A stretch of DNA of 64,000 nt from Alphaproteobacteria bacterium (GTDB taxonomy: Bacteria > Pseudomonadota > Alphaproteobacteria > UBA828): positions 4,064,001-4,128,000 of the forward strand of contig OZ243972.1 in NCBI GenBank assembly GCA_965214705.1. The letters run 5' to 3'. Positions within the stretch are counted from its first letter, which is position 1, and every line of letters begins with the position of its first letter. Shown piece by piece: positions 1 to 64,000 of this stretch. The notes beneath the pieces were generated by a model that did not search any database, was not told the origin of the DNA, and saw nothing but the letters and a program-made list of their open reading frames with translations. A program made the position numbers and the translations under genes.

Positions 1-1511
1 TTCAGGCTTCGGAATGTCGCCTCGATATCCGTGATCCGCCAGTACGTCCGCAGGACCGTCTCGATATCCCAGTCGACGTGGCTGGTGCGCAGCACATAGG
101 CGCCCGCGCCCTCATCGGCCTCGTCGTATCGCGGCCTGCGCTTGAAGCGCACGGCGGTGGCATTGGGGCCGGTGTCCGCCTTCTCGACCGTGATCTCGTA
201 GTGCCTGGCGACGGCGGAGAAGCGCTGCTTGAGGCGGCCTATGCTCTCCAGCACCTTGTCGTAGCGCTTGAGGCGGCCCTTGACCGCAAGGCCGCCGTGG
301 AGCCTTTGCAGCGCCGCCTCGAAGCGGTTCCGCCTCAGGCCGATGATCGCGTTCTCGGCCTTCTTCTTGCCCTCGCTGACGACGTAGAGCCGCGCCTCGC
401 CGTCCTCGCTGGCAAGCCGCCAGGCCCGCACCTCGTGGCGCGCGCTGGTGATCAGCAGGGCCTCGGGTCCGCCCTCGGGCGGCGCAGGCCTGGCACCGCG
501 GCTGACCGCGATCCAGTCGTAGCCCTGCTCGCCCAGCCAGACGATGTTCTCCTCGGTGGCGATGCCCGCGTCCATGACCACCGTGGGCTTCGCCGCCGTG
601 CCGCCGCATACCGCCTCGAGCCGGGCCAGCGCCTCGTGCAGCGTGCCCGGCTCGCTCACGTTGCCGGGCAGGATCTCGCAACTGCGCGGGAAGCCCGCAC
701 CGTCGAGCGCCAGCGCCAGCGTGATGAGGGGACAGTCGTCGCGCTTCTGCTTGGAGCGCCCGAACCTGGGAAGCTCGCCGTCGGTGTGGCCGTGGTAGTG
801 GACGTTGGTGAGATCGTAGAAGGCGATCGTCTCGGGCAGGTCGAGCAGCGCGCGCTCACGGTTGAACAGTTCCCTCTGGATGGCGGCCCGGTGGCGCCAG
901 AGCAGGTCGCCGATGCGGTAGAGCGTCTTGCGCCGCAGCGCCTTGCGGTCGCCCTCCAGGCCCAGGAGCTCGGCGGCCGCGCTGTCGTGGCGGAGCCAGC
1001 GGCTGGTATCACGCTCGCTGGCGGGATGGACCATCCTGGCGACGATCAGCGCGCTGGCGATGCGTCCGTCGCGGCCCTTGATGTCGAGGCCGTGGAGGAT
1101 TTCGGCGAAGCCAAGGTCGTCGAGGGCCTTGAGGCACAGGCGCTCGCAGCCGACGGTGCGCGGGTTCTCATGCTCCAGGGTATCGAGGTCGACGGTGGCG
1201 ATCTCGGGCTTGCGCGCCTCTTCCTGCATCGCCTCGGCACGGAACCCCCTGGCCCTGAGCTTGGCGACGATGTCCTCGGCTGCGGCCTGCACGTCCGGGA
1301 CGGCTTGGAGCAGCGGCGGGCGGCCGTGCAGCAGCGCCTCGGCGAGTTCGGCCACTTCGCGCCATTTCTCCTTCGGCACCGGATAGTCGGTGCCGAGGTT
1401 GAGGAGCGTGCGCTGCCTGACCTTGTCGCCGATGCGCTGGGAGAGCACGAGGCGATGGCTTCGGACGGGCTTGCCGTCGGTGGTGTGGGTCTTGGTTGCC
1501 CTGATGAACAT
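1..1511 (-). CDS. IS1634-family DDE transposase (3' end outside window)
   Basis: Same frame as the complete copy at 36259-38088: MFIR...RQRTLLNLG, FYDLT, GRSKQKRDDCP, VMDAGIATE. Confidence 0.88.
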   Translation of the reverse strand, partial: MFIRATKTHTTDGKPVRSHRLVLSQRIGDKVRQRTLLNLGTDYPVPKEKWREVAELAEALLHGRPPLLQAVPDVQAAAEDIVAKLRARGFRAEAMQEEARKPEIATVDLDTLEHENPRTVGCERLCLKALDDLGFAEILHGLDIKGRDGRIASALIVARMVHPASERDTSRWLRHDSAAAELLGLEGDRKALRRKTLYRIGDLLWRHRAAIQRELFNRERALLDLPETIAFYDLTNVHYHGHTDGELPRFGRSKQKRDDCPLITLALALDGAGFPRSCEILPGNVSEPGTLHEALARLEAVCGGTAAKPTVVMDAGIATEENIVWLGEQGYDWIAVSRGARPAPPEGGPEALLITSARHEVRAWRLASEDGEARLYVVSEGKKKAENAIIGLRRNRFEAALQRLHGGLAVKGRLKRYDKVLESIGRLKQRFSAVARHYEITVEKADTGPNATAVRFKRRPRYDEADEGAGAYVLRTSHVDWDIETVLRTYWRITDIEATFRSL

Positions 1512-1737
1512 GTCGCCCGTCGCGAGATTGTTGCGAGGGGCCAAGATTTGTCGGCTTGGGGTCTGGGGTCAAGGGAAAATCGTCAATACCTAACAACTCC
1601 TGGCACTACAACGCGCTTCCAGCGCCTCAATTACACATATAGTGGCATCATCTCGGAGCTACCCCAATATGTGGTACTTCGGTCCGCAAAATATGGGCAG
1701 ACCGGCATTGAGCAACCGGAAAAAGTGCCAACTTGGG
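1..1737 (-). mobile_element. IS1634-family insertion sequence, copy 1 (left end outside window)
   Basis: Near-identical to 36578-38314 (offset 36577; two substitutions noticed). Terminal repeat AAAAGTGCCAACTTGGG ends at 1737. Confidence 0.9.
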
Positions 1738-1822
1738 TCAAGTCCACCGACGACTGCATCGCATGCAGAATCGCCAAGTTGGCGGGGCAAAGGTCTTGCG
1801 CCCTTGGTCTTGCGCGTCAGGA

Positions 1823-1856
1823 AATATAGCATGCGCGATATCGCGCGTGTTATATT
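1823..1856. promoter_or_regulatory. 34-bp imperfect palindrome upstream of the defence operon, candidate operator
   Basis: AATATAGCATGCGCGAT|ATCGCGCGTGTTATATT, 15/17 paired, about 45 bp upstream of a gene with an N-terminal XRE HTH. Confidence 0.5.
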
Positions 1857-1901
1857 GTGGAAAGCTCCTTATCATAAGAATCGTTTGTCCGGCGAGCGGC
1901 G

Positions 1902-4900
1902 ATGCGAACGGCAGACCACGACATTCCCGAAGATTACCCGATACGAGTCAAGGACTTGCGGGAGCGGCTCGGGCTGACGCAGACGCAGATGGCGGAGCGC
2001 ATCGGCGTGTCGTTCGCGACGGTGAACCGATGGGAGAACCGCCAGTCCAAGCCGACACGCCTGCCTTGGCAACAGATCGTCGATCTGGAAGCCGAATTGC
2101 GGGCACCGACACGGCAAGCGGAACCGGCCGCTGTGCCATCGGCGGCGGCACTCGACTTCGCGGCGAAACCAGAGGCGGTCGTTGCGGTCGCCGAGGCGAC
2201 CCGCCTCGCCTACGGCCACCTCTCCAATCCTGCCTTCGCCGCCGAGATCTCCTCGATCGACCCTCTGCCGCACCAGCGCATTGCCGTCTACGAGCACATG
2301 CTCGGCCAGTCGCCGCTGCGGTTCCTGCTCGCCGACGACGCTGGCGCCGGCAAGACGATCATGACGGGGCTTTACCTCCGGGAAATGCTTGCGCGCCGTC
2401 TCGTCACGCGGGTTCTCGTGGTGCCACCGGCTGGCCTCGTCGGCAACTGGGAACGTGAGATGCGCACACTGTTCCGCCTCCCGTTTCGCATCGCGCGCGG
2501 CGCCGATGCCCGCGCCGGAAACCCGTTCGCCGGGCCGGAGAGCGACCGCCTGATCGCCAGTATCGACACGCTCGCCGGCGAGCGCATGTTCGGGCGTTTG
2601 CGCGAGGCGGTGGCTTCGGGTGCCACGCGCCCTTACGACCTCGTGGTGTTCGACGAGGCTCACAAGCTGGCTGCGAATCGCGAACAGGATTTCTACGTCC
2701 GCAAGACCGACCGCTACCGCCTCGCCGAGGCGCTGGCCGGCCTGCCGGCGGATGACGATCGGTGGCGCCTCGGCTGGTCGGCGCCGAACATCCTGCTGCT
2801 GACCGCGACGCCGCATATGGGCAAGGACTTCCCCTACTACTGCCTGTGGCGGCTTCTCGCGCCGGACGCACTGGCGACCTTCGATGCGTTCGAGACCTTC
2901 CCGGAGGCGCAGCGCCGACGTCACTTCATCCGCCGCACCAAGGAGGAGATGGTTCGTTTCGACGGACGGCCCCTCTATCCGCAACGGAACTGCGATACCC
3001 TCAGCTACGCGCTGAGTCCGGCGGAGCAGGATCTCTACGACGCGACGACGCGGTACATCGGCGAGACCTACAACAAGGCGCGCATTCTGAACCGCTCCGC
3101 CGCGCGCCTCGCCATGAGCGTGTTCCAGCGCCGCCTCGCCAGCTCGACCTACGCGCTGATGCGCTCGTTCGAGCGTCGCCTCGACCGGCTGGACCAGGCC
3201 ATCGCACTGGTGCGCGCGGGCCGCAGCGACGAGTTGGAGCGGCATCAGACGCGGATCGGAAACGCGCCCGATTTCTTCGAATCCCGGACGGCCGACGAGG
3301 ACGCGGACGACGACGGCGAGCGGGAGCGTCACGAAGCGTTCGAGGAGATGGCGCTCGGCGGTCTCGCAGCGATCGCTCTTGCGGAGCTTCGGGAAGAGCG
3401 GGCTGAGGTCGGGGCCCTTCTCGCTCAGGCACGTTGTCTCGCCGAGTCCGGTGAGGATTCCAAATTCGAGACGCTGCGCGCGGTCATGGCCGATCCGGCT
3501 TTCGCCCGCGAGAAGCTCATCGTCTTCACCGAACACCGCGACACGGCGGAGTTCCTGGTGCGCCGCCTGGAGGGGCTCGGCTTCACGGGGCGGGTCGCTC
3601 TAATCCATGGCGGGCTCGACTACCGCGAGCGCGAGGCCCAGGTCGACCTGTTCCGCCGTTCGGCGGATTGCGGCGGGGCCAGCTATCTGGTCGCCACCGA
3701 CGCCGCCGGCGAGGGCATCAATCTCCAGTTCTGTTGGCTGATGGCGAACTACGACGTGCCGTGGAACCCGGCGCGCCTGGAACAGCGGATGGGGCGCATC
3801 CACCGCTACGGGCAGACGCGCGACCCGGTGGTGATCGTCAACCTCATCGCCGGAGAGACGCGCGAAGGGCGAGTCCTCAAGGTGCTTCTCGACAAGCTCG
3901 AGGCAATCCGCAAACAGCTCCGTTCCGACAAGGTGTTCGATGTCGTGGGGCGCCTGTTCGAGAACGTCCCGCTCAAGGACTATCTGGAGAAGGCGGCGAC
4001 GGAGGACGGCGCCCGCGACGCCGTCGAAGACCTCGACGACCGCCTGACGCCGGAGCGGGTGGCCGCCGTCGACGAGCGGGAGCGCGCCCTGTACGGGGAC
4101 GGCGAGGTGCGCGGCCGCCTCCCCGAGATTAACACGGCCATGGAGCGGGAACAGTATCGCCGCCTGCTCCCCGGTTACGTCCGCCGTTTCGTCGAGACCG
4201 CGGCGCCTCTGATCGACCTGCGGCTGGAAGGCGACGAAAGCGGAGTCTTCAACTTCGTGCCCGAACGCCCGCGCGCGGCCGACGACGTGCGTGGCGCTAT
4301 GGACATCTACCCCGAGGGGATGCGGGGCCGCTTGACGGTCCACCGCCCGGAAGACGGTAACGGCGCCATCTGGATGCACCCCGGCGAATCGGTGTTCGAG
4401 CGCTTCTGCGCCGCTCTCCTGGCGCGCCGCGGCAATGAGGCTCGCCGGGGCGCGATCTTCGTCGATCCCCATGCGGAGGCACCATACCTCCTTCATCTGG
4501 CCCAAGCGTCGGTAGTGCGCCGCGGCGGGGAGCGGTCGGAGACGGTCGAGACCCGCCCGATCGGACTGCGGCAGGAGAGCGATGGCGTCGTCTCGCTCTG
4601 CCCGCTGGAGCATCTGCTTCTGCTGCGCGGTGCAGGCGGCATCGCACCCGGCGGCATTCCGCTGGCCCGGTCGGCGCGCGGGCTGACGGAAAACGCGGAG
4701 GAATGGCTGAAGGACGAGGTGCTCCGCACGGCAACGGAACACCGTGCGCACATCGAGGAGTCGCTGCCGGAACGACGCCGTTGGATCACGCGCGGCTACG
4801 ACCACAAGACAGCGGAACTGATGGCGCGGCGCCGGCGCGTGAGCGAGGAGGCGCGTCGGGGCGATGCGGGCGCGCAGGCGGAGCTTGCCGTCGTGAGGGA

Positions 4901-5468
4901 AGAACAGAGCCGACTCGTCGCGGAAAAGCGGCGCGCGCTGGCGTCGCTGGACGGGGAGCCGTCCCAGATCGAGCCCGGCGAGACGACGATGATCACCCAC
5001 GCGCTGGTCGTGCCGACGCACGATCCCGAGGAGCGCCAGCGGCACGACGCGGACGTCGAGGCCATCGCCATGGATCTCGCCCGCGTCCACGAGGAAGCGG
5101 CTGGCGCTGCGGTGCGCGACGTGTCGCGGCCGGCACTCGCGCGCCGCGAGGGGCTCGGCGATTGGCCCGGCTTCGACCTCCGCTCGCTGCGTCCCGCCGG
5201 TGCGCATGGGCCGGCCGAGGACCGCGCCGTAGAGGTCAAGGGCCGCGCCGAGACCGGCGCCGTAGAGGTGAGCGAGAACGAGTGGGCGGCGGCCTGCAAC
5301 CTGCGGGACCGTTACTGGCTCTACGTCGTCTTCGACTGCGCCACCCCCCGGCCGCGCCTGGTCAAGGTCCGCGACCCGTTCGGCCGACTCCTGGCCACGG
5401 CGAAGGGGAGCGTCGTCATCGCCGAATCCGAAATACTGGCGGCGAGTGCGGATGAGGTGGGCCCATGA
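1902..5468 (+). CDS. SNF2-family helicase with N-terminal XRE HTH and C-terminal DUF3883-like nuclease domain
   Basis: LGLTQTQMAERIGVSFATVNRWE (HTH); LADDAGAGKT, DEAH, TATPH, TDAAGEGINLQ, QRMGRIHRYGQ (SF2 motifs); GFDLRS...VEVKG...SENEW (PD-D/ExK-like). Confidence 0.92.
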   Translation: MRTADHDIPEDYPIRVKDLRERLGLTQTQMAERIGVSFATVNRWENRQSKPTRLPWQQIVDLEAELRAPTRQAEPAAVPSAAALDFAAKPEAVVAVAEATRLAYGHLSNPAFAAEISSIDPLPHQRIAVYEHMLGQSPLRFLLADDAGAGKTIMTGLYLREMLARRLVTRVLVVPPAGLVGNWEREMRTLFRLPFRIARGADARAGNPFAGPESDRLIASIDTLAGERMFGRLREAVASGATRPYDLVVFDEAHKLAANREQDFYVRKTDRYRLAEALAGLPADDDRWRLGWSAPNILLLTATPHMGKDFPYYCLWRLLAPDALATFDAFETFPEAQRRRHFIRRTKEEMVRFDGRPLYPQRNCDTLSYALSPAEQDLYDATTRYIGETYNKARILNRSAARLAMSVFQRRLASSTYALMRSFERRLDRLDQAIALVRAGRSDELERHQTRIGNAPDFFESRTADEDADDDGERERHEAFEEMALGGLAAIALAELREERAEVGALLAQARCLAESGEDSKFETLRAVMADPAFAREKLIVFTEHRDTAEFLVRRLEGLGFTGRVALIHGGLDYREREAQVDLFRRSADCGGASYLVATDAAGEGINLQFCWLMANYDVPWNPARLEQRMGRIHRYGQTRDPVVIVNLIAGETREGRVLKVLLDKLEAIRKQLRSDKVFDVVGRLFENVPLKDYLEKAATEDGARDAVEDLDDRLTPERVAAVDERERALYGDGEVRGRLPEINTAMEREQYRRLLPGYVRRFVETAAPLIDLRLEGDESGVFNFVPERPRAADDVRGAMDIYPEGMRGRLTVHRPEDGNGAIWMHPGESVFERFCAALLARRGNEARRGAIFVDPHAEAPYLLHLAQASVVRRGGERSETVETRPIGLRQESDGVVSLCPLEHLLLLRGAGGIAPGGIPLARSARGLTENAEEWLKDEVLRTATEHRAHIEESLPERRRWITRGYDHKTAELMARRRRVSEEARRGDAGAQAELAVVREEQSRLVAEKRRALASLDGEPSQIEPGETTMITHALVVPTHDPEERQRHDADVEAIAMDLARVHEEAAGAAVRDVSRPALARREGLGDWPGFDLRSLRPAGAHGPAEDRAVEVKGRAETGAVEVSENEWAAACNLRDRYWLYVVFDCATPRPRLVKVRDPFGRLLATAKGSVVIAESEILAASADEVGP

Positions 5469-6289
5469 AGGTTTGCTATGTCGACGAAAGCGGTAATGCG
5501 GCGCAGGACCCGTGTCTGGTCATGGTCGGCATCCTGGTGGACTCCCTGCGATTGCACAGAACGCAGAAGGAGTTCGCTGAGGTCTTCGACACTGTTCAGG
5601 GGTTGTTCGCCGAGAACCTTCGTGAGCTGAAGGGGTCGAAGATGATTCTCGGACGTGATCGTTGGCGAAAGGTGGATCCCGATATACGGAAACAGATTGC
5701 CAGCTACTTCTGCGACTGGATTGGTCGGAGAAAACATCGCCTAATCGTCACTGCTATCGACCGCGCGAAACTGAAGGAGCTCGACAAGGATGGAGAGCCG
5801 GCCGAACGCCGGGATAGCTGGCTGACGGCAGGACTGCATGTGGCTCTTCAGATTCAGAAGACCAATCAGAAGAGCGGCAGCAACAAGGGGCACACATTCT
5901 TGATCTTCGATGACAATAAAGTTAAGGCAGACACGCTCAGCGACCTCCTCTGGAAGCCACCGACTTGGACGGACAATTACTACGGAAGAAAAAAGAAACA
6001 GGATCCACTCGATCAGATTATCGACACGACGTTCTCGATTAAATCGCACCACGCGGGCTTGGTCCAAGTAGCCGATCTATTCGCCTTCATTCTGCGCCGC
6101 TACGTGGAGATCGAGGACTACGACGCCAAGCAGGCATGGCCCGGTGAGAAGGCGTTGATCGACGATTATGTGGATGCGCTCGCCAGTCGGCTTCTCCCCA
6201 AGTCCGTGCGATGGCCGGAGCGCACTGGAAGCAGCGCTGCGAAATGGTTCAACGGGATTGCTCCCCCTTCCCTGAGAGCGCTTGGGTAG
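5465..6289 (+). CDS. DUF3800-family protein
   Basis: N-terminal YVDESG, ELKG, C-terminal VQVADLFAF; ATGA overlap with the helicase. Confidence 0.8.
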   Translation: MKVCYVDESGNAAQDPCLVMVGILVDSLRLHRTQKEFAEVFDTVQGLFAENLRELKGSKMILGRDRWRKVDPDIRKQIASYFCDWIGRRKHRLIVTAIDRAKLKELDKDGEPAERRDSWLTAGLHVALQIQKTNQKSGSNKGHTFLIFDDNKVKADTLSDLLWKPPTWTDNYYGRKKKQDPLDQIIDTTFSIKSHHAGLVQVADLFAFILRRYVEIEDYDAKQAWPGEKALIDDYVDALASRLLPKSVRWPERTGSSAAKWFNGIAPPSLRALG

Positions 6290-6294
6290 AGTAT

Positions 6295-6828
6295 ATGACC
6301 GCGCAAAGGAAGATATTGATCATCGCCGGGCCGAACGGGGCGGGAAAGACGACCTTCGCGACGGAGTTCCTGCCGAACGAAGCCCATTGCCCGACGTTCG
6401 TCAACGCGGATTCGATCGCTGCGGGGTTGAGCCCATTCAGGCCGTCTTCCGTCGCGCTCCGAGCCGGCCGTCTGATGATCGAGACGATCCACGAGTATGC
6501 GGCCAGGGGCGAGAGCTTCGCCTTCGAGACGACCTTGAGCGGACGCGGCCACGCCCGTTCGATCCCCCTCTGGCAGCAGCAAGGCTATCATGTGAAGCTG
6601 TTTTTCTTGCGACTGCCGACACCGGAAGCGGCAATCGCCCGTGTCCGGCAGCGCGTGTCGGAAGGGGGGCACGATGTGCCCGAGGCGGTCGTTCGTCGAC
6701 GTTTTTACTCTGGATGGCACAACTTCGAGCGCGTCTATCGGGATCTGGTCGACGAATGGGCGGTGTACGACAACTCCGGGGCTGTTCCGGTCTTGCTTGC
6801 GAAGGGAGGCACAGATGAAACAGGATGA
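6295..6828 (+). CDS. Zeta-toxin-like P-loop kinase/ATPase
   Basis: IIAGPNGAGKTT, FVNAD, SFAFETTLSG, RVSEGGHDVP, YDNS. Confidence 0.88.
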   Translation: MTAQRKILIIAGPNGAGKTTFATEFLPNEAHCPTFVNADSIAAGLSPFRPSSVALRAGRLMIETIHEYAARGESFAFETTLSGRGHARSIPLWQQQGYHVKLFFLRLPTPEAAIARVRQRVSEGGHDVPEAVVRRRFYSGWHNFERVYRDLVDEWAVYDNSGAVPVLLAKGGTDETG

Positions 6829-7009
6829 GTCCGACCATCCGAAGACGGCGGAAACCGCGCGCGACCGCGAGCTTGCCGGCGCCACGGCGGCGATGCACCG
6901 GGCCGCCAGTCGCGCCCGGCGCCGGGCGGCGGCGAACGGAACCCCCATCGCCGTGTTCGAGGACGGAAAGGTCGTCTGGGTGAGAGTCGATGACAAAGCG
7001 GAGTCATAG
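6815..7009 (+). CDS. Small 64-aa partner of the Zeta-like ATPase, putative antitoxin
   Basis: MKQDESD...AMHRAASRARRRAAANGTPIAVFEDGKVVWV; GGAGG RBS; overlaps the upstream gene. Confidence 0.65.
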   Translation: MKQDESDHPKTAETARDRELAGATAAMHRAASRARRRAAANGTPIAVFEDGKVVWVRVDDKAES

Positions 7010-7352
7010 CGTCGGCGCGGCGCAGGTCGACGACGCCCTCATCCAGCGGATGGTGACCGCGATCGTGGACGAGGTGGACCCCGAACAGGTGATCCTGTTC
7101 GGCTCCCGTGCGCGCGGCGACGCCGGGATGCACGCGGACATCGATCTGATCGTCGTCGAGGCCGCGCCCTTCGGCGAAGGCCGGAGCCGCAACGCCGAGG
7201 AGACCCGCCTGTGGCGGGCGCTCGCGCGCTTCCACGTGCCGAAGGACCTTCTGGTCTACAGCCGCGACGAGGTGGAGTACTGGCGCGACTCTCTCAATCA
7301 CGTGCTCGCGCGTGCGCTCCGCGAAGGCAGGGTGCTCTATGATCGATCTTAA
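6990..7352 (+). CDS. Minimal nucleotidyltransferase (MNT) antitoxin
   Basis: VILFGSRARGD...DIDLIVV...DLLV motif. Confidence 0.9.
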   Translation: MTKRSHSVGAAQVDDALIQRMVTAIVDEVDPEQVILFGSRARGDAGMHADIDLIVVEAAPFGEGRSRNAEETRLWRALARFHVPKDLLVYSRDEVEYWRDSLNHVLARALREGRVLYDRS

Positions 7353-7737
7353 GGAAGCCCGCGCGCTCGCGGTGGCGGCGGAACGGGACGTCGCCGCCCT
7401 TCGCGGCATGGGCGACGCGGCGGTGTTCGCCGACGAGTTTTTTGGCTTCCACGTGCAGCAGGCGGCCGAGAAGCTGCTCAAGGCTTGGCTCGCACTGCTG
7501 GGCGAGACCTACCCGCTGTCGCACGACCTGGCGGCGCTTCTGGACATGTTGGCGGCACGCGGCGTGGACATCGCACGGTTCGACGGACTGGTGGACTACA
7601 CGCGCTTTGCCGTTCGCCTGCGTTACGCGGGCGCCGATCCCGGCGCGGGGACGCTCGACCGCGGCGCGGCGCTCGGGCGGGTGGACGTCCTCCTCGAAGC
7701 CGTGCGGCGGCGCCTGAGGGAGGCGCAAGGGTTCTGA
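7339..7737 (+). CDS. HEPN-domain protein (MNT-HEPN pair)
   Basis: FHVQQAAEKLLKAWL...SHDLAALL...RY; overlaps the MNT gene. Confidence 0.88.
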   Translation: MIDLKEARALAVAAERDVAALRGMGDAAVFADEFFGFHVQQAAEKLLKAWLALLGETYPLSHDLAALLDMLAARGVDIARFDGLVDYTRFAVRLRYAGADPGAGTLDRGAALGRVDVLLEAVRRRLREAQGF

Positions 7738-7739
7738 CG

Positions 7740-8738
7740 ATGGTGGACGTGAACCTCAAGGTCCCGGGGCTCGAAAAGCTCGCGGACTACGCCGCCAGCG
7801 GTATCGGCGCGGTGGCGGGTCCGATGCTGGCGACATGGAAAGCGCGGCAGGACGCGAAGGCCAGGCTCGTCGAGGCAAAAGCCGAGGCGGACAGCCTGAA
7901 GCTCATCGCCGACGCCCAGGCCGACGCGCGCCGCTCCCTCGTCGCGCCGGACGAGGCGGGAGGCGGGACGCTGAGCATCGGCCCGGATGGCATCGCGCAG
8001 CGGATTGAATTCCAGGAGAAGAAGCGGCAGGCGAACATTGCTTCCGTCGTCGGGGACGCCGCGGCCAACCTCGGTGACAGGGAGGTGCCCGACCACGAAC
8101 CCGATCCCGATTGGACCGCGCGGTTCTTCGATCGCGTTCAGGATGTCTCCTCGGAGGATATACGGAAACTCTGGGCGAAGGTGCTCTCGGGAGAAGTTGA
8201 AGCACCGGGGAGGACATCGCTTCGCACACTGGATGTTCTCAAGAATATGACACTAAGGGATGCACAAGTATTCAAGGATGCATGCGATTTTGTCATTGAC
8301 GATTTTATATATTATCCTAAAGAATTTCAAACGGACCATCCAACGTTACGTTTCGGCAATATACTACTCCTTGAAAATATCGGTCTCGTTTACATATCTA
8401 CCTTTCTTACAAAAAGCCTGAAATTTCTACCGAGCAATAAACAGTTCCTTTTTCGTTATCAGGACAAACTTCTCAGAATCTCAGCCCAAAACGATTCGCT
8501 GAACGTTAAAATTCCGGAGATTCTTCTCACTGCTCCCGGAACAGAACTCTATCGTATTCTAGAGTGCGCCATTCGCATGGACTACCTGCAATCCTTCTCG
8601 AGTTTTCTGAGGGGAGTTAATTGCGAACTGTCTTATGCTCAAATTGTCGAAACACTTCCCGACGGGCGTTTCACACATACCAACTCATTCGTTCCAGTCG
8701 AACCGCAACCCGAACAACCCGGCGACGCAGCGCCATGA
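7740..8738 (+). CDS. DUF2806-family protein
   Basis: QANIASV...PDPDWTARFFDRVQDVSSEDIRKLWAKVLSGEVEAPGRTSLRTLDVLKNM. Confidence 0.8.
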   Translation: MVDVNLKVPGLEKLADYAASGIGAVAGPMLATWKARQDAKARLVEAKAEADSLKLIADAQADARRSLVAPDEAGGGTLSIGPDGIAQRIEFQEKKRQANIASVVGDAAANLGDREVPDHEPDPDWTARFFDRVQDVSSEDIRKLWAKVLSGEVEAPGRTSLRTLDVLKNMTLRDAQVFKDACDFVIDDFIYYPKEFQTDHPTLRFGNILLLENIGLVYISTFLTKSLKFLPSNKQFLFRYQDKLLRISAQNDSLNVKIPEILLTAPGTELYRILECAIRMDYLQSFSSFLRGVNCELSYAQIVETLPDGRFTHTNSFVPVEPQPEQPGDAAP

Positions 8739-11700
8739 CCGCCGACGCCCCGCGCCTGATCGAGGTTGCGTTTCCGCTGGAGCAGGTGTCGCTCGATTCG
8801 GTGCACGAGAAGAACGTGCGGCACGGGCATATCTCGACACTGCACATCTGGCCGGCGCGGCGGCCGCTGGCGGCGTGCCGGGCGGCGCTGATCGCGACGC
8901 TGCTGCCTGACCCCGGCAACGCGGCCGAGCGCAAGGAGATCTACCGCCGGCTCGCGGGCGAGACGGTGGAGACGGTCAAGACCGAGCGGCGCGGCGGGCG
9001 CACGGTCGAGCGGCGCAAGCGCGAGACGAAGGGCGGCATCCTGCATTGGGGGCGCGAGGACGGCGCCGACCTCGACTGGTTCCGGGCGCGCATTCGCGAG
9101 GCGCATGGCGGCCGCGCGCCCAGGGTGCTGGACCCCTTCGCGGGCGGCGGGGCGATCCCACTGGAGGCGATGCGGCTCGGCTGCGAGTCGACCGCCATCG
9201 ACATCAACCCGGTCGCCTGGTTCATCCTCAAGTGCACCCTCGACTACCCGCGCCGGCTCGCCGGCGAGACCCTGCCGCTGCCGGACTTCGCCCGCGCCGA
9301 CCGCGCGTTCATGGAAGCGCTGCTGAAGGCCAGGGGGTTCAAGGGCAAGGCGCTGGCGCGGCGGCTCGCGGCGCTCGGCCTCGACGAGGACGGCGAGGCG
9401 GAACCGGCGCTGATCGACGACGCCCCACGGCACGACGACGCCCTCTTCCAGGCCGATCTCGCCTGGCAGGTGCGCGCCTGGGGCCGGGGCGTGCTGGCCC
9501 GAGTCCGTGCCGGTCTGGCGGAGCGGTATCCGACCTATGCCGAATTCCAGGCGCTTGAGCCGGGCGGCAAACCCTTCGAGGCGCGCTCGCTGGCGCTGCT
9601 GGTGCCGGACGAGGCTGGCGAGACCGACGCCGGGCTGCTGAACGACGGCTTGGACGCGGTATACCTCAAGGACCCGCGCAACCCGCGCTGGGTGGCGAAG
9701 CCGACGGTGGCGTACCTATGGGCGCGCACGGTGCGCTGCAAGGGTTGCCGGGCGACGCTGCCGTTGCTCAAGACCCGCTGGCTCGCTAAGAAGGACACCA
9801 AGCGCGTGCTGCTCACCATGGCGCCGAAGGCGGACGGAAGCGGTGTCGATTTCGGCGTCGAGGCCGGAGTCCCGCAAGCCGGCGGCAACGCGGCGCGGCG
9901 GCGCGAGCACGACAAGCGGCTCGGCGCCGGCACCATGAGCCGCTCGGGCGCGCGCTGCCCCTGCTGCCCGACCATCATGTCCATGGAGGACATCCGCCTC
10001 GAAGGCCGCGCCGGGCGGCTCGGCGCGGCGATGACCGCCGTGGTGGTGGGCGGGCCCAAGGGCAAGGAATACCGCCCGCCGGAAGACGAGGAGTTAAGCG
10101 CCGCCGAGGTCTCGGCGGACGAACTCGACGCGCTCTATGCGGATATTCCCTTTGGCCTGCCGGCGGAGCCGTTGCCGGGCAAGGAAGCCCTCGGCTTTCG
10201 CGTTCCGCTCTACGGCCTGGACCAATGGGCCAAGCTGTTCACGGACCGGCAGCTTGTCGCGCTGGGAACGATCCTGCGGGAGATGCGCCGCTGTTCGGCG
10301 GACATGGGCGACACCCCGGAAGAATGGCGCGAGGCAGTAGCGTCCTACCTCTGCTGCATCCTGAGCAAGCTCGCGGACTACAGCAGTGCGGTCTGCTCTT
10401 GGCACAACAGTGGCGAAAAGCTGCGCAATACCTTCGCCCGTTTCGCCCTGCCGGCGGTTTGGGATTACTGTGAAGTCAATCCGCTGTCCAATACGTCAGG
10501 CGGCTTCTCGGCAATGGCGAATTGGGTAGCTCGCTATCTCGATCATGCGGTTTCTGTTTCGGCTACCGCGCAGGGTGGCGCCCCCATGATCCAAGCCCGG
10601 AGCGCGATTGATTCACGCTTGAACGGCGTAGATTTGATCGTGACCGACCCGCCCTATTACGACGCCATTCCCTATTCCGATCTGATGGACTTCTTCCATG
10701 TCTGGCTGCGGCGGGCGCTGCGCGGCATCGTGCCCGCCTCCGATCCCGCGTTCGCCGAGCCGCTCGGCCCGAAATGGAATACGGTCGACGGCGACGGCGA
10801 GCTGATCGACGAAGCCAGCCGCTTCGGCGGCGACAAGGCGCTCTCGAAACAAACCTATGAGGACGGCATGGCGCGCGCCTTCCAGACCTGCCACGCGGCG
10901 CTGAATCCGAAGGGGCGGCTGGTGGTGGTGTTCGCCAACAAGCAGCCCGAGGCGTGGGAGACCCTGGTCGCGGCGCTGATCCGCGCCGGCTTCGTCGTCG
11001 ACGGCTCCTGGCCGATCCAGACCGAGATGCAGAACCGCCAGCGTTCGCTGGCCTCCGCGGCCCTCGCCTCGTCGGTCTGGCTCGTCTGCCGAAAGCGCCC
11101 GCCGGCGCGGCCCGGCTGGGACGCCGCGGTGCTTGACGAGATGCGCGGCAACATCGCGCGCAGGCTGCGGGACTTCTGGTACGCCGGCATCCGCGGCCCG
11201 GACTTCGTGTGGGCAGCGACGGGGCCGGCGCTCGAAGCCTTCTCCCGGCATCCGGTCGTCAAGAAGGCCGACGAGCCCGGCGCGACGATGACGGTCTCCG
11301 AGTTCTTGCGCGAGGTGCGCCGGATGGTGGTGGATTTCGTCGTGGGCCGCGTGCTGACCGGCGACGACGACGCGGACGCCGCGAGCGGGCTCGACGACGT
11401 GACCACCTACTACCTCCTGCACCGAGGCGATTTCGGCCTGGACGAGGCGCCCGCCGGCGCCTGCATCCTCTATGCGCTTTCGTGCAACCTGTCCGACCGC
11501 GAACTCTCCGACCGCTTCGACATCCTCTCGCGCCCCGGCCGCACGCTCTTCGACGAGTTGGAGGACGACGAGGCGACCGGCGGCGGGGGCGGCAAGGTCA
11601 AGCTGCTGCCCTGGAGCCGGCGCAAGGCCAAGTGGCTCGGCCACGAGGGCCCGGGAGGCCGGTCTGTGCCGCTGATCGACCGCGCGCACCGGCTGATGCA

Positions 11701-11923
11701 CCTCTGGCGCGCCGGCGACGAGGCAAGGGTGAACGGCTACATCGACGACCACGGCCTCGGGCGCCACGCGCTCTTCGCCCGCTTGCTGCAAGCGCTGATC
11801 GAGCTGGCGCCGGCGAGTTCGGAGGAACGCGCGATCCTCGAATCCCTCTCCAACCACATCGCCGCCCGCGCCGGCCTCGCCCCGCCGCGCCAGGCCGCCA
11901 TGCGGCTGGAGACGACGCCGTGA
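8735..11923 (+). CDS. DUF1156-domain adenine-specific DNA methyltransferase with Zn-ribbon
   Basis: HIWPARRPLAACRAA, DPFAGGGAIPLEA (motif I), CKGC/CPCC, TDPPYYD (motif IV); ATGA overlap. Confidence 0.93.
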   Translation: MTADAPRLIEVAFPLEQVSLDSVHEKNVRHGHISTLHIWPARRPLAACRAALIATLLPDPGNAAERKEIYRRLAGETVETVKTERRGGRTVERRKRETKGGILHWGREDGADLDWFRARIREAHGGRAPRVLDPFAGGGAIPLEAMRLGCESTAIDINPVAWFILKCTLDYPRRLAGETLPLPDFARADRAFMEALLKARGFKGKALARRLAALGLDEDGEAEPALIDDAPRHDDALFQADLAWQVRAWGRGVLARVRAGLAERYPTYAEFQALEPGGKPFEARSLALLVPDEAGETDAGLLNDGLDAVYLKDPRNPRWVAKPTVAYLWARTVRCKGCRATLPLLKTRWLAKKDTKRVLLTMAPKADGSGVDFGVEAGVPQAGGNAARRREHDKRLGAGTMSRSGARCPCCPTIMSMEDIRLEGRAGRLGAAMTAVVVGGPKGKEYRPPEDEELSAAEVSADELDALYADIPFGLPAEPLPGKEALGFRVPLYGLDQWAKLFTDRQLVALGTILREMRRCSADMGDTPEEWREAVASYLCCILSKLADYSSAVCSWHNSGEKLRNTFARFALPAVWDYCEVNPLSNTSGGFSAMANWVARYLDHAVSVSATAQGGAPMIQARSAIDSRLNGVDLIVTDPPYYDAIPYSDLMDFFHVWLRRALRGIVPASDPAFAEPLGPKWNTVDGDGELIDEASRFGGDKALSKQTYEDGMARAFQTCHAALNPKGRLVVVFANKQPEAWETLVAALIRAGFVVDGSWPIQTEMQNRQRSLASAALASSVWLVCRKRPPARPGWDAAVLDEMRGNIARRLRDFWYAGIRGPDFVWAATGPALEAFSRHPVVKKADEPGATMTVSEFLREVRRMVVDFVVGRVLTGDDDADAASGLDDVTTYYLLHRGDFGLDEAPAGACILYALSCNLSDRELSDRFDILSRPGRTLFDELEDDEATGGGGGKVKLLPWSRRKAKWLGHEGPGGRSVPLIDRAHRLMHLWRAGDEARVNGYIDDHGLGRHALFARLLQALIELAPASSEERAILESLSNHIAARAGLAPPRQAAMRLETTP

Positions 11924-12074
11924 CCGCGACGCTTCCATCCGGCGCACGCCGCGTCGCGCGGGGCGGACGCAGGGCCCGCGCATGGATCGCGACGACCGCA
12001 CGGCTGCTCAAGGACTTCGCCGCCCTCGCCCTGCGCGCCGAAGCCGCCCCCTGAACCCGCCGAACGAGGCCGAC

Positions 12075-15000
12075 ATGGCGCAGTCTCTTCCCTGGAAACC
12101 CTGGCACGATGTCGTGAGGCTGCGCGACGACGTGCGCACGGGCGAACTATCGCTCGCCGACTTCGCGGCGGACCTCCACGATGTGGCGATGCAGAAGGGC
12201 GCGCGGCCCGTCTACGAGGACCCGGCCCGCTTCTTCGCGCTGACCTATCCCACCTTCCCCTTGCGCGAGCTCGCGCGCGACGTGGCGCTTCGCCTCGCCG
12301 GCAAGAACACCAAGGCGATCCGCCAATTGGAGCTCACCTACGGCGGGGGCAAGACCCATACGCTGGTGACGCTCTACCACCTTGCGCACGAGCCGGAGGC
12401 GCTGCCGGCGCTGCCGGCGGTCGAGCAGTTCCGGTCCCATGTCGGTGCGGCCCTGCCGGCGGCGCGGGTCGCGGCGCTCTGCTTCGACAAGCTCGACGTC
12501 GAGAAGGGCATGGAGGCGCGCGGGCCGGCGGGGGAGTTGCGCTGGCTCAAGCATCCCTGGAGCGTGCTCGCCTTCCAGCTCGCGGGCGAGGAGGGCTTGG
12601 GCGCGCTCCATCCCGACGGCGCGAACGAGGAACGCGAGACGCCGCCCGCCGAGCCGTTGCTCGCCGACCTGCTGGAGCGGCCGCAGGTGCAGAACCTCTC
12701 CACTCTGGTGCTGATCGACGAAGTGCTGATGTACGCCCGCGAGAAGGCGGCGATGGGGGACGGCTGGCGCGCCCGGCTGATCGACTTCTTCCAGTATCTC
12801 TGCCAGGCGGCGGTCAGGGTCGACCGCTGCGCCCTGGTCGCCTCGCTGCTCGCCTCCGATCCCGCCAAGAGCGACGCCCTCGGCAAGGAGTTGACGGCGC
12901 AGATATTCGACATCTTCAACCGGCAGAGGGAGGAAGGCGTCCAGCCTGTGCAAAAGCAGGATGTGGCCGAAGTGCTGCGCCGACGGTTCTTTACGCCCCG
13001 GTCGATCGCCGATCCCGACGCCTTCCGTCCGCACGTCACCGCGGCGGTGGCCAATATCGCCAGGGTCGACGAGACGGTACGCAAGGACAGGGCGAACGCG
13101 GAACAGCGGTTCCTCGACGGTTATCCCTTCCACCCGGAGCTGACCGAGCTCTTCTATACGAAGTGGACGCAGTTGGACGGGTTCCAGCGCACGCGCGGCA
13201 TCTTGAGGACCTTCGCCATCGCGCTACGCGACGCCGAGACGTGGGACACGGCGCCGCTGGTCGGCCCCAACGTGTTCCTGCCCGCGCCCGGCGAAAGCGC
13301 CCTCGCCGAGGCGGCGCGCGAGCTCGCCGGCATCGCCACGCGCGAGGTGACGGAGAGCGCCGGCAACGTCTGGAGCGCCGTGCTCGAAGGGGAGCTCGCC
13401 AAGGCGCGGACAATCCAGGACGAGCAGCCCGCGCTGAAGTTCCGCGAGATGGAGCAGGCTGTGTGCGCAGCGTTCCTGAGTTCGCAGCCGATCGGCCAGA
13501 AGGCGTCCACGCCGGAGTTGGTTGCGCTCGTCGGCGCGACACGTCCCGACAGAATCGAGCTGGAGAAGGGCCTGCGACGCTGGACCGATCTCTCCTGGTT
13601 CCTCGACGAGGCGGAGTTCGCCGGCGCCGGTGCGGCGGACGACGGCGCCGACGCGCTGCCCAAAGCGTGGCGCCTCGGCAACCGGCCCAACCTCAAGCAG
13701 ATGCATCACGACGCCTGCGCCAACCGGGTCACGGCGGAGCTTGTCGAGCAGACGCTCCTCGCCGAGGTTCGGCGGACCAGAAGCCTGACCCAGGGCGCCG
13801 CGGCAGCGGGCGCCCGCGTGCATACGCTGCCTGAGCGGCCGCGCGACATCGAGGACGACGGCGAATTCCATTTCGCCGTTCTGGGGCCGGGAGCCGTTTC
13901 GGACTCCGGCAAGCCGAGCAGGGAAGCGCGGCGCTTCATCGACGAGACCACCGGGCCGGACCGTCCGCGCGTCAGCCGCAATGCCGTCGTGCTGGCAGTC
14001 CCCTCCCGCGACGGGCTGGACGCCGCCCGCGCGTGCATCCGCGAGTATCTGGGTTGGGAGGAAGTGCGCAGCCAGCTCGGGGACCAGACGCAGGACCCCG
14101 TGCGCGAAGGGATGCTGGCGGTGTGGACGGAACAAGCGCGCAAGCGCATCCCCGACGCGATCCGCCAGGCCTGGGCGATCGTCGTCACCGTCAACGAACG
14201 CAACGATATCCAGGCGTTCAAGGCGACCATGGGCGCCGAGCCGTTGTTCGCAACCGTCAAGGCCGATCGGCGCGCACGCATCCAGGAGACCGCGATCAGC
14301 GCCGAGGCGATGCTGCCGGGCGGCCCCTACGAACTCTGGCGCGCGGACGAACCTTCGCGTCGCGTGAAGGACCTGGCGGGCGTGTTTGCGGAGAACCCGA
14401 AGCTGCCCAAGATGCTCCGGCACAAGGAGATCCTCGACACCATCGACCGGGGCGTCCGCGACGGCATCTTCGTCGCCTCGCTCGTCCGGCCCGACAAGTC
14501 CGTCAAGACCTGGTGGCGGACGCCGATTGATGAGGCGGCCCGCGCGGAGTCTGCCCTCGAACTGTTCCTGCCCGACAAGGCGACGCTGTCGGAACTCGAT
14601 CCGAACGCTCTCGCGCCGGGCGTCCTGCCGGAACTCTGGGCCGGCGAGGCGGTAACGGCGGCCGACGTCGCCGCCTATTTCGCAGGCGGGCGGACCGTGA
14701 CCGTGCAGCACGAGGGCTACGCGGAGCCGGTCGCCATCCCGGCCTGCCCGCGCGTGGCGGTCGAAGCGGCCGTCGCCGACGCCGTCCGCCAGGGCGTCCT
14801 CTGGCTGGTGAACGGCCCCGCGAGCTTTCAGGGGGAGTCGGCGCCGCCCGGCGTGCTGACGGACGCCGCGGAACTCCGCGCGCCGATGCAGCCTCTATCG
14901 GTGGATCGGCTGACGCAGGACGCCCTGCCGGAGGCCTGGAAGGACGGACGGGCCAGCGCGCTCGCGCTCTCCGCCGCACTCTCGGTGCAGGCCGGGGCGC

Positions 15001-15398
15001 CGCTCCCGTGGTCGATTCTGCGACGGGCGATCGACGACGCGCTCGGCGCACGCTGGCTTGCGCTGGCGCCGGGCAGCGCACCGTGGCCGTGCGACGCCGC
15101 TGGCGCGGCGGCCGTGATGCTGAAGGAACCGGACGGGGCGAAGGGTTTTGCGGATTCGAAGGACGACTTCGTGCCACCGCCCAAGGGCGCACACACGGGC
15201 TCCGCCGCTCTGGAACCCAACGAGCTGCAGGATCTGGTCGACGCGCTGCCGGACGTCATCACGGCCGCTGCCGGCATACCGTTGCGGTTCAACGTTCACA
15301 TCATGCTGGGAGACGGCGGCGACGTGCCCCCGGACTCGGTGACGGCGGTGAACGAGCTTCTGGAAGGCGTCAGCCCGGACCTGCGCTTGCGGGAATAG
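12075..15398 (+). CDS. DUF499-family AAA+ ATPase
   Basis: PWHDVVRLRDDV, FFALTYPT, YGGGKTH (Walker A), VLIDE (Walker B), YPFHPEL, FQRTRGILR. Confidence 0.92.
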   Translation: MAQSLPWKPWHDVVRLRDDVRTGELSLADFAADLHDVAMQKGARPVYEDPARFFALTYPTFPLRELARDVALRLAGKNTKAIRQLELTYGGGKTHTLVTLYHLAHEPEALPALPAVEQFRSHVGAALPAARVAALCFDKLDVEKGMEARGPAGELRWLKHPWSVLAFQLAGEEGLGALHPDGANEERETPPAEPLLADLLERPQVQNLSTLVLIDEVLMYAREKAAMGDGWRARLIDFFQYLCQAAVRVDRCALVASLLASDPAKSDALGKELTAQIFDIFNRQREEGVQPVQKQDVAEVLRRRFFTPRSIADPDAFRPHVTAAVANIARVDETVRKDRANAEQRFLDGYPFHPELTELFYTKWTQLDGFQRTRGILRTFAIALRDAETWDTAPLVGPNVFLPAPGESALAEAARELAGIATREVTESAGNVWSAVLEGELAKARTIQDEQPALKFREMEQAVCAAFLSSQPIGQKASTPELVALVGATRPDRIELEKGLRRWTDLSWFLDEAEFAGAGAADDGADALPKAWRLGNRPNLKQMHHDACANRVTAELVEQTLLAEVRRTRSLTQGAAAAGARVHTLPERPRDIEDDGEFHFAVLGPGAVSDSGKPSREARRFIDETTGPDRPRVSRNAVVLAVPSRDGLDAARACIREYLGWEEVRSQLGDQTQDPVREGMLAVWTEQARKRIPDAIRQAWAIVVTVNERNDIQAFKATMGAEPLFATVKADRRARIQETAISAEAMLPGGPYELWRADEPSRRVKDLAGVFAENPKLPKMLRHKEILDTIDRGVRDGIFVASLVRPDKSVKTWWRTPIDEAARAESALELFLPDKATLSELDPNALAPGVLPELWAGEAVTAADVAAYFAGGRTVTVQHEGYAEPVAIPACPRVAVEAAVADAVRQGVLWLVNGPASFQGESAPPGVLTDAAELRAPMQPLSVDRLTQDALPEAWKDGRASALALSAALSVQAGAPLPWSILRRAIDDALGARWLALAPGSAPWPCDAAGAAAVMLKEPDGAKGFADSKDDFVPPPKGAHTGSAALEPNELQDLVDALPDVITAAAGIPLRFNVHIMLGDGGDVPPDSVTAVNELLEGVSPDLRLRE

Positions 15399-15472
15399 CG
15401 CCCCGATCGCAACGCGCCCCACCGAGCCCGCACCCGAGACCCACGCCGCCCGTTTCCGGTCGGGCTACATGC

Positions 15473-15572
15473 TCAGTTCCAGGTCTCCTAAACCGCGGGA
15501 CTCCCCGCCGCGCCGAGACCGTTCAGTTCCAGGTCTCCTAAACCGCGGGACTCCCCGCCGCGCCGAGACCGT
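15473..15572. repeat. Perfect 50-bp tandem duplication (2 copies)
   Basis: TCAGTTCCAGGTCTCCTAAACCGCGGGACTCCCCGCCGCGCCGAGACCGT at 15473 and 15523. Confidence 0.95.
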
Positions 15573-15882
15573 TGACTATCGAGATGACGTTCGAGGTGGC
15601 GGCGAGCAGCGACTTGCCCTGGGCAAGAAGCTCTTTGACCATGCCAACATACCGCGGACGATCCTGATTCACCGCGTTGAGAAAGTCGTACCCGTCATTG
15701 GTGATCCGGACGCCAGAGTCGGTCACCCACACGGCCAGTCCGGCATCGGTCAGGAGGTCGATGTTGTGGATCCTTGTCTGCTGAGTCTCCGACATGCCCA
15801 ACGTCCTAGCAACCAGAATCAGCCCACCGGGCCGATTGGCCATCTCCTCCAGCGACTTAATCATCAGTTCAACGTCTCGCAT
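15538..15882 (-). CDS. DUF2513-like winged-helix protein
   Basis: MRDVELMIKSL...HNIDLLTDAGL...RITNDGYDFLNAV; AAGGAG RBS. Confidence 0.6.
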   Translation of the reverse strand: MRDVELMIKSLEEMANRPGGLILVARTLGMSETQQTRIHNIDLLTDAGLAVWVTDSGVRITNDGYDFLNAVNQDRPRYVGMVKELLAQGKSLLAATSNVISIVNGLGAAGSPAV

Positions 15883-16332
15883 CCCGTACTCCTTCTCGTG
15901 GTGCCCTGCCCATGTAGGAGCGTTGGAGCGGAGGTCAAGCGCCCAAATGGAAGAAACGGCAACCACTCCGGAGAATCCCCGAGTGAACGCGAAAATCGTC
16001 GACCGAATCAAGGAAGCCGGAGATGGTTAAGGGTTGGGCAGGCTCTCTCTCGAGAGCCTGCCCAACCCTTTTGAACGGAGGCGCGGGCCACGAGAGGCGA
16101 AGTTGAGCTATGTGGAAAGTGCGCTGATGTCAGCGTCAGGCGGCATCCACCGGCAGCAGAGTTGCGCATGAGATCGACGCTCGCGCCGGCCTTTCGGCAG
16201 GCATGCGGGCGCACGCTGCGAGGACTGAGCGGGGTGTGAGCCGAGGGCTGTCAGCCCGGCCCAAGCGGAGACAGGTTCGGTCGTGCGTCGGCGCTTTGGC
16301 GCCGTTGCGCGGGGCCGAAGCGAGCGGGCGTC

Positions 16333-17574
16333 TCACGGTTTCCCCCTGTGGGTCGGCGGCACGGCCGGCGGACCGCGCGTCGAGCGGGGCTGATGGCGGC
16401 GGCGGATTTCGCGGACGAGGCGCATGACGCCGCCGCAGTGGGGGCAGGCCACGGGCGCGGTGTCGATCACGGTCTCTTCGTCGGGCTCGGCCCGAGCGCC
16501 GCCCACGCTTTCCTCGGGGACGGCGCAGCCGAGGGCGCCGAGAGTCTGGCGTGCTCTCTCCAGCGTGCTGGCGCGACAGCCGTTGGCGAGAATGCCGAAG
16601 TAGCGAATGCGGTGCATGCCGTCCGGCAGGACGTGCCTCAGGAAGCGGCGGATGAACTCGTCTGCGCTCACGGTGGCGATGCCGTAGCGCGGCTTTCTCT
16701 GCCCCGGCGCCTTCGGCTTTCGGTGGCGGAAGGAGACCGTCTCGCCGTCGAAGGAGACGATGCGGCTGTCGGAGATGGCGATTCTGTGCGTGTAGTGCGA
16801 CAGGTACCGGAAGACCTGCTCAGGCCCGCGGAAGGGCCGCTTGGCGTAGACCACCCAGTCCCTGGCCCGGGCGGCGGCAAGCGTGGCGTGGAACTCGCCG
16901 GGATTGGCGAGGTGGGCGAGGGTGCCGTGGAACTCCAGGTCCCCCCGGCCGTGGGCGCGGGCGAGCTCCTCGAGGAAGAGGCGGCGGAACAGGCTGCCGA
17001 GGACCTTGACGGGGGCGAGGAAGGTGGTGCTCCCCGTCTTCCACTCGCCGCTGTCTACGTCGAAGCCCGCGTTGGGCACGACCACGTGCAGGTGCGGGTG
17101 GAAGCGGAGCTTCTGATCCCAGGTATGGAGGACCGCGGTGCCGCCGATGCGCATGCCACCGTGGTGGGGATCGGCGGCGATGGTGCGCAGGGTCTCGGCG
17201 ACGGCCCGGAAGAGGATGTCGAACACCACCCTTCGGTTGCAGAAGGCAATGGCGGCGACCTCCTTGGGCAGGGTGAAGACCACATGGAAGTAGGGCACCG
17301 GCAGGATGTCCCCGGCGCGGGCCTCGCTCCAGAGGTTGGCGGCGAGACCCTGGCAGGTCGGGCAGTGGCGGTTGCGGCAGGAGTTGAAAAGCGGATGCTC
17401 GCGCCCGCAGCCCTCGCAGGCGTACATGTGGCCGCCGAGCACGGCGGTGCGGCACGCCTCGATGGCGCCCATGACCTTGAGCCGGGCGGCGTCGATGCGC
17501 CCTTTGTGGCGCTCACGGAAAGCGGCGCCGGCGCGGCGGAGGATCTCCGCCACGCCCGCGCGTTCGGCCTCCAC
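16333..17574 (-). CDS. IS91-family rolling-circle transposase
   Basis: CRT...CEGC...SCRNRHCPTC Zn domain, HVVFTLP, HTW...HPHLH (HUH), YLSHY, RIRYFG. Confidence 0.93.
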   Translation of the reverse strand: MEAERAGVAEILRRAGAAFRERHKGRIDAARLKVMGAIEACRTAVLGGHMYACEGCGREHPLFNSCRNRHCPTCQGLAANLWSEARAGDILPVPYFHVVFTLPKEVAAIAFCNRRVVFDILFRAVAETLRTIAADPHHGGMRIGGTAVLHTWDQKLRFHPHLHVVVPNAGFDVDSGEWKTGSTTFLAPVKVLGSLFRRLFLEELARAHGRGDLEFHGTLAHLANPGEFHATLAAARARDWVVYAKRPFRGPEQVFRYLSHYTHRIAISDSRIVSFDGETVSFRHRKPKAPGQRKPRYGIATVSADEFIRRFLRHVLPDGMHRIRYFGILANGCRASTLERARQTLGALGCAVPEESVGGARAEPDEETVIDTAPVACPHCGGVMRLVREIRRRHQPRSTRGPPAVPPTHRGKP

Positions 17575-17580
17575 GCGCCG

Positions 17581-18459
17581 TCAGTTGCGCAACGCTGCGA
17601 AGCCTGAGATCGGGTGGTCGAGGCCCTCGAACATCTTGCCGGTGACGCGGGCGTAGTGACGGGTCGTGTTCGCGCTTCGATGGCCGAGCATGTCCCGGAT
17701 CACCTCGATATCGCCGCCGCGCTCGAGGAGATGGGTCGCCGCCGAATGGCGCAGGCAATGGAAGGTGTAGCTGCGGTCGAGCTCGGCAATGTCGCGCGCC
17801 CTCCTGAAGGCGGCCTGCAAGGTCTCCGTTGCGATGGGCCTGTCGAGCGAGACGCCGTAGAAGAGCCAGCTCGTCGGACGCGGCCAGATGTTCCTGTAGT
17901 AGGCGCGCAAGTAGTGGATGACGCTGTCCGGCAACGGTGCCATTCTCTCGGTGCCGCCTTTGCCGGAGGGGATGTGCAGCAGCTTCTTCTCCGACAGGAT
18001 GTCGCCGACCTTGATGGCCAAGGTCTCGGAGATGCGGAGCCCGCCGCCATAGCCGGTGACAATGGCAGCACGGTGGCGGAGGTCGGGCGTCGCAAGGATG
18101 AGGTGCTCGACCTCCTGCTCCGACATGTAGCGCGGCAGCTTGCCGGGCTTCTTGCGGGAGCGCAGGCCGGCGACGTGGTCAGGCCAGCCGAGTGTGTCGA
18201 TGTAGAGGAAGTTCAGCGCGGCGAAGGAGACGTTGGTCGTGCCCGGACTGAGCCCCTTGTCGATCCGCCCCAGGTACCACTGGCGCACCTGCTCGGCGTC
18301 GAGCTCGTCCGGCGAGGCGTCGTAGTACCTGGCCAGGTTCTTGATCTCGCAGATGTAGGCCTTGGACGTGCTCGCGGCCAGATTGGCGATGCGGAGCTGC
18401 TCCTCCATGCGCTGGCGAAGAGGGGTGACGGTGTTCGTGTCGCACGCGGTCCCGGTCAT
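17581..18459 (-). CDS. Tyrosine recombinase of IS91-like element 1
   Basis: TPLRQRM, GLRISE, GKGG, HCLRHS, LGH, TTRHY. Confidence 0.92.
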   Translation of the reverse strand: MTGTACDTNTVTPLRQRMEEQLRIANLAASTSKAYICEIKNLARYYDASPDELDAEQVRQWYLGRIDKGLSPGTTNVSFAALNFLYIDTLGWPDHVAGLRSRKKPGKLPRYMSEQEVEHLILATPDLRHRAAIVTGYGGGLRISETLAIKVGDILSEKKLLHIPSGKGGTERMAPLPDSVIHYLRAYYRNIWPRPTSWLFYGVSLDRPIATETLQAAFRRARDIAELDRSYTFHCLRHSAATHLLERGGDIEVIRDMLGHRSANTTRHYARVTGKMFEGLDHPISGFAALRN

Positions 18460-18773
18460 TATCGATCTCCCTGGATCGCGACGGCGCGCCGCCGGACCGA
18501 TCCGGCGACGGTCCGTCGCAGGGGTCGATGCTAACCACTGGTGATCGGGAGGCTGCTGGGGATCCGCCACCCGACGGGCGGAGCGCCACTGACGCAACCG
18601 GGAAGCGAACGCACAGGGCAAACGGCACCCGCGACGCCTCGGAAATGAATGAACTCTACGCCGCTAACTCCGCGTAGCGGCTTCGTTCAAGAAATCTTCG
18701 GCTTCCTATACTCAACGGCCCCCGGTTGGATGCTCGCGCTCGGGATCACGCTCGGCGTGATCCTCACGTAGCA

Positions 18774-19085
18774 TCAATCCTTCTTGGCGGCGTTCATGAT
18801 CTTGGCGATGTCGTCACCGGTGAGCGCGCCACCCTTCCTCGTGGCGAACCAGTAGGTCACGACGGCGGCGGCGATCGGCAATATGGCGAAGAACAAGTCC
18901 TTCGCCATGGCGTGTTCGCCTATCGCTATGAAGTAGCCGGCGAACCCCGCCCCCGCCCCGAACAGGAAGAAGGCGGCGCTGTACGTCACGCGCACCCGGA
19001 CCGCACTCCTCATCCTCTCGGCCTTGGGGTCCTGTTCCTGAGTCGAGGTATCGGCTCCCCCGCCGCCTGCTGGATCTTCAGCCAT
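18774..19085 (-). CDS. Small membrane protein with two hydrophobic helices
   Basis: YSAAFFLFGAGAGFAGYFIAI and LFFAILPIAAAVVTYWF; GGAGG RBS at the end of the upstream gene. Confidence 0.7.
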   Translation of the reverse strand: MAEDPAGGGGADTSTQEQDPKAERMRSAVRVRVTYSAAFFLFGAGAGFAGYFIAIGEHAMAKDLFFAILPIAAAVVTYWFATRKGGALTGDDIAKIMNAAKKD

Positions 19086-19089
19086 CGAA

Positions 19090-19260
19090 CTAAACCTCCT
19101 CTACCGAGGCGTTGCCCGAGCCCTTCACCAAGTCGATCCCGTGAAGGCAGTCCGCCTTGTTCTTGTAACCCTCGCCCGAGGTGGCGATGATCTCGTGGTT
19201 GGCAGCCCGCAGACGCCACCGCCACTCCTTGGCAGCGTCCTGGTACACTTGATAGCGCAT
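19090..19260 (-). CDS. YegP/DUF1508-family protein
   Basis: YQDAAKEWRWRLRAANHEIIATSGEGYKNKADCLHGIDLVK. Confidence 0.88.
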   Translation of the reverse strand: MRYQVYQDAAKEWRWRLRAANHEIIATSGEGYKNKADCLHGIDLVKGSGNASVEEV

Positions 19261-19546
19261 GATCAGAGTACCCTCTCGTTTGCGACCCGCGATTCGGTCA
19301 CGAGGCGAACTTTCTGGGTAGCACGATCGAGGGATGGGGCACAACCCCGCATGTAGGGGGTCGGGGTGGAATCGGAGTTTCGAGGGCTGGTGGTGGGCGG
19401 AGGGGCTAGATGTGGAGGGAAGCGGAACGCATGGGAACACCGTTCCGTCAGCTATGTAAGCTCCCTCGTGAAACCTGTGACCCTGACGCATCGACACCGT
19501 TGCCAGGCGGGCAATTTCCGAGAAATGCTGGACATAGATCCGCGAC

Positions 19547-19924
19547 TCAGTCGGCAGAAAGAAGCTTCGACTGCGCCTCCCTGCCCGCCCGGATCATGCT
19601 CTCGACCTCATCCTGACGCCCTTCGCTGATTAGTTCGTCGCGCTTGAGCGAGGAGAGAAAGAGTACGCCTCGAAATGTATGCTCGATCAGTTGGACGACT
19701 CCGGGCGAGAGCGCGCCGCGAGTCAGGAGGGAATCGTCCTTTGCCATCGTCACCGCAGCGTTGCGCACGAACTCGGCGGTCGAGTTCATGTCGTGCCTGG
19801 CGGCGGCATGCGAGACTTGTTCCCACTCGCTGTCCGAGAATCTGATCGTGCGAGAGGTGCGAGCGTCGCCTGGTCTCGTGCCGGGATCCGCTTCGGTGGT
19901 GCCACCGGAGCTGTTTTCGGTCAT
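19547..19924 (-). CDS. Ribbon-helix-helix (MobC/CopG-like) protein
   Basis: RTIRFSDSEWEQVSHAAARHDMNSTAEFVRNAA; AAAGGA RBS. Confidence 0.7.
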   Translation of the reverse strand: MTENSSGGTTEADPGTRPGDARTSRTIRFSDSEWEQVSHAAARHDMNSTAEFVRNAAVTMAKDDSLLTRGALSPGVVQLIEHTFRGVLFLSSLKRDELISEGRQDEVESMIRAGREAQSKLLSAD

Positions 19925-20587
19925 TGCCGTGTCCTTTCGGTTGCGGGAATCGCCTGCCCGGCTGGATCGCACGCGAGCTGAGATACCCTGCTTACAGTCG
20001 TCGAAGGGGGCAGAAATCCGCGCATTGCGCGGAGCATTCGCAGGACGATTTGCCTTACAGCCGTGAATGTCACACGAATGTCGCCCGAGGTGGTCTGGGT
20101 GTATGTCGATTTTATGTCAACGAGTTGGGAGGGAGAATGTCAAATGACATTCGCTCGATCCAACGCCGCCGATCCGGGCCTCTTCACACTCCTGACATCT
20201 CCTGACTATCCATGGTGATTCGTTTTGCCAAAACGTGGTACTGCACCTTCAGGTGCGCTCAGGTGTGAGGGCAAAAGCGCCCTGAGGGCGTAGGACAGGT
20301 CCGAGGGACCGCAGAAAAGCTATCAGGCCCAGCCACTTAAGGGGCGAGGGGAGGCTTGGTGAGGCCAGGGATCCGAGAATTCGGGTGTGTTTGCCGGAGA
20401 ACACGGGAATTTCCCATGGCACGCATGCATAGAGACACAGGTGGCGACTTATGTGGTCCTTGTGTGGCGATGCCGGAGCGCTCGGCACGGCTCGGGATGC
20501 ACTCGGGGATCGATCTGTGCCGAGCTCGTGCAGGGGCATGTTCTCGCTGGCCTGGCGGCGTTCGGAAATACAGCGGAACCGGGGTAT

Positions 20588-21269
20588 GCGATCATGGTCG
20601 GCGCAGTGGACCGATCACCATGATCGTCACGAGTGTCGGACGTGGTGACGTCGGGCCGTTCAGGCGCGACGGCACCAATGTCCGTCGAACTGCGGAGGCG
20701 CTCGTCGCCATCGGCGGCGGCGCTGACGCCGAGCGTGCACGCGGGACGTTCAGTCCGTAAGCCAAAGGTGAACTGCGGCACGATGTCGGCGGCCGCACTC
20801 GTCGGCGCATCGTCTGAGTCTTCATCGCCATGGTCATCGTCATCGCTTCATGCGAAGGCGCGTGCAGCGATGAGGGTGCCGGTGTTGGGAACGACAATGG
20901 CGGCGGGCGGCTCGACCGCGGGGCGGGCCTCGCGGTCAGGCGGGTGCGTGCCTGCGGCAAGCAGGCGAGGGTCGCGGCCGGACGGCAAGCGGAAGGAGGT
21001 GCAGACGCTCGCGATCGTGATTGGCGCAGCGAGCCGCTCGCCATGATCGTCACGAGTGCCGGGCTCGGTGGCGTCGGGCCGTTCAGGCACGACGGCATCA
21101 ATGTCCGTCGAAGTGCGGAGGCGCTCGTCGCCATCGGCGACGGCGCTGACGCCGAGGGTGCGCGCGTGACTTGCGGTTCGGCGGTCGAAGATGGATTGCG
21201 GCACGATGTCGGCGGCCGCACTCGCCGGTGCACCATGGCCATGTTCATCGCTCTGATCATCCTCACCGG
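20588..21269. repeat. Diverged ~260-bp direct duplication, 423-bp period
   Basis: CCATGATCGTCACGAGTG...GCTGACGCCGAG...GCGGCACGATGTCGGCGGCCGCACTCG present at ~20618 and ~21041. Confidence 0.8.
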
Positions 21270-21594
21270 CACAAGCGGGAGCACGCGCAGTCCATGGGCG
21301 TGCCGCTGCAACGGCCGGCGACGGCGCGCGAGCGCCGAGCCAGACGCGGTGACGCAGGACGGGCAAGCCGGAGAGCAGGACACACGCATCGAGCCCGGCG
21401 ATGGCGCGTAGCGTCGAGCCTGATGCACGGCGGCGGAGGGAGGGGGGAAGCACGGTCGCTGCAGCGAGCGGGAGCGGCGCCGGCGCGAAGCGCGGCGACG
21501 CCGGCGTTCGAGCGCGCACTCGGATTGGCGGTGCGCGATCCGACGGGCGGGCGCACAGGCCGACGCTCGTGATGCCCGTCGTGAAACACGACGA

Positions 21595-21626
21595 AAGCGG
21601 CCGATGCCTTGAGGCACCGGCCGCTT
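21595..21626 (-). terminator. Stem-loop, probable terminator of the original DUF2493 gene
   Basis: AAGCGGCCGATGCC-TTGA-GGCACCGGCCGCTT, 18 bp beyond the orphan TAA at 21645-21647. Confidence 0.6.
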
Positions 21627-21751
21627 CGTCGAGGCGCGCGCTGCTTACGCGGCTTTCATTATCATAATGCCGAGAAGGTTGTAATGCCGAGCGGGTCGCT
21701 GGGATCGGCTTAGTTCTGCCGTTTTCCTGCCGATTCGCTCGGCATTAATTG

Positions 21752-22753
21752 TCACGGCCAGTTTCCGCCGAGAACCATCATCAAGCTGTCCTTCACACCG
21801 TTGAAGGTCCCGCGGCGGATGGAAGGCGGCGTGTTGGCCCCAAGGATTTTCAACTTCTCGGCCGCGCTCGAACGAAGGTACACCTCGGTAATCTTGACGT
21901 CGGCGTGACCGAGCCAGATCGAGACCTTCCGGATGTCCCCCCGTGTGGCATCCAGAACGGTCATTGCCGACGAATGACGGAGCACGTGCGGGGTCACCCG
22001 CTTGCTCTTGATGGACGGGACCTTGCAGGCCGCGGTGGCGACATGCTGGTCGAGGATGTAAGCGAAGCCGTCCGTGCTCAACGCCCGCCCGCGGGCGCTG
22101 AGGAAGAGATAGCGATTGTTGACCGGCGGGCGGACGTCGAGCCACTCATTGAGGACGGCCCTCGTTTCCTTCCAGAGCGGCAGTTCGCGCTCGCGCCGCC
22201 CCTTGCCCAGGATGCGGACAGTCTCAAGATGGGGACTCGACAGGCTGTCGAGAGTGAGCCTGGTCAGTTCCGACACCCGGAGCCCGGCCGCGTAGCATAG
22301 ATGCAGCATGGCGCGGTCGCGCAGGCCTGCGACCGTCGCGGTATCCGGCGCATCCAGGATCGCCTGCATCTCCATCCGGTCGAGCCAGTCGATCAGGGGT
22401 TTGTCGGTGCGCTTCTGCGGGATGGCGCGCACCTGCAAGGCGAGGTCGAGACAACCCGGGACACGGTATTCCAGGTATCGGAAGAAGGACTTGATGGCGG
22501 CGAGGCGATTGTTGCGGGTGCCGATGCTGTTGTTGCGATCCTTCTCCAGAGACTCGAGGAAGGCCAGCAGTAGAGCCACCGTCAGGTGCTCGATCTTCAG
22601 GATGCAGGGGCGCACCCTGGTCTTTTCCGCCGCGTAGATGACGAGGAGGCGGAAGCACTCCTTATAGCTCTGCACGGTGTGGCGGCTGAAGCGCCGCTCG
22701 TTAGGAAGGTGCTCCTCCAGGAAGCTCGTCAGGTGGGGGGCAAGATCAGTCAT
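21752..22753 (-). CDS. RIT1 tyrosine recombinase C
   Basis: TRNNRLAAIKSFFRY, GLRVSE, GKGRRER, HVLRHS, LGH, TEVY. Confidence 0.92.
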   Translation of the reverse strand: MTDLAPHLTSFLEEHLPNERRFSRHTVQSYKECFRLLVIYAAEKTRVRPCILKIEHLTVALLLAFLESLEKDRNNSIGTRNNRLAAIKSFFRYLEYRVPGCLDLALQVRAIPQKRTDKPLIDWLDRMEMQAILDAPDTATVAGLRDRAMLHLCYAAGLRVSELTRLTLDSLSSPHLETVRILGKGRRERELPLWKETRAVLNEWLDVRPPVNNRYLFLSARGRALSTDGFAYILDQHVATAACKVPSIKSKRVTPHVLRHSSAMTVLDATRGDIRKVSIWLGHADVKITEVYLRSSAAEKLKILGANTPPSIRRGTFNGVKDSLMMVLGGNWP

Positions 22754-23678
22754 CGGAACCCCCATTCGCGTGAGCCTCTTCCGCGGCTTCGGCAATGCCG
22801 CGCAGGAGGGCAGGGGTCGATTCCAGATACCAGTAGGTGCTTGAGACGTTGACATGGCCGAGGTAGGTCGCAAGCGCCAGCATATGGCGGCTCGGATCGA
22901 TATCGGGAGCAAGGCTCTCAAGTGACCGCACAGCGAAGGAATGCCGCAGCGAGTGCGGTGTGGGTCCTCGCGCCGCGCCGGGTTCGCGGATTCCGGCTTG
23001 CTCCGCGAGTCTGCGGAAGACGGCCGATGCATAGCCTCTACTCGGACATAGGCCGGTGGCGATCACGAAGAGATGCGTGTCTGGCGTTTTCTCCTTGAGC
23101 CGTGACCCCAGGTAGCAGTTCAGCGCATCCCAGGTGGTCGGGTGCAGCGCGACCATCCTCGTCTTGCCGAACTTCGTGTCTCGGATGACGAGGCCGTCAG
23201 CGGTGATGTCATCCATCGTCAATGCGAGCGCTTCGCCGATGCGCAGGCCGGTCGCGGCGATGAGCCCGAACAGGTAGTGCCAGGTCAGCGGGGCGATGCT
23301 GCCGGCAGGCCCCATGGACAGCGCCGCCATCAGAAGTTTCCCGATGTCCGGGACCGATATCAGGCAGGGTCGCGGCCTCTGCTTGTTCGGGCGGCCCAGC
23401 GCATCGCGCGGCGGTACTTCGTGACGCGCATCCTCGGCATGCAGCCAGCTGGCAAAGTCATGTACCGCGCGCAGCCTTCTGACTCCTTCGGACTGCGATG
23501 CCGCTCTCGACGACGATGCCCACTCGATGGCGGTCGTGGAATGGATGAATGTTTCATCACGGTCCTCGGCGAACCTGGCGAAGCTGTGCAGCATCCCTTC
23601 GCACCGCCCGAACCGGTAGCCGAGCTTCTGTTTCATCGCGACGAAGCGCGAGACCTGTTCGCTGATTGTCATCGTCAT
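22746..23678 (-). CDS. RIT1 tyrosine recombinase B
   Basis: KLGYRF, TGLRIGE, TKFGKTRMV, HSLRHSF, LATYLGH, TYWYL. Confidence 0.92.
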   Translation of the reverse strand: MTMTISEQVSRFVAMKQKLGYRFGRCEGMLHSFARFAEDRDETFIHSTTAIEWASSSRAASQSEGVRRLRAVHDFASWLHAEDARHEVPPRDALGRPNKQRPRPCLISVPDIGKLLMAALSMGPAGSIAPLTWHYLFGLIAATGLRIGEALALTMDDITADGLVIRDTKFGKTRMVALHPTTWDALNCYLGSRLKEKTPDTHLFVIATGLCPSRGYASAVFRRLAEQAGIREPGAARGPTPHSLRHSFAVRSLESLAPDIDPSRHMLALATYLGHVNVSSTYWYLESTPALLRGIAEAAEEAHANGGSDD

Positions 23679-25249
23679 CGATCGATCCCCCCGATCCAGG
23701 GTTGGGCAACCTCCTGCAACATGACCGCGTCGGTCTTCGCATAGATCATGGTGGCGCTCGGGGAAGCGTGCCGGAGCAGCGATTGGATGACGTGGAGCGT
23801 TGCTCCGGATCTGAGCAGCGCTGTCGCCTGGGAATGGCGGAATGTATGCGCGCCGCGGCCGCCGAAGGTCTTGACCCCGGCGCGGTCGAGAGCCCATTCC
23901 GCCACGGCGCTGACGACACTCGAGTCGGTGAACGGCCGACAGGGCGCGTTCACACAGAAGAACACCTTCTCCTCATCCACCCTTGGCCGCGCCGTCGCGA
24001 TATAGGCGTGGAGCGCATCGCCGACGTCCTGGGGCAGAGGCAGAGCCGTCTCCCGCCGTGATTTTCCCGAGACACGGATCTCGGCCCTGTCCCAGTCGAT
24101 ATCGCCGAGGCGCAGAGCGACGATATCCCCGGCCCGCAGGGCCAGCCGTGCCAGAAGCAGCAGGATCGCCCGATCGCGCACGCCCTTGGGGTCGTCGCCG
24201 CAGGATGCGATGGCGCGCTCGACATCGTCGGCCGAGATGTATCGTGGCAAGGTGGACAATCGCCACTGCGGCACCGTCGGCACGGCCTCGACCAGTCTCG
24301 CCGCGATGCTGGCTTCCGACACCAGGAACCGCAGATACATGCGCATCGCGGTGGTCAGCCTTCGGGCGTAGCCCTGCGACCAGGGCTCCATACGGTCGAA
24401 CAACGCCCGCCGGATCAGCGCCGCGTCATAGGCCCCAGGATCGTCCCCAAGGTCAGGCAGCATCTCTGCGATCAATCGGACATACTGGCGTATGCTCTCC
24501 GGGCTGATCGCACGATGGCGTTCAAGCCAGTCGCCGAATCTCTCGAGGCGAGGGGGCGGCGGGGTCTTCTCGTCCGGGTTCTGTTCGAACGGTTCGATCC
24601 GCCCGATCGAGACGAGATGCTTCAGGAAGCCGCGCAGCTCGGTCTCGTATGCGGTTGCGGGGCACCGCGATTCCTGGCCGCAAAACACCCCGGGGATCGA
24701 GCAGACGATCTGCCTGCGCCGGAAACGTGCGATTACCTCCGGCGACAGATCGCACAGGCGAAGCCGTGAGAGGTGGAGCCAGACAATGAGACCGCCGCAT
24801 CCGTGGCCATACAGCTCAATGGTCGCGGTCGCGTAGCCATCGCGGCGCAAGCTCGCGAGGAACGCATCCAGCAGCCTGAAATTGTCGTCGAGCTCGCCGG
24901 GAGTCTCGATGCGCCCCGTCCGCTCAAGGAAGCGGATGAACGTCATGACTCTGGACGACGTGCGGCACTTGCGCCAGCGGCGAAGCCGGACGGGCGCGGA
25001 CGATTCGGCACAACGGCAATCGTGCTGCAGAAAGTGCTCGATGGCCGTGCCGTCGACCATCTTGAGCTCGATGCCGGCGAGCTTAAGCCAGATCAGGAAG
25101 TGACGAGCGGCATACCGGTACTTGGGGAGCTGACCCTCGGCAGCTCCACCTCGATGGCGAAGGTCGTCGATGAACTCAAGAATGATTGGATCGAAGCCGG
25201 CCAGCGCCGTGGTCTCCAGCAACGACCCGCGGTTGGGTGTCGAAGACAT
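23675..25249 (-). CDS. RIT1 tyrosine recombinase A
   Basis: LPRYI, RDRAILLLLARLALRAGD, LPLPQDVG, HTFRHS, LRH, TMIYAK. Confidence 0.92.
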   Translation of the reverse strand: MSSTPNRGSLLETTALAGFDPIILEFIDDLRHRGGAAEGQLPKYRYAARHFLIWLKLAGIELKMVDGTAIEHFLQHDCRCAESSAPVRLRRWRKCRTSSRVMTFIRFLERTGRIETPGELDDNFRLLDAFLASLRRDGYATATIELYGHGCGGLIVWLHLSRLRLCDLSPEVIARFRRRQIVCSIPGVFCGQESRCPATAYETELRGFLKHLVSIGRIEPFEQNPDEKTPPPPRLERFGDWLERHRAISPESIRQYVRLIAEMLPDLGDDPGAYDAALIRRALFDRMEPWSQGYARRLTTAMRMYLRFLVSEASIAARLVEAVPTVPQWRLSTLPRYISADDVERAIASCGDDPKGVRDRAILLLLARLALRAGDIVALRLGDIDWDRAEIRVSGKSRRETALPLPQDVGDALHAYIATARPRVDEEKVFFCVNAPCRPFTDSSVVSAVAEWALDRAGVKTFGGRGAHTFRHSQATALLRSGATLHVIQSLLRHASPSATMIYAKTDAVMLQEVAQPWIGGIDR

Positions 25250-25401
25250 TCTTGTCGTCCTCCATCCGATTGAAAGGGAGGACGACTTTGTCGGAGAACC
25301 GACCCCAACAATTAATGCCGAGCGAATCGGCAGGAAAACGGCAGAACTAAGCCGATCCCCGCGACCCGCTCGGCATTACAACCTTCTCGGCATTATGCAC
25401 G

Positions 25402-26325
25402 TTATGCCGAGCTCGGCATAACGTGCATCACGGGAATGCCCAGCTGCTTCGCCTTGTCGACGAGGTTGCCGGTGATGCCGGAGCCGGGGAAGGCGATGAT
25501 GCCCTTGGGCAGCAGGTTGAGCAGCTCGTCGTTGCGGCGGAAGGGCGCGGCCTTGCCGTGAGCGCTCCAGTCGGGACGGCAGATCACCTGGTTGACGCCT
25601 CTGGCTTCCGCCCAGCTCGCGGCGATCTTCTCGACGCCGGGACCGCCACCATGCAGCAGCACCATGTCGCCGTACTTCGCGTGCGCCATGTCGAGCGTGC
25701 TCCAGATCGCGTCGGCATCGCTGACGGTCTTGCCGCCGGTGATCGCGACCAGGGTGCCCTCGGGCAGATGCGCCCTCGTCTCGCGGTCCTTGCGGGCGCG
25801 GCGGAAGTCGCGTGCGTCAATGGCGGCGGAGGTGAGCTGTCCGGTCTGGCTCGTGTGCGAGCCGTGCCGCGGGCGCCAGACCTCGCCGGTCTCGACGCGG
25901 TAGGCGTCGGCGGCGAGGTCGCGGAGCTTCTCGAAGGCGTCGCGCCTGTCGCCGAGGTTCTGCGCGCGGTCAGTCATCGTCTGCAACTCCCACGCCTTCA
26001 CCTCCGATCCGTCCTGCGCCTTCTCGAGGTCGCGCATCTCGGGCGCGATGCGGTCGACGGCGCGGTCCAGCCTCTGCACCTGGCTGTGCAGCATGTTGGT
26101 GAAGCCCCACATGAGCGGCTCGCGCTCGTCGGCCATCTGCGTGCCGTCGACGGTGATGCCGTCGACGATGACGCGGATGGCTTCGTTCAGCGCATCGATG
26201 GCATCGTCCTCGTCCCAGACGACCCTGCTGTCGAGCTCGCCGCGCTCGGGCGCTGCGCCGTAGAGGGCCATGCTGTCGCAAACGGTTGCAGTGGAAGAAG
26301 CAGTAGCGCTGGTTGTGTCGATCAT
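25402..26325 (-). CDS. DUF2493 / SLOG-family protein, last codons replaced by RIT1
   Basis: AITGG...LLHGG...AAPFRRNDELL...FPGSGITGNLVDKAKQLGIPV. The original end ...VMHVKAA* is restored by joining to 21645-21658. Confidence 0.88.
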   Translation of the reverse strand: MIDTTSATASSTATVCDSMALYGAAPERGELDSRVVWDEDDAIDALNEAIRVIVDGITVDGTQMADEREPLMWGFTNMLHSQVQRLDRAVDRIAPEMRDLEKAQDGSEVKAWELQTMTDRAQNLGDRRDAFEKLRDLAADAYRVETGEVWRPRHGSHTSQTGQLTSAAIDARDFRRARKDRETRAHLPEGTLVAITGGKTVSDADAIWSTLDMAHAKYGDMVLLHGGGPGVEKIAASWAEARGVNQVICRPDWSAHGKAAPFRRNDELLNLLPKGIIAFPGSGITGNLVDKAKQLGIPVMHVMPSSA

Positions 26326-26959
26326 GACGATCTCCTGTTGGTTCAACCTCCGGGACCCTGTGCCCCGTCGTGATGTCCTCTGTGATTCACGCGCGCGCAG
26401 GGGCAGCACCTGGCCCTGGGAAGTCTTAGGCGGGTTTAGGTGCGGAAGTTCGGCGATGTTGGTGCGGAAGATGGCGCCGCCGTGCCGGTGGGAACGGTGC
26501 TCCGCAGCAAATCCATTCCAGTGGTCATTACGGCGCCGGGCCGGGCGGGCCCGCTTGGGCCTGCCCGGCGTCTAGGCGCCGCGACGAATGGTTCCGCGAA
26601 TGGATTTGATGCGGTGCAGCGTGACGCGGCGGCCCCGCGTTAGGGGCCGGCGCGCTGCAAGACGAGGCGGTTGGTGATTGCACGCAAGCCATCTTCACGG
26701 TCGCCGAACTTCACGGCCCGCCTTAGACTTCCCTGGGTCAGGCCGCAGGGAGCGGAGCGACCGGAGGACCCGCAGGGTTGCTGGCGCGAGCACGTGTGGA
26801 AAACTCCGACATCACGACGGACGGACCCCTTTTCTGTTTCCTGCAAGCGGTGTGGTACCGCCGCAGCGATGAAAGACGCGGTGCCGGCCGCGGGCCGGGC
26901 AACGGGATCGAGGGCGAGCCGCTCCCGCCGATGACACCGCCGGTGGCGCTCGTCACCGC

Positions 26960-27058
26960 TCACAGCATCGGGTGGGTGTCGAGGAGGTGGCGGGCGACCT
27001 CGCGGACGCGATGGCGCTCGTGCACCCTGACGGGGCCGCGGGGGTCTTCGCTGAGATG
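26960..27058 (-). pseudogene. C-terminal fragment of a 75-aa gene split by RIT2 and RIT3
   Basis: HLSEDPRGPVRVHERHRVREVARHLLDTHPML*; joins in frame to 30779-30862 through core CATCTC. Confidence 0.75.
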
Positions 27059-27144
27059 GCATTTCGCGTCGAACAATATGTTGAGCAGCGACGCGAAGGC
27101 CCCGGCAGCTCTGGCTGCAGGGGCCTAAACGCTCAACATAGAGT

Positions 27145-28146
27145 TCACGACCTCGGGGCGCTCAGAACCCTGAGTAGCTTGTCCTGTGCGCCGCTGAAGG
27201 CCCCTTTTCGGATCCTAGGGGGCACATTCGCGTTGAGTATCTTGAGCTTCTCCGCTGTGTTGCCCCGCAGGTAAAGCTCCGTGCTCGATATGTTTGTGTG
27301 CCCCAGCCACATCGAGACGTAAAGAACGTTCCAGTGCGTCGCTTCCAACGTGTGCATGGCGCAGGAGCGCCTCAAGACGTGGGGCGTGATGCGCTTGCTG
27401 TCGATGGACGGCATAACTGATTTCGCGGCGGCAGCATGCACATTAAGACGCTGGGCGAAGCCGTGGCGGCTTATCGGTTGCCCACGGGCGCTGAGAAAGA
27501 GGTGATTAACGTGAACCTCGGGACGGATTACGAGCCAGCTCTGAAGAACGGACTGGGTTTCCTTCCAGAGAGGTAGGATCCGCTCGCGTCGCCCCTTGCC
27601 CATCACATGCACCGTATCCAAGTGCGGGTGCGAGAGGCTATCAATCGTAAGCGACGTCAGTTCAGAGACGCGAAGCGCTGCGGTATAGGCGAGATGAAGC
27701 ATCGCCCGGTCCCGCACACCGGAAGGTGTGCTGATGTCCGGTGCGTCGACAATCGCCTGGATTTCGTCGCGGTCGAGCCAGTGGGGTAGCGCTTTTTCGC
27801 TACGCTTCTCCGGAATGGCGTGCAACCGCCGAGAGAGTTCGAGACATGCGGGCTCTCTGTATTCGAGGTAACGAAAGAACGATTTGATTGCTGTTAGCCG
27901 GGCGTTCCTCGTGCGAGCCGTGTTTCCACGCTCTTTTTCCAGGTAGTCCAAGAAGTCGAGGATGAGCTCAATTGAGAGTTGCTCGAGTACGATGGAGCTC
28001 GGTTGAATGCCGAACCGACCGGCAGCGAACACAGTAAACAGCAGCAGACTGTCGGAGTAGCTGTCTATGGTATTCTGGCTGAGGTGCCGATCGCGTGGCA
28101 GGTGCTCGAGAACGAACGCCGTTACATGGGGAGCAATGTAAATCAT
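27145..28146 (-). CDS. RIT2 tyrosine recombinase C
   Basis: TRNARLTAIKSFFRY, ALRVSE, GKGRRER, HVLRRS, LGH, TELY. Confidence 0.92.
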   Translation of the reverse strand: MIYIAPHVTAFVLEHLPRDRHLSQNTIDSYSDSLLLFTVFAAGRFGIQPSSIVLEQLSIELILDFLDYLEKERGNTARTRNARLTAIKSFFRYLEYREPACLELSRRLHAIPEKRSEKALPHWLDRDEIQAIVDAPDISTPSGVRDRAMLHLAYTAALRVSELTSLTIDSLSHPHLDTVHVMGKGRRERILPLWKETQSVLQSWLVIRPEVHVNHLFLSARGQPISRHGFAQRLNVHAAAAKSVMPSIDSKRITPHVLRRSCAMHTLEATHWNVLYVSMWLGHTNISSTELYLRGNTAEKLKILNANVPPRIRKGAFSGAQDKLLRVLSAPRS

Positions 28147-29060
28147 TGTTGCGTCCTCCCCGTCTGTACCCGCTCTGCCTTCTCGGCGATTCGCCGAAGC
28201 AGTGGCGGAGTTGCCTTGAGATACCAGTACGTATTGGCCAGGTTGGAGTGGCCGAGGTAGGTAGAGAGAGCCAGCATGTGCGTGCTTGAGTCTTCGTCAC
28301 TGTCCAGGCTCTCCAGTACCCATACACAGTAGCTGTGCCGCAAATCGTGCAGCCGCGGTCCCGGCTCGCCCGGCTGTCCGCGCAGGCCCAACTGACGAAG
28401 AAGCCGCAAAAATGCACGTGTGGCGGTAGGACCAGCCGGCGGCTTGCCTATTGCCAGAACAAACAGGTGCTCACCAGGCCCGCCAAGGCGTTTTCTGATC
28501 GCGACATACTCGTCTAGGGCGCGCCATGTGTCTTCGTGAAGCGGCAGTAGTCGGCTCTTGCGGAACTTCGATTCGCGGACGAGTAAGCCGTCTGAGGTGA
28601 TGTCTGACAGCTGCAGAGCCAGTGCCTCCGACCTTCGTATGCCCGTCACCGCCATCAGCCCGAACAGGTAATGCCATGTATACGGCGCAATCGGGTCACG
28701 AGTGGGCAGGGACAGAGCAGCGTCCATCACCTGACGAACCTGGGCTCGCGTGAGCAAGTACGGTGACGGCCTGCTTGGGTTTCGCCGGCCCACGACGTCG
28801 CGAGGCGGCACCTCGTGGCGTGCATCCTCCGCGTGTAGCGAGAGTGCGAAGTTTCGAGCGATCTGCAGCTTGAGCGAAGCCCTGTTCGGGGACGTTCCCT
28901 TGGAAGCCCAGTCGATGATTCGGTCGCAGCGTGTCCATTCGTCCCCGAATGCCGTGGCGAACTCGGCGTACTCCCGCAGCACCCGCTCGTTGTCCGCAAA
29001 CTTGTAGCCAAGCTTCCTGTTCAGCTCGACGTAGCGTTCGACGTGGAGGATTAACGACAT
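28143..29060 (-). CDS. RIT2 tyrosine recombinase B
   Basis: KLGYKF, TGIRRSE, SKFRKSRLLP, HDLRHS, LSTYLGH, TYWYL. Confidence 0.92.
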   Translation of the reverse strand: MSLILHVERYVELNRKLGYKFADNERVLREYAEFATAFGDEWTRCDRIIDWASKGTSPNRASLKLQIARNFALSLHAEDARHEVPPRDVVGRRNPSRPSPYLLTRAQVRQVMDAALSLPTRDPIAPYTWHYLFGLMAVTGIRRSEALALQLSDITSDGLLVRESKFRKSRLLPLHEDTWRALDEYVAIRKRLGGPGEHLFVLAIGKPPAGPTATRAFLRLLRQLGLRGQPGEPGPRLHDLRHSYCVWVLESLDSDEDSSTHMLALSTYLGHSNLANTYWYLKATPPLLRRIAEKAERVQTGRTQQ

Positions 29061-30622
29061 GCCTCATCTCCTCCAATCCAGGGTTGTGCAACGTGGAGAA
29101 GCATTTCGGTGTCCACCTTGGCGTAGATCGCCGTGGTCTCTCGGAACCGATGGCGAAGCACCGCCCCAACAACGTCCAGCGTGGCGCCAGAGCGCAGCAG
29201 GCTGGTCGCGGCGGAATGGCGAAAGACACGAACGCCCCCCGCGCCGGGGGGTTTGACCTCGGCGCGGTCGAGCGCATCGCGCGCGATTAGCGATACCATC
29301 TGGCCGTCCCGGAACGGTCGATGTGGCGCTCGCGTCCGGAGGAACACTTTCTCTTCGTCGACCCGGGGACGCGCGGTGAGGATGTAGTCCAGCAACGCGT
29401 CACCGACATCCTGCGGAAGGGGCAGAGCGGCCTCGATTGCCGACTTGCTACGGACACGAAGAGAGGCGTTCTTCCAATCGATGTCTGACAGTTTCAGATT
29501 CGAGACGTCCCGTGCCCGGAGGCCGAGCCTGCCAAGAAGGAGGACAATCGTACGATCACGTCTCCCTTTGCCTGTCGTTGTGTCGAACGATCCAATCACC
29601 CGTTCCATATCGTCGGGCGAGATGTATTTCGGCAATGTCGAGAGCCGCCAATGAGGAACTGTCGGGATTGCTTCGACCAGTTCTGCGGGGCATTCGCCCT
29701 TCGAGGCCAAGTAGCGGATGTACATGCGCACCGCTCCGACCAGATTCTTAGCGTAGGATGGCGAGACGTCCTTTAGGTGATGTAGGAGAGCACTTCTGAT
29801 TACTTCAACATCGTATCCGCGCGGATTATCGCCGAGATTCGGCAGCACTCTGGAAAGGTTGTAAATGTGATTCTGAATCGCCTCGTCTCCGGTGCCGCGG
29901 TGTTGACGCAACCACTCTCGGTAGTCATCCAGCCCGTCGTTGGGCTCCTTCCTCGATGGCAACATCTTCGGAGCTAGACCCCGTTCAGCGAGGAACGTGA
30001 TGAACGCCCGGGTCTGGTAAGGGACGCGAACAGCGGCACGATGTCCTCTGAATCCAAAGAAGACACCGGGCCGGGCACAATTGCAGTCGTGGCTGGAGAA
30101 CCGGTCGAGCACGGACTTGTCGATGTCGGCCAGGGAGATGCGACAATGATGGAGCCAGAAGAGGAAGTGACGGCTCCCGCCGCGGCAATGTCTGATTGAG
30201 CTCGCCGAATGACCCTCCGCCTGCCGCTGCTCCAGGAAGGTGTTCAGCAGGCGGAGGTTGTCATCAATCTCTCCTGGAGTAGTTATCCGCCCGGTCTCCT
30301 CAAGAAACTGAACAAACGTGCGAAGACCGGATACAAAGTGAGGTACCTCCCGGTTGTGAAGCCGATTGAACTTGAACGGCGGCACCGGACAGGTGCACTC
30401 ATGCTCAAGAAAGCGGTGCAGGATATCGTCGTCCACCGTGTCCAGAGAGGTACGGCTAAGCTTCAACCAAGCCAGAAAGTGTTCCGCGGGACCCAGATAC
30501 CTGAGGATCTTGGCGTGGCCACGTCCCGCCTCAGACAGGTAGGCCGAAAACTGCGGGATGATGCCTGTGAACAGGGCCTGATCCGTTCCAGAGCTGACGG
30601 TGCATCGGGTGTCTTGTGACAT
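29051..30622 (-). CDS. RIT2 tyrosine recombinase A
   Basis: LPKYI, RLGLRARD, LPLPQDVG, VFRHS, LRH, TAIYAK; AAAGGAGGA RBS before the ATG at 30622. Confidence 0.92.
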   Translation of the reverse strand: MSQDTRCTVSSGTDQALFTGIIPQFSAYLSEAGRGHAKILRYLGPAEHFLAWLKLSRTSLDTVDDDILHRFLEHECTCPVPPFKFNRLHNREVPHFVSGLRTFVQFLEETGRITTPGEIDDNLRLLNTFLEQRQAEGHSASSIRHCRGGSRHFLFWLHHCRISLADIDKSVLDRFSSHDCNCARPGVFFGFRGHRAAVRVPYQTRAFITFLAERGLAPKMLPSRKEPNDGLDDYREWLRQHRGTGDEAIQNHIYNLSRVLPNLGDNPRGYDVEVIRSALLHHLKDVSPSYAKNLVGAVRMYIRYLASKGECPAELVEAIPTVPHWRLSTLPKYISPDDMERVIGSFDTTTGKGRRDRTIVLLLGRLGLRARDVSNLKLSDIDWKNASLRVRSKSAIEAALPLPQDVGDALLDYILTARPRVDEEKVFLRTRAPHRPFRDGQMVSLIARDALDRAEVKPPGAGGVRVFRHSAATSLLRSGATLDVVGAVLRHRFRETTAIYAKVDTEMLLHVAQPWIGGDEACR

Positions 30623-30778
30623 CGTGATGTCCTCCTTTCGTGACAACGCGAAAGAAGCACATCACAAGACTATGTTGAGCGTTTAGGCCCCTGCAGCCAG
30701 AGCTGCCGGGGCCTTCGCGTCGCTGCTCAACATATTGTTCGACGCGAAATGCCATCTTCTATGTTGAGCTCAACATAG

Positions 30779-30862
30779 GAGATGCACCACATAGAACACC
30801 GCGCCGGGGTTGAGGATGTCGTCCTGGCGGAAGACGTCCCCGACGTAGTCGCCGTGCTGGTA
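30779..30862 (-). pseudogene. Middle fragment of the split 75-aa gene
   Basis: YQHGDYVGDVFRQDDILNPGAVFYVVHL, lying between two RIT palindromes. Confidence 0.75.
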
Positions 30863-31193
30863 TTACGTTGAGCTCAACGTAATGAATTGGCCTGTATCGG
30901 TCGTGCGCAGCAGGACCGATACAGGCATTGAGCTGAGCCGCGCTGCACGGCCGTAGTGCCGGGCTATGGGGAAAGTAACCGCTGGGTGGGAGCCGATTAG
31001 GCCGAAGCGGTGCAACCTGTTGGTGTCGCTGGCGGCGCCGGCACTCTGAATCTCCACTTATCAGGTTGCGACGCGGCTGTGCAGGGGCTCGCGACGATGT
31101 TTCGCCGCCGGGCAGCACGAAGCGGGCGCAGGAGCGGTCGCGGCGCGGCGGCCGGGGGGACTGTTGTCGGACCTTGTCGGTTCTGACGCATCG

Positions 31194-32414
31194 TCACGGC
31201 GGTCGGGTATTCGTCGCCCGCATGGCTGCTTGGGGCTGCGGCTCAAGAATGACGGTTTGCCGCAGCGTTGCCTCGCCGCACTGGCGGCACACGGTGATGT
31301 CGATCCCCGTCAGTCGCAGCATCATCTGCTGCGTCGTTTCCGGCTCCCGCGGTTCAGGGGCAGGCTGGCCGAGCAGGTCTCGGCAGCGGGCGAGCTTGCG
31401 AGCCCGGCAGCGATTGGCGAGCAAGCCGTAGTGGCGCAGGCGGGTGAAGCCGCGCGGGAGGACGTGCAGGAGGAAGCGGCGGATGAACTCGTCGACGTCG
31501 AGACGCATCACCTTGACCTTGTTGCCGTCAGCGTAGTCGCGCCAACGGAAGCGAACGTGCTCGCCGTCGAAGTCGACGAGGCGATGATTGGCGATGGCAG
31601 CCTTGTGGGTGTAGCGCCCGAGATAGGCCAGAACGTGCCCGGCGCCGGCGAACGGGGCCTTGGTGTAGACCACCCAGTCGTTCGACCGCAGCGCGGTCTT
31701 CAGACACTCGAACTCGCGGCTGTCGTCACCACCGCCGACGACCTTGAGCCGGAGTTCGCCGTCGCGGTGCGCGGCGCCGAGGAAGTCGAGATACTTGCCG
31801 CGGAAGACCTTCGAGAGCGCGACCGTGGGGAACAGGAAGCCCTTGCGCGCGGGAGTGAGCCAGCGCTCTCTGTCCGGGCTCAGACCGCCGTCGGTGACGA
31901 TACAGTGGACATGGATGTGCTGTCCCAGATTCTGCCCCCAAGTGTGCAGCACCATGGTGATGCCGAGCTCGCCGCCGAGCCAGCGGGGATTGCGGCCGAA
32001 CTCGAGCAGGGTCTGGGAGGCGGCCTTGAAGAGCAGCCTGTAGATGAGCGCGGCATTGCCCTGGGCCACGGGGTTGAGCTCGTGGGGCAGGGTGAACACG
32101 ACATGCCAGTAGTCGATGTCGAGCAGATCGGCGCACTGACGCTCAACCCACCTGGTCTGCGAGAGGGTCTGGCACTTGGGGCAATGACGGTTCCGGCACG
32201 AGGCGTACTGGATCGTCACCGCCCCGCAGTGATCGCATTCTGCCTTGAACCCGCCGAGCACAGCGGTGCGGCAGTTCACCAGCGCGTCGACGACCCTCTG
32301 CTGCTGGGCCGAGAGCAGATGTGTCTCGCCATAGGCGTCGCCGCGCTCGCGCAGGATGTCCGCGACCTCCAGCGCCGGCCGTGTGGCTGGCGCCGCGTGG
32401 CCGACATGAGCCAC
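31194..32414 (-). CDS. IS91-family rolling-circle transposase
   Basis: SCRNRHCPKC, HVVFTLP, HTW...HIHVH, YLGRY, RLRHYG. Confidence 0.93.
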   Translation of the reverse strand: MAHVGHAAPATRPALEVADILRERGDAYGETHLLSAQQQRVVDALVNCRTAVLGGFKAECDHCGAVTIQYASCRNRHCPKCQTLSQTRWVERQCADLLDIDYWHVVFTLPHELNPVAQGNAALIYRLLFKAASQTLLEFGRNPRWLGGELGITMVLHTWGQNLGQHIHVHCIVTDGGLSPDRERWLTPARKGFLFPTVALSKVFRGKYLDFLGAAHRDGELRLKVVGGGDDSREFECLKTALRSNDWVVYTKAPFAGAGHVLAYLGRYTHKAAIANHRLVDFDGEHVRFRWRDYADGNKVKVMRLDVDEFIRRFLLHVLPRGFTRLRHYGLLANRCRARKLARCRDLLGQPAPEPREPETTQQMMLRLTGIDITVCRQCGEATLRQTVILEPQPQAAMRATNTRPP

Positions 32415-32417
32415 CGG

Positions 32418-33272
32418 TCAGGCCTGGGCAGGACGCGGAAACTCCAGCAGGTCCAGGGGCGACGGCGTGGCGGACGTCTTGTCGTGAGCAAGGTGAAGGT
32501 AGCGCATGGTCGAGCGGATTGAGGTGTGCCCGAGGCGGCGTTGGATGACATGCAGCTCGACGCCGGCCTCGAGGAGCCCGGTGGCGTAGCAATGGCGCAG
32601 CGTGTGGATCCCGCCGGGCTTGGCGATCCCGGCTTTGTCCTTGGCTCGATCGTAAACGTGTGCTGGCCCATGGCGCGTCATCGGCCGGCCGGGAATCCGA
32701 CCGGGGAACAGCCAGTGCTCGGGCCGTACCCGCTGCCAGTACTCGCGCAGCTCGTCGAGCAGCCGGGGCGAGAGCGGGACGTAGCGGTCCTTGTTGCCCT
32801 TGCCCTGATCGACGCGCAGGCACATCCGCTGTGAGTCGATATCGCTGATCTGCAACCGGCCGAGCTCGCTCGCCCGAAGCCCCGCTGCATAGGCCGTCAT
32901 CAGCAAGGCGCGGTGCTTGCGGTTGATGGTGACGCTGAACAGCCGCACCAGTTCGTCTTGGTTGAGCAGTACGGGCAGGGTGGAAGGCGTCTTGGCGAAG
33001 GGCAGATAGAAGTGCGGCTCGGGCAAGCCCAGCGTGATGCGATAGAGGAAGCGGATCCCTTGGCGAGCGCTGTTGCAGCTCTGCCAAGCCAGCCCCCGCT
33101 CTTCGTGAAGAAAGATGAGGTACTCCTGGACTTCCTCCGCTGAGATGTGCTCGGGGCTGCGACCGTAGTGAACCGCGAGCCCGGAGACCGAGTTGAGGTA
33201 GGACTTCCTGGTGTTCTCGGCGAAGCCGCGAACCGTCATGTCGTTGATCATGCGCTGGCGAAGTGCCGTCAT
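32418..33272 (-). CDS. Tyrosine recombinase of IS91-like element 2
   Basis: MTALRQRMINDM, GLRASE, GKGNKDR, HTLRHC, LGH, TMRY. Confidence 0.93.
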   Translation of the reverse strand: MTALRQRMINDMTVRGFAENTRKSYLNSVSGLAVHYGRSPEHISAEEVQEYLIFLHEERGLAWQSCNSARQGIRFLYRITLGLPEPHFYLPFAKTPSTLPVLLNQDELVRLFSVTINRKHRALLMTAYAAGLRASELGRLQISDIDSQRMCLRVDQGKGNKDRYVPLSPRLLDELREYWQRVRPEHWLFPGRIPGRPMTRHGPAHVYDRAKDKAGIAKPGGIHTLRHCYATGLLEAGVELHVIQRRLGHTSIRSTMRYLHLAHDKTSATPSPLDLLEFPRPAQA

Positions 33273-33624
33273 GGGGCGTCTCCCTCTGGGTTTGGTCTGT
33301 CACGAAGACACGCCCATGCTCTTGCTCGCCGGCTTGGCGGTCGACGACCATCGATCAACGAGGGAGAAACAGGATTCGACCCTGCGCCCAGACGCTGGAG
33401 CGAACGGCCACACTCAACTTACGCGCGGCAAGGAGATCACTCTGGGCACCCGGCGGCCGAGGCGCCCCGCCGCGGAACGCGGCTCAGTTCAATATCAGTT
33501 ATGTCGAGAGAGTTTTTATGGGCAGCTGAGCCGCTCCGGTCCTGCAGGAACAAGCCGCAGGACCGGATTCGCTCAACATTATGTAAGCCTCTCCTCCCCC
33601 ACTGAGGATAGGAGGAGAGTGACG

Positions 33625-35190
33625 ATGTCATCGACAGCAACGCGGGTCTTTCGGCCGGGGCCGACGCCGCACCAGTTCCAACATCACCTTCAAGCATTTG
33701 TGGACTATTTGCGCCGCTGCGACTTTACCGAGAACACCATCAGCAGCCTGTGGCGTTCGGCGCGGCACCTTCTCGTTTGGCTGCACCAAGAGGGCGTGGC
33801 CATTGTCTCGGTTGACGATGCCGTGTTGCGCCGTTTCCGTCATCACGAATGCGGATGTGCAGGGACGCTGCCGTCGCGCCGCAAAGAGACTACCGTGTAC
33901 CCACGCCCCTTGATGACGGGCGCGTTGAAGCTCGTGCAGTACTTGGAGGACACGGGCCACATCCCACATCCCGGCGACCTTCATGAAGGATTGACCCTTC
34001 TGGAAGACTTCATCGCCCGGCGCGCAATCGACGGTTACGCTGCCGCCACGCTCGCCTATTGGCGGGGCGTGTGCCGGCACCTTCTCTTCTGGATGCATCG
34101 GTCCCGCATTCCCATGCGGGAAGTCGATTCCGATGTGGTGGAGCAGTTCCTCGGCCACGACTGCGTCTGCCCAGGCTGCTCCAGGAACTTCGGCAGTCTC
34201 CGCTACGACCCGCAGTACGTTCGTCCCTTCGTCGAGTTTGCGCAGTACCTCACTGACAGAGGCGTGCTCCACCATCGGACGGTGGTGCCCGAAACGGCGA
34301 GGGACACCTCGCTGGACGGATTCGGCGAGTGGCTTCGACGACATCGCGGCATTGGGGCTGAGAGAATCCGCGATCACAAACGCAACGTCAGCACGTTGCT
34401 CGCGAGACTTGGGCAAGATCCTGAAGGTTACAACGCTGCGCGCATCCGAGCCGCGCTGCTTGCACGGTTCGAGGGGGTGTCATGGGGTCATGCCCAGACG
34501 CTGGCGACCTCCATGCAAATGTATCTGCGGTATCTTGCTGCTCGCGGAATCTGTTCGCCGACTCTCGTCGATGCAGTCCCAAGGGGCCGCGTCTGGAAGT
34601 TGGCCAGCCTGCCTCGATATCTTCCTGCCGAGGCCATCGAGCAGGTCATCCGATGCTGCGATGTCACGACGCCCGTAGGTCTGCGTGATCGGGCGATCCT
34701 CCTTCTCCTCGCCCGCCTCGGCCTACGCGCAGGAGATATCGTCCGGCTACGTCTCGATGACATCGACTGGCACAACGCGATAATCCGCGTGTGCGGGAAG
34801 TCCCGGCGGCAGGTGGGATTGCCGCTTCCCCAGGATGCAGGCGACGCCGTTCTCGCCTACATCGAGCAGGCGCGTCCGCGCGTCGCCGAGGACCAGGTCT
34901 TCCTTCGGGCAAAAGCACCGCATCGGCCCTTTGCTTGTAGTGGAACGGTCTCGGCACGCGTCAAATCCGCTCTGAAGCGGGCCGGCATGAGCGAAGTCCG
35001 ACCGCGGGGCTCGCACCTCTTCCGTCACTCCACAGCGACCAACTTGGTTCGCTCCGGAGTGTCGCTCGACGTTATCGGCGCGCTTCTGCGGCATCGCTCG
35101 CTGGATACCACCGCGATCTATGCCAAGACCGACCGCCCGATGCTTCTCGAGGTGGCGCAGCCCTGGATCGGGGATCTGCCATGCACATGA
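33625..35190 (+). CDS. RIT3 tyrosine recombinase A
   Basis: LPRYL, RLGLRAGD, LPLPQDAG, HLFRHS, LRH, TAIYAK; GGAGGAG RBS. Confidence 0.92.
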   Translation: MSSTATRVFRPGPTPHQFQHHLQAFVDYLRRCDFTENTISSLWRSARHLLVWLHQEGVAIVSVDDAVLRRFRHHECGCAGTLPSRRKETTVYPRPLMTGALKLVQYLEDTGHIPHPGDLHEGLTLLEDFIARRAIDGYAAATLAYWRGVCRHLLFWMHRSRIPMREVDSDVVEQFLGHDCVCPGCSRNFGSLRYDPQYVRPFVEFAQYLTDRGVLHHRTVVPETARDTSLDGFGEWLRRHRGIGAERIRDHKRNVSTLLARLGQDPEGYNAARIRAALLARFEGVSWGHAQTLATSMQMYLRYLAARGICSPTLVDAVPRGRVWKLASLPRYLPAEAIEQVIRCCDVTTPVGLRDRAILLLLARLGLRAGDIVRLRLDDIDWHNAIIRVCGKSRRQVGLPLPQDAGDAVLAYIEQARPRVAEDQVFLRAKAPHRPFACSGTVSARVKSALKRAGMSEVRPRGSHLFRHSTATNLVRSGVSLDVIGALLRHRSLDTTAIYAKTDRPMLLEVAQPWIGDLPCT

Positions 35191-36104
35191 AGAAGCATGT
35201 TGGCCGTTTCGTCGCCCTCAAACGACATCTTGGCTGCCGGTACGAGAACGAAGAACGCCTGCTGCTCGCGTGGGCAGATAACGCGATGGCGCTCGGAGAG
35301 GACTTTGTCCGGGCCGAAACGATGATTCGTTTTGCCTCCGACACGCCATCCCCCGGGAGAGCTCGGAAACGTCTGAGGCAACTCCGGCAGTTCGCCCTAT
35401 GGCTGCACAGTGAAGATGACCGTCACGAGATTCCACACATAGACGCGCTTGGCCGCGCGAAGGTGCAGAGGCGTACACCGCGCCTGTTGGGTGAGGCTGA
35501 GGTGAAACGGCTGATGGAAGCCGCCCTGCGCCTTCCGCCGGCCGGTTCGATCACGCCGCACACCTTGTACTGTGTGATCGGCTTGGTGGCTGTAACCGGT
35601 TTGCGGCGCTCCGAAGTCTGTGGACTGCGCTTCTCGGACATCACCTCCGACGGGCTCGTCATTCGAGAAACCAAGTTCAGGAAGTCTCGACTCGTTCCGC
35701 TGCATCCGAACTCGTGTGATGCACTCGCGGCCTATCTGGAGATCCGCAAGCAGCTCGGCGGCACGAGCGACGCGTTGTTCGTTCTGTCGAACGGCAAACC
35801 CCTCAACAAGGCCACTTTGACCACGATGTTCGTGAAGCTGGCCCGTGCCACAGGACTACGCGGCGGTCCCGGTGAGCCGGGTGTCAGGCTTCACGACTTG
35901 AGGCATCGCTTCTCCGTCACGTCGCTTGAGCAGGCAATCGCAACCGATCGAGACCAGGTCAGCCGGCACATGCTCGCGCTCTCGACCTACCTCGGCCACT
36001 CCTCCGTTACCTCGACCTATTGGTACCTCGAGGCGACGCCGACCTTGCTGAAGCAGATTGCCTGGGAGACGGAAAACGCACGGACGCAGAGGATGAGGCC
36101 ATGA
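35181..36104 (+). CDS. RIT3 tyrosine recombinase B
   Basis: TGLRRSE, TKFRKSRLVP, HDLRHR, LSTYLGH, TYWYL. Confidence 0.92.
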   Translation: MHMKKHVGRFVALKRHLGCRYENEERLLLAWADNAMALGEDFVRAETMIRFASDTPSPGRARKRLRQLRQFALWLHSEDDRHEIPHIDALGRAKVQRRTPRLLGEAEVKRLMEAALRLPPAGSITPHTLYCVIGLVAVTGLRRSEVCGLRFSDITSDGLVIRETKFRKSRLVPLHPNSCDALAAYLEIRKQLGGTSDALFVLSNGKPLNKATLTTMFVKLARATGLRGGPGEPGVRLHDLRHRFSVTSLEQAIATDRDQVSRHMLALSTYLGHSSVTSTYWYLEATPTLLKQIAWETENARTQRMRP

Positions 36105-36154
36105 CCGAATTAGCTCCCCATATCAGCATGTTCCTACGGCACCATATGCCCCAG

Positions 36155-38314
36155 CCCAAGTTGGCACTTTTGTCCTACCCATGTCCTTTATCGTGTTGAT
36201 GTAACGCGATATTTCTCTCGGCCGGTTCCAACATGGCACTACATTTTGTTGGATTCTGTCAGTTCGGCAGGCGGGTCCTCGTGCGGTGGATGGCGGGTTC
36301 CACGCCCGCCGCCGAGGAGATTGCGGCAACCTCAGCGGCCGGGCGCGTGTCCTGTCGATTGACGATCAAGGTGCCGTCGGTCTGGCGCAGGCGCGTGGTG
36401 ATCCGCACCCAGGTCCGCATGCTCTCGCGGATCGATGCCCAGCACTTGTGGATGTCCCGCGCGGCCAGCCGGGTACGGATCAGATGCACGGCGTGGTAGG
36501 CCAGCACGGCGATCAGCAGGTGGGCCGCGATGCGCCGGTCGAGCTGGTGCCAGATCGGGCGAAGGCCGAGTTCGGATTTCAGGCTTCGGAATGTCGCCTC
36601 GATATCCGTGATCCGCCAGTACGTCCGCAGGACCGTCTCGATATCCCAGTCGACGTGGCTGGTGCGCAGCACATAGGCGCCCGCGCCCTCATCGGCCTCG
36701 TCGTATCGCGGCCTGCGCTTGAAGCGCACGGCGGTGGCATTGGGGCCGGTGTCCGCCTTCTCGACCGTGATCTCGTAGTGCCTGGCGACGGCGGAGAAGC
36801 GCTGCTTGAGGCGGCCTATGCTCTCCAGCACCTTGTCGTAGCGCTTGAGGCGGCCCTTGACCGCAAGGCCGCCGTGGAGCCTTTGCAGCGCCGCCTCGAA
36901 GCGGTTCCGCCTCAGGCCGATGATCGCGTTCTCGGCCTTCTTCTTGCCCTCGCTGACGACGTAGAGCCGCGCCTCGCCGTCCTCGCTGGCAAGCCGCCAG
37001 GCCCGCACCTCGTGGCGCGCGCTGGTGATCAGCAGGGCCTCGGGTCCGCCCTCGGGCGGCGCAGGCCTGGCACCGCGGCTGACCGCGATCCAGTCGTAGC
37101 CCGGCTCGCCCAGCCAGACGATGTTCTCCTCGGTGGCGATGCCCGCGTCCATGACCACCGTGGGCTTCGCCGCCGTGCCGCCGCATACCGCCTCGAGCCG
37201 GGCCAGCGCCTCGTGCAGCGTGCCCGGCTCGCTCACGTTGCCGGGCAGGATCTCGCAACTGCGCGGGAAGCCCGCACCGTCGAGCGCCAGCGCCAGCGTG
37301 ATGAGGGGACAGTCGTCGCGCTTCTGCTTGGAGCGCCCGAACCTGGGAAGCTCGCCGTCGGTGTGGCCGTGGTAGTGGACGTTGGTGAGATCGTAGAAGG
37401 CGATCGTCTCGGGCAGGTCGAGCAGCGCGCGCTCACGGTTGAACAGTTCCCTCTGGATGGCGGCCCGGTGGCGCCAGAGCAGGTCGCCGATGCGATAGAG
37501 CGTCTTGCGCCGCAGCGCCTTGCGGTCGCCCTCCAGGCCCAGGAGCTCGGCGGCCGCGCTGTCGTGGCGGAGCCAGCGGCTGGTATCACGCTCGCTGGCG
37601 GGATGGACCATCCTGGCGACGATCAGCGCGCTGGCGATGCGTCCGTCGCGGCCCTTGATGTCGAGGCCGTGGAGGATTTCGGCGAAGCCAAGGTCGTCGA
37701 GGGCCTTGAGGCACAGGCGCTCGCAGCCGACGGTGCGCGGGTTCTCATGCTCCAGGGTATCGAGGTCGACGGTGGCGATCTCGGGCTTGCGCGCCTCTTC
37801 CTGCATCGCCTCGGCACGGAACCCCCTGGCCCTGAGCTTGGCGACGATGTCCTCGGCTGCGGCCTGCACGTCCGGGACGGCTTGGAGCAGCGGCGGGCGG
37901 CCGTGCAGCAGCGCCTCGGCGAGTTCGGCCACTTCGCGCCATTTCTCCTTCGGCACCGGATAGTCGGTGCCGAGGTTGAGGAGCGTGCGCTGCCTGACCT
38001 TGTCGCCGATGCGCTGGGAGAGCACGAGGCGATGGCTTCGGACGGGCTTGCCGTCGGTGGTGTGGGTCTTGGTTGCCCTGATGAACATGTCGCCCGTCGC
38101 GAGATTGTTGCGAGGGGCCAAGATTTGTCGGCTTGGGGTCTGGGGTCAAGGGAAAATCGTCAATACCTAACAACTCCTGGCACTACAACGCGCTTCCAGC
38201 GCCTCAATTACACATATAGTGGCATCATCTCGGAGCTACCCCAATATGTGGTACTTCGGTCCGCAAAATATGGGCAGACCGGCATTGAGCAACCGGAAAA
38301 AGTGCCAACTTGGG
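36155..38314 (-). mobile_element. IS1634-family insertion sequence, copy 2 (complete)
   Basis: 17-bp TIR CCCAAGTTGGCACTTTT at both ends; CCAG duplicated at 36151-36154 and 38315-38318. Confidence 0.92.
36259..38088 (-). CDS. IS1634-family DDE transposase
   Basis: MFIRATKT, FYDLT, VMDAG, GAYVLRT, IEATFRSLKSELGLRPIWH. Confidence 0.92.
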   Translation of the reverse strand: MFIRATKTHTTDGKPVRSHRLVLSQRIGDKVRQRTLLNLGTDYPVPKEKWREVAELAEALLHGRPPLLQAVPDVQAAAEDIVAKLRARGFRAEAMQEEARKPEIATVDLDTLEHENPRTVGCERLCLKALDDLGFAEILHGLDIKGRDGRIASALIVARMVHPASERDTSRWLRHDSAAAELLGLEGDRKALRRKTLYRIGDLLWRHRAAIQRELFNRERALLDLPETIAFYDLTNVHYHGHTDGELPRFGRSKQKRDDCPLITLALALDGAGFPRSCEILPGNVSEPGTLHEALARLEAVCGGTAAKPTVVMDAGIATEENIVWLGEPGYDWIAVSRGARPAPPEGGPEALLITSARHEVRAWRLASEDGEARLYVVSEGKKKAENAIIGLRRNRFEAALQRLHGGLAVKGRLKRYDKVLESIGRLKQRFSAVARHYEITVEKADTGPNATAVRFKRRPRYDEADEGAGAYVLRTSHVDWDIETVLRTYWRITDIEATFRSLKSELGLRPIWHQLDRRIAAHLLIAVLAYHAVHLIRTRLAARDIHKCWASIRESMRTWVRITTRLRQTDGTLIVNRQDTRPAAEVAAISSAAGVEPAIHRTRTRLPN

Positions 38315-39349
38315 CCAGGAGCGCAACGCCAGCCGGCATACTGTCGGCAGCTACACCGACAGCTTCGTGCTGTTGAGCCGCTTCGCGGCAGATCGGCTCG
38401 GCATCCGCCCCAGCGCGATCACGATCGAGCACCTCTCGAGCGAGCTGGTTCTCGACTTCCTCGATCATCTGGAGAGAGACCGGGGGAACACGGTCCCCAC
38501 GCGGAACGTGCGCCTTGCCGCGATCAAGTCGTTCTTCCGATACCTCGAGTACCGTTTACCGGCCTGTCTCGATGTGGCTCAACAGATCAGCGCCATCCCG
38601 ATGAAGCGTCATGACCAAACGGTCATCGACTGCCTCGACCACGATGAAGTGCAGGCATTGCTTGACGCACCGGACCCCAAAACCGCAGCTGGTTTGCGCG
38701 ATCGGGCAATGCTGCACCTGGCCTACTGCGCCGGGCTTCGGGTCTCGGAACTGGTCGGGGTCATGGTCGGCGACCTCGGGCATCCGCACGCCGATACGGT
38801 GCGGGTGACGGGGAAGGGTCGAAGGAAGCGCACGCTCCCGCTGTGGAAGGAAACCAGTGCGGTTCTCCGCGACTGGCTTGCCATCCGGCCAGCCGTGGAG
38901 GACGACCACGTCTTCCTCAATGCCAGGTGCGCCCCGATAAGCCGCCATGGGTTCGCCCATCGCTTGGCGCTGCACGCCGCGACCGCTCGCAAGACGATGC
39001 CGTCATTGGCGAGCAAGCGGATCACGCCGCACGTGTTGAGGCACGCGTGTGGCCTCCATACCTACGAGGTCACAAGGGACATTCGAAAGGTGTCTCTCTG
39101 GCTGGGGCACGCCAGCATCCGCAGTACGGAGATATACCTGCGTAGCGATCCCATCGGGAAGCTTGAGATCCTTGCTCGAGGAGTTCCTCCCTCGATCAGA
39201 AAGGGCGCCTTTACGGACGCGCCTGATCGTCTGATGGCCATTCTGCACGACGCACGCGCCGCGTAGAAATGTTGAGCGAATCCGGTCCTGCGGCTTGTTC
39301 CTGCAGGACCGGAGCGGCTCAGCTGCCCATAAAAACTCTCTCGACATAA

Positions 39350-39406
39350 CTGATAGACGCGGGCTTCGTTCTCGCTCACCCGCCGGAACCTGATGTCGCT
39401 GCTCAT
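39350..39406 (-). pseudogene. N-terminal fragment of the split 75-aa gene
   Basis: MSSDIRFRRVSENEARVYQ with GGAGA RBS, abutting the RIT3 end. Confidence 0.75.
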
Positions 39407-39483
39407 GCTCTTCTCCCCGTAGCGTGATGCCGGCGCGGAGAGGACTCTCTCTCCTCTCCATGCGGCTCGCCCCATGGCTACCC

Positions 39484-40500
39484 TCACCCGGGCTCCCGGC
39501 TTGCGAGCGCGGCCGCCGTCCAGGCGGCAAGCGCGGCGGGGCCGAACGCGAGGAGATCGTCATTAAAATCTTCACCCTTGGGCGAGATGACCGTGGCGGC
39601 GACGCCCGCCCGCGCGCAGCGCCGGGCGAGGCGGAGAGCCGCGCGTTCCCCTTCCGCGTCATTGTCACGTGCGATGACGATGCGGGCGACGCCGGGCGGA
39701 GGCGCGAAGGCGCCGAGGCTGCCGGCCGACAGAGCGGCGGCGGCGGTGATCTCGGGTGAGGCGGTCACCAAGGAGAGCACGGTCTCTATGCCCTCGCCGA
39801 CGAGGAGCGAAGCTCCGTCGGCGGGGTCGCCGAAGCGGACGGCATGGCCGTGCACGCGGCCCAGCGCCTTGCGCGGGCGCGAGACGCTGGCCTTGGCGGG
39901 ACGCTGGTGATCGAGCCACGTACGCAGCACGCCGCAGACGGCATTGGGATCGGGGCGTTCCCCCGGACCGGGGAGCTCCCCCGCGCCGCTGGTAACGGCG
40001 GCGACCAGCGCGGGCAGGCGGCGCACGCCGCCGCCATCCCTGTAGAGCAACGCGGGGTGGTAGCGCAGCGCGGGGAAGCGGCAGCGCGCGAGCCCGCGAG
40101 CGTGGAGGTACGCTTCCGCATGGGTGCCGTCGATGGCGCGGCAACGCCGCCACAGGCGCCGCGCCGCCTCGGTGGCGTCGTAGGCGTTGCCCGAGCCCGC
40201 AGCCGGCGCAGCCGACCGGGCGAGGAAGGCGCGGGCTTCGTCGAGCGCCGCGCGGAGCGTCGGCGCGCAGATGCGGTGGCGGATGATGTCGAGCAGATCG
40301 CCATGCTCGCCTGTTGCTGCATCGGTGAATTTCCCCGGCGCACCCGGAGGCGCGAGACGGACGTAGCGGGATCGGCCGCGCCCGCCGTCGAGATCGCCTG
40401 CGACCCAATAGCGACCCCGGCGCCGCCCGTAGGGCAGGTATCGTCGGCAGACCTCCTCGGTGCGCTCGGCGAGCGCGGCGGCGACGGCGGCCGCGTTCAT
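39484..40500 (-). CDS. Toprim-domain primase-like plasmid backbone protein
   Basis: VCRRYLP...TDAATGEHGDLLDII...AEAYLHARG...GEGIETVLS...ARDND. Confidence 0.85.
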   Translation of the reverse strand: MNAAAVAAALAERTEEVCRRYLPYGRRRGRYWVAGDLDGGRGRSRYVRLAPPGAPGKFTDAATGEHGDLLDIIRHRICAPTLRAALDEARAFLARSAAPAAGSGNAYDATEAARRLWRRCRAIDGTHAEAYLHARGLARCRFPALRYHPALLYRDGGGVRRLPALVAAVTSGAGELPGPGERPDPNAVCGVLRTWLDHQRPAKASVSRPRKALGRVHGHAVRFGDPADGASLLVGEGIETVLSLVTASPEITAAAALSAGSLGAFAPPPGVARIVIARDNDAEGERAALRLARRCARAGVAATVISPKGEDFNDDLLAFGPAALAAWTAAALASREPG

Positions 40501-40783
40501 GGCGCACACTTCGGGATCGAACGGGAACCGGCGAAGCCGGGACCGTGAGCGGAGATGGAGATCATGGGAACCTCGCTGGCCGCTGATGGGACGTATCCCG
40601 GTCCCGGCATCGCTCGGGCTCTTGTCGGCGCCGGAACGGCGGACGGCGCGCGAAGCGGAGCCGCGCCGTCCGGCCCGTGAGAAACTCGAAACAGGCTGCA
40701 TAAAAATGGCCGGACCCGCGCGGGAGGGACGCGGGTCCGGCCAAGGCCAGCGGGAGGGAGAAGCCCGCTGCGGGGAGGTCCCC

Positions 40784-41239
40784 TTAGAAGGGTATATCGC
40801 CTGCCCCTGCGGGATCGGCGGAGCCGCTCTCGGCGGCCGGGGTAGCCTCATCGTCGGACGCCTGGGCGCCGTTGCCGTTGGTGCCGGCGGGGCGATCCAG
40901 GAATTGCACGCGTCCGCCGGGGACGAGCAGGATCTCGGTGGAGAACCGGTCGCTGTCCTCGCCGTCCTTGCGCCACTTCCTGGTCTGCAGCTTGCCCGCG
41001 ACGTAGACCAACCGGCCCTTCTTCGCGTGCTTTTCCAGCATGTCGATCAGCCCGCTCTGGAAGCTGACGACCCTGTGCCACTCGGTCCGATCCACCCGCT
41101 CGCCGCTCTGGCGATCCAGATAGGATTCGTCGGTCGCCACCGACATATTGGCGACGCGCCCGCCGGAGGCGAGGTTGCTGATGGTCGCATCGGCGCCCAG
41201 CCGGCCGATGATCTGAGCCTGGTTCAGTCCGAATGCCAT
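40784..41239 (-). CDS. ssb: Single-stranded DNA-binding protein
   Basis: NQAQIIGRLGAD, TEWHRVV, KGRLVYVAGKLQTRKW, acidic tail DIPF. Confidence 0.95.
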   Translation of the reverse strand: MAFGLNQAQIIGRLGADATISNLASGGRVANMSVATDESYLDRQSGERVDRTEWHRVVSFQSGLIDMLEKHAKKGRLVYVAGKLQTRKWRKDGEDSDRFSTEILLVPGGRVQFLDRPAGTNGNGAQASDDEATPAAESGSADPAGAGDIPF

Positions 41240-41483
41240 GATCGTGTCTCCTTGCGATTCGAGTTGATGACGAAGGTTGACGAGCGGGTCGGAGCCTCTC
41301 CTCGGCCCCGCCCTGCTCACCTTCTCCAAGCTTCACTCCTCCTCTCGTCTGCCGCCTGCTCCGAGGCCCGCCGGGTTCACGAGGGCTCGCGTACCGCACG
41401 GCCGGTGACTGCCGTGGTGCCGATTGGAGATCGCGGATGTCGGGAGCACGATCATCTTCGGAACGCCCGCGGCGGGTCTGCGC

Positions 41484-42290
41484 TCATGAGGGCGACAGCG
41501 CCATCAGTGGCACGTTGGAGCGGATCTCCACCTGGTCGGGACGCAGGCGGGCGAAGGCGATGCAGGCGGCGGCCTCGGATTCGGTCTCGAAGACTCCCAG
41601 CTCGTCGCCCGTCTCCAATTCGACCACGGAAATCTGAGGCGGCCAGAGTGCCGCCAGGTGACGCTCGGGCGCGCGGAAATTGGAACGATATGCGCAGCGC
41701 GGACAGCGCGCCGCGCCCCCGGTGCGGACTCCACAATCCACACACTCACCTCTTGCGCGTCGCCTGACGTAGCGCTTCTTGCTGGCGACGCTCTTTCGCT
41801 CGGGAGAGACGCGCTCCATCTGCAGCGCGAGGCACCGGCCGCAGCGCGACAGGCCCTCGACCGTGGGCTGGGTGCAGCGCACACAGCGGCCGGCGGCGCG
41901 CCGCACGTCATAGCGCCGGCGGTCGAGTGCGCGGCGTGCCTCGCGGCATGGCTCGCAGACGGAGCGGTTGTCCTCCGGCCGGCGGCGCCCGCAGGATGTA
42001 CACTGCCCTGCCTCCTTCCACGCCCTCCGCCGCCGCCTGTCGCCGGCGCGGTCGGCGCGCCGGCACCGCTCCGGATCGCGGCCGCCATATTGCTTGCCCT
42101 CGGCGCGGGCCTTCGCACGGCGGGCACGGTCGGCGGCGCGGCGTTTCTCGGCGCAGCCGGTACATACTTTGCGACCAGGCTCGGGAGGAAGCCGGCCACA
42201 GCGGGTGCACAAGCCGCTCGCAATCCGGGCGGCATGGCGCCGTCGCAGGCGGGTGCTGGCCCGCTCCTTTGCGGAGACCTGGTCGGGCAT
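41484..42290 (-). CDS. Arg-rich protein with four CxxC...CxxC zinc-finger repeats
   Basis: GLCTRC...CTGC, GQCTSC...CEPC, GRCVRC...CGRC, GECVDC...CPRC, plus an acidic C-terminal domain. Confidence 0.75.
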   Translation of the reverse strand: MPDQVSAKERASTRLRRRHAARIASGLCTRCGRLPPEPGRKVCTGCAEKRRAADRARRAKARAEGKQYGGRDPERCRRADRAGDRRRRRAWKEAGQCTSCGRRRPEDNRSVCEPCREARRALDRRRYDVRRAAGRCVRCTQPTVEGLSRCGRCLALQMERVSPERKSVASKKRYVRRRARGECVDCGVRTGGAARCPRCAYRSNFRAPERHLAALWPPQISVVELETGDELGVFETESEAAACIAFARLRPDQVEIRSNVPLMALSPS

Positions 42291-42305
42291 GACCGGCGCC
42301 CCCGC

Positions 42306-42632
42306 TCAGCGCGCGTGGCGCATGGCGCTCAACCCGCTCGCGGCAATCCCCCAGATCTGCACGCCCGACGCCTTCAGATCGAGCGCGGTGCAGATGATGA
42401 TCTCGTCGCGCTCGGGGCGCATCTTCCTGACGGCGCCGGCGCTCACGATCGTGCGGCGTGGCCTGCGTCCGCCCTTCCTTGCCTTCGGCTGCCCGGCCTC
42501 GACCGGGTGGATCTGCCCGTCGGGCCGGGAGCGGTACTTCTCTATCACGTAGCGCTCCCCGTCGAGCCCCCGCCCGAAGACGTGGACCAGGAACGTGTGC
42601 GCGTTGCGATGCGACGGCCGGCGAATCTGCAT
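42306..42632 (-). CDS. Hypothetical protein (108 aa)
   Basis: GGGAGG RBS, GC3-rich codons, first gene of the leftward run that continues to ssb and Toprim. Confidence 0.6.
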   Translation of the reverse strand: MQIRRPSHRNAHTFLVHVFGRGLDGERYVIEKYRSRPDGQIHPVEAGQPKARKGGRRPRRTIVSAGAVRKMRPERDEIIICTALDLKASGVQIWGIAASGLSAMRHAR

Positions 42633-43041
42633 GGCCTGCCTCCCCTTCGTCTCGGTGTGGTCCTGAATTTGGTATTACTGGGGTGCGTCAGGTAGTGGAG
42701 TGGCTCGTTTTCTCTCCTGCATATGTTTTACATTACAGGTGATTGGGTCGTTTCGCAAGAGGATTGTGGCGGCTTCTATCTGATATAAAATTTTACGTCG
42801 CGAACCGATCAGTTGCAATCTGGGAAGTGAAGGCATATGTCAGTGATTGCGAGTCTGTCTGTACGGAGAAACACACGATGGATATTCGGGTTTGAAGAGG
42901 GGGTAAGGCGGTGGGTTCTCATGACGTACGCGGATGGGCAAGTCGTAACTGTTTTATATGGTATTATGTAGGTGGTTTCGGCACGAACGCGGGGCCTTCG
43001 AGGTTGGTCACGCAGTATTGCACCGTCCCCGGGGTGCCCTC

Positions 43042-43315
43042 ATGAGCCGCCGGCCGGCCGAGCGCCGCACGCAGCACGCGGTGATGGCCACGGCGAGCGA
43101 TTGGGTGCGAATCCGCGAACCCGCGGCCGACGCAGGCAAGGATCTCTCGCGCTACGTCGTGCACAGGGCGAGCGCGCCGGACCCGCTGCCGGATAGCGTT
43201 CTGCGCCGCACGGTGCGCGAGCTTCCGCTGCTCGCCAGGATCGAGCAACAGCGCATGGCCGACATGGGGCTGGAGGAGCGCTGGAACGCGCTTGGCGATG
43301 CCGTCGATGCCTGGG
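43042..43315 (+). pseudogene. Truncated paralogue of the RHH gene at 60978-61361
   Basis: Aligns from MSRRPAERRTQHAVMATASDW to GDAVDAW, then diverges; upstream non-coding region is also homologous. Confidence 0.75.
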
Positions 43316-43496
43316 AGGATGCCCTCTCGCGGCCGAGCGCACGATCGCCTCTCGTATACGCCCTTCGGAGCAAGGGATCGGTGAGCCGTCCCACGCGCTG
43401 GGCAGCTCTCGGTGCCATCGCGCCTGCTTGCGATCATTGACGAAGCCGCATTGCGGGAGGGGGTATCCCGCTCCGGACTCATCGCCTGCGCGGCAC

Positions 43497-43682
43497 TCAG
43501 TTTCGTGGAACGGCGGGCGAGGGAGCGATAGAAGCGCGTGCGTTCGCCGGAGCGGGGTTGTCCGGCGGCCCGCTTCGGACCTCCCGCCACAGACGGAGGG
43601 CCAGGTTGAACTCGCCATCGACGAGCGCGACCGCGGCGCGCAGGGAAACGGACGCATGGCAGCGGTGGAGTGCGCAGGCCCT
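43497..43682 (-). pseudogene. C-terminal fragment of a Zn-ribbon/helical gene split by IS110 and ISAs1
   Basis: RACALHRCHASVSLRAAVALVDGEFNLALRLWREV; joins in frame via 45278-45294 to 51745-51901. Confidence 0.72.
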
Positions 43683-43739
43683 TTTATGAGGCTCTCGAAG
43701 TCAAGGTGCCGAGCCGGCTTCTTTATTGCATGCTATTCC

Positions 43740-44018
43740 CTCCCTCTCGTGGTCGATCGGATCGGCGCCTTGTCTTGCCAGGTCGAAACGCTTCTCTCAT
43801 CGGTCGCGCGTCTATGCGCATACCCACCTTTTATCCGGGCGGCTGCCGGCAAGGGTGTGCCGGAGCCGTCCCCCAATCCCGCTTGCTGCGGGCGCAGCGT
43901 TCCGGGGGCGGGGCCCTTCTGTCCGCCGGCGTATTTCAGCCCGGCCTTCGCTCGGCCACTCGCCACCCGGCCCAGCCCCGGCCGCGTCCGGCCGGGCTGG
44001 AACAGTGCGGTCTCGGTG
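43740..44018 (-). ncRNA. Candidate bridge RNA/seekRNA of the IS110 element (limits approximate)
   Basis: Contains GCGGACAG (43919-43926), matching the target flank plus core, and AUAAAAG (43828-43834), matching the donor end plus core; GCCGGC stems at 43925-43930 / 43845-43850. Confidence 0.65.
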
Positions 44019-45206
44019 TCAGGCGAGCTTGGCGCCCGTCGGCACGAGACCGGTCTCGGAGAACCGCCAGAGCGCGATGAGCAGCTTGCGGGCGAGCGCC
44101 ACGATCATCACTCGGCGAATGCGGCCCCGAGCTCCGGCGGTGCGTTCCTCGAACCACTTGCTGAGCACGCTGTCGGGTTGATGGCGCAACCAGCGCCACG
44201 CCATTTGGATGAGGAGGGCACGGATCCAGGCCGGACCGTCGCGGCCGATCCCCTGATCGCGTTGCACGTCCCCGCTTGCCCATGGGGTCGGCGTCAACCC
44301 GACCCAGCTCGCAAGCTCACGGCGGTTGTGGAAGTCGCGGTAGAAGATCTCGTGCTCAAGCAGCGTCGCGTCGTTCGCGCCGATCCCCTTCAGTTGGGTC
44401 AACGTCGCGATCTTGGCCGCCGCCTGCTCCTGGCTTCCATCGGGCGCGACCGGTGCCGGGACAGCCTCGCCTTGGCTGACAATCGCATCTCGCTCCACCT
44501 CGACTTCCGCGATCTGCCGCCGCACGAGCGACAACCGCTCCACAAGCCGAAGGATCTCCTGGCGAGCTCGCGGCGGAAACGGCGATCCATACGCGGTCAC
44601 CGTGTCCGCGAACGTCTCCTCGAACCCTTTGGCGCGGGGGTCCAGGTCGAAGATGCCGTGCAGCTTCAGCAGCCCCTTGATCGAGTTGGTCAGCGAGGTC
44701 CGCTCCTTCACCAGGCGCCGGCGCTCGCGAAGCAGCCGCTTGCGATCCTCCTCCTCGACGCTCGGAACCCGCACACGGCTCAGCACTGCGGCGTCACCCC
44801 GGTCATGGGCGAGAAGGGCGCGCACCATCTTCTTCGCATCGATCCGATCCGTCTTGCGCTGCTTCGCCTTCCGGTTCACCAACAGGCTCGCCGGATCGAG
44901 CACCACCGTCTCGATGGACATCTCCCGCTCCAGCCAGCGCTCCAGCCAGAAGCCCTCGTAGCCCGCCTCGTAGCAGCACAGGACGCGCACCTCTCGGTCG
45001 AGAGCCCGTTCAGCCTTGGCCCGCTGATTCTCGATCAGATCCCTGAGGCCTTCCGTGTCCGCCGGCCCGAGCGAGTGCAGGCCGATCTTTTCGCTGGTCG
45101 GGCTCTTGACCCCAACCACCCAGCTCTTCTGACTAACCTCAATCGCCACGTACAGCGTGTCATGCTCCGCCTCGGCCGGCGCAGCGGTCTCGTTCAATGA
45201 GGACAT
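44019..45206 (-). CDS. IS110-family recombinase/transposase
   Basis: YVAIEVS, CYEAG, KTDRIDA, GLTPTPWASG, IVALARKL. Confidence 0.93.
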   Translation of the reverse strand: MSSLNETAAPAEAEHDTLYVAIEVSQKSWVVGVKSPTSEKIGLHSLGPADTEGLRDLIENQRAKAERALDREVRVLCCYEAGYEGFWLERWLEREMSIETVVLDPASLLVNRKAKQRKTDRIDAKKMVRALLAHDRGDAAVLSRVRVPSVEEEDRKRLLRERRRLVKERTSLTNSIKGLLKLHGIFDLDPRAKGFEETFADTVTAYGSPFPPRARQEILRLVERLSLVRRQIAEVEVERDAIVSQGEAVPAPVAPDGSQEQAAAKIATLTQLKGIGANDATLLEHEIFYRDFHNRRELASWVGLTPTPWASGDVQRDQGIGRDGPAWIRALLIQMAWRWLRHQPDSVLSKWFEERTAGARGRIRRVMIVALARKLLIALWRFSETGLVPTGAKLA

Positions 45207-45780
45207 ATCGTGTCTCCTTATGAGGATTGGTCAGAACGGCACCGTAGCGCCGGTCACCGAGTCGCCTCATAGGATCTGTCCGCAAGGGCGCGCGCCCGGT
45301 CGCCCACGGCAAATTCGTTCTGATTTTCGCCGCTGGCTGACGGCACTCAATCATGCTGTTGGTGACCGTCTAGACCCGCGCGTATTCGCTCATTTAGGGC
45401 GCGTGATTTTGGTGGCGATGTAGTTGACGGGTTTTTTGTCCGCACTGATTTGAGCGCTTGTTGCTGTTGGGCCTGTGGGGAAGTGGTCAGGCGCGGAGCG
45501 GCTGTCCACTTGTCCACAGGCCTTCGGCCGGTCGTGTGGAAGCTGGGCCAGGCGACCTGCCGATTTTGAGGTCCGGCGGGCTTGCCGTCGGCAGCGTTGC
45601 GCACCTGACATCGAGATCGCCGGGGGTAGACTCGGGCCGCTGAGAACGATGCGGCGCCGGCCCCGTTTGCCTGATCGCAACAGCCGACGCCGCACCCCCG
45701 AGCCATGCCAGACACGGCCCAGATGCACAGTATTGTGCTGGATTCTGCGGGGGTCGAGCCCGTTCTCATCGACCGCCGCG

Positions 45781-46227
45781 ATGAGGAACTTCGGCCGCAT
45801 CTTCAACTGCCCGCAGTGTCATCGGCAGGTTGTTCTCTGCCCCCGCTGCGACCGCGGCAATCACTACTGCTCCAGGGAGTGCAGCGAGAGCGCGCGCCGA
45901 GAGTCGCAGCGTCTCGCCGGGCGGCGCTACCAGGACGGGCGCCCGGGGCGCCGCAAGCACGCGGAGCGCCAGAGACGCTATCGGGACCGGCAGCGCTGCA
46001 GGGCGCTTCAGGATGAGGGCTGCGGGCGGAAAGTGACGCATCACCCTTCGACGCGCGCGCACCGCCGTGTTGTCGTGCCACGGACGCCAGGGACGCGCCG
46101 CGGAACACGCCCCTTCGGGGACGAGGAGCCCGCCGGGGGCTTCCGCTGCAGCATCTGCGGCCGCTTCTGCGCGGTGTTCGTTCATCCGGGCCTGCGCACG
46201 GTGCGCCACCCGGCACGAGAGGGGTGA
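45781..46227 (+). CDS. Cys/Arg-rich zinc-finger protein inside IS21
   Basis: CPQC...CPRCDRGNHYCSREC...HAERQRRYR...CSICGRFC; stops 1 bp before istA. Confidence 0.75.
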   Translation: MRNFGRIFNCPQCHRQVVLCPRCDRGNHYCSRECSESARRESQRLAGRRYQDGRPGRRKHAERQRRYRDRQRCRALQDEGCGRKVTHHPSTRAHRRVVVPRTPGTRRGTRPFGDEEPAGGFRCSICGRFCAVFVHPGLRTVRHPAREG

Positions 46228-46228
46228 G

Positions 46229-47734
46229 ATGACCACAGACAAGGAGACGAGAGCGGAGATCCTGCGGCTGTATCACGCCGAGAAGTGGAAGATCGGCACG
46301 ATCGCGCGTCAGCTCGGCGTCCATCACGGCACCGTGCGGCGCGCGATCAGGGACGCCGAGGAGCCTCGGCAGCACAAGCCGCGGCCCTCGAAGCTCGATC
46401 CCTTCATCCCCTTCATCCGCCAGACACTGAAGAAATACCCGACGCTGCCGGCCAGCCGGCTCTACGAGATGGTGTGCGGGCGCGGCTACCGGGGGAGCCA
46501 GAGCCACTTCCGTCGTGTGATCGCCTCCCTGCGGCCGAAGCCTGAAGCCGAGGCCTATCTGCGGCTGAAGACCCTTCCCGGCGAGCAGGCCCAGGTCGAT
46601 TGGGCCCACTTCGGCAAGGTCAGGATCGGGCGCGCGGAGCGCCCGTTGATGGGCTTCGTGATGGTGCTCAGCTACTCGCGCCGCATCTTCCTGCGCTTCT
46701 ACCTGGGCGCAGGGATGAACAACTTCCTGCGCGGCCATATCGACGCCTTCGAGGCCTGGCAGGGGGTGCCGCGCGAGATCTGGTGCGACAACCTGAAGAG
46801 CGTCGTGCTCGAGCGCCGCGGGAGCGCTGTCCACTTCAATCCCCGGTACCTCGACTTCGCCGCCCACTACCGCGTGCTGGCACGGCCTGTCGCGATCGCG
46901 CGCGGCAACGAAAAAGGGCGCGTCGAGCGGGCCATACGCTATGTACGCGCCAGCTTCTTCGCCGCCCGGGAGTGGCGCGACATCGACGACCTCAACGCCC
47001 AGGCCGAGGCCTGGTGCGAGGGCATCGCCGCCGACCGCCCCTGGCCCGAGGATCGCTCCATCACCGTGCGCGAGGCCTTCGAGAAGGAACGCAGCTCTCT
47101 CATGGCCTTGCCCGGCGACCGCTTCCCCGTCGACGAACGGGTCGAGGTCGTCATCGGCAAGACGCCTTACGCCCGGTTCGATCTCAACGACTACAGCGTC
47201 CCCCACACCCATGCGCGGCACACCCTTGTCGTGATCGCGACGCTGGACGAGGTCCGCATCCTCGACGGCACGGACGTCATTGCCACCCATCCGCGCAGCT
47301 TCGACAAGGGCGCCTGCATCGAGATCCCCGAGCACATCGCCGAGTTGGCCAAGAAAAAGCGTCACGCCCGGCGCCTTCGCGGGCAGGATCGTCTGATCAA
47401 GGCTGCGCCGAACAGCGAGCGCCTGCTCGACGAGGCCGCCAAACGCGGCGGCCATCTCGGCTCCATCGTCGCCGCCCTCTTGCGCCTCCTCGACGAGTAT
47501 GGCGCCGCCGAGCTCGAGGCCGGCATCGACGAGGCGCTCAAGCGCGGCGTCCCCCATCCCAACGCCGTGCGCCTGAGCCTGACGAGGCGCCGCGAACAGC
47601 AGGACAAGCCGCCGCCCATCCCGGTCGATCTGCCCGACGATCCGAAGGTCCGCGACATCGCCGTCCGCGACCACGACCTGACGGATTACGACGGGCTGGC
47701 GGGCGAGGGCGAGGAGGAGGACAGCGAAGAATGA
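46229..47734 (+). CDS. istA: IS21 transposase IstA
   Basis: SKLDPF, PGEQAQVDW, LSYSRR, CDNLKS, NEKGRVERAIRY, YSVP. Confidence 0.94.
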   Translation: MTTDKETRAEILRLYHAEKWKIGTIARQLGVHHGTVRRAIRDAEEPRQHKPRPSKLDPFIPFIRQTLKKYPTLPASRLYEMVCGRGYRGSQSHFRRVIASLRPKPEAEAYLRLKTLPGEQAQVDWAHFGKVRIGRAERPLMGFVMVLSYSRRIFLRFYLGAGMNNFLRGHIDAFEAWQGVPREIWCDNLKSVVLERRGSAVHFNPRYLDFAAHYRVLARPVAIARGNEKGRVERAIRYVRASFFAAREWRDIDDLNAQAEAWCEGIAADRPWPEDRSITVREAFEKERSSLMALPGDRFPVDERVEVVIGKTPYARFDLNDYSVPHTHARHTLVVIATLDEVRILDGTDVIATHPRSFDKGACIEIPEHIAELAKKKRHARRLRGQDRLIKAAPNSERLLDEAAKRGGHLGSIVAALLRLLDEYGAAELEAGIDEALKRGVPHPNAVRLSLTRRREQQDKPPPIPVDLPDDPKVRDIAVRDHDLTDYDGLAGEGEEEDSEE

Positions 47735-48525
47735 CCGACACCCTCAAGGACCGGGCCCGTGCCCTCGGCCTGCACGGCCTCATCGCACACTGGGACGAGG
47801 TCGGCGAGTGCGACTGGCTGACCACGCTCATCGCCTGGGAAGAAGACGAGAGACGCGCCCGAAGCCTCAAGCGCCGCCTCGCCGATGCCCGGCTCGGTGA
47901 CTTCAAGCCGCTCGCCGACTTCAACTGGGACTGGCCCCGCCGCTGCGACCGCATGGCCGTCGAGGACCTCATGGGCCTCGACTTCCTCAAGGAGGCCGCC
48001 AACGTCGTCCTGGTCGGCCCCAACGGCGTCGGCAAATCGACGATCGCCGCCAATATCGCCCACCGCGCCGTCCTCGAGGGCCATACCGTGCGCTTCGCCA
48101 CCGCTGCCAGCATGCTCGGCGAGCTCGCCGCCATCGACTCCGACACCCTGCTCCAGCGAAAGCTGCGCTTCTACGCCCGCCAGCAACTGCTGGTGATCGA
48201 CGAGGTGGGATACCTCTCCTACAGCAACCGCCACGCCGACCTGCTGTTCAGCATCGTCTCAAGCCGCACCCAGCAGAACTCCACGATTATCACGACCAAC
48301 CGGCCGTTCGCCGAGTGGGGCGAGGCCTTCCCCAACGCCGCCTGCGTCGTGGCCCTGGTCGACCGCCTCGTCCACAACGCCGAGATCATCGCCATCGACG
48401 GCGATTCATACCGCCGCAAGGAGGCCGAGGAGCGCCAGAAGCAGCGCAGCACAGAGCGCCGCCGCCGGCGCCAGGAGAAAGGGCGCCGGCGATCCGGCGA
48501 CCCGCAGGACACCGGGGACGACTGA
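47731..48525 (+). CDS. istB: IS21 helper ATPase IstB
   Basis: [33 protein letters not shown]; ATGA overlap. Confidence 0.94.
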
Positions 48526-48537
48526 GGCGGCGCAGCC

Positions 48538-49458
48538 GTGCGCCAGCTACGCCCATGGGAGCGGCGGCTGCGGGCAGAGGGGCTGCGCGGCTGTCCCCTC
48601 GAAGACGTCGCCCGCGCCCTCGGCTACCGCCGCGATCCCGACGACGCCGATCGCTGGAGGCGTCTTGGATCGGTCGTCACCATCAACCGCTTCATGTTCT
48701 ACGACCATCTGCGCGGCGAGGGCGGCGCCGGGGCCGTCGACCTGGTGGTCCATGCCCAACGCTGCACCGTGCCCGACGCCCTGGCCTTCCTCGCGAAACT
48801 GCCGGGCCTTTCCCGGCGCCCCCCGCAGTGCCCCTGCCCACGGCTGCCGCATCCGCAGGAGCGGCACTGGCCCGCAGTGGAACGCCACCTCGTCGACGAG
48901 CGCGGTCTCTCGCCCGTGCTCCTCACCCTGTGCCGCGACCTCCGCCTGGTCCACGCCGACCGCAACGCCAATGCCGTGTTCGTCTGTCGAGACGCCGCAG
49001 GGGTCGCGACCGGCGCCGAGATCGTCCCCACCGGCGGCCGGTGCGGAGCGGCTGCCGGCGCCGGCGAAGCTGCCCCATCCCCGCTCGCCCGCGGGGGCTT
49101 CTGGATATCGTGGGAGCTCGACTGGCCGCACTCCGTGCTCATCGCAAAGAGCGCCATCGACGCCCTGTCCGCCCTCTCCCTCCAGCTCATGCCCGCCGAA
49201 CTCAGGGAATGTGCCGTGGTCTCCATCGCCGCCGTCACTCCAAGCCTCCCCGCGTGGATCGAGGACTGGAACCCCCGCCGCATCTTCTGTGCCTACGACG
49301 CTACCCCTGGCGGCGATGACGCCGCCGAGCGGCTGTTCCGAAGCGACAGCAGGGTCGTCCGCGTGCGGCCCGCCCTCGACGGTGACGACTGGAACGACAT
49401 GCGCAGGCGTGACCTCGAAGGCAATATGCTCGAGACCGACGATCGGCTCATCGACTGA
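48538..49458 (+). CDS. DUF3991/Toprim primase-like protein inside IS21
   Basis: [10 protein letters not shown]...[11 protein letters not shown]...HLVDERGL...NAVFV...KSAIDALS...AYDA...DDWND. Confidence 0.75.
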
Positions 49459-49826
49459 AAAACAACAGGGTCCCTCAGCCAAACCTGCAGGGCCGCTCTC
49501 GCACCACCGCGATCACGACGACCAACACCACAAGCCGGACCGCGCTCAGCACTGCAGATCGGCGCCACGCCGATCAACGCTCCACCACATCAGGCTGTCA
49601 AAATGAGCGAATACGCGCGCTTTTGCGTGATCGCCAACAATCATGCTCCACCCGCTTTCGTTGAGGACCTTGCGGGGCTGGCCACCGGATTTGGCCGCCA
49701 TCGCGCCGCCGCATAGCGCTGTCCTTGGCCGCGAGGGTCGAGCACGGCTTCATCTGGACATGACCGCTCGCCCCCGGCGTTCCGAGGGTTGGCGTCGCGG
49801 CGATGGACGCGGCCCGGAGGGGGCGG

Positions 49827-51658
49827 TCAGCTGGGCGCTGTCCGCGGAGCGACGTTGTCGGTCATTTTCAGGAAGTCGAGAACCCGCCTCGGTTTCCTGG
49901 CCAGCTTGCGCATGGTCTCGGCGACAGCGAGCCCGCGCCCCTTGATAACGCCGATGGCGAAGCGCCGCAGCAGGGTCATGTTCTCCGGACCGTAGCCTGA
50001 ACGGATACGGCATCGGTCCTCGTCGAAGCTCCAGTCGAGGATGTGATGGGCCGCCTCGATGGTCCAGTGCCCGCGATTGAGGGTGAGCAGGCGTTCCGGC
50101 GATGCGGCCTGCGCACTCAGGCTTGTGACGCCGTAAGCCGTCTCGCAGCTTCTCTTCCCGGATTTGACGTGCCGGGTTTCGCGCCGCACGGCGAAGATCT
50201 GTCCGACGCCGGGGAAGTTGAGGTAGTCGTTGAGCTCGCTGGAGACCCAGATGGAGCGCCGCTCGCGGCGGCCGTGCTCGGGCTTGGGGCTCTCGTCCGC
50301 GAAGTCCGGCGCGCGGCCTGCGATGGCCTCATCGAGAGTGAGCCGGATGTCGTCGAGCAAGGTGGGCTGGTTGCCCTTGACGGTGAACAGATAGTCGGCG
50401 CCGCGCTCGCGCAGATAGGAGGCCAGCGCCCGCTGGGTGAGCAGAGCATCGGCGGTGACGGTGCGACCCGCGATGTCGGGCACCGTCTCGATACCCGGAT
50501 CAAGTCCGGGCAGGGGGATGATGGTGCCGATCTCGTTGGTGCGCTTCTCCCCGTCGTCGGCGTCGGGCCTCATGCCGACTTTTTTTGACCCCAGGGCGCC
50601 TTGGTGTCGTGGCCTATGATGCCGAGCACATGAGCCTGCCTGCCATCGTCATCGATGGCGCCGCGGATGGTCTTGCCGTCGATGGCCAGCGCGCTGTCGC
50701 CCGAGCCGTGGGCCTCGTACCAGGCCCTGAGCGCGGCGTCGAGCTGGACCGGATCGACGCGGATCAGCAGGCTGCGCATCGCCGACAGGCTGGGCGGGCG
50801 GTACCGGCCGTCGCGGCGGCGCACGCGGAAGCGCTGCAGCACCCTGGGACTGAGGTCGTCGACCCATTCGCTGATCGCCTTGTAGCCGCGCATGCCACAG
50901 AACGTCGCGGCGGCGGCGAGCGCCAGTACCGTGGGCAGCGCATGGCGCCGGCCCTGGCGGCGGCGGGGATCGTCGATGCCCTGGAAGAACTCGGGGAGGG
51001 ATCGCATCTGTGCGGCGGTGAGCGTCATCTTCGGCACTCCATGTCGCAGACGGGGGTCGAGATCGTCGGCCCGCAGCCGGGCCCGCGCGGTGCGGGACAG
51101 GGGAAGAAGGAACACGCGCTTGGGCCGTGCGTGCTCGCTGTAGCCGGCCCCGCCGCGAGCGAAGCCGCGGGTGCGCCCGACCTCGATCCAGTTGGCCGCG
51201 CGGTAGACCGTGCCCCGGAAGAGCGCCGGGTCCACGAACGTCTCCGCCAGCAGCACGTCGTGACCGAAGCGGATCGGCCAATCCCTCACCAGACGGCGCG
51301 TGCACAAAGACAGCACCCGCGAGCCGAGATTGCGCTCACCGCCGGGGAGGATCAGGAAGCGCGAGTTGTTGGTGACCAGGTGAAGACGACCGAACTGAAG
51401 GCCGCGGTCCCAGCCAATCCAGCGATCGCGCGCACCGCACTTCAGCGCCGCTGCCGAGAAGACCGCCAACGCCAGCCATCGCCCTCGATGGTGCGCGACA
51501 TAGCGCACGGTCTCGCCCATCCCCGGCACCGCGCCGAGGTAGTGGTGTGTCTGCATCACGTCGCGGAAGCGGGCCTCGTCCTCCGCCGCCACGATGTCGA
51601 CCGCCACCTCCGATAGAGCTGCCACAGCTTGCCAGTCCCCACGGCTGCCTCGCGGCAC
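49827..51658 (-). CDS. DUF4338-ISAs1 transposase fusion, two frames joined by a probable -1 frameshift
   Basis: HHYLG, NNSRFLILP, ETFVD, YRAANW (DUF4338); DPRRRQGRRH, AIDGKT, TNEI, TADAL, VKGNQ, HWTIE (ISAs1); A7G run at 50579-50586. Confidence 0.85.
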
Positions 51659-51744
51659 TCATATCAGGACACGGGGAGCAAGTCCACTATTTCAGGCAAC
51701 TCGCTGGCCGGCCTAGCCAAAGGCTGAAGTACAAATCCGCCCTG

Positions 51745-51901
51745 CCCGGTCGCCGCAGCCGCTTGCCAGCGCGGCCGCCGCCCGCCGCCGGCACTGCGCG
51801 GCGGCCCGCTCGACGGCCAGCACCTGGCGCAGGTCGGTCCGGCAGCGGTGGCATGTCGGGCCCTCGATCCCCCCGGCGCCGCAGGTCGGGCAGCGGAGCA
51901 C
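51745..51901 (-). pseudogene. N-terminal fragment of the Zn-ribbon/helical gene
   Basis: VLRCPTCG...CHRCRTDLRQVLAVERAAA..., ending at the ISAs1 TSD. Confidence 0.72.
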
Positions 51902-51905
51902 CGGC

Positions 51906-52020
51906 CTACTCCAGGTAGAACAGTATCTCGTCGAGGTTCTGCCTGATGGCGGCAGCATCCTCGTCACGGCCCTCGCCGAGCGCCGCACGCAGCCTCTCGA
52001 TCAGGACGGCAAAGCAGCTG
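51906..52020 (-). pseudogene. Orphan 3' end of a gene, possibly Hsp70-like
   Basis: ...LIERLRAALGEGRDEDAAAIRQNLDEILFYLE*; no convincing 5' part. Confidence 0.4.
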
Positions 52021-52091
52021 TTGCCGATCGGAACCGCCTCCGGGGGGCACAGTGGGAGGGTCATGGGCATGGCTGAGGCCGCGTTTATAGT

Positions 52092-53470
52092 GGAGCCACT
52101 TGCAAAACTCCCAGGCGCGGTCTGCTTTTCCCGAAAGCCCGTCGTGAGGACATTGACGGTCGGAACGTAACATGAACTTCGGGACGAGCGGACGTCGCTG
52201 GCTGCCGCCGGGGCGCCGATTCGCCGCAAACCGATGCCCATGCGGGCGCATTTTGGACCCGCCGTCGCGATGCGGACATGGCTTTTTGCGCCTCCGCGGA
52301 GGGAGGCGTGCCGGCGTGACAGCGACGGAGGCGCCCGCTCAGGCCAGGAGGCGCATCAACTGGTCGACCGTCAGCACCAGGATGCCGAACATCAGGTGGC
52401 AATGAATCTTGGCATGGCCGCGCACGCGGACATGGCGGCCCCCGCAGTTGTCCTTCAGCCCACCGTTGATGCGCTCGATGTTCGAGCGCTCGTTGTAGCG
52501 CTCGTCCGCCGGGTGGCGGTGACCGACGCCTCTCTGCGCCCGGGCCTCGCGCGCCAGCTCCTCCTTGTACTCCTTGTCGCGAGGGTTGACGTCGATGATC
52601 GGGACGTGGCCCAGCAGGTAGCTGTGCCAGCCGATCTCGGGCGCGTCATAGGCTGAGTCCATGAGGTCGTACAGATTGGTGACGCGGTCGGCGGTCATAC
52701 TCGCCAGCGGGATCGCGGCCTGCCTGTCGTGCAGCGAGGCGGACGTCAGGATGCAACTGATCGGAATGCCGCCATCGGCAGCGTCGATGTGCAGCTTGTA
52801 ACCGATCCACGATGTGGTATGGCCCTTGGCGTTCCGCTTGGTGCCGACGTCGCAGGCTTTCGGCAGGTCGTCGAGCATCTGGGGCAAGCTCATCGTGAGC
52901 TGGCGTTTCACGCGGCGCTCCTCCTTGGGCCGCTCCTCGCCCTTGCGCGGTCGGCCGCGCTTGCGCTTCGGCTTCTCCGCCCTGGGCTTGGGCTGAGGCT
53001 TCTCGCGCGCCTCGATCGCGGTTGCGTCGCGCGAGACGTGCCCGACCAGATGGTCTCCGAGGGTCTGCTTGATCAGCGCCTCATGCACGCGAGCGGGCAA
53101 CGCACTCTCGGAGAACTCCGCAAACGCCCGCGAAAACGTCGCCTCGCTCGGGATCTCTGCGGCATAGGTCCAGCCGCAGAGGCCATGGAAATGGGGAAGG
53201 AAGCTCTCGACCCGCGCAAGCTCAAGCACGGTGACGAAGCGCCGGTACCTCTCGCCGAGCGGCCCGAGCTCCTCCTCAAGCCACGGGAAAAGATCCGCTT
53301 GAATGTGATGCCAGAATCCGGATAGTGTCTGTCCCAGCGACATGGGGCCGCCCTCTCCGTCGACGTTGTCCGAAACCCGACAGGAACAGAGAGCGGTCCC
53401 GATTTCCAGGACAATCTGACCGCCACGGCGGCAAAATCCCGCTCAAATGCGGAATTCTGCGTGTGGCTCC
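52092..53470 (-). mobile_element. IS5/IS1182-like insertion sequence
   Basis: TIR GGAGCCACTTGCAAAACTCC / GGAGCCACACGCAGAATTCC; possible 3-bp TSD AGT. Confidence 0.7.
52339..53343 (-). pseudogene. DDE transposase with a probable in-frame internal deletion
   Basis: PSEATFSRAF, SRDATAIEARE, WIGYKLH, LMDSAYD, ERINGGLKD; PHFHG|LCGW appears to lack the usual intervening helical segment. Confidence 0.65.
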
Positions 53471-53674
53471 AGTGTCATATTAAAATGTACGAACCTGGCT
53501 GCGACTGCCACCGAAAATCGGCCCGTAACGGCCGAAAAGCGGTAGATTTCAAGGGGTTCGAGGCACGCCGCCCGGCAGCGTCAACCTCAAGAGGTCAGGA
53601 AGTCTGAAATTTGCCCTGGGGTGCTGCCTTGGACGTCTTCTCCTTCGCTCTGTATGGTGGTAGTCATGCTTCGC

Positions 53675-54091
53675 ATGACCGACGATTCTCAGAACATGGT
53701 CGAGCATTTGAAAATGGTGCAGGGTGTCGTTACCCGCATGGCGGGCAATAGCGCACAGATGAAAACGTGGGCCGTGTCGTTGGTCACCGCAGTTTTTGTC
53801 TTCTCGGGGCTGTCGGACGATCCGCACTGGCTGATCGGCGTGGGCGGTTGCATCCCCGTCATCGCCTTCTGGACGATGGACGCTAGATACCTTCATCTCG
53901 AAAGGTGCTATATCAAGCTCTATGAGGCCGTTGTGACAGGGACATCAGTTGCGCCTTTCGAACTCAACTACCGTCCCCATGCGGCCACGGTCGATTCTGT
54001 CTGGAGGGTTGCGTTGTCCTGGTCTGTCTACACGTTTTATGGCCCCCTGTTGACGGTGATGCTTGTACTCTTGGCAATCCTCGCGACGTAG
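53675..54091 (+). CDS. Multi-pass membrane protein adjacent to TIR gene
   Basis: HLKMVQGVVTRMAGNS...KTW + TM, TM + FWTMDARYLHLERCY, C-terminal TM. Confidence 0.8.
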   Translation: MTDDSQNMVEHLKMVQGVVTRMAGNSAQMKTWAVSLVTAVFVFSGLSDDPHWLIGVGGCIPVIAFWTMDARYLHLERCYIKLYEAVVTGTSVAPFELNYRPHAATVDSVWRVALSWSVYTFYGPLLTVMLVLLAILAT

Positions 54092-54101
54092 GAGTCGCAC
54101 G

Positions 54102-54599
54102 ATGACGCGAAGGGTCTTCTATAGCTTTCATTATGAGCCGGACAATTGGCGGGCCAGTATAGTTCGGAATATCGGAGCAATAGAAGGAAACCGACCGGCG
54201 ACAGATAATGACTGGGAGGCTGTGAAGAAAGGGGGCGACAAGGCGATCAAGAGATGGATTGCTAATCAGATGCACGGGCGATCATGTACGGTTGTGCTTG
54301 TTGGCACGCATACTGCGGGACGAAAATGGATCAATCACGAGATTGTCAAATCATGGGGTGAAGGCATGGGTATTGTTGGTATCTGTATCCACGGATTGAA
54401 GAACAAAGACGGAAGGGTGTCTAATGAAGGTGGAAATCCCTTTAATTCCATCGGGTTTGGCAACACCGGTAAGAAGCTCTCCTCTATCGTCAGATGCTAC
54501 AACCCAACGGGACGTAACAGCCAGGAGAGATACGAATGGATTAGAGAACACCTCGTCAACGCTGTTGAAGAAGCAATCTCGATACGAAAGAAGAATTGA
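54102..54599 (+). CDS. TIR-domain protein (DUF1863 / ThsB-like)
   Basis: RVFYSFHY, IKRWI...SCTVVLVG...KWINHEI (catalytic Glu position), GNPF. Confidence 0.9.
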   Translation: MTRRVFYSFHYEPDNWRASIVRNIGAIEGNRPATDNDWEAVKKGGDKAIKRWIANQMHGRSCTVVLVGTHTAGRKWINHEIVKSWGEGMGIVGICIHGLKNKDGRVSNEGGNPFNSIGFGNTGKKLSSIVRCYNPTGRNSQERYEWIREHLVNAVEEAISIRKKN

Positions 54600-54617
54600 T
54601 CTAGATCGTTGAAGTAG

Positions 54618-54820
54618 TGAGGTGGCCCCGGAAAATCGGACAGGTCGTTAAGGTGTATTCCACCGTTTGACGGAGGAATGCAGTGAGCGGCAAGCGACGC
54701 AGGTTTTCGGGGGAGCAGAAGGCGAAGATCGCGCTTGGGGCGCTACGGGGGGATCGGACGTTCCAAGAGATCGCCTCGCGTCACCAGGTGCATCCGAACC
54801 AAGTTGGGCGCCTGCAAGGC
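54618..54820 (+). pseudogene. IS3-family remnant (left end and truncated orfA)
   Basis: TGAGGTGGCCCCGGAAAATCGGACA end; KRRRFSGEQKAKIAL...IASRHQVHPNQV. Confidence 0.75.
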
Positions 54821-55270
54821 GCTCGATCTGCTCGGCGTCAGCCTATAGCGTACCCAGTACGCGACTCCGCGAAACGGTGGTTTGGAAAGCCACCGCAATA
54901 ACTTCAGACTTCCTGACCTCGTGGCACAGGCAGGTTCGCTCATGTGTCTCGTATAGCGTTGAAAGCGCGCACTGTTTCGCCCTTGTCGTGTCCAGCTGTA
55001 GCGCCCCGACGGCGCTTGGACCTGCTATTCTGGCTGATGCGGAATTGCACTTTCCATACAGAGCCCTTGAGCCGGAAACCGCCCAAGGACAGCGATTTAG
55101 GCCAGTTTCGGGTACAGGATTGGTCACCAAACCGCCTCAAACCGCCTCATGCCAAAATATCAGAGGTCAGGAAGTCTGAACTTAGCTCAATATCTGCTCA
55201 GGAAGTTCGGGCTAAACAGAGGGGTCAGAGTGCCACGCCGCCTAACACCGCAAGTGTCACGCGTTCTCGG

Positions 55271-55895
55271 CTATGCGCCCGTCACTGCAACCAACTCAGC
55301 CCGAAACCTCTCAGCAAAATCAGACAAACGCACGCGTTCTACCAACAGCCCCTCATTGGCCATCGTGAACTTCCAATGAGTTCTCAATTTGATCAGCAGA
55401 CCCTTTCCATCCGCTAATCGTACGATCTCTGCGTCCGCGTTTCCCCCGGCCTTCCTTACACCATCCATTCGCACCTTCGCCCACCGTCCGATCTCGACCA
55501 ACTGCTGCCTGAACTCCCCGCAATTGTCTGCGAACTCCTGTTCTATTCTCTGCTTCGCGTTTCGAATCTCTTTCACGAGGCCATGGTCAGAACGAAAATG
55601 ATCAACATTGCCGATTCCGGTAGCCAATCCTCGAAAATACATATGTGCCCACGCATACTTGATCAATGCGGCCACATAAAACCGCCTCGCCTCCCTCGAT
55701 ATGTGCTTCTCGACTTCCTCCTTTCTTCTGATGCCGAGCTCTCTGAGTTCCACATTACGTTCCACGAATCCCGCTAGGCAGGAATGCCCAACCAAGACAT
55801 TTTCCAACTCGTGGGTGCTCAGAAACACAATCCCATCGCAGTCCGGCAAACTCAGTTCGAACAGTACGTCTGAACAGTCTATCAATCGAGCCACT
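55271..55895 (-). pseudogene. C-terminal part of a DUF4435/OLD-Toprim-like gene interrupted by IS21
   Basis: ...HELENVL...; continues in frame from 58835-58986 (KIFGLVDGEVAARFGKVA|RLIDC). Confidence 0.55.
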
Positions 55896-56218
55896 TGCGG
55901 ATTCCGGTTCATTTGACCGCCGGTTCTGATTCTATCTGACCGGGGTTCTGATTTTATTTGACCGGGATTCTGGCGACACTTGACCGTGCCGCGGGCGCGC
56001 GCCAGCGCGCTGTCTCTCCCGGATTTGGCGGTGTGACCCTCCCCTTGGTGATGTCGGGGGGCTGGCCTCTGGCCAGCCCGAGCCGAGCGTATGCGAGGCC
56101 TCTTGGGCATGCAAACGGCCGGCGGGGCGCGGCGGCAAGCTCTCACACACAGCATGCCGCCGCGCACCTCCGCCCTCGCAGCCTGGAAGGCGCCGCAGGC
56201 GCCCATGGACCCCGGCCT

Positions 56219-56995
56219 TCAGGCCGGGGCTCTGTTGCCGTTGCCGCCGCCGTCGAGTGGCGGGGGCTTGTTGCGCTTGCGCTGGGACTCTCCCTTGAGC
56301 TCGATGCGGTAGGCGTTGTGGACGATGCGGTCGAGGACCGCATCCGCGATCGTTAGCTCTCCGATCACCTCGGGCCAGCCGTCTACGGGGATCTGGCTGG
56401 CGATCAGGATGGACTTGCGTCCGTGGCGCGCCTCCACGATCTCCAGCAGGTCGCGCCGGCCCTCGGCGGAGAAGCCCTGCAGCCCCCAGTCGTCGAGGAC
56501 CAGCAGGGAGACCCTGCCCAGGCGGCCCATCAGGCGCTCGAGCGTGCCTTTGTCGCGGGCGCGGGTGAGCGCCGCGACCAGTTCGGGCACGCGGCGATAG
56601 AGGACGGACTGGTGCTGGCGGCAGGCCTGGTGGGCGAGCGCGCAAGCGACGAACGTCTTTCCCGATCCCGTTGGCCCACCCAGGATCAGATTGTGGCCTT
56701 GGCGGATCCAGTCGCCGGCGGCGAGCTGGGTCAGCGTGGTCCGGGCGATGCCACGCCCCGCGCGGCAGTCGACGTCCTGGACGTCGGCGCGGATGCGCAG
56801 CTGGGCCTGGCGCAGATGGCCGAGATAGCTTTTGTGATCGCGGTGCTCGGCCTCGCGCTCGATCATCAGGGCGAGGCGGTCGTCGAAGCCGAGCTGGTCG
56901 ACGTCGGCGATGTCGCGCTGCTCCTCCAGGGCCTCGGCCATGCCGCTGAGGCCGAGCTGCAGCAGGCGGTCGATATTGGGTTGTCGCAGGGTCAT
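56219..56995 (-). CDS. istB: IS21 helper ATPase IstB
   Basis: GPTGSGKT, LVLDDWG, DAVLDRIVH, LKGESQR. Confidence 0.94.
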   Translation of the reverse strand: MTLRQPNIDRLLQLGLSGMAEALEEQRDIADVDQLGFDDRLALMIEREAEHRDHKSYLGHLRQAQLRIRADVQDVDCRAGRGIARTTLTQLAAGDWIRQGHNLILGGPTGSGKTFVACALAHQACRQHQSVLYRRVPELVAALTRARDKGTLERLMGRLGRVSLLVLDDWGLQGFSAEGRRDLLEIVEARHGRKSILIASQIPVDGWPEVIGELTIADAVLDRIVHNAYRIELKGESQRKRNKPPPLDGGGNGNRAPA

Positions 56996-58590
56996 GGTGT
57001 CGCTCCTCCGTTGTTGCCGTAGTACTCGCCACCGCGGATGTTGCCGTGGCTGGGGATGGTCTCGTCGGGCTCGGGGCGCGGCCGATCGGGCTCGCCGCCG
57101 CCGTTCTTGAGGCGCTCCCTGAGGAAGCCTGAGGCGAGGCGGTTGAGGTCGAGGGCCTCGGCGCAGAGCACGTCGAGGCGCTCGGCACCGTGATCGTCAG
57201 CGAGCTGGATCATGCCCTTCACGGTGGCGAAGGCTTGTTCCGGGAAGTCGCGCGAGGCGTAGCATCGCTCGGCCCAGGCCAGGGCATTGGCTCCGATGCG
57301 GCGCGCCTGATCGAGCAGGATGTCGCCGTAGTCGGGGCGGCGGATATCGCAGACCGCCCGGTGGTTCTCCGGCATGTGCTCGGGGGTGGTGGCGTACTGG
57401 TTGCGCCCGGCCTTGCGGCGATGGACAGCGATGCGCTCGCCGCCGCGTTCGAGGAACACCTCGACCATGCGTTCACCGGCGCGGACGTCGACCTGGCGGC
57501 CGATGTAGCGCTCCGGCACGGAGTAGTGATTGTGCTCGAGGCGGACGTGGCAGTTCGGCCCGACCTTGCGCTCGACCCACTCTCCCCACTCCCAGGGGTG
57601 AGCCGGCAGGGCGGTCAGGGCCGTCCGCTCGTTCGCCTCGAAGAGCGCGCGGCGGCTCTCGCCGTGCTTGGCCATGGGGGCATCGTTGAGGCGGTCGAGC
57701 GCGCGGCGGATCGCGGCGTTCATGGTGTCGAGAGAGAAGAAGGTCTGGTGGCGCAGCGTCAGCAGGATGCGCGTCTGGACGATCTTGACGCAGCCCTCGA
57801 CCAGCCCCTTGTCGGTGGCCCGGTACTTGCGCGCAGGCAGCACCGCGATCTCGTAGTGCCGTGCGAACTCCCGGAAGCTCGGATTGAGCCGGATATCGTC
57901 GCGGTCGGGATCGTCCACGCCCGACTTGAGGTTGTCGATGATCCACCGGCGGGGGGAGCCGCCGAAGTACTCGAGCGCGCGCCGGTGCGCCATGGTCCAG
58001 TGGCGCACCGTCTGGTCGGGGACCGCCTCGGCGTAGATCAGGTTCGAATGGGCCAGGACCGCGACGAAGATCTCCACGTCGGTCTCGCCGCGCCCGGTGC
58101 GAAGGGCCAGCGTCTTGCCGGAGAAGTCCGCCATCCCGTACAGCCCGGGCTCGTAGTCGAAGTGCATCTGCGCCGAGCCGCCGCAGCTGCCCTGGTGCGC
58201 CTTCAGGCGCGCGCAAAACTGGCTGTAGCTGTACGCCTTCCCGCCCTGGGCCTGGGCCTCGTCGCGGTACTCCTCCCAAAGCGTGCGACGCGTCGCACGC
58301 ACCCGGCGCCGCTTGCGCTTGGCTCGAAGCTCACGGAGCACATCATCCCAGTCCGGCTGCGCATACCCGCTCTCGCGCGGCGCCGGCGGATACAGGCGCG
58401 CGCGCAGCCCGTCATCGTCGAGATCGGACGGCAACGGCCATGACAGGCCCGCCGCCTGCGCGCGCTCCAGAACGTTCGATACCGTCCCCGCGCTCACGCT
58501 CACGGCCACCGCGATCTCCGCCCGGGGCAAGCCCAGGTCGTGATGGTGCCGAAGGATGTCCCTGATGCTCATGGTGTCGATCCTCTTCAT
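56992..58590 (-). CDS. istA: IS21 transposase IstA
   Basis: GLSWPLP, YSYSQFC, ADFSG, IDNLKSGV, DKGLVE, HYSVP. Confidence 0.94.
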   Translation of the reverse strand: MKRIDTMSIRDILRHHHDLGLPRAEIAVAVSVSAGTVSNVLERAQAAGLSWPLPSDLDDDGLRARLYPPAPRESGYAQPDWDDVLRELRAKRKRRRVRATRRTLWEEYRDEAQAQGGKAYSYSQFCARLKAHQGSCGGSAQMHFDYEPGLYGMADFSGKTLALRTGRGETDVEIFVAVLAHSNLIYAEAVPDQTVRHWTMAHRRALEYFGGSPRRWIIDNLKSGVDDPDRDDIRLNPSFREFARHYEIAVLPARKYRATDKGLVEGCVKIVQTRILLTLRHQTFFSLDTMNAAIRRALDRLNDAPMAKHGESRRALFEANERTALTALPAHPWEWGEWVERKVGPNCHVRLEHNHYSVPERYIGRQVDVRAGERMVEVFLERGGERIAVHRRKAGRNQYATTPEHMPENHRAVCDIRRPDYGDILLDQARRIGANALAWAERCYASRDFPEQAFATVKGMIQLADDHGAERLDVLCAEALDLNRLASGFLRERLKNGGGEPDRPRPEPDETIPSHGNIRGGEYYGNNGGATP

Positions 58591-58834
58591 TGGGGCCCTG
58601 CCTCCTCGAGTCGATCGATGGATCGATGAGGCTGAGCCGGGAGAGGATCGGCGCGTCTGGAAACATGGGTGTCGGTGGCGCCCGCAGGGCGATCGGGCCG
58701 GGCCTCTGACCCGGCCTCCGGCGGTCAAATCACGCCGGAATCACGGTCAGATGTCGCCAGAACTGCGGTCAAATAAAATCAGAATGGCGGTCAGATAAAT
58801 TCAGAACTGCGGTCAAATGAGGCCAGATTTTGCA

Positions 58835-58986
58835 GCCACTTTTCCGAATCTCGCCGCCACCTCGCCATCGACTAGGCCGAAGATTTTCGAATTACTCGGC
58901 CTTTCGGTCTTTACCCGGCTGAGTACTATCTCCGATCCGGTGCCTTGGGAAAGAGGCACTTTGAATTCCAGCCGATCAGCTAATTC
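58835..58986 (-). pseudogene. Upstream fragment of the DUF4435-like gene, cut again by the IS66-like end
   Basis: ELADRLEFKVPLSQGTGSEIVLSRVKTERPSNSKIFGLVDGEVAARFGKVA. Confidence 0.55.
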
Positions 58987-58987
58987 G

Positions 58988-60585
58988 GTAAGAGGGGCAA
59001 ATCCTGGGATGAAGCGGCGTGGTTCCGGCTTTGAGGTCCGGTTTGGGCAGGACCTCAGATGGCCTGCGGAGCGAGCACTGGGCCAGCGGTCGGTCGCTGG
59101 CGCGCGAGGTCGGGGAGCCAGGGGACACTTTCGGCACCTGGGATGCCCAGGCGGTCACCGAGGTAGTTCCAGAATGAGATGCCGTGGCGGGCACAGGTCT
59201 TCATGTGGGTGAGGAAGGCGTCGCGGCAGGCACGGCCTTGATCCGAGCGGGTTCCGCCCGAGACCTTGCGGCGGACGACACAGACGCGAAGGTCGTTCTC
59301 GGTACCGTTGGTGTGGGCCGGCACGTCGGGACGGTCGAGCACGGCGAGCAGCTTGTCGCGGTTGGCGAGGGTGCGCCCGATCTGCTCGTCGAGCAGGCGG
59401 TAGCCGGTGCCGGTCCGGAAGGTGCGCGCGAAGCTGCGCTCGACGACGGCGCGTCTGCGCGGACTTGGCTGGCGGCAATAGGCGCCAAGCAGCCGGTACG
59501 TCCGCCAGATGCCGCCGCGCACCTGATCGACGGCCGCACGGCTGGCGTCGCTCCAGACCGGCAACGTGCGATAGAGCCTCTCGGCATGGATCCAGCACAG
59601 GAACTGGTGCAGGCCGAGGTCGAACTGGCCGGCGTCGTCGCTCAGGATGGCGCTGTCCTCGCGCAGCAGGCCATGGGCGAACAGACAGCCGAGCCGGGCG
59701 CCCTCGGTGGCGAGGAGCCGGGCCCTGGGGGCGTCGATCCCGAGCCCGTCGAGGAACGCCATCCACAGCTCAGGCCCGTCAAACCGACTACCGGCATGCC
59801 CCCTCAACGCGTCAAGCGCCCGACGCGGCATGCTGTGGCTCTCCATGTGCCGGAACGCTTCATCGTTCAGCACGTACTCGTCGAGGGCGCCGCACATCGT
59901 GTCGAGGAAGCTCAGACGGCTCTTCGACCCCGTCGTTCCGAACCAGCCGAAGCAATCGTTGCCGATCGAGATGCAATAGCCGTTGCGCCCTTGATGGCGC
60001 GCGCCAGTGTCGTCGACCGAGATCCAGGCCGCCCCCTCAAGACCCGCCTTCAGTATCTCCGCCGCCTCGCCGACGAACGGTTCCCTGTTCCCGGTCAGCA
60101 GGCGCCGCACCTGACGCTCCGAGATGTCGAGGCCGATCGCATCGAGCAGGCCGGCGATGCGCGGGATCGTGCTCTGGCCCTGGTGGTAGAGCATCAGCAC
60201 GAAGCGATGCAGTTCCAGGTTGAAGCCGCCGATCACGCCGTCGGGCAGCTCAGCGACGATGATGCGCCCATCCGGCGTCACCACGCGCTCGCGCTGAAAG
60301 ACGACGTTGTGGACTTCGAGTTCCAGCAGTTGGGCGTGATAATCCTGATAGTCTTTGTGGACCGAGCCCTCGGGCGCGTCCTCTACGCAGACGACCACGC
60401 GCTTCGCGTCCTTGCGGCCCTGCTTGGGGCCTCGCCGCTTCTTCGAGGCGCCCGAAGAGCGTCGGCCTCCCTCCAGGCCCTTGCCGCCCGAGCCCTTGCC
60501 GTCTCCGTCGCCCGCGCCCGGTTTGATATCCGGCTTGCCGGGCAACCTCTTGAGTTGGCGGATCTCGGCCTTGAGCATCTCGATC
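58988..60585 (-). mobile_element. IS66-like element remnant with 5'-truncated transposase (stop at 59055)
   Basis: GTAA end at 58988; LKAEIRQLK, SVDDTGARH, SDDAGQF, LCWIHAER, HTNGTENDLR, RKVSGGTRS; no intact start or second end. Confidence 0.75.
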
Positions 60586-60977
60586 GTTAAGGTGTGAGTC
60601 CATAATCGAATTCTGTGGAGTGAGTCATCGATTGCGGCGGGTCGCTTTATCTCCTGATTACGTGCCATACTACAGTTAGTTGTGCGGTTATGCAAGTGGT
60701 ATATGGCGGTTGTGGGCTGATATAAAAATTCAGACCATCGGAGGCTCAGTTGCAATCTGGGAACTAAAGGCGTATGTCTGGGAAGATGGATCTGTCGTTG
60801 CGGAGGAGTTGCGGTGGAAACACGCTTGTATAGAGGCGACAAGGCGATGGCGTGTCGCGGCGTATCGGGATGGCAGCGTCTCATCTACATTATATGGAGA
60901 AATACAGGTGGTTGTGGCCGGAATGCGGGCTTGGGGAGGGGTTCCACACGGTGTCGCACTGCCTCCGGGGCGCTCTC

Positions 60978-61361
60978 ATGAGGCGCAGGCTGGCGGAGCG
61001 CCGCACACAGCACGCGGTGATGGCGACCGCGAGCGAATGGGCACGCATCCGCGAACTCGCGGCCGACGCGGGCATGGATCTCTCGCGCTACATCGTGCAC
61101 AGGGCGACCGTGGCAGACCCGCTGCCCGATACCGTTCTGCGCCGCGCGGTACGCGAGCTTCTGCTGCTCGCGAAGATCGAGGAACGGCGCATGGCCGACA
61201 TGGGGCTGGAGGAGCACTGGAAGGCGCTCGGCGATGCCGTCGATGCGTGGCTCGACCGGGAGGCGGAGCTCGACCGGCTGACCGATCCAGGTGCTGCCGA
61301 ACGCTGGCGCGCGGTCTCGGTGAGCGCCGATCCCGAGGGCGGCCCCGTGCCGCAGCCCTGA
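60978..61361 (+). CDS. Ribbon-helix-helix protein 1 (MobC-like)
   Basis: HAVMATASEWARIRELAADAGMDLSRYIV. Confidence 0.75.
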   Translation: MRRRLAERRTQHAVMATASEWARIRELAADAGMDLSRYIVHRATVADPLPDTVLRRAVRELLLLAKIEERRMADMGLEEHWKALGDAVDAWLDREAELDRLTDPGAAERWRAVSVSADPEGGPVPQP

Positions 61362-61364
61362 GCG

Positions 61365-61685
61365 ATGGGGAACGTGGTGCGCCGCACGCTGCGCTGCAGC
61401 CGGGCCGAGAGGGCCGAGATCAGGGAACGCGCGACCGCGCTCGGCATGCCGGTCTCGGGATACCTGGTCGCCTGCGCGCTGCACGAGGATGCGGGTGGGC
61501 CACGCCAGGACGAGCCGCGGCTGGTATTGTCGGAAGAACAGCAGCGGACCCTGTACGAGCGGGTGGAGGAGATGGACCGGGTGCGCCGTGCGCTGGGGGA
61601 GTCGCTGTCGGGCACCGGCCTTTCCGTGTTCGGCGCGATCGCCTTCATACAGCGCGCGATCCAGTCGCGCCGGAGCGGCCCGTGA
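61365..61685 (+). CDS. Ribbon-helix-helix protein 2 (MobC-like)
   Basis: RTLRCSRAERAEIRERATALGMPVSGYLVACAL...LVLSEEQQRTL. Confidence 0.78.
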   Translation: MGNVVRRTLRCSRAERAEIRERATALGMPVSGYLVACALHEDAGGPRQDEPRLVLSEEQQRTLYERVEEMDRVRRALGESLSGTGLSVFGAIAFIQRAIQSRRSGP

Positions 61686-62128
61686 TGGCGGAGCGCAGCG
61701 CAGCGCCCCGGGCGCGGATTGCGATCTCGTGTCTGGAGTCCGAGTGGGAGCGGATCCGCGAGGTCGCGGAGAGCCGGGACGTGTCCATCAACGACCACGT
61801 GATCTCCGCGGGGCTGAACGTGCAGCTCGACCCCGCGCAGGCGAACGCGCCGGCCCTGGCGCTGAGCGAGGCGGAACAGCGCCGGCTGCTCGACCGTGTG
61901 GACCGCCTGGCCGAGAGCATGCTGTCGACGGCCTCCGGAGGGTCGATCGAACGGCTGCGGCAGTCGGTCGAGCTGCTGCTCATGACGACGTTGGACGACC
62001 TCGTACTGCAGAGCCGGGAGCACGAGCTCGGGCCGCTGCTCGTGGCGGTGTTCGGCCCGGACGCCGGGCCGGTGGTCGAGCGGCAGTTCCGGGACTGGAT
62101 GGCGCGCAAGCCGCCGCTGCTCGGTTGA
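61685..62128 (+). CDS. Ribbon-helix-helix protein 3 (MobC-like)
   Basis: IAISCLESEWERIREVAESRDVSINDHVI...LALSEAEQRRLL; TGATG overlap. Confidence 0.75.
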   Translation: MAERSAAPRARIAISCLESEWERIREVAESRDVSINDHVISAGLNVQLDPAQANAPALALSEAEQRRLLDRVDRLAESMLSTASGGSIERLRQSVELLLMTTLDDLVLQSREHELGPLLVAVFGPDAGPVVERQFRDWMARKPPLLG

Positions 62129-62226
62129 GCGACGCTGCGATCGTCCTCGGACGCGTCCCCGGCAAGCAGCTTGAACGGATATCCGAACATGCTCTCTCTG
62201 GAGGCAGCGGTGCAGGCCTGACTGGC

Positions 62227-64000
62227 TCACATGCCGATCCCCCCGCCGCGGGAGTGCTCGAGGCCCTGTTTCAGGGTCTGCTCCCGCACCTCCTTCTGCG
62301 GGTCGAGTTCGGCCTCGCGCCGGGTCTCGTCGGACCACGCGGCGCGGTAGCAGCCGCGCGCGGTGACCTCGTCTGCGGTGCGCCGGATCGAGGCGCCGGG
62401 CTCCGGCGCTTCGGGACCTGAGGCGTGGATCACCCGCAGCCCCAACTCGTGCTCGTCGGCGATCTCGATCCGCGTGGCGACCACGGCCTCGACCGTCCGC
62501 ACCGCTTCGTTCCGGCCGACAGCCTCGGTCCAGGCGATGCGGTCGCCCGCGACGGGTTCGGGACAGGCGAAGCGGCATCCGGCGCTGGGCACGGAGTACT
62601 GCCGGGCGGCTTCCAGCTGCCTGAGCCCCTCGTCGGACCACTCGGCACGGACGCATCTGACGTCCCGCAGAGCCCGCGCATGGATCTCTACGATCCGGCC
62701 TGCGTCGTCAAGAGCGGGCCCGTCCGCCGGCTGCACGATTCTCACCAACAGCGTGTCGTTCGCGCGCACGCCGCCCGTCTCCCCCGGAAACGCCACCGCC
62801 CCTTGGTGCACCGTGCCGCCAGCGCGCCAGGCGATGCGGTCGCCCGCGACCAGCGGCTCGTCGCCGGTCCACGCCGTCCATTGCTCCGGCGTCGGCGAGC
62901 GGGCGAGCCAGGCGGTCTCCCGCCCGATGGCCGCCCTCACGACCGGCCGGCACGCGGCCTCGCGGAGGGTCTCGCGGAGACCGGCCGTGTCGACATACTG
63001 CTGCTGCGACGCGGTAAGCTTCAGCGCCGAGGCAAGGTCCTCCTTCCAGTTCCGGTCGCGGTCGAGCCACTTGGCCGCCTCATGACGTGCCGCTTCCGGC
63101 AAGGCCGCGCGGCTCGCGAGGGTTTGCGCCATCTCCGTCGCGCGGCCGTAGCCCTCGGCGTGCAGTGGCAGCGTTTCCTGCCGCCTGGCTCGCCGCTCGA
63201 CCGTAGCCGCAAGCTTTTGGAACTCCGCGACCTCGTCGCGCAGCTCCAGGGTCTCCAACCGGTTCAGCACCTCCCGGACACGGCCCTGAAGCCGCGGCAT
63301 GTCGGCAAGCCTGGCTGCGGCCAGCATCTCCCGGGTGTCGGCCGGCGACTCTCCCAGAAGATGAAGGGCGGTCTCGCGAAGCTCCCGCGAGCGTTCCCGC
63401 CAGACCGGGACCGCATCCGGGGATGGAGGCTCGACGATGCCGCGCCCTTCGTCCAGCGCCGCGCGCCGATCCAAGTGCCGGGTACCCTCTTCGAGGAAAG
63501 CGTTGACGGGGGCGATCTCGGCCTCCACGCGGGCAGCACGGGCAAGCACCTCATCGACCGCCTCCCGCGCGTCCGGCGCGAGGCCCGCTTCGCCCCGAAG
63601 CGCCTCGGCGCGATCCCGCAAGTTCCCCCATGCCGGCAAGTCGACCGGATCGCAGCGCGCCTCGAGGCCCTGCCGGGTGACGGTCCCGCTGAGTTCCATG
63701 AACGCCCGTGAACGGAGCCCTTGAACTTCCGCCCCCAGCGCGTCCACGGCATCGCGCACTTGTTCGCGTTCGTCGGCTGCGCGGGACAGGCGCGCACGCG
63801 CCGGATCGTCGAGCTTCGCTCCCTCGCCCTCGCCGAGCAGCCGCAGTCCCTCGCGGCGAAGCTTTTCAGCCGCGTCGATCCGCGGGTCCAGGTCTTGCGC
63901 CGCAGGCACGACCTCCTCCAGGCGATGCCGGCAGTCCCGCAGAAACGCCTCGATGCGGCGCCCGGCCTCAAGGTCATCCGGAGTGAGTCGTTGCACCGTT
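62227..64000 (-). CDS. C-terminal part of a large protein, probably a conjugative relaxase (5' end outside window)
   Basis: Open frame of at least 589 aa, helical repeats, two VAGDRIAW repeats, tail QGLEHSRGGGIGM resembling relaxase tails; catalytic domain not visible. Confidence 0.5.
   Translation of the reverse strand, partial: TVQRLTPDDLEAGRRIEAFLRDCRHRLEEVVPAAQDLDPRIDAAEKLRREGLRLLGEGEGAKLDDPARARLSRAADEREQVRDAVDALGAEVQGLRSRAFMELSGTVTRQGLEARCDPVDLPAWGNLRDRAEALRGEAGLAPDAREAVDEVLARAARVEAEIAPVNAFLEEGTRHLDRRAALDEGRGIVEPPSPDAVPVWRERSRELRETALHLLGESPADTREMLAAARLADMPRLQGRVREVLNRLETLELRDEVAEFQKLAATVERRARRQETLPLHAEGYGRATEMAQTLASRAALPEAARHEAAKWLDRDRNWKEDLASALKLTASQQQYVDTAGLRETLREAACRPVVRAAIGRETAWLARSPTPEQWTAWTGDEPLVAGDRIAWRAGGTVHQGAVAFPGETGGVRANDTLLVRIVQPADGPALDDAGRIVEIHARALRDVRCVRAEWSDEGLRQLEAARQYSVPSAGCRFACPEPVAGDRIAWTEAVGRNEAVRTVEAVVATRIEIADEHELGLRVIHASGPEAPEPGASIRRTADEVTARGCYRAAWSDETRREAELDPQKEVREQTLKQGLEHSRGGGIGM

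Follow-up and report, generated by a model that had tools for sequence, protein, structure and literature searches.

A simple tyrosine-recombinase core site, as in Xer/dif and Cre/lox, consists of inverted arms around a spacer. In integron attC sites and attP(+) of the CTX phage, a folded palindrome, imperfect or perfect, forms the duplex site for an Xer-like recombinase or an integron integrase; only a single strand takes part in the exchange, and the overlap may be partly heterologous. The protelomerases TelK, TelN and ResT use tyrosine chemistry on a palindromic substrate. RIT elements are recognized by three adjacent, slightly overlapping recombinase genes, about 3.7 kb between the inverted repeats (IRs), and several identical copies per genome (Van Houdt 2009/2012; Ricker 2013). 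When SEs and Tn554 move, 6 bp of spacer from the old flank are copied to the new site, a behaviour termed "fingerprint/footprint" in the 2023 SE paper (PMC10214605). For RITs, Table 1 of that paper gives movement, target specificity and empty site as "not tested" (PMC10214605).

Three RIT elements and their inserts

The window, which is the whole stretch of 64,000 nucleotides analysed here, contains three units, RIT1, RIT2 and RIT3, in which ritA (long, with an extra N-terminal core-binding region), ritB and ritC follow in this order with short overlaps (10 bp and 4 bp in RIT2). A profile search assigned all nine rit ORFs to PF00589. RitA is 522-531 aa long, and RIT1 RitA gave two SAM-like matches. 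The RitA, RitB and RitC orthologues of the three elements are 43-58% identical, and the paralogues 24-30%. Family searches in Pfam, NCBIfam and PDB sequences (the last with RIT1 RitC as the only query) gave the best scores to XerC/XerD models and XerD structures; the other matches were to XerA models, integron-integrase models and XerA structures. The window units are RIT transposons that differ in nothing of kind from the known members, and the genome holds 10 full RIT copies in 5 families. In the notation used here, an element reads flank - o - palindrome - i - IR ... IR - f - flank, where o, i and f are the outer, inner and far-end cores. Core letters below are those of the plus strand unless marked otherwise.

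RIT1 (21645-26409)
21645-21664, minus: displaced 3' end of the RIT1 target ORF, starting with f (21659-21664, TTATCA; TGATAA in target sense)
21665-21763: IR arm, ritC end (repeat finder; 21663-21763 with core overlap)
21752-23032, minus: ritC (ORF extent counted from the first start codon)
22746-23897, minus: ritB (ORF extent counted from the first start codon)
23675-25249, minus: ritA (ORF and profile match)
25297-25395: IR arm, ritA end (repeat finder; 25297-25397 with core overlap)
25396-25427: inner core TGCACG (25396-25401), perfect 20-bp palindrome (25402-25421) and outer core CGTGCA (25422-25427)
25428-26409, minus: target gene, YAcAr/SLOG-domain protein, its 3' end cut off by the insertion

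RIT2 (26960-30856)
26960-27058, minus: C-terminal piece of the 75-aa target ORF, including the far-end core GAGATG (27053-27058)
27059-27141: IR arm, ritC end (repeat finder; 27054-27141 with core overlap)
27145-28146, minus: ritC
28143-29060, minus: ritB
29051-30646, minus: ritA
30670-30752: IR arm, ritA end (repeat finder; 30670-30757 with core overlap)
30753-30784: inner core CATCTT (30753-30758), palindrome (30759-30778) and outer core GAGATG (30779-30784)
30785-30856, minus: middle piece of the 75-aa target ORF, between RIT2 and RIT3

RIT3 (30857-39406)
30857-30882: outer core CTGGTA (30857-30862) and palindrome (30863-30882)
30883-33492, minus: IS91-family element, 2.6 kb, exactly between palindrome and inner core
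33493-33580: inner core TATCAG (33493-33498) and IR arm, ritA end
33625-35190, plus: ritA
35181-36104, plus: ritB
36101-36154, plus: ritC, first 18 codons
36155-38314, minus: DDE-transposase IS, 2160 bp, splitting ritC after codon 18, target duplication CCAG
38319-39266, plus: rest of ritC
39268-39355: IR arm, ritC end, with the far-end core CTGATA (39350-39355)
39350-39406, minus: N-terminal piece of the 75-aa target ORF, start codon 39404-39406

According to the repeat finder, the IR arms are 101 nt long and 94% complementary in RIT1, and 88 nt long and 100% complementary in both RIT2 and RIT3. Sequence reads and the repeat finder confirmed the end layout that the sequence-only reading had described for all three elements, namely core, perfect 20-bp palindrome, inverted core, 88-101-bp IR, ritABC, IR and core, with the gap between palindrome and inner core of RIT3 filled by the IS. 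In RIT1, the palindrome and both adjoining cores form a perfect palindrome of 32 bp (25396-25427).

The two inserts of RIT3, the IS91-family element and the DDE IS in ritC, were absent from the earlier account. Group II introns or other RNAs were considered for these 2.6-kb and 2.2-kb inserts; an Rfam scan of positions 20000-41000 returned no match, and both inserts are ISs. The IS91-family element encodes a Y2 transposase (31194-32414) and a 284-aa tyrosine recombinase (32418-33272). The latter is taken as the real gene of its region, and a 402-aa ORF (32143-33351, minus strand), which has no family match and is unlike RitC, was treated as a spurious high-GC ORF. This IS, unrelated to RITs, is inserted precisely at motif|core boundaries in four RIT ends; the IS91-family element with its own tyrosine recombinase homes in on these boundaries.

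End anatomy, empty sites and polarity

RIT ends are arrays of one 10-bp motif, a putative binding site of the recombinases, approximately T/A-TATG-NN-GAG, which recurs two to three times in each IR arm of the window elements (for example, TAATGCCGAG occurs three times in the ritC-end arm of RIT1). The palindrome consists of two extra motif copies placed tail to tail, so that the head of each half faces a 6-bp core, and the median agreement of a palindrome half with the 10 nt that open the adjacent IR is 8 of 10 positions. This layout of 6+20+6 bp followed by an IR beginning with the motif was found at 26 foreign loci and in 6 copies of the own genome, as well as in the plasmids Rhizorhabdus pDC01 and Dinoroseobacter pDSHI03 and in a Serratia plasmid; the spacing between palindrome and IR is 6 bp in all 32 measured elements. 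The central hexamers of the palindromes are GAGCTC, GTGCAC, AAGCTT, GACGTC and AACGTT. The imperfect palindromes of three foreign loci (L044, L053 and L063) have a single mismatch, which is the central pair.

RIT-type palindromes occur beyond chance. The 7.92-Mb genome contains 86 perfect palindromes of at least 20 bp, 13 of them of RIT type, and 12 of these 13 adjoin a RIT IR or the IS found in RIT ends; the 13th (C3:2305631) is a remnant next to a shortened copy of that IS, and the RitA search gave no match in its neighbourhood. Across 704 kb of foreign RIT loci, 29 of the 46 perfect palindromes of at least 18 bp are of RIT type, and a mononucleotide shuffle gave 9 palindromes. A palindrome was found at neither end of L021, L025, L035, L036 and L066, some of which lie on short MAG contigs; in L066 (Aromatoleum plasmid 2), none occurs within 400 bp of its 46-nt IRs. 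Of the 58 foreign loci scanned for IRs, 17 gave none, and any rescue of these came from the perfect-palindrome scan alone; the partial matches L059-L061 lay outside the IR scan, and L062 and L065, being too rearranged, were left out of scoring. IR arms evolve in concert over their whole length, spacers included: within an element, the complementarity between the two arms is 94-100% (median 98.9%, n=23), and arms of different elements share a median of 57%, or 81-91% in related elements.

Paralogous targets in the same genome show what the sites look like when they are empty. In five of five uninterrupted copies of the 75-aa target ORF, the RIT2 and RIT3 sites each hold a single hexamer, and seven of seven contiguous copies of the RIT1 target 3' end contain one hexamer and no palindrome. 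These real empty paralogues match the earlier claim that removal of a unit leaves one core and restores the target ORF; excision of RIT1 in silico yields the target tail V M I M K A A stop, with the length seen in the paralogues. Since each of the 12 empty paralogues has a single core and lacks a palindrome, the palindrome is a component of the element, as had been supposed; its occurrence in empty target alleles, which the sequence-only reading had itself named as counter-evidence, was found in none of the 12, and the palindrome is identical among copies at different sites. Public runs were searched as Logan contigs except for one Hi-C run. The joint from 27052 to 30779 with 6 common letters appears in contigs of three of four runs, where it represents an empty or paralogous allele and is not independent of the paralogue counts for the 75-aa ORF. 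One contig of run X3 carries the palindrome and outer core beside another flank.

The palindrome does not mark the ritA end, as had been proposed, and this idea is corrected here. In the RIT-end survey, it lies at the ritC end in 5 of 10 own-genome copies and in 13 of 26 foreign perfect-palindrome elements, which is the placement at either end at random that the earlier reading had held to speak against itself. In one genome with four copies (L003-L006), it stands once at the ritA end and three times at the ritC end.

Core turnover and possible routes of transposition

Sequence turnover between RIT copies is confined to the cores, with none at the palindrome centre. The outer core is constant within families, as in the three R1 copies and in L003-L006; in R5, it is common to two copies, and a third R5-type end differs at one of six positions. 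The far-end core varies from site to site. For RIT2 and RIT3 it is the native core of the site, and that of RIT1 (TGATAA) occurs in none of the seven empty paralogues. Overall, o and f are identical in 15 of 30 elements; o is the reverse complement of i in 17 of 32 and differs from it in the other 15. The earlier proposal that target-like sequence resides inverted inside the element is borne out, as i is the reverse complement of the far-end target core of a sibling copy. For instance, i of R1_b (TCTGCA) is the reverse complement of TGCAGA, which is the native hexamer in five of seven empty paralogues and f of R1_c. The paired relations o(new) = rc(i old) and i(new) = rc(f old), where rc is the reverse complement, are both exact for L004 versus L003/L005/L006, R3_b versus R3_win and R1_c versus R1_b, the "old to new" direction having been picked after the data were seen. 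In L026/L029 and R2_win/R2_b, the relation for i holds but that for o does not. Since the targets are paralogous and cores within a family are therefore similar anyway, such exact matches carry few informative bits. On these comparisons, the inner cores appear to be former target cores.

RITs probably move by Xer-like strand exchange at the cores flanking the palindrome, with carry-over of 6 bp and inversion or flip of the body, and with no cleavage at the palindrome centre; this is the reading that best suits the sequences compared. The mobile unit, palindrome included, would insert beside a target hexamer resembling its own core, and the Xer-like Rit recombinases would exchange strands at the three 6-bp cores. 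Two of the junctions, J1 (flank - o - motif) and J3 (motif - f - flank), join element and target, and J2 (motif - i - motif) is a full site of the dif/lox type, its 6-bp spacer lying between inverted arms. Six base pairs of the previous target would be carried along in the fashion of Tn554 and SEs, and recombination at the inner core would place the palindrome beside the other IR, internalizing the former target core in inverted orientation. The palindrome might switch sides through in-place inversion between J2 and J3 or through the second core of a palindromic circle junction. Neither route was retained as the only one: in-place inversion alone does not yield the cores of R1_b, which are not derivable from the constant inner core of the family, and a flip via integration through the second core as sole route is at odds with the IS position in both R3 copies. 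These two copies agree in the side of the palindrome on which the IS sits, which fits in-place inversion or two independent IS insertions. We infer which protein binds what, the order of the steps and whether a double-stranded circle or a folded strand is used.

The core-exchange model alone gives no reason for the extra palindrome, because a double-stranded IR-core-IR circle junction is already a full site. A less probable route, which we regard as possible but rather unlikely, is a folded single strand or cruciform, in which IR-core-half|half-core-IR would fold so that the palindrome centre forms the hairpin tip and the stem forms one duplex site made of the IR-end motif, the paired cores and the palindrome-half motif. 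One strand would be exchanged, followed by replication, and each round could shift the palindrome to the other IR, burying the old target hexamer as inner core. This route would give the same products as exchange at double-stranded cores and would also account for the need of a palindrome. The near-perfect complementarity of the arms of one element is expected if they pair with or template each other, but gene conversion or repeated inversion could also homogenize them, and a symmetric double-stranded site likewise keeps both halves alike. Pairing of the cores would be exact in the 17 elements in which o is the reverse complement of i, but the cores would be unpaired in the other 15 of 32. The confinement of the sole mismatch of the L044, L053 and L063 palindromes to the central pair agrees with a hairpin tip, and the many identical copies with donor sites still filled fit a copy-out process. 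A mobilome study described exonuclease-protected RIT DNA lacking circle junctions and proposed hairpin intermediates (PMC5737581), and SEs are proposed to use one specific strand in the SE paper (PMC10214605). On the other hand, a single-stranded state of RIT DNA is hypothetical, and the attC and CTX parallels are analogies from general background.

Protelomerase-like telomere resolution, which the sequence-only reading had favoured, would cut the palindrome 6 bp apart about its centre and reseal it as hairpins, so that the intermediate would be linear with hairpin caps. The perfect palindromes, each centred on a palindromic hexamer, seem to suit this chemistry, but a palindromic centre is a property of any perfect even palindrome and carries no weight. 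A circle junction would amount to a palindrome about 230 bp long, and the exonuclease-protected, junction-less RIT DNA reported in PMC5737581 would likewise be compatible with capped ends. Against this, the Rit proteins match only the XerC, XerD, XerA and integron-integrase models and the XerD and XerA structures named above, and searches of Pfam, NCBIfam and PDB (RIT1 RitC only) found integrase/Xer families and no protelomerase family; all copy-to-copy differences lie in the flanking cores; and motif tails, not heads, meet at the palindrome centre, the heads pointing toward the cores. Telomere resolution is thus very improbable, while the two-step integration/inversion reaction offered beside it in the earlier reading fits the core patterns. 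Least probable of all, and largely refuted, is a palindrome outside the transposition machinery (something already present in the target, a very small element of its own, or a rit terminator or operator): its position outside the long IRs, the solo palindrome with a truncated IS at C3:2305631 and the few RITs with no detectable palindrome point that way, but none of the 12 empty paralogues carries it, its sequence is the same throughout the family copies at different sites, it is built from the family's own IR motif and keeps a constant distance from the IR, and its placement at either end excludes a dedicated ritA operator or ritC terminator.

Comparison with known recombination systems

In the accessible parts of the RIT literature (PMC10214605, PMC8138268, PMC5737581, PMC3414803), neither the fixed 6+20+6 geometry nor the derivation of the palindrome halves as copies of the IR motif was found, and likewise neither the 1:1 polarity nor the core relations; Ricker et al. 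2013 (Plasmid 70:226) and the supplementary tables of Van Houdt 2012 may bear on their novelty. RITs are widespread, with relatives found in Alpha-, Gamma- and Deltaproteobacteria, Acidobacteria, Gemmatimonadetes and other phyla, and the comparison predicts that the three 6-bp cores are the exchange sites, that the mobile unit extends from the outer core to the far IR with the palindrome included, that the junction of the intermediate reads IR-core-palindrome-core-IR, and that new RIT insertions would display the core relations described above.

RITs share with SEs and Tn554 the character of multi-recombinase tyrosine transposons with target specificity and no target duplication, and their outer and inner cores may behave like the 6-bp spacer of SE/Tn554. 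In contrast to the 88-101-nt IRs in the window, SEs and Tn554 have short imperfect IRs of 13-19 bp and a one-spacer circle junction, and an extra palindrome and a second inverted core are not described for them. The gene sets also differ, being IntA/Tfp/IntB/Srap in SEs, TnpA/B/C in Tn554 and three Xer-like recombinases in RITs; the SE/Tn554 combination of an ordinary and a large recombinase with TnpC/Srap is not present between the RIT IRs, which enclose the three Xer-like recombinases only. J2, with its motif, 6 bp and inverted motif, has the same layout as the sites of Xer/dif and Cre/lox, from which RITs differ by three distinct recombinases, long multi-motif IR arms and half-sites at the element-target junctions. 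With TelK, TelN and ResT, RITs share a perfect palindrome as a possible substrate and tyrosine chemistry; unlike the linear replicons of that group, RITs are integrated, they have no protelomerase-type domain, and exchange maps to the flanks of the palindrome. Compared with attC and CTX attP(+), the palindromic junction of RITs would be far longer, at about 230 nt. If the fold-back reading were true, it would explain why there is a palindrome, why the arms are near-perfect and why RIT DNA has been reported as exonuclease-resistant and free of circle junctions, and RITs would be a chromosomal three-recombinase analogue of integron cassettes and CTX-phage integration.

Anatomy of the three RIT elements and their target genes

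The region 21659-39355 of the window contains three recombinase-in-trio (RIT) elements, RIT1 to RIT3, each with three Phage_integrase-domain ORFs between a pair of inverted repeats (IRs). The top NCBIfam matches of the Rit ORFs are XerC, XerD, XerA and integron integrases, and a PDB sequence search with RitC of RIT1 as the sole query gave XerD and XerA as the nearest solved relatives. Rit orthologues of the three elements are 43-58% identical, and Rit paralogues are 24-30% identical. RIT1 is inserted in the final codons of a YAcAr/SLOG-domain gene; RIT2 and RIT3 lie head to head in the same 75-aa ORF.

Features of the window
21663-21763 and 25297-25397: IR pair of RIT1, 101 nt, 94% (repeat finder)
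27054-27141 and 30670-30757: IR pair of RIT2, 88 nt, 100% (repeat finder)
33493-33580 and 39268-39355: IR pair of RIT3, 88 nt, 100% (repeat finder)
25428-26409: target gene of RIT1 (YAcAr/SLOG domain)
26960-27058, 30785-30856 and 39350-39406: target gene of RIT2 and RIT3 (75-aa ORF)
30883-33492: IS91-family element
36155-38314: DDE-transposase IS in ritC of RIT3, 17-bp terminal inverted repeats, CCAG target duplication

Direct reading of the element ends located every core and palindrome that the sequence-only reading had assigned to RIT1, RIT2 and RIT3, each at the coordinates given there. The two cores of RIT1 beside its palindrome are exact inverses, which makes 25396-25427 a 32-bp perfect palindrome. 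The RIT3 palindrome (30863-30882) lies 2.6 kb from its inner core (33493-33498), with the IS91-family element filling the gap, and ritC of RIT3 is interrupted past codon 18 by the 2160-bp DDE IS. The sister copy R3_b lacks this IS but has a 4.3-kb insertion in ritB; R2_b carries a 1.7-kb insertion in ritB, and R4 exceeds an intact RIT by about 1.5 kb. The only intact-looking RITs in the genome are those of family R1 (three copies), the window copy of R2 and those of R5 (two copies).

The YAcAr/SLOG-domain gene and the 75-aa ORF, which has no family match, belong to one module with many paralogous copies on all three contigs (e.g., C1:348401-352714, C3:4858-6953 and C2:487592-494588), the two genes being a few kb apart in every copy. 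Other repeats were also observed. Two 280-nt direct repeats (20588-21290; 80% identical, 423 nt apart) lie inside a 341-aa ORF (20592-21617, minus strand) without a Pfam match, and a regular array at C1:1946556-1949585, with at least 19 units of a CCGGGGCGCGCGCGCCCCGG-containing repeat at ~73-bp spacing, looks like a CRISPR array.

The palindrome in the mobile unit

The genome (three contigs, C1 to C3; 7.92 Mb) contains 10 full RITs in five families (R1 to R5) and is rich in paralogues of both target genes. Every uninterrupted copy of the small ORF (5/5) has a single hexamer at each of its two insertion points, and every contiguous copy of the RIT1 target end (7/7) has a single hexamer, TGCAGA in five of them; none carries a palindrome. 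The sequence-only reading was right that a single core remains and the ORF is restored once the unit is removed. Same-family copies at different sites have the palindrome and the outer core in common, and their flanks diverge further out. Because the empty paralogues lack the palindrome and same-family copies share it, the palindrome is part of the mobile unit. Genome-wide, 13 of the 86 perfect palindromes of at least 20 bp are of RIT type, and 12 of these adjoin a RIT IR or the IS91-family element found at RIT ends. The thirteenth is a solo R4-type palindrome of 32 bp (C3:2305631-2305662), a remnant adjoining a truncated IS91-family copy, near which the genome search for RitA found no match. 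A third R5-type palindrome with the start of an IR was noticed at C1:4169765-4169788, ~330 bp from the contig end; its outer core (CCGATG) is one base off that of the two R5 copies (CCGCTG).

The geometry is uniform in all 32 measured elements: a 6-bp core, a 20-bp palindrome, a 6-bp core and an IR starting with TAATG or TTATG. Compared with the 10 nt that open the adjacent IR, the palindrome half agrees at a median of 8 positions, and the half motif recurs in each IR arm, three times in RIT1 and twice in RIT2 and RIT3. The halves are joined tail to tail (GAG|CTC), so that each head (TTAT...) faces a core; palindrome half, inner core and IR terminus are thus arranged like a simple tyrosine-recombinase core site, with inverted arms and a 6-bp spacer. 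The central hexamer differs by family (GAGCTC, GTGCAC, AAGCTT, GACGTC and AACGTT) and, being palindromic by necessity, is uninformative on cleavage at the centre.

The palindrome had been placed at the ritA end; this polarity is not fixed, as the palindrome lies beside the ritC-end IR in five of the 10 copies of this genome (R1_b, R2_b, R3_b and both R5). Of 61 loci from other genomes that encode RitA relatives, 26 show a perfect palindrome at a distance of 6 bp from one IR, on its outer side, divided equally between the ritA end (13) and the ritC end (13). An imperfect palindrome is present in seven others (three and four, respectively), and in two loci inserted sequence separates the palindrome from the ritA-end IR. 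The four copies on a single long-read MAG chromosome (L003-L006) are split one versus three. Placement at either end is what the sequence-only reading had itself named as refuting, and it tells against the polarity claim. The structure matches in Rhizorhabdus wittichii pDC01 (ritA side), a Serratia proteamaculans plasmid (ritC side) and Dinoroseobacter shibae pDSHI03 (L064, 4770-11057), where the palindrome is TTATCCAAAGCTTTGGATAA and is placed on the far side, past the helicase-side IR. The 148-nt IRs of L064 bound the rit trio together with a DEAD/DEAH-box helicase gene, indicating that RITs can carry a passenger. No palindrome is visible on a 4.1-kb Gemmatimonadetes MAG contig (L035). The R3-like RIT on it (174-3877; arms 91% identical to RIT3) occupies the TATCAG site of a 75-aa ORF homologue, the same site as RIT3, and its MAG is assigned by label to another phylum.

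Features elsewhere in the genome
C1:4045077-4046648: R1_b, palindrome at the ritC-end IR
C3: R2_b, palindrome at the ritC-end IR
C2: R3_b, palindrome at the ritC-end IR
C1:1526489-1529097, C2:576239-578847 and C3:317033-319641: IS91-family copies (seven more in the genome)
C1:1986295, C1:3503378, C2:498017, C3:1790900 and C1:1594569: other IS91-family copies

The 2.6-kb IS91-family element encodes a Y2 transposase (NF033538, E 1.5e-129) and a 284-aa tyrosine recombinase (PF00589, E 1.5e-37), the latter ~28% identical to RitC. The TGAATTGG end of the element, in all copies, directly follows a RIT-type motif (..AACATAA, ..AACGTAA, ..AACATAG or ..GCGATAT), that is, at the motif/6-bp core boundary. 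Four of about 11 copies lie within RIT ends (R2_b, R3_win, R3_b and R4), in other genomes relatives border on RIT ends (L019, L028, L033, L060 and L062), and a RIT on a Mesorhizobium plasmid is adjoined by an annotated IS91 transposase. Judged from these positions, the element looks like an IS homing to RIT recombination sites. The copies at C1:1986295 and the four positions listed with it adjoin a degenerate TTATGTGCAGTTGAACATAA-type palindrome and a long palindrome (AGGTTAAGGGTTGGGCAGGCTCTC...), which may represent either termini of a different element family or miniature elements derived from RITs.

Core turnover and the proposed mechanism

Differences between copies of a family are confined to the hexamers. 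No change in the outer core is seen among the three R1 copies (TGCACG) or within L003-L006 (ATGCCG); the far-end core varies by site and equals the native hexamer at the RIT2 and RIT3 sites. The inner core is a target-type hexamer in inverted orientation, and its proposed target origin is supported by R1_b, where TCTGCA is the reverse complement of native TGCAGA, which is also the far-end core of R1_c. Two relations, in which the new outer core is the reverse complement of the old inner core and the new inner core that of the old far-end core, hold exactly in three sibling pairs of opposite polarity (R1_c to R1_b, L004 to L003/L005/L006 and R3_b to R3_win). In L026/L029 and R2_win/R2_b, the inner-core relation holds and the outer-core relation fails; L032/L037, with all cores identical, is uninformative. 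Outer and far-end cores are identical in 15 of 30 measured elements, outer and reverse-complemented inner cores in 17 of 32; both identities hold together in nine.

From these patterns, the Rit recombinases most likely act at the cores flanking the palindrome. The unit of outer core, palindrome, inner core and IR pair would insert beside a target hexamer resembling its own core; the two agree over the first two or three bases or more (TG in R1, CA in R2 and CTG in R3). Two routes that use the inner core would give the same products, with the palindrome moved to the other IR and the former far-end target core turned into the new inner core. One would be in-place inversion between the full site (motif, inner core, motif) and the half-site (motif, far-end core, flank); the other, integration through a palindromic circle junction (IR, far-end core, palindrome, inner core, IR) by way of its second core. 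Inversion as the sole route was rejected, as R1_b is not derivable that way. The IS91-family element lies on the same palindrome side in both R3 copies, which is more readily explained by inversion, or by independent IS insertions, than by the circle route. Both routes may operate, and the two-step integration/inversion suggested earlier agrees with the core patterns. The public runs consist of assembled contigs, which could show only an empty or paralogous allele.

Possible reasons for the palindrome and relation to known elements

The plain IR-core-IR junction of a double-stranded circle is already a complete site, and the extra motif pair therefore needs a reason. The most attractive one, although it is rather unlikely to be correct, is fold-back, in which arms, cores and palindrome halves would pair within one strand to form one duplex site whose tip is the palindrome centre. 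Such a site resembles integron attC sites and CTX-phage attP(+). In favour of fold-back, complementarity between the two arms of an element reaches 94-100% along their full length of 82-109 nt (median 98.9%, n=23); arms of different elements have a median of 57% in common, and those of close relatives only 81-91%. The arms thus evolve in concert. A 2017 mobilome study (PMC5737581) proposes hairpin intermediates for RITs and reports exonuclease-protected RIT DNA without circle junctions. Protelomerase-like resolution at the palindrome centre, a chemistry suggested by the sequence-only reading, is highly improbable, as the family searches gave integrase/Xer families and no protelomerase-type protein, the centre shows zero turnover and the heads of the motifs are directed away from the centre.

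RITs, with their IRs and a near-end palindrome, were already known (Van Houdt et al.). In the RIT literature, as far as accessible, no description was found of the 6+20+6 geometry, the match of the palindrome half to the IR motif, the 1:1 split in polarity or the relations among the cores, part of which Ricker et al. 2013 or supplements could contain. A 2023 SE paper (PMC10214605) lists RIT movement, target specificity and the empty site as "not tested", and the comparative rules found here make the RIT mechanism directly testable. The same paper describes carry-over of a 6-bp "fingerprint/footprint" for SEs and Tn554. The core behaviour of RITs resembles that of these elements, to which RITs add a second, inverted core.
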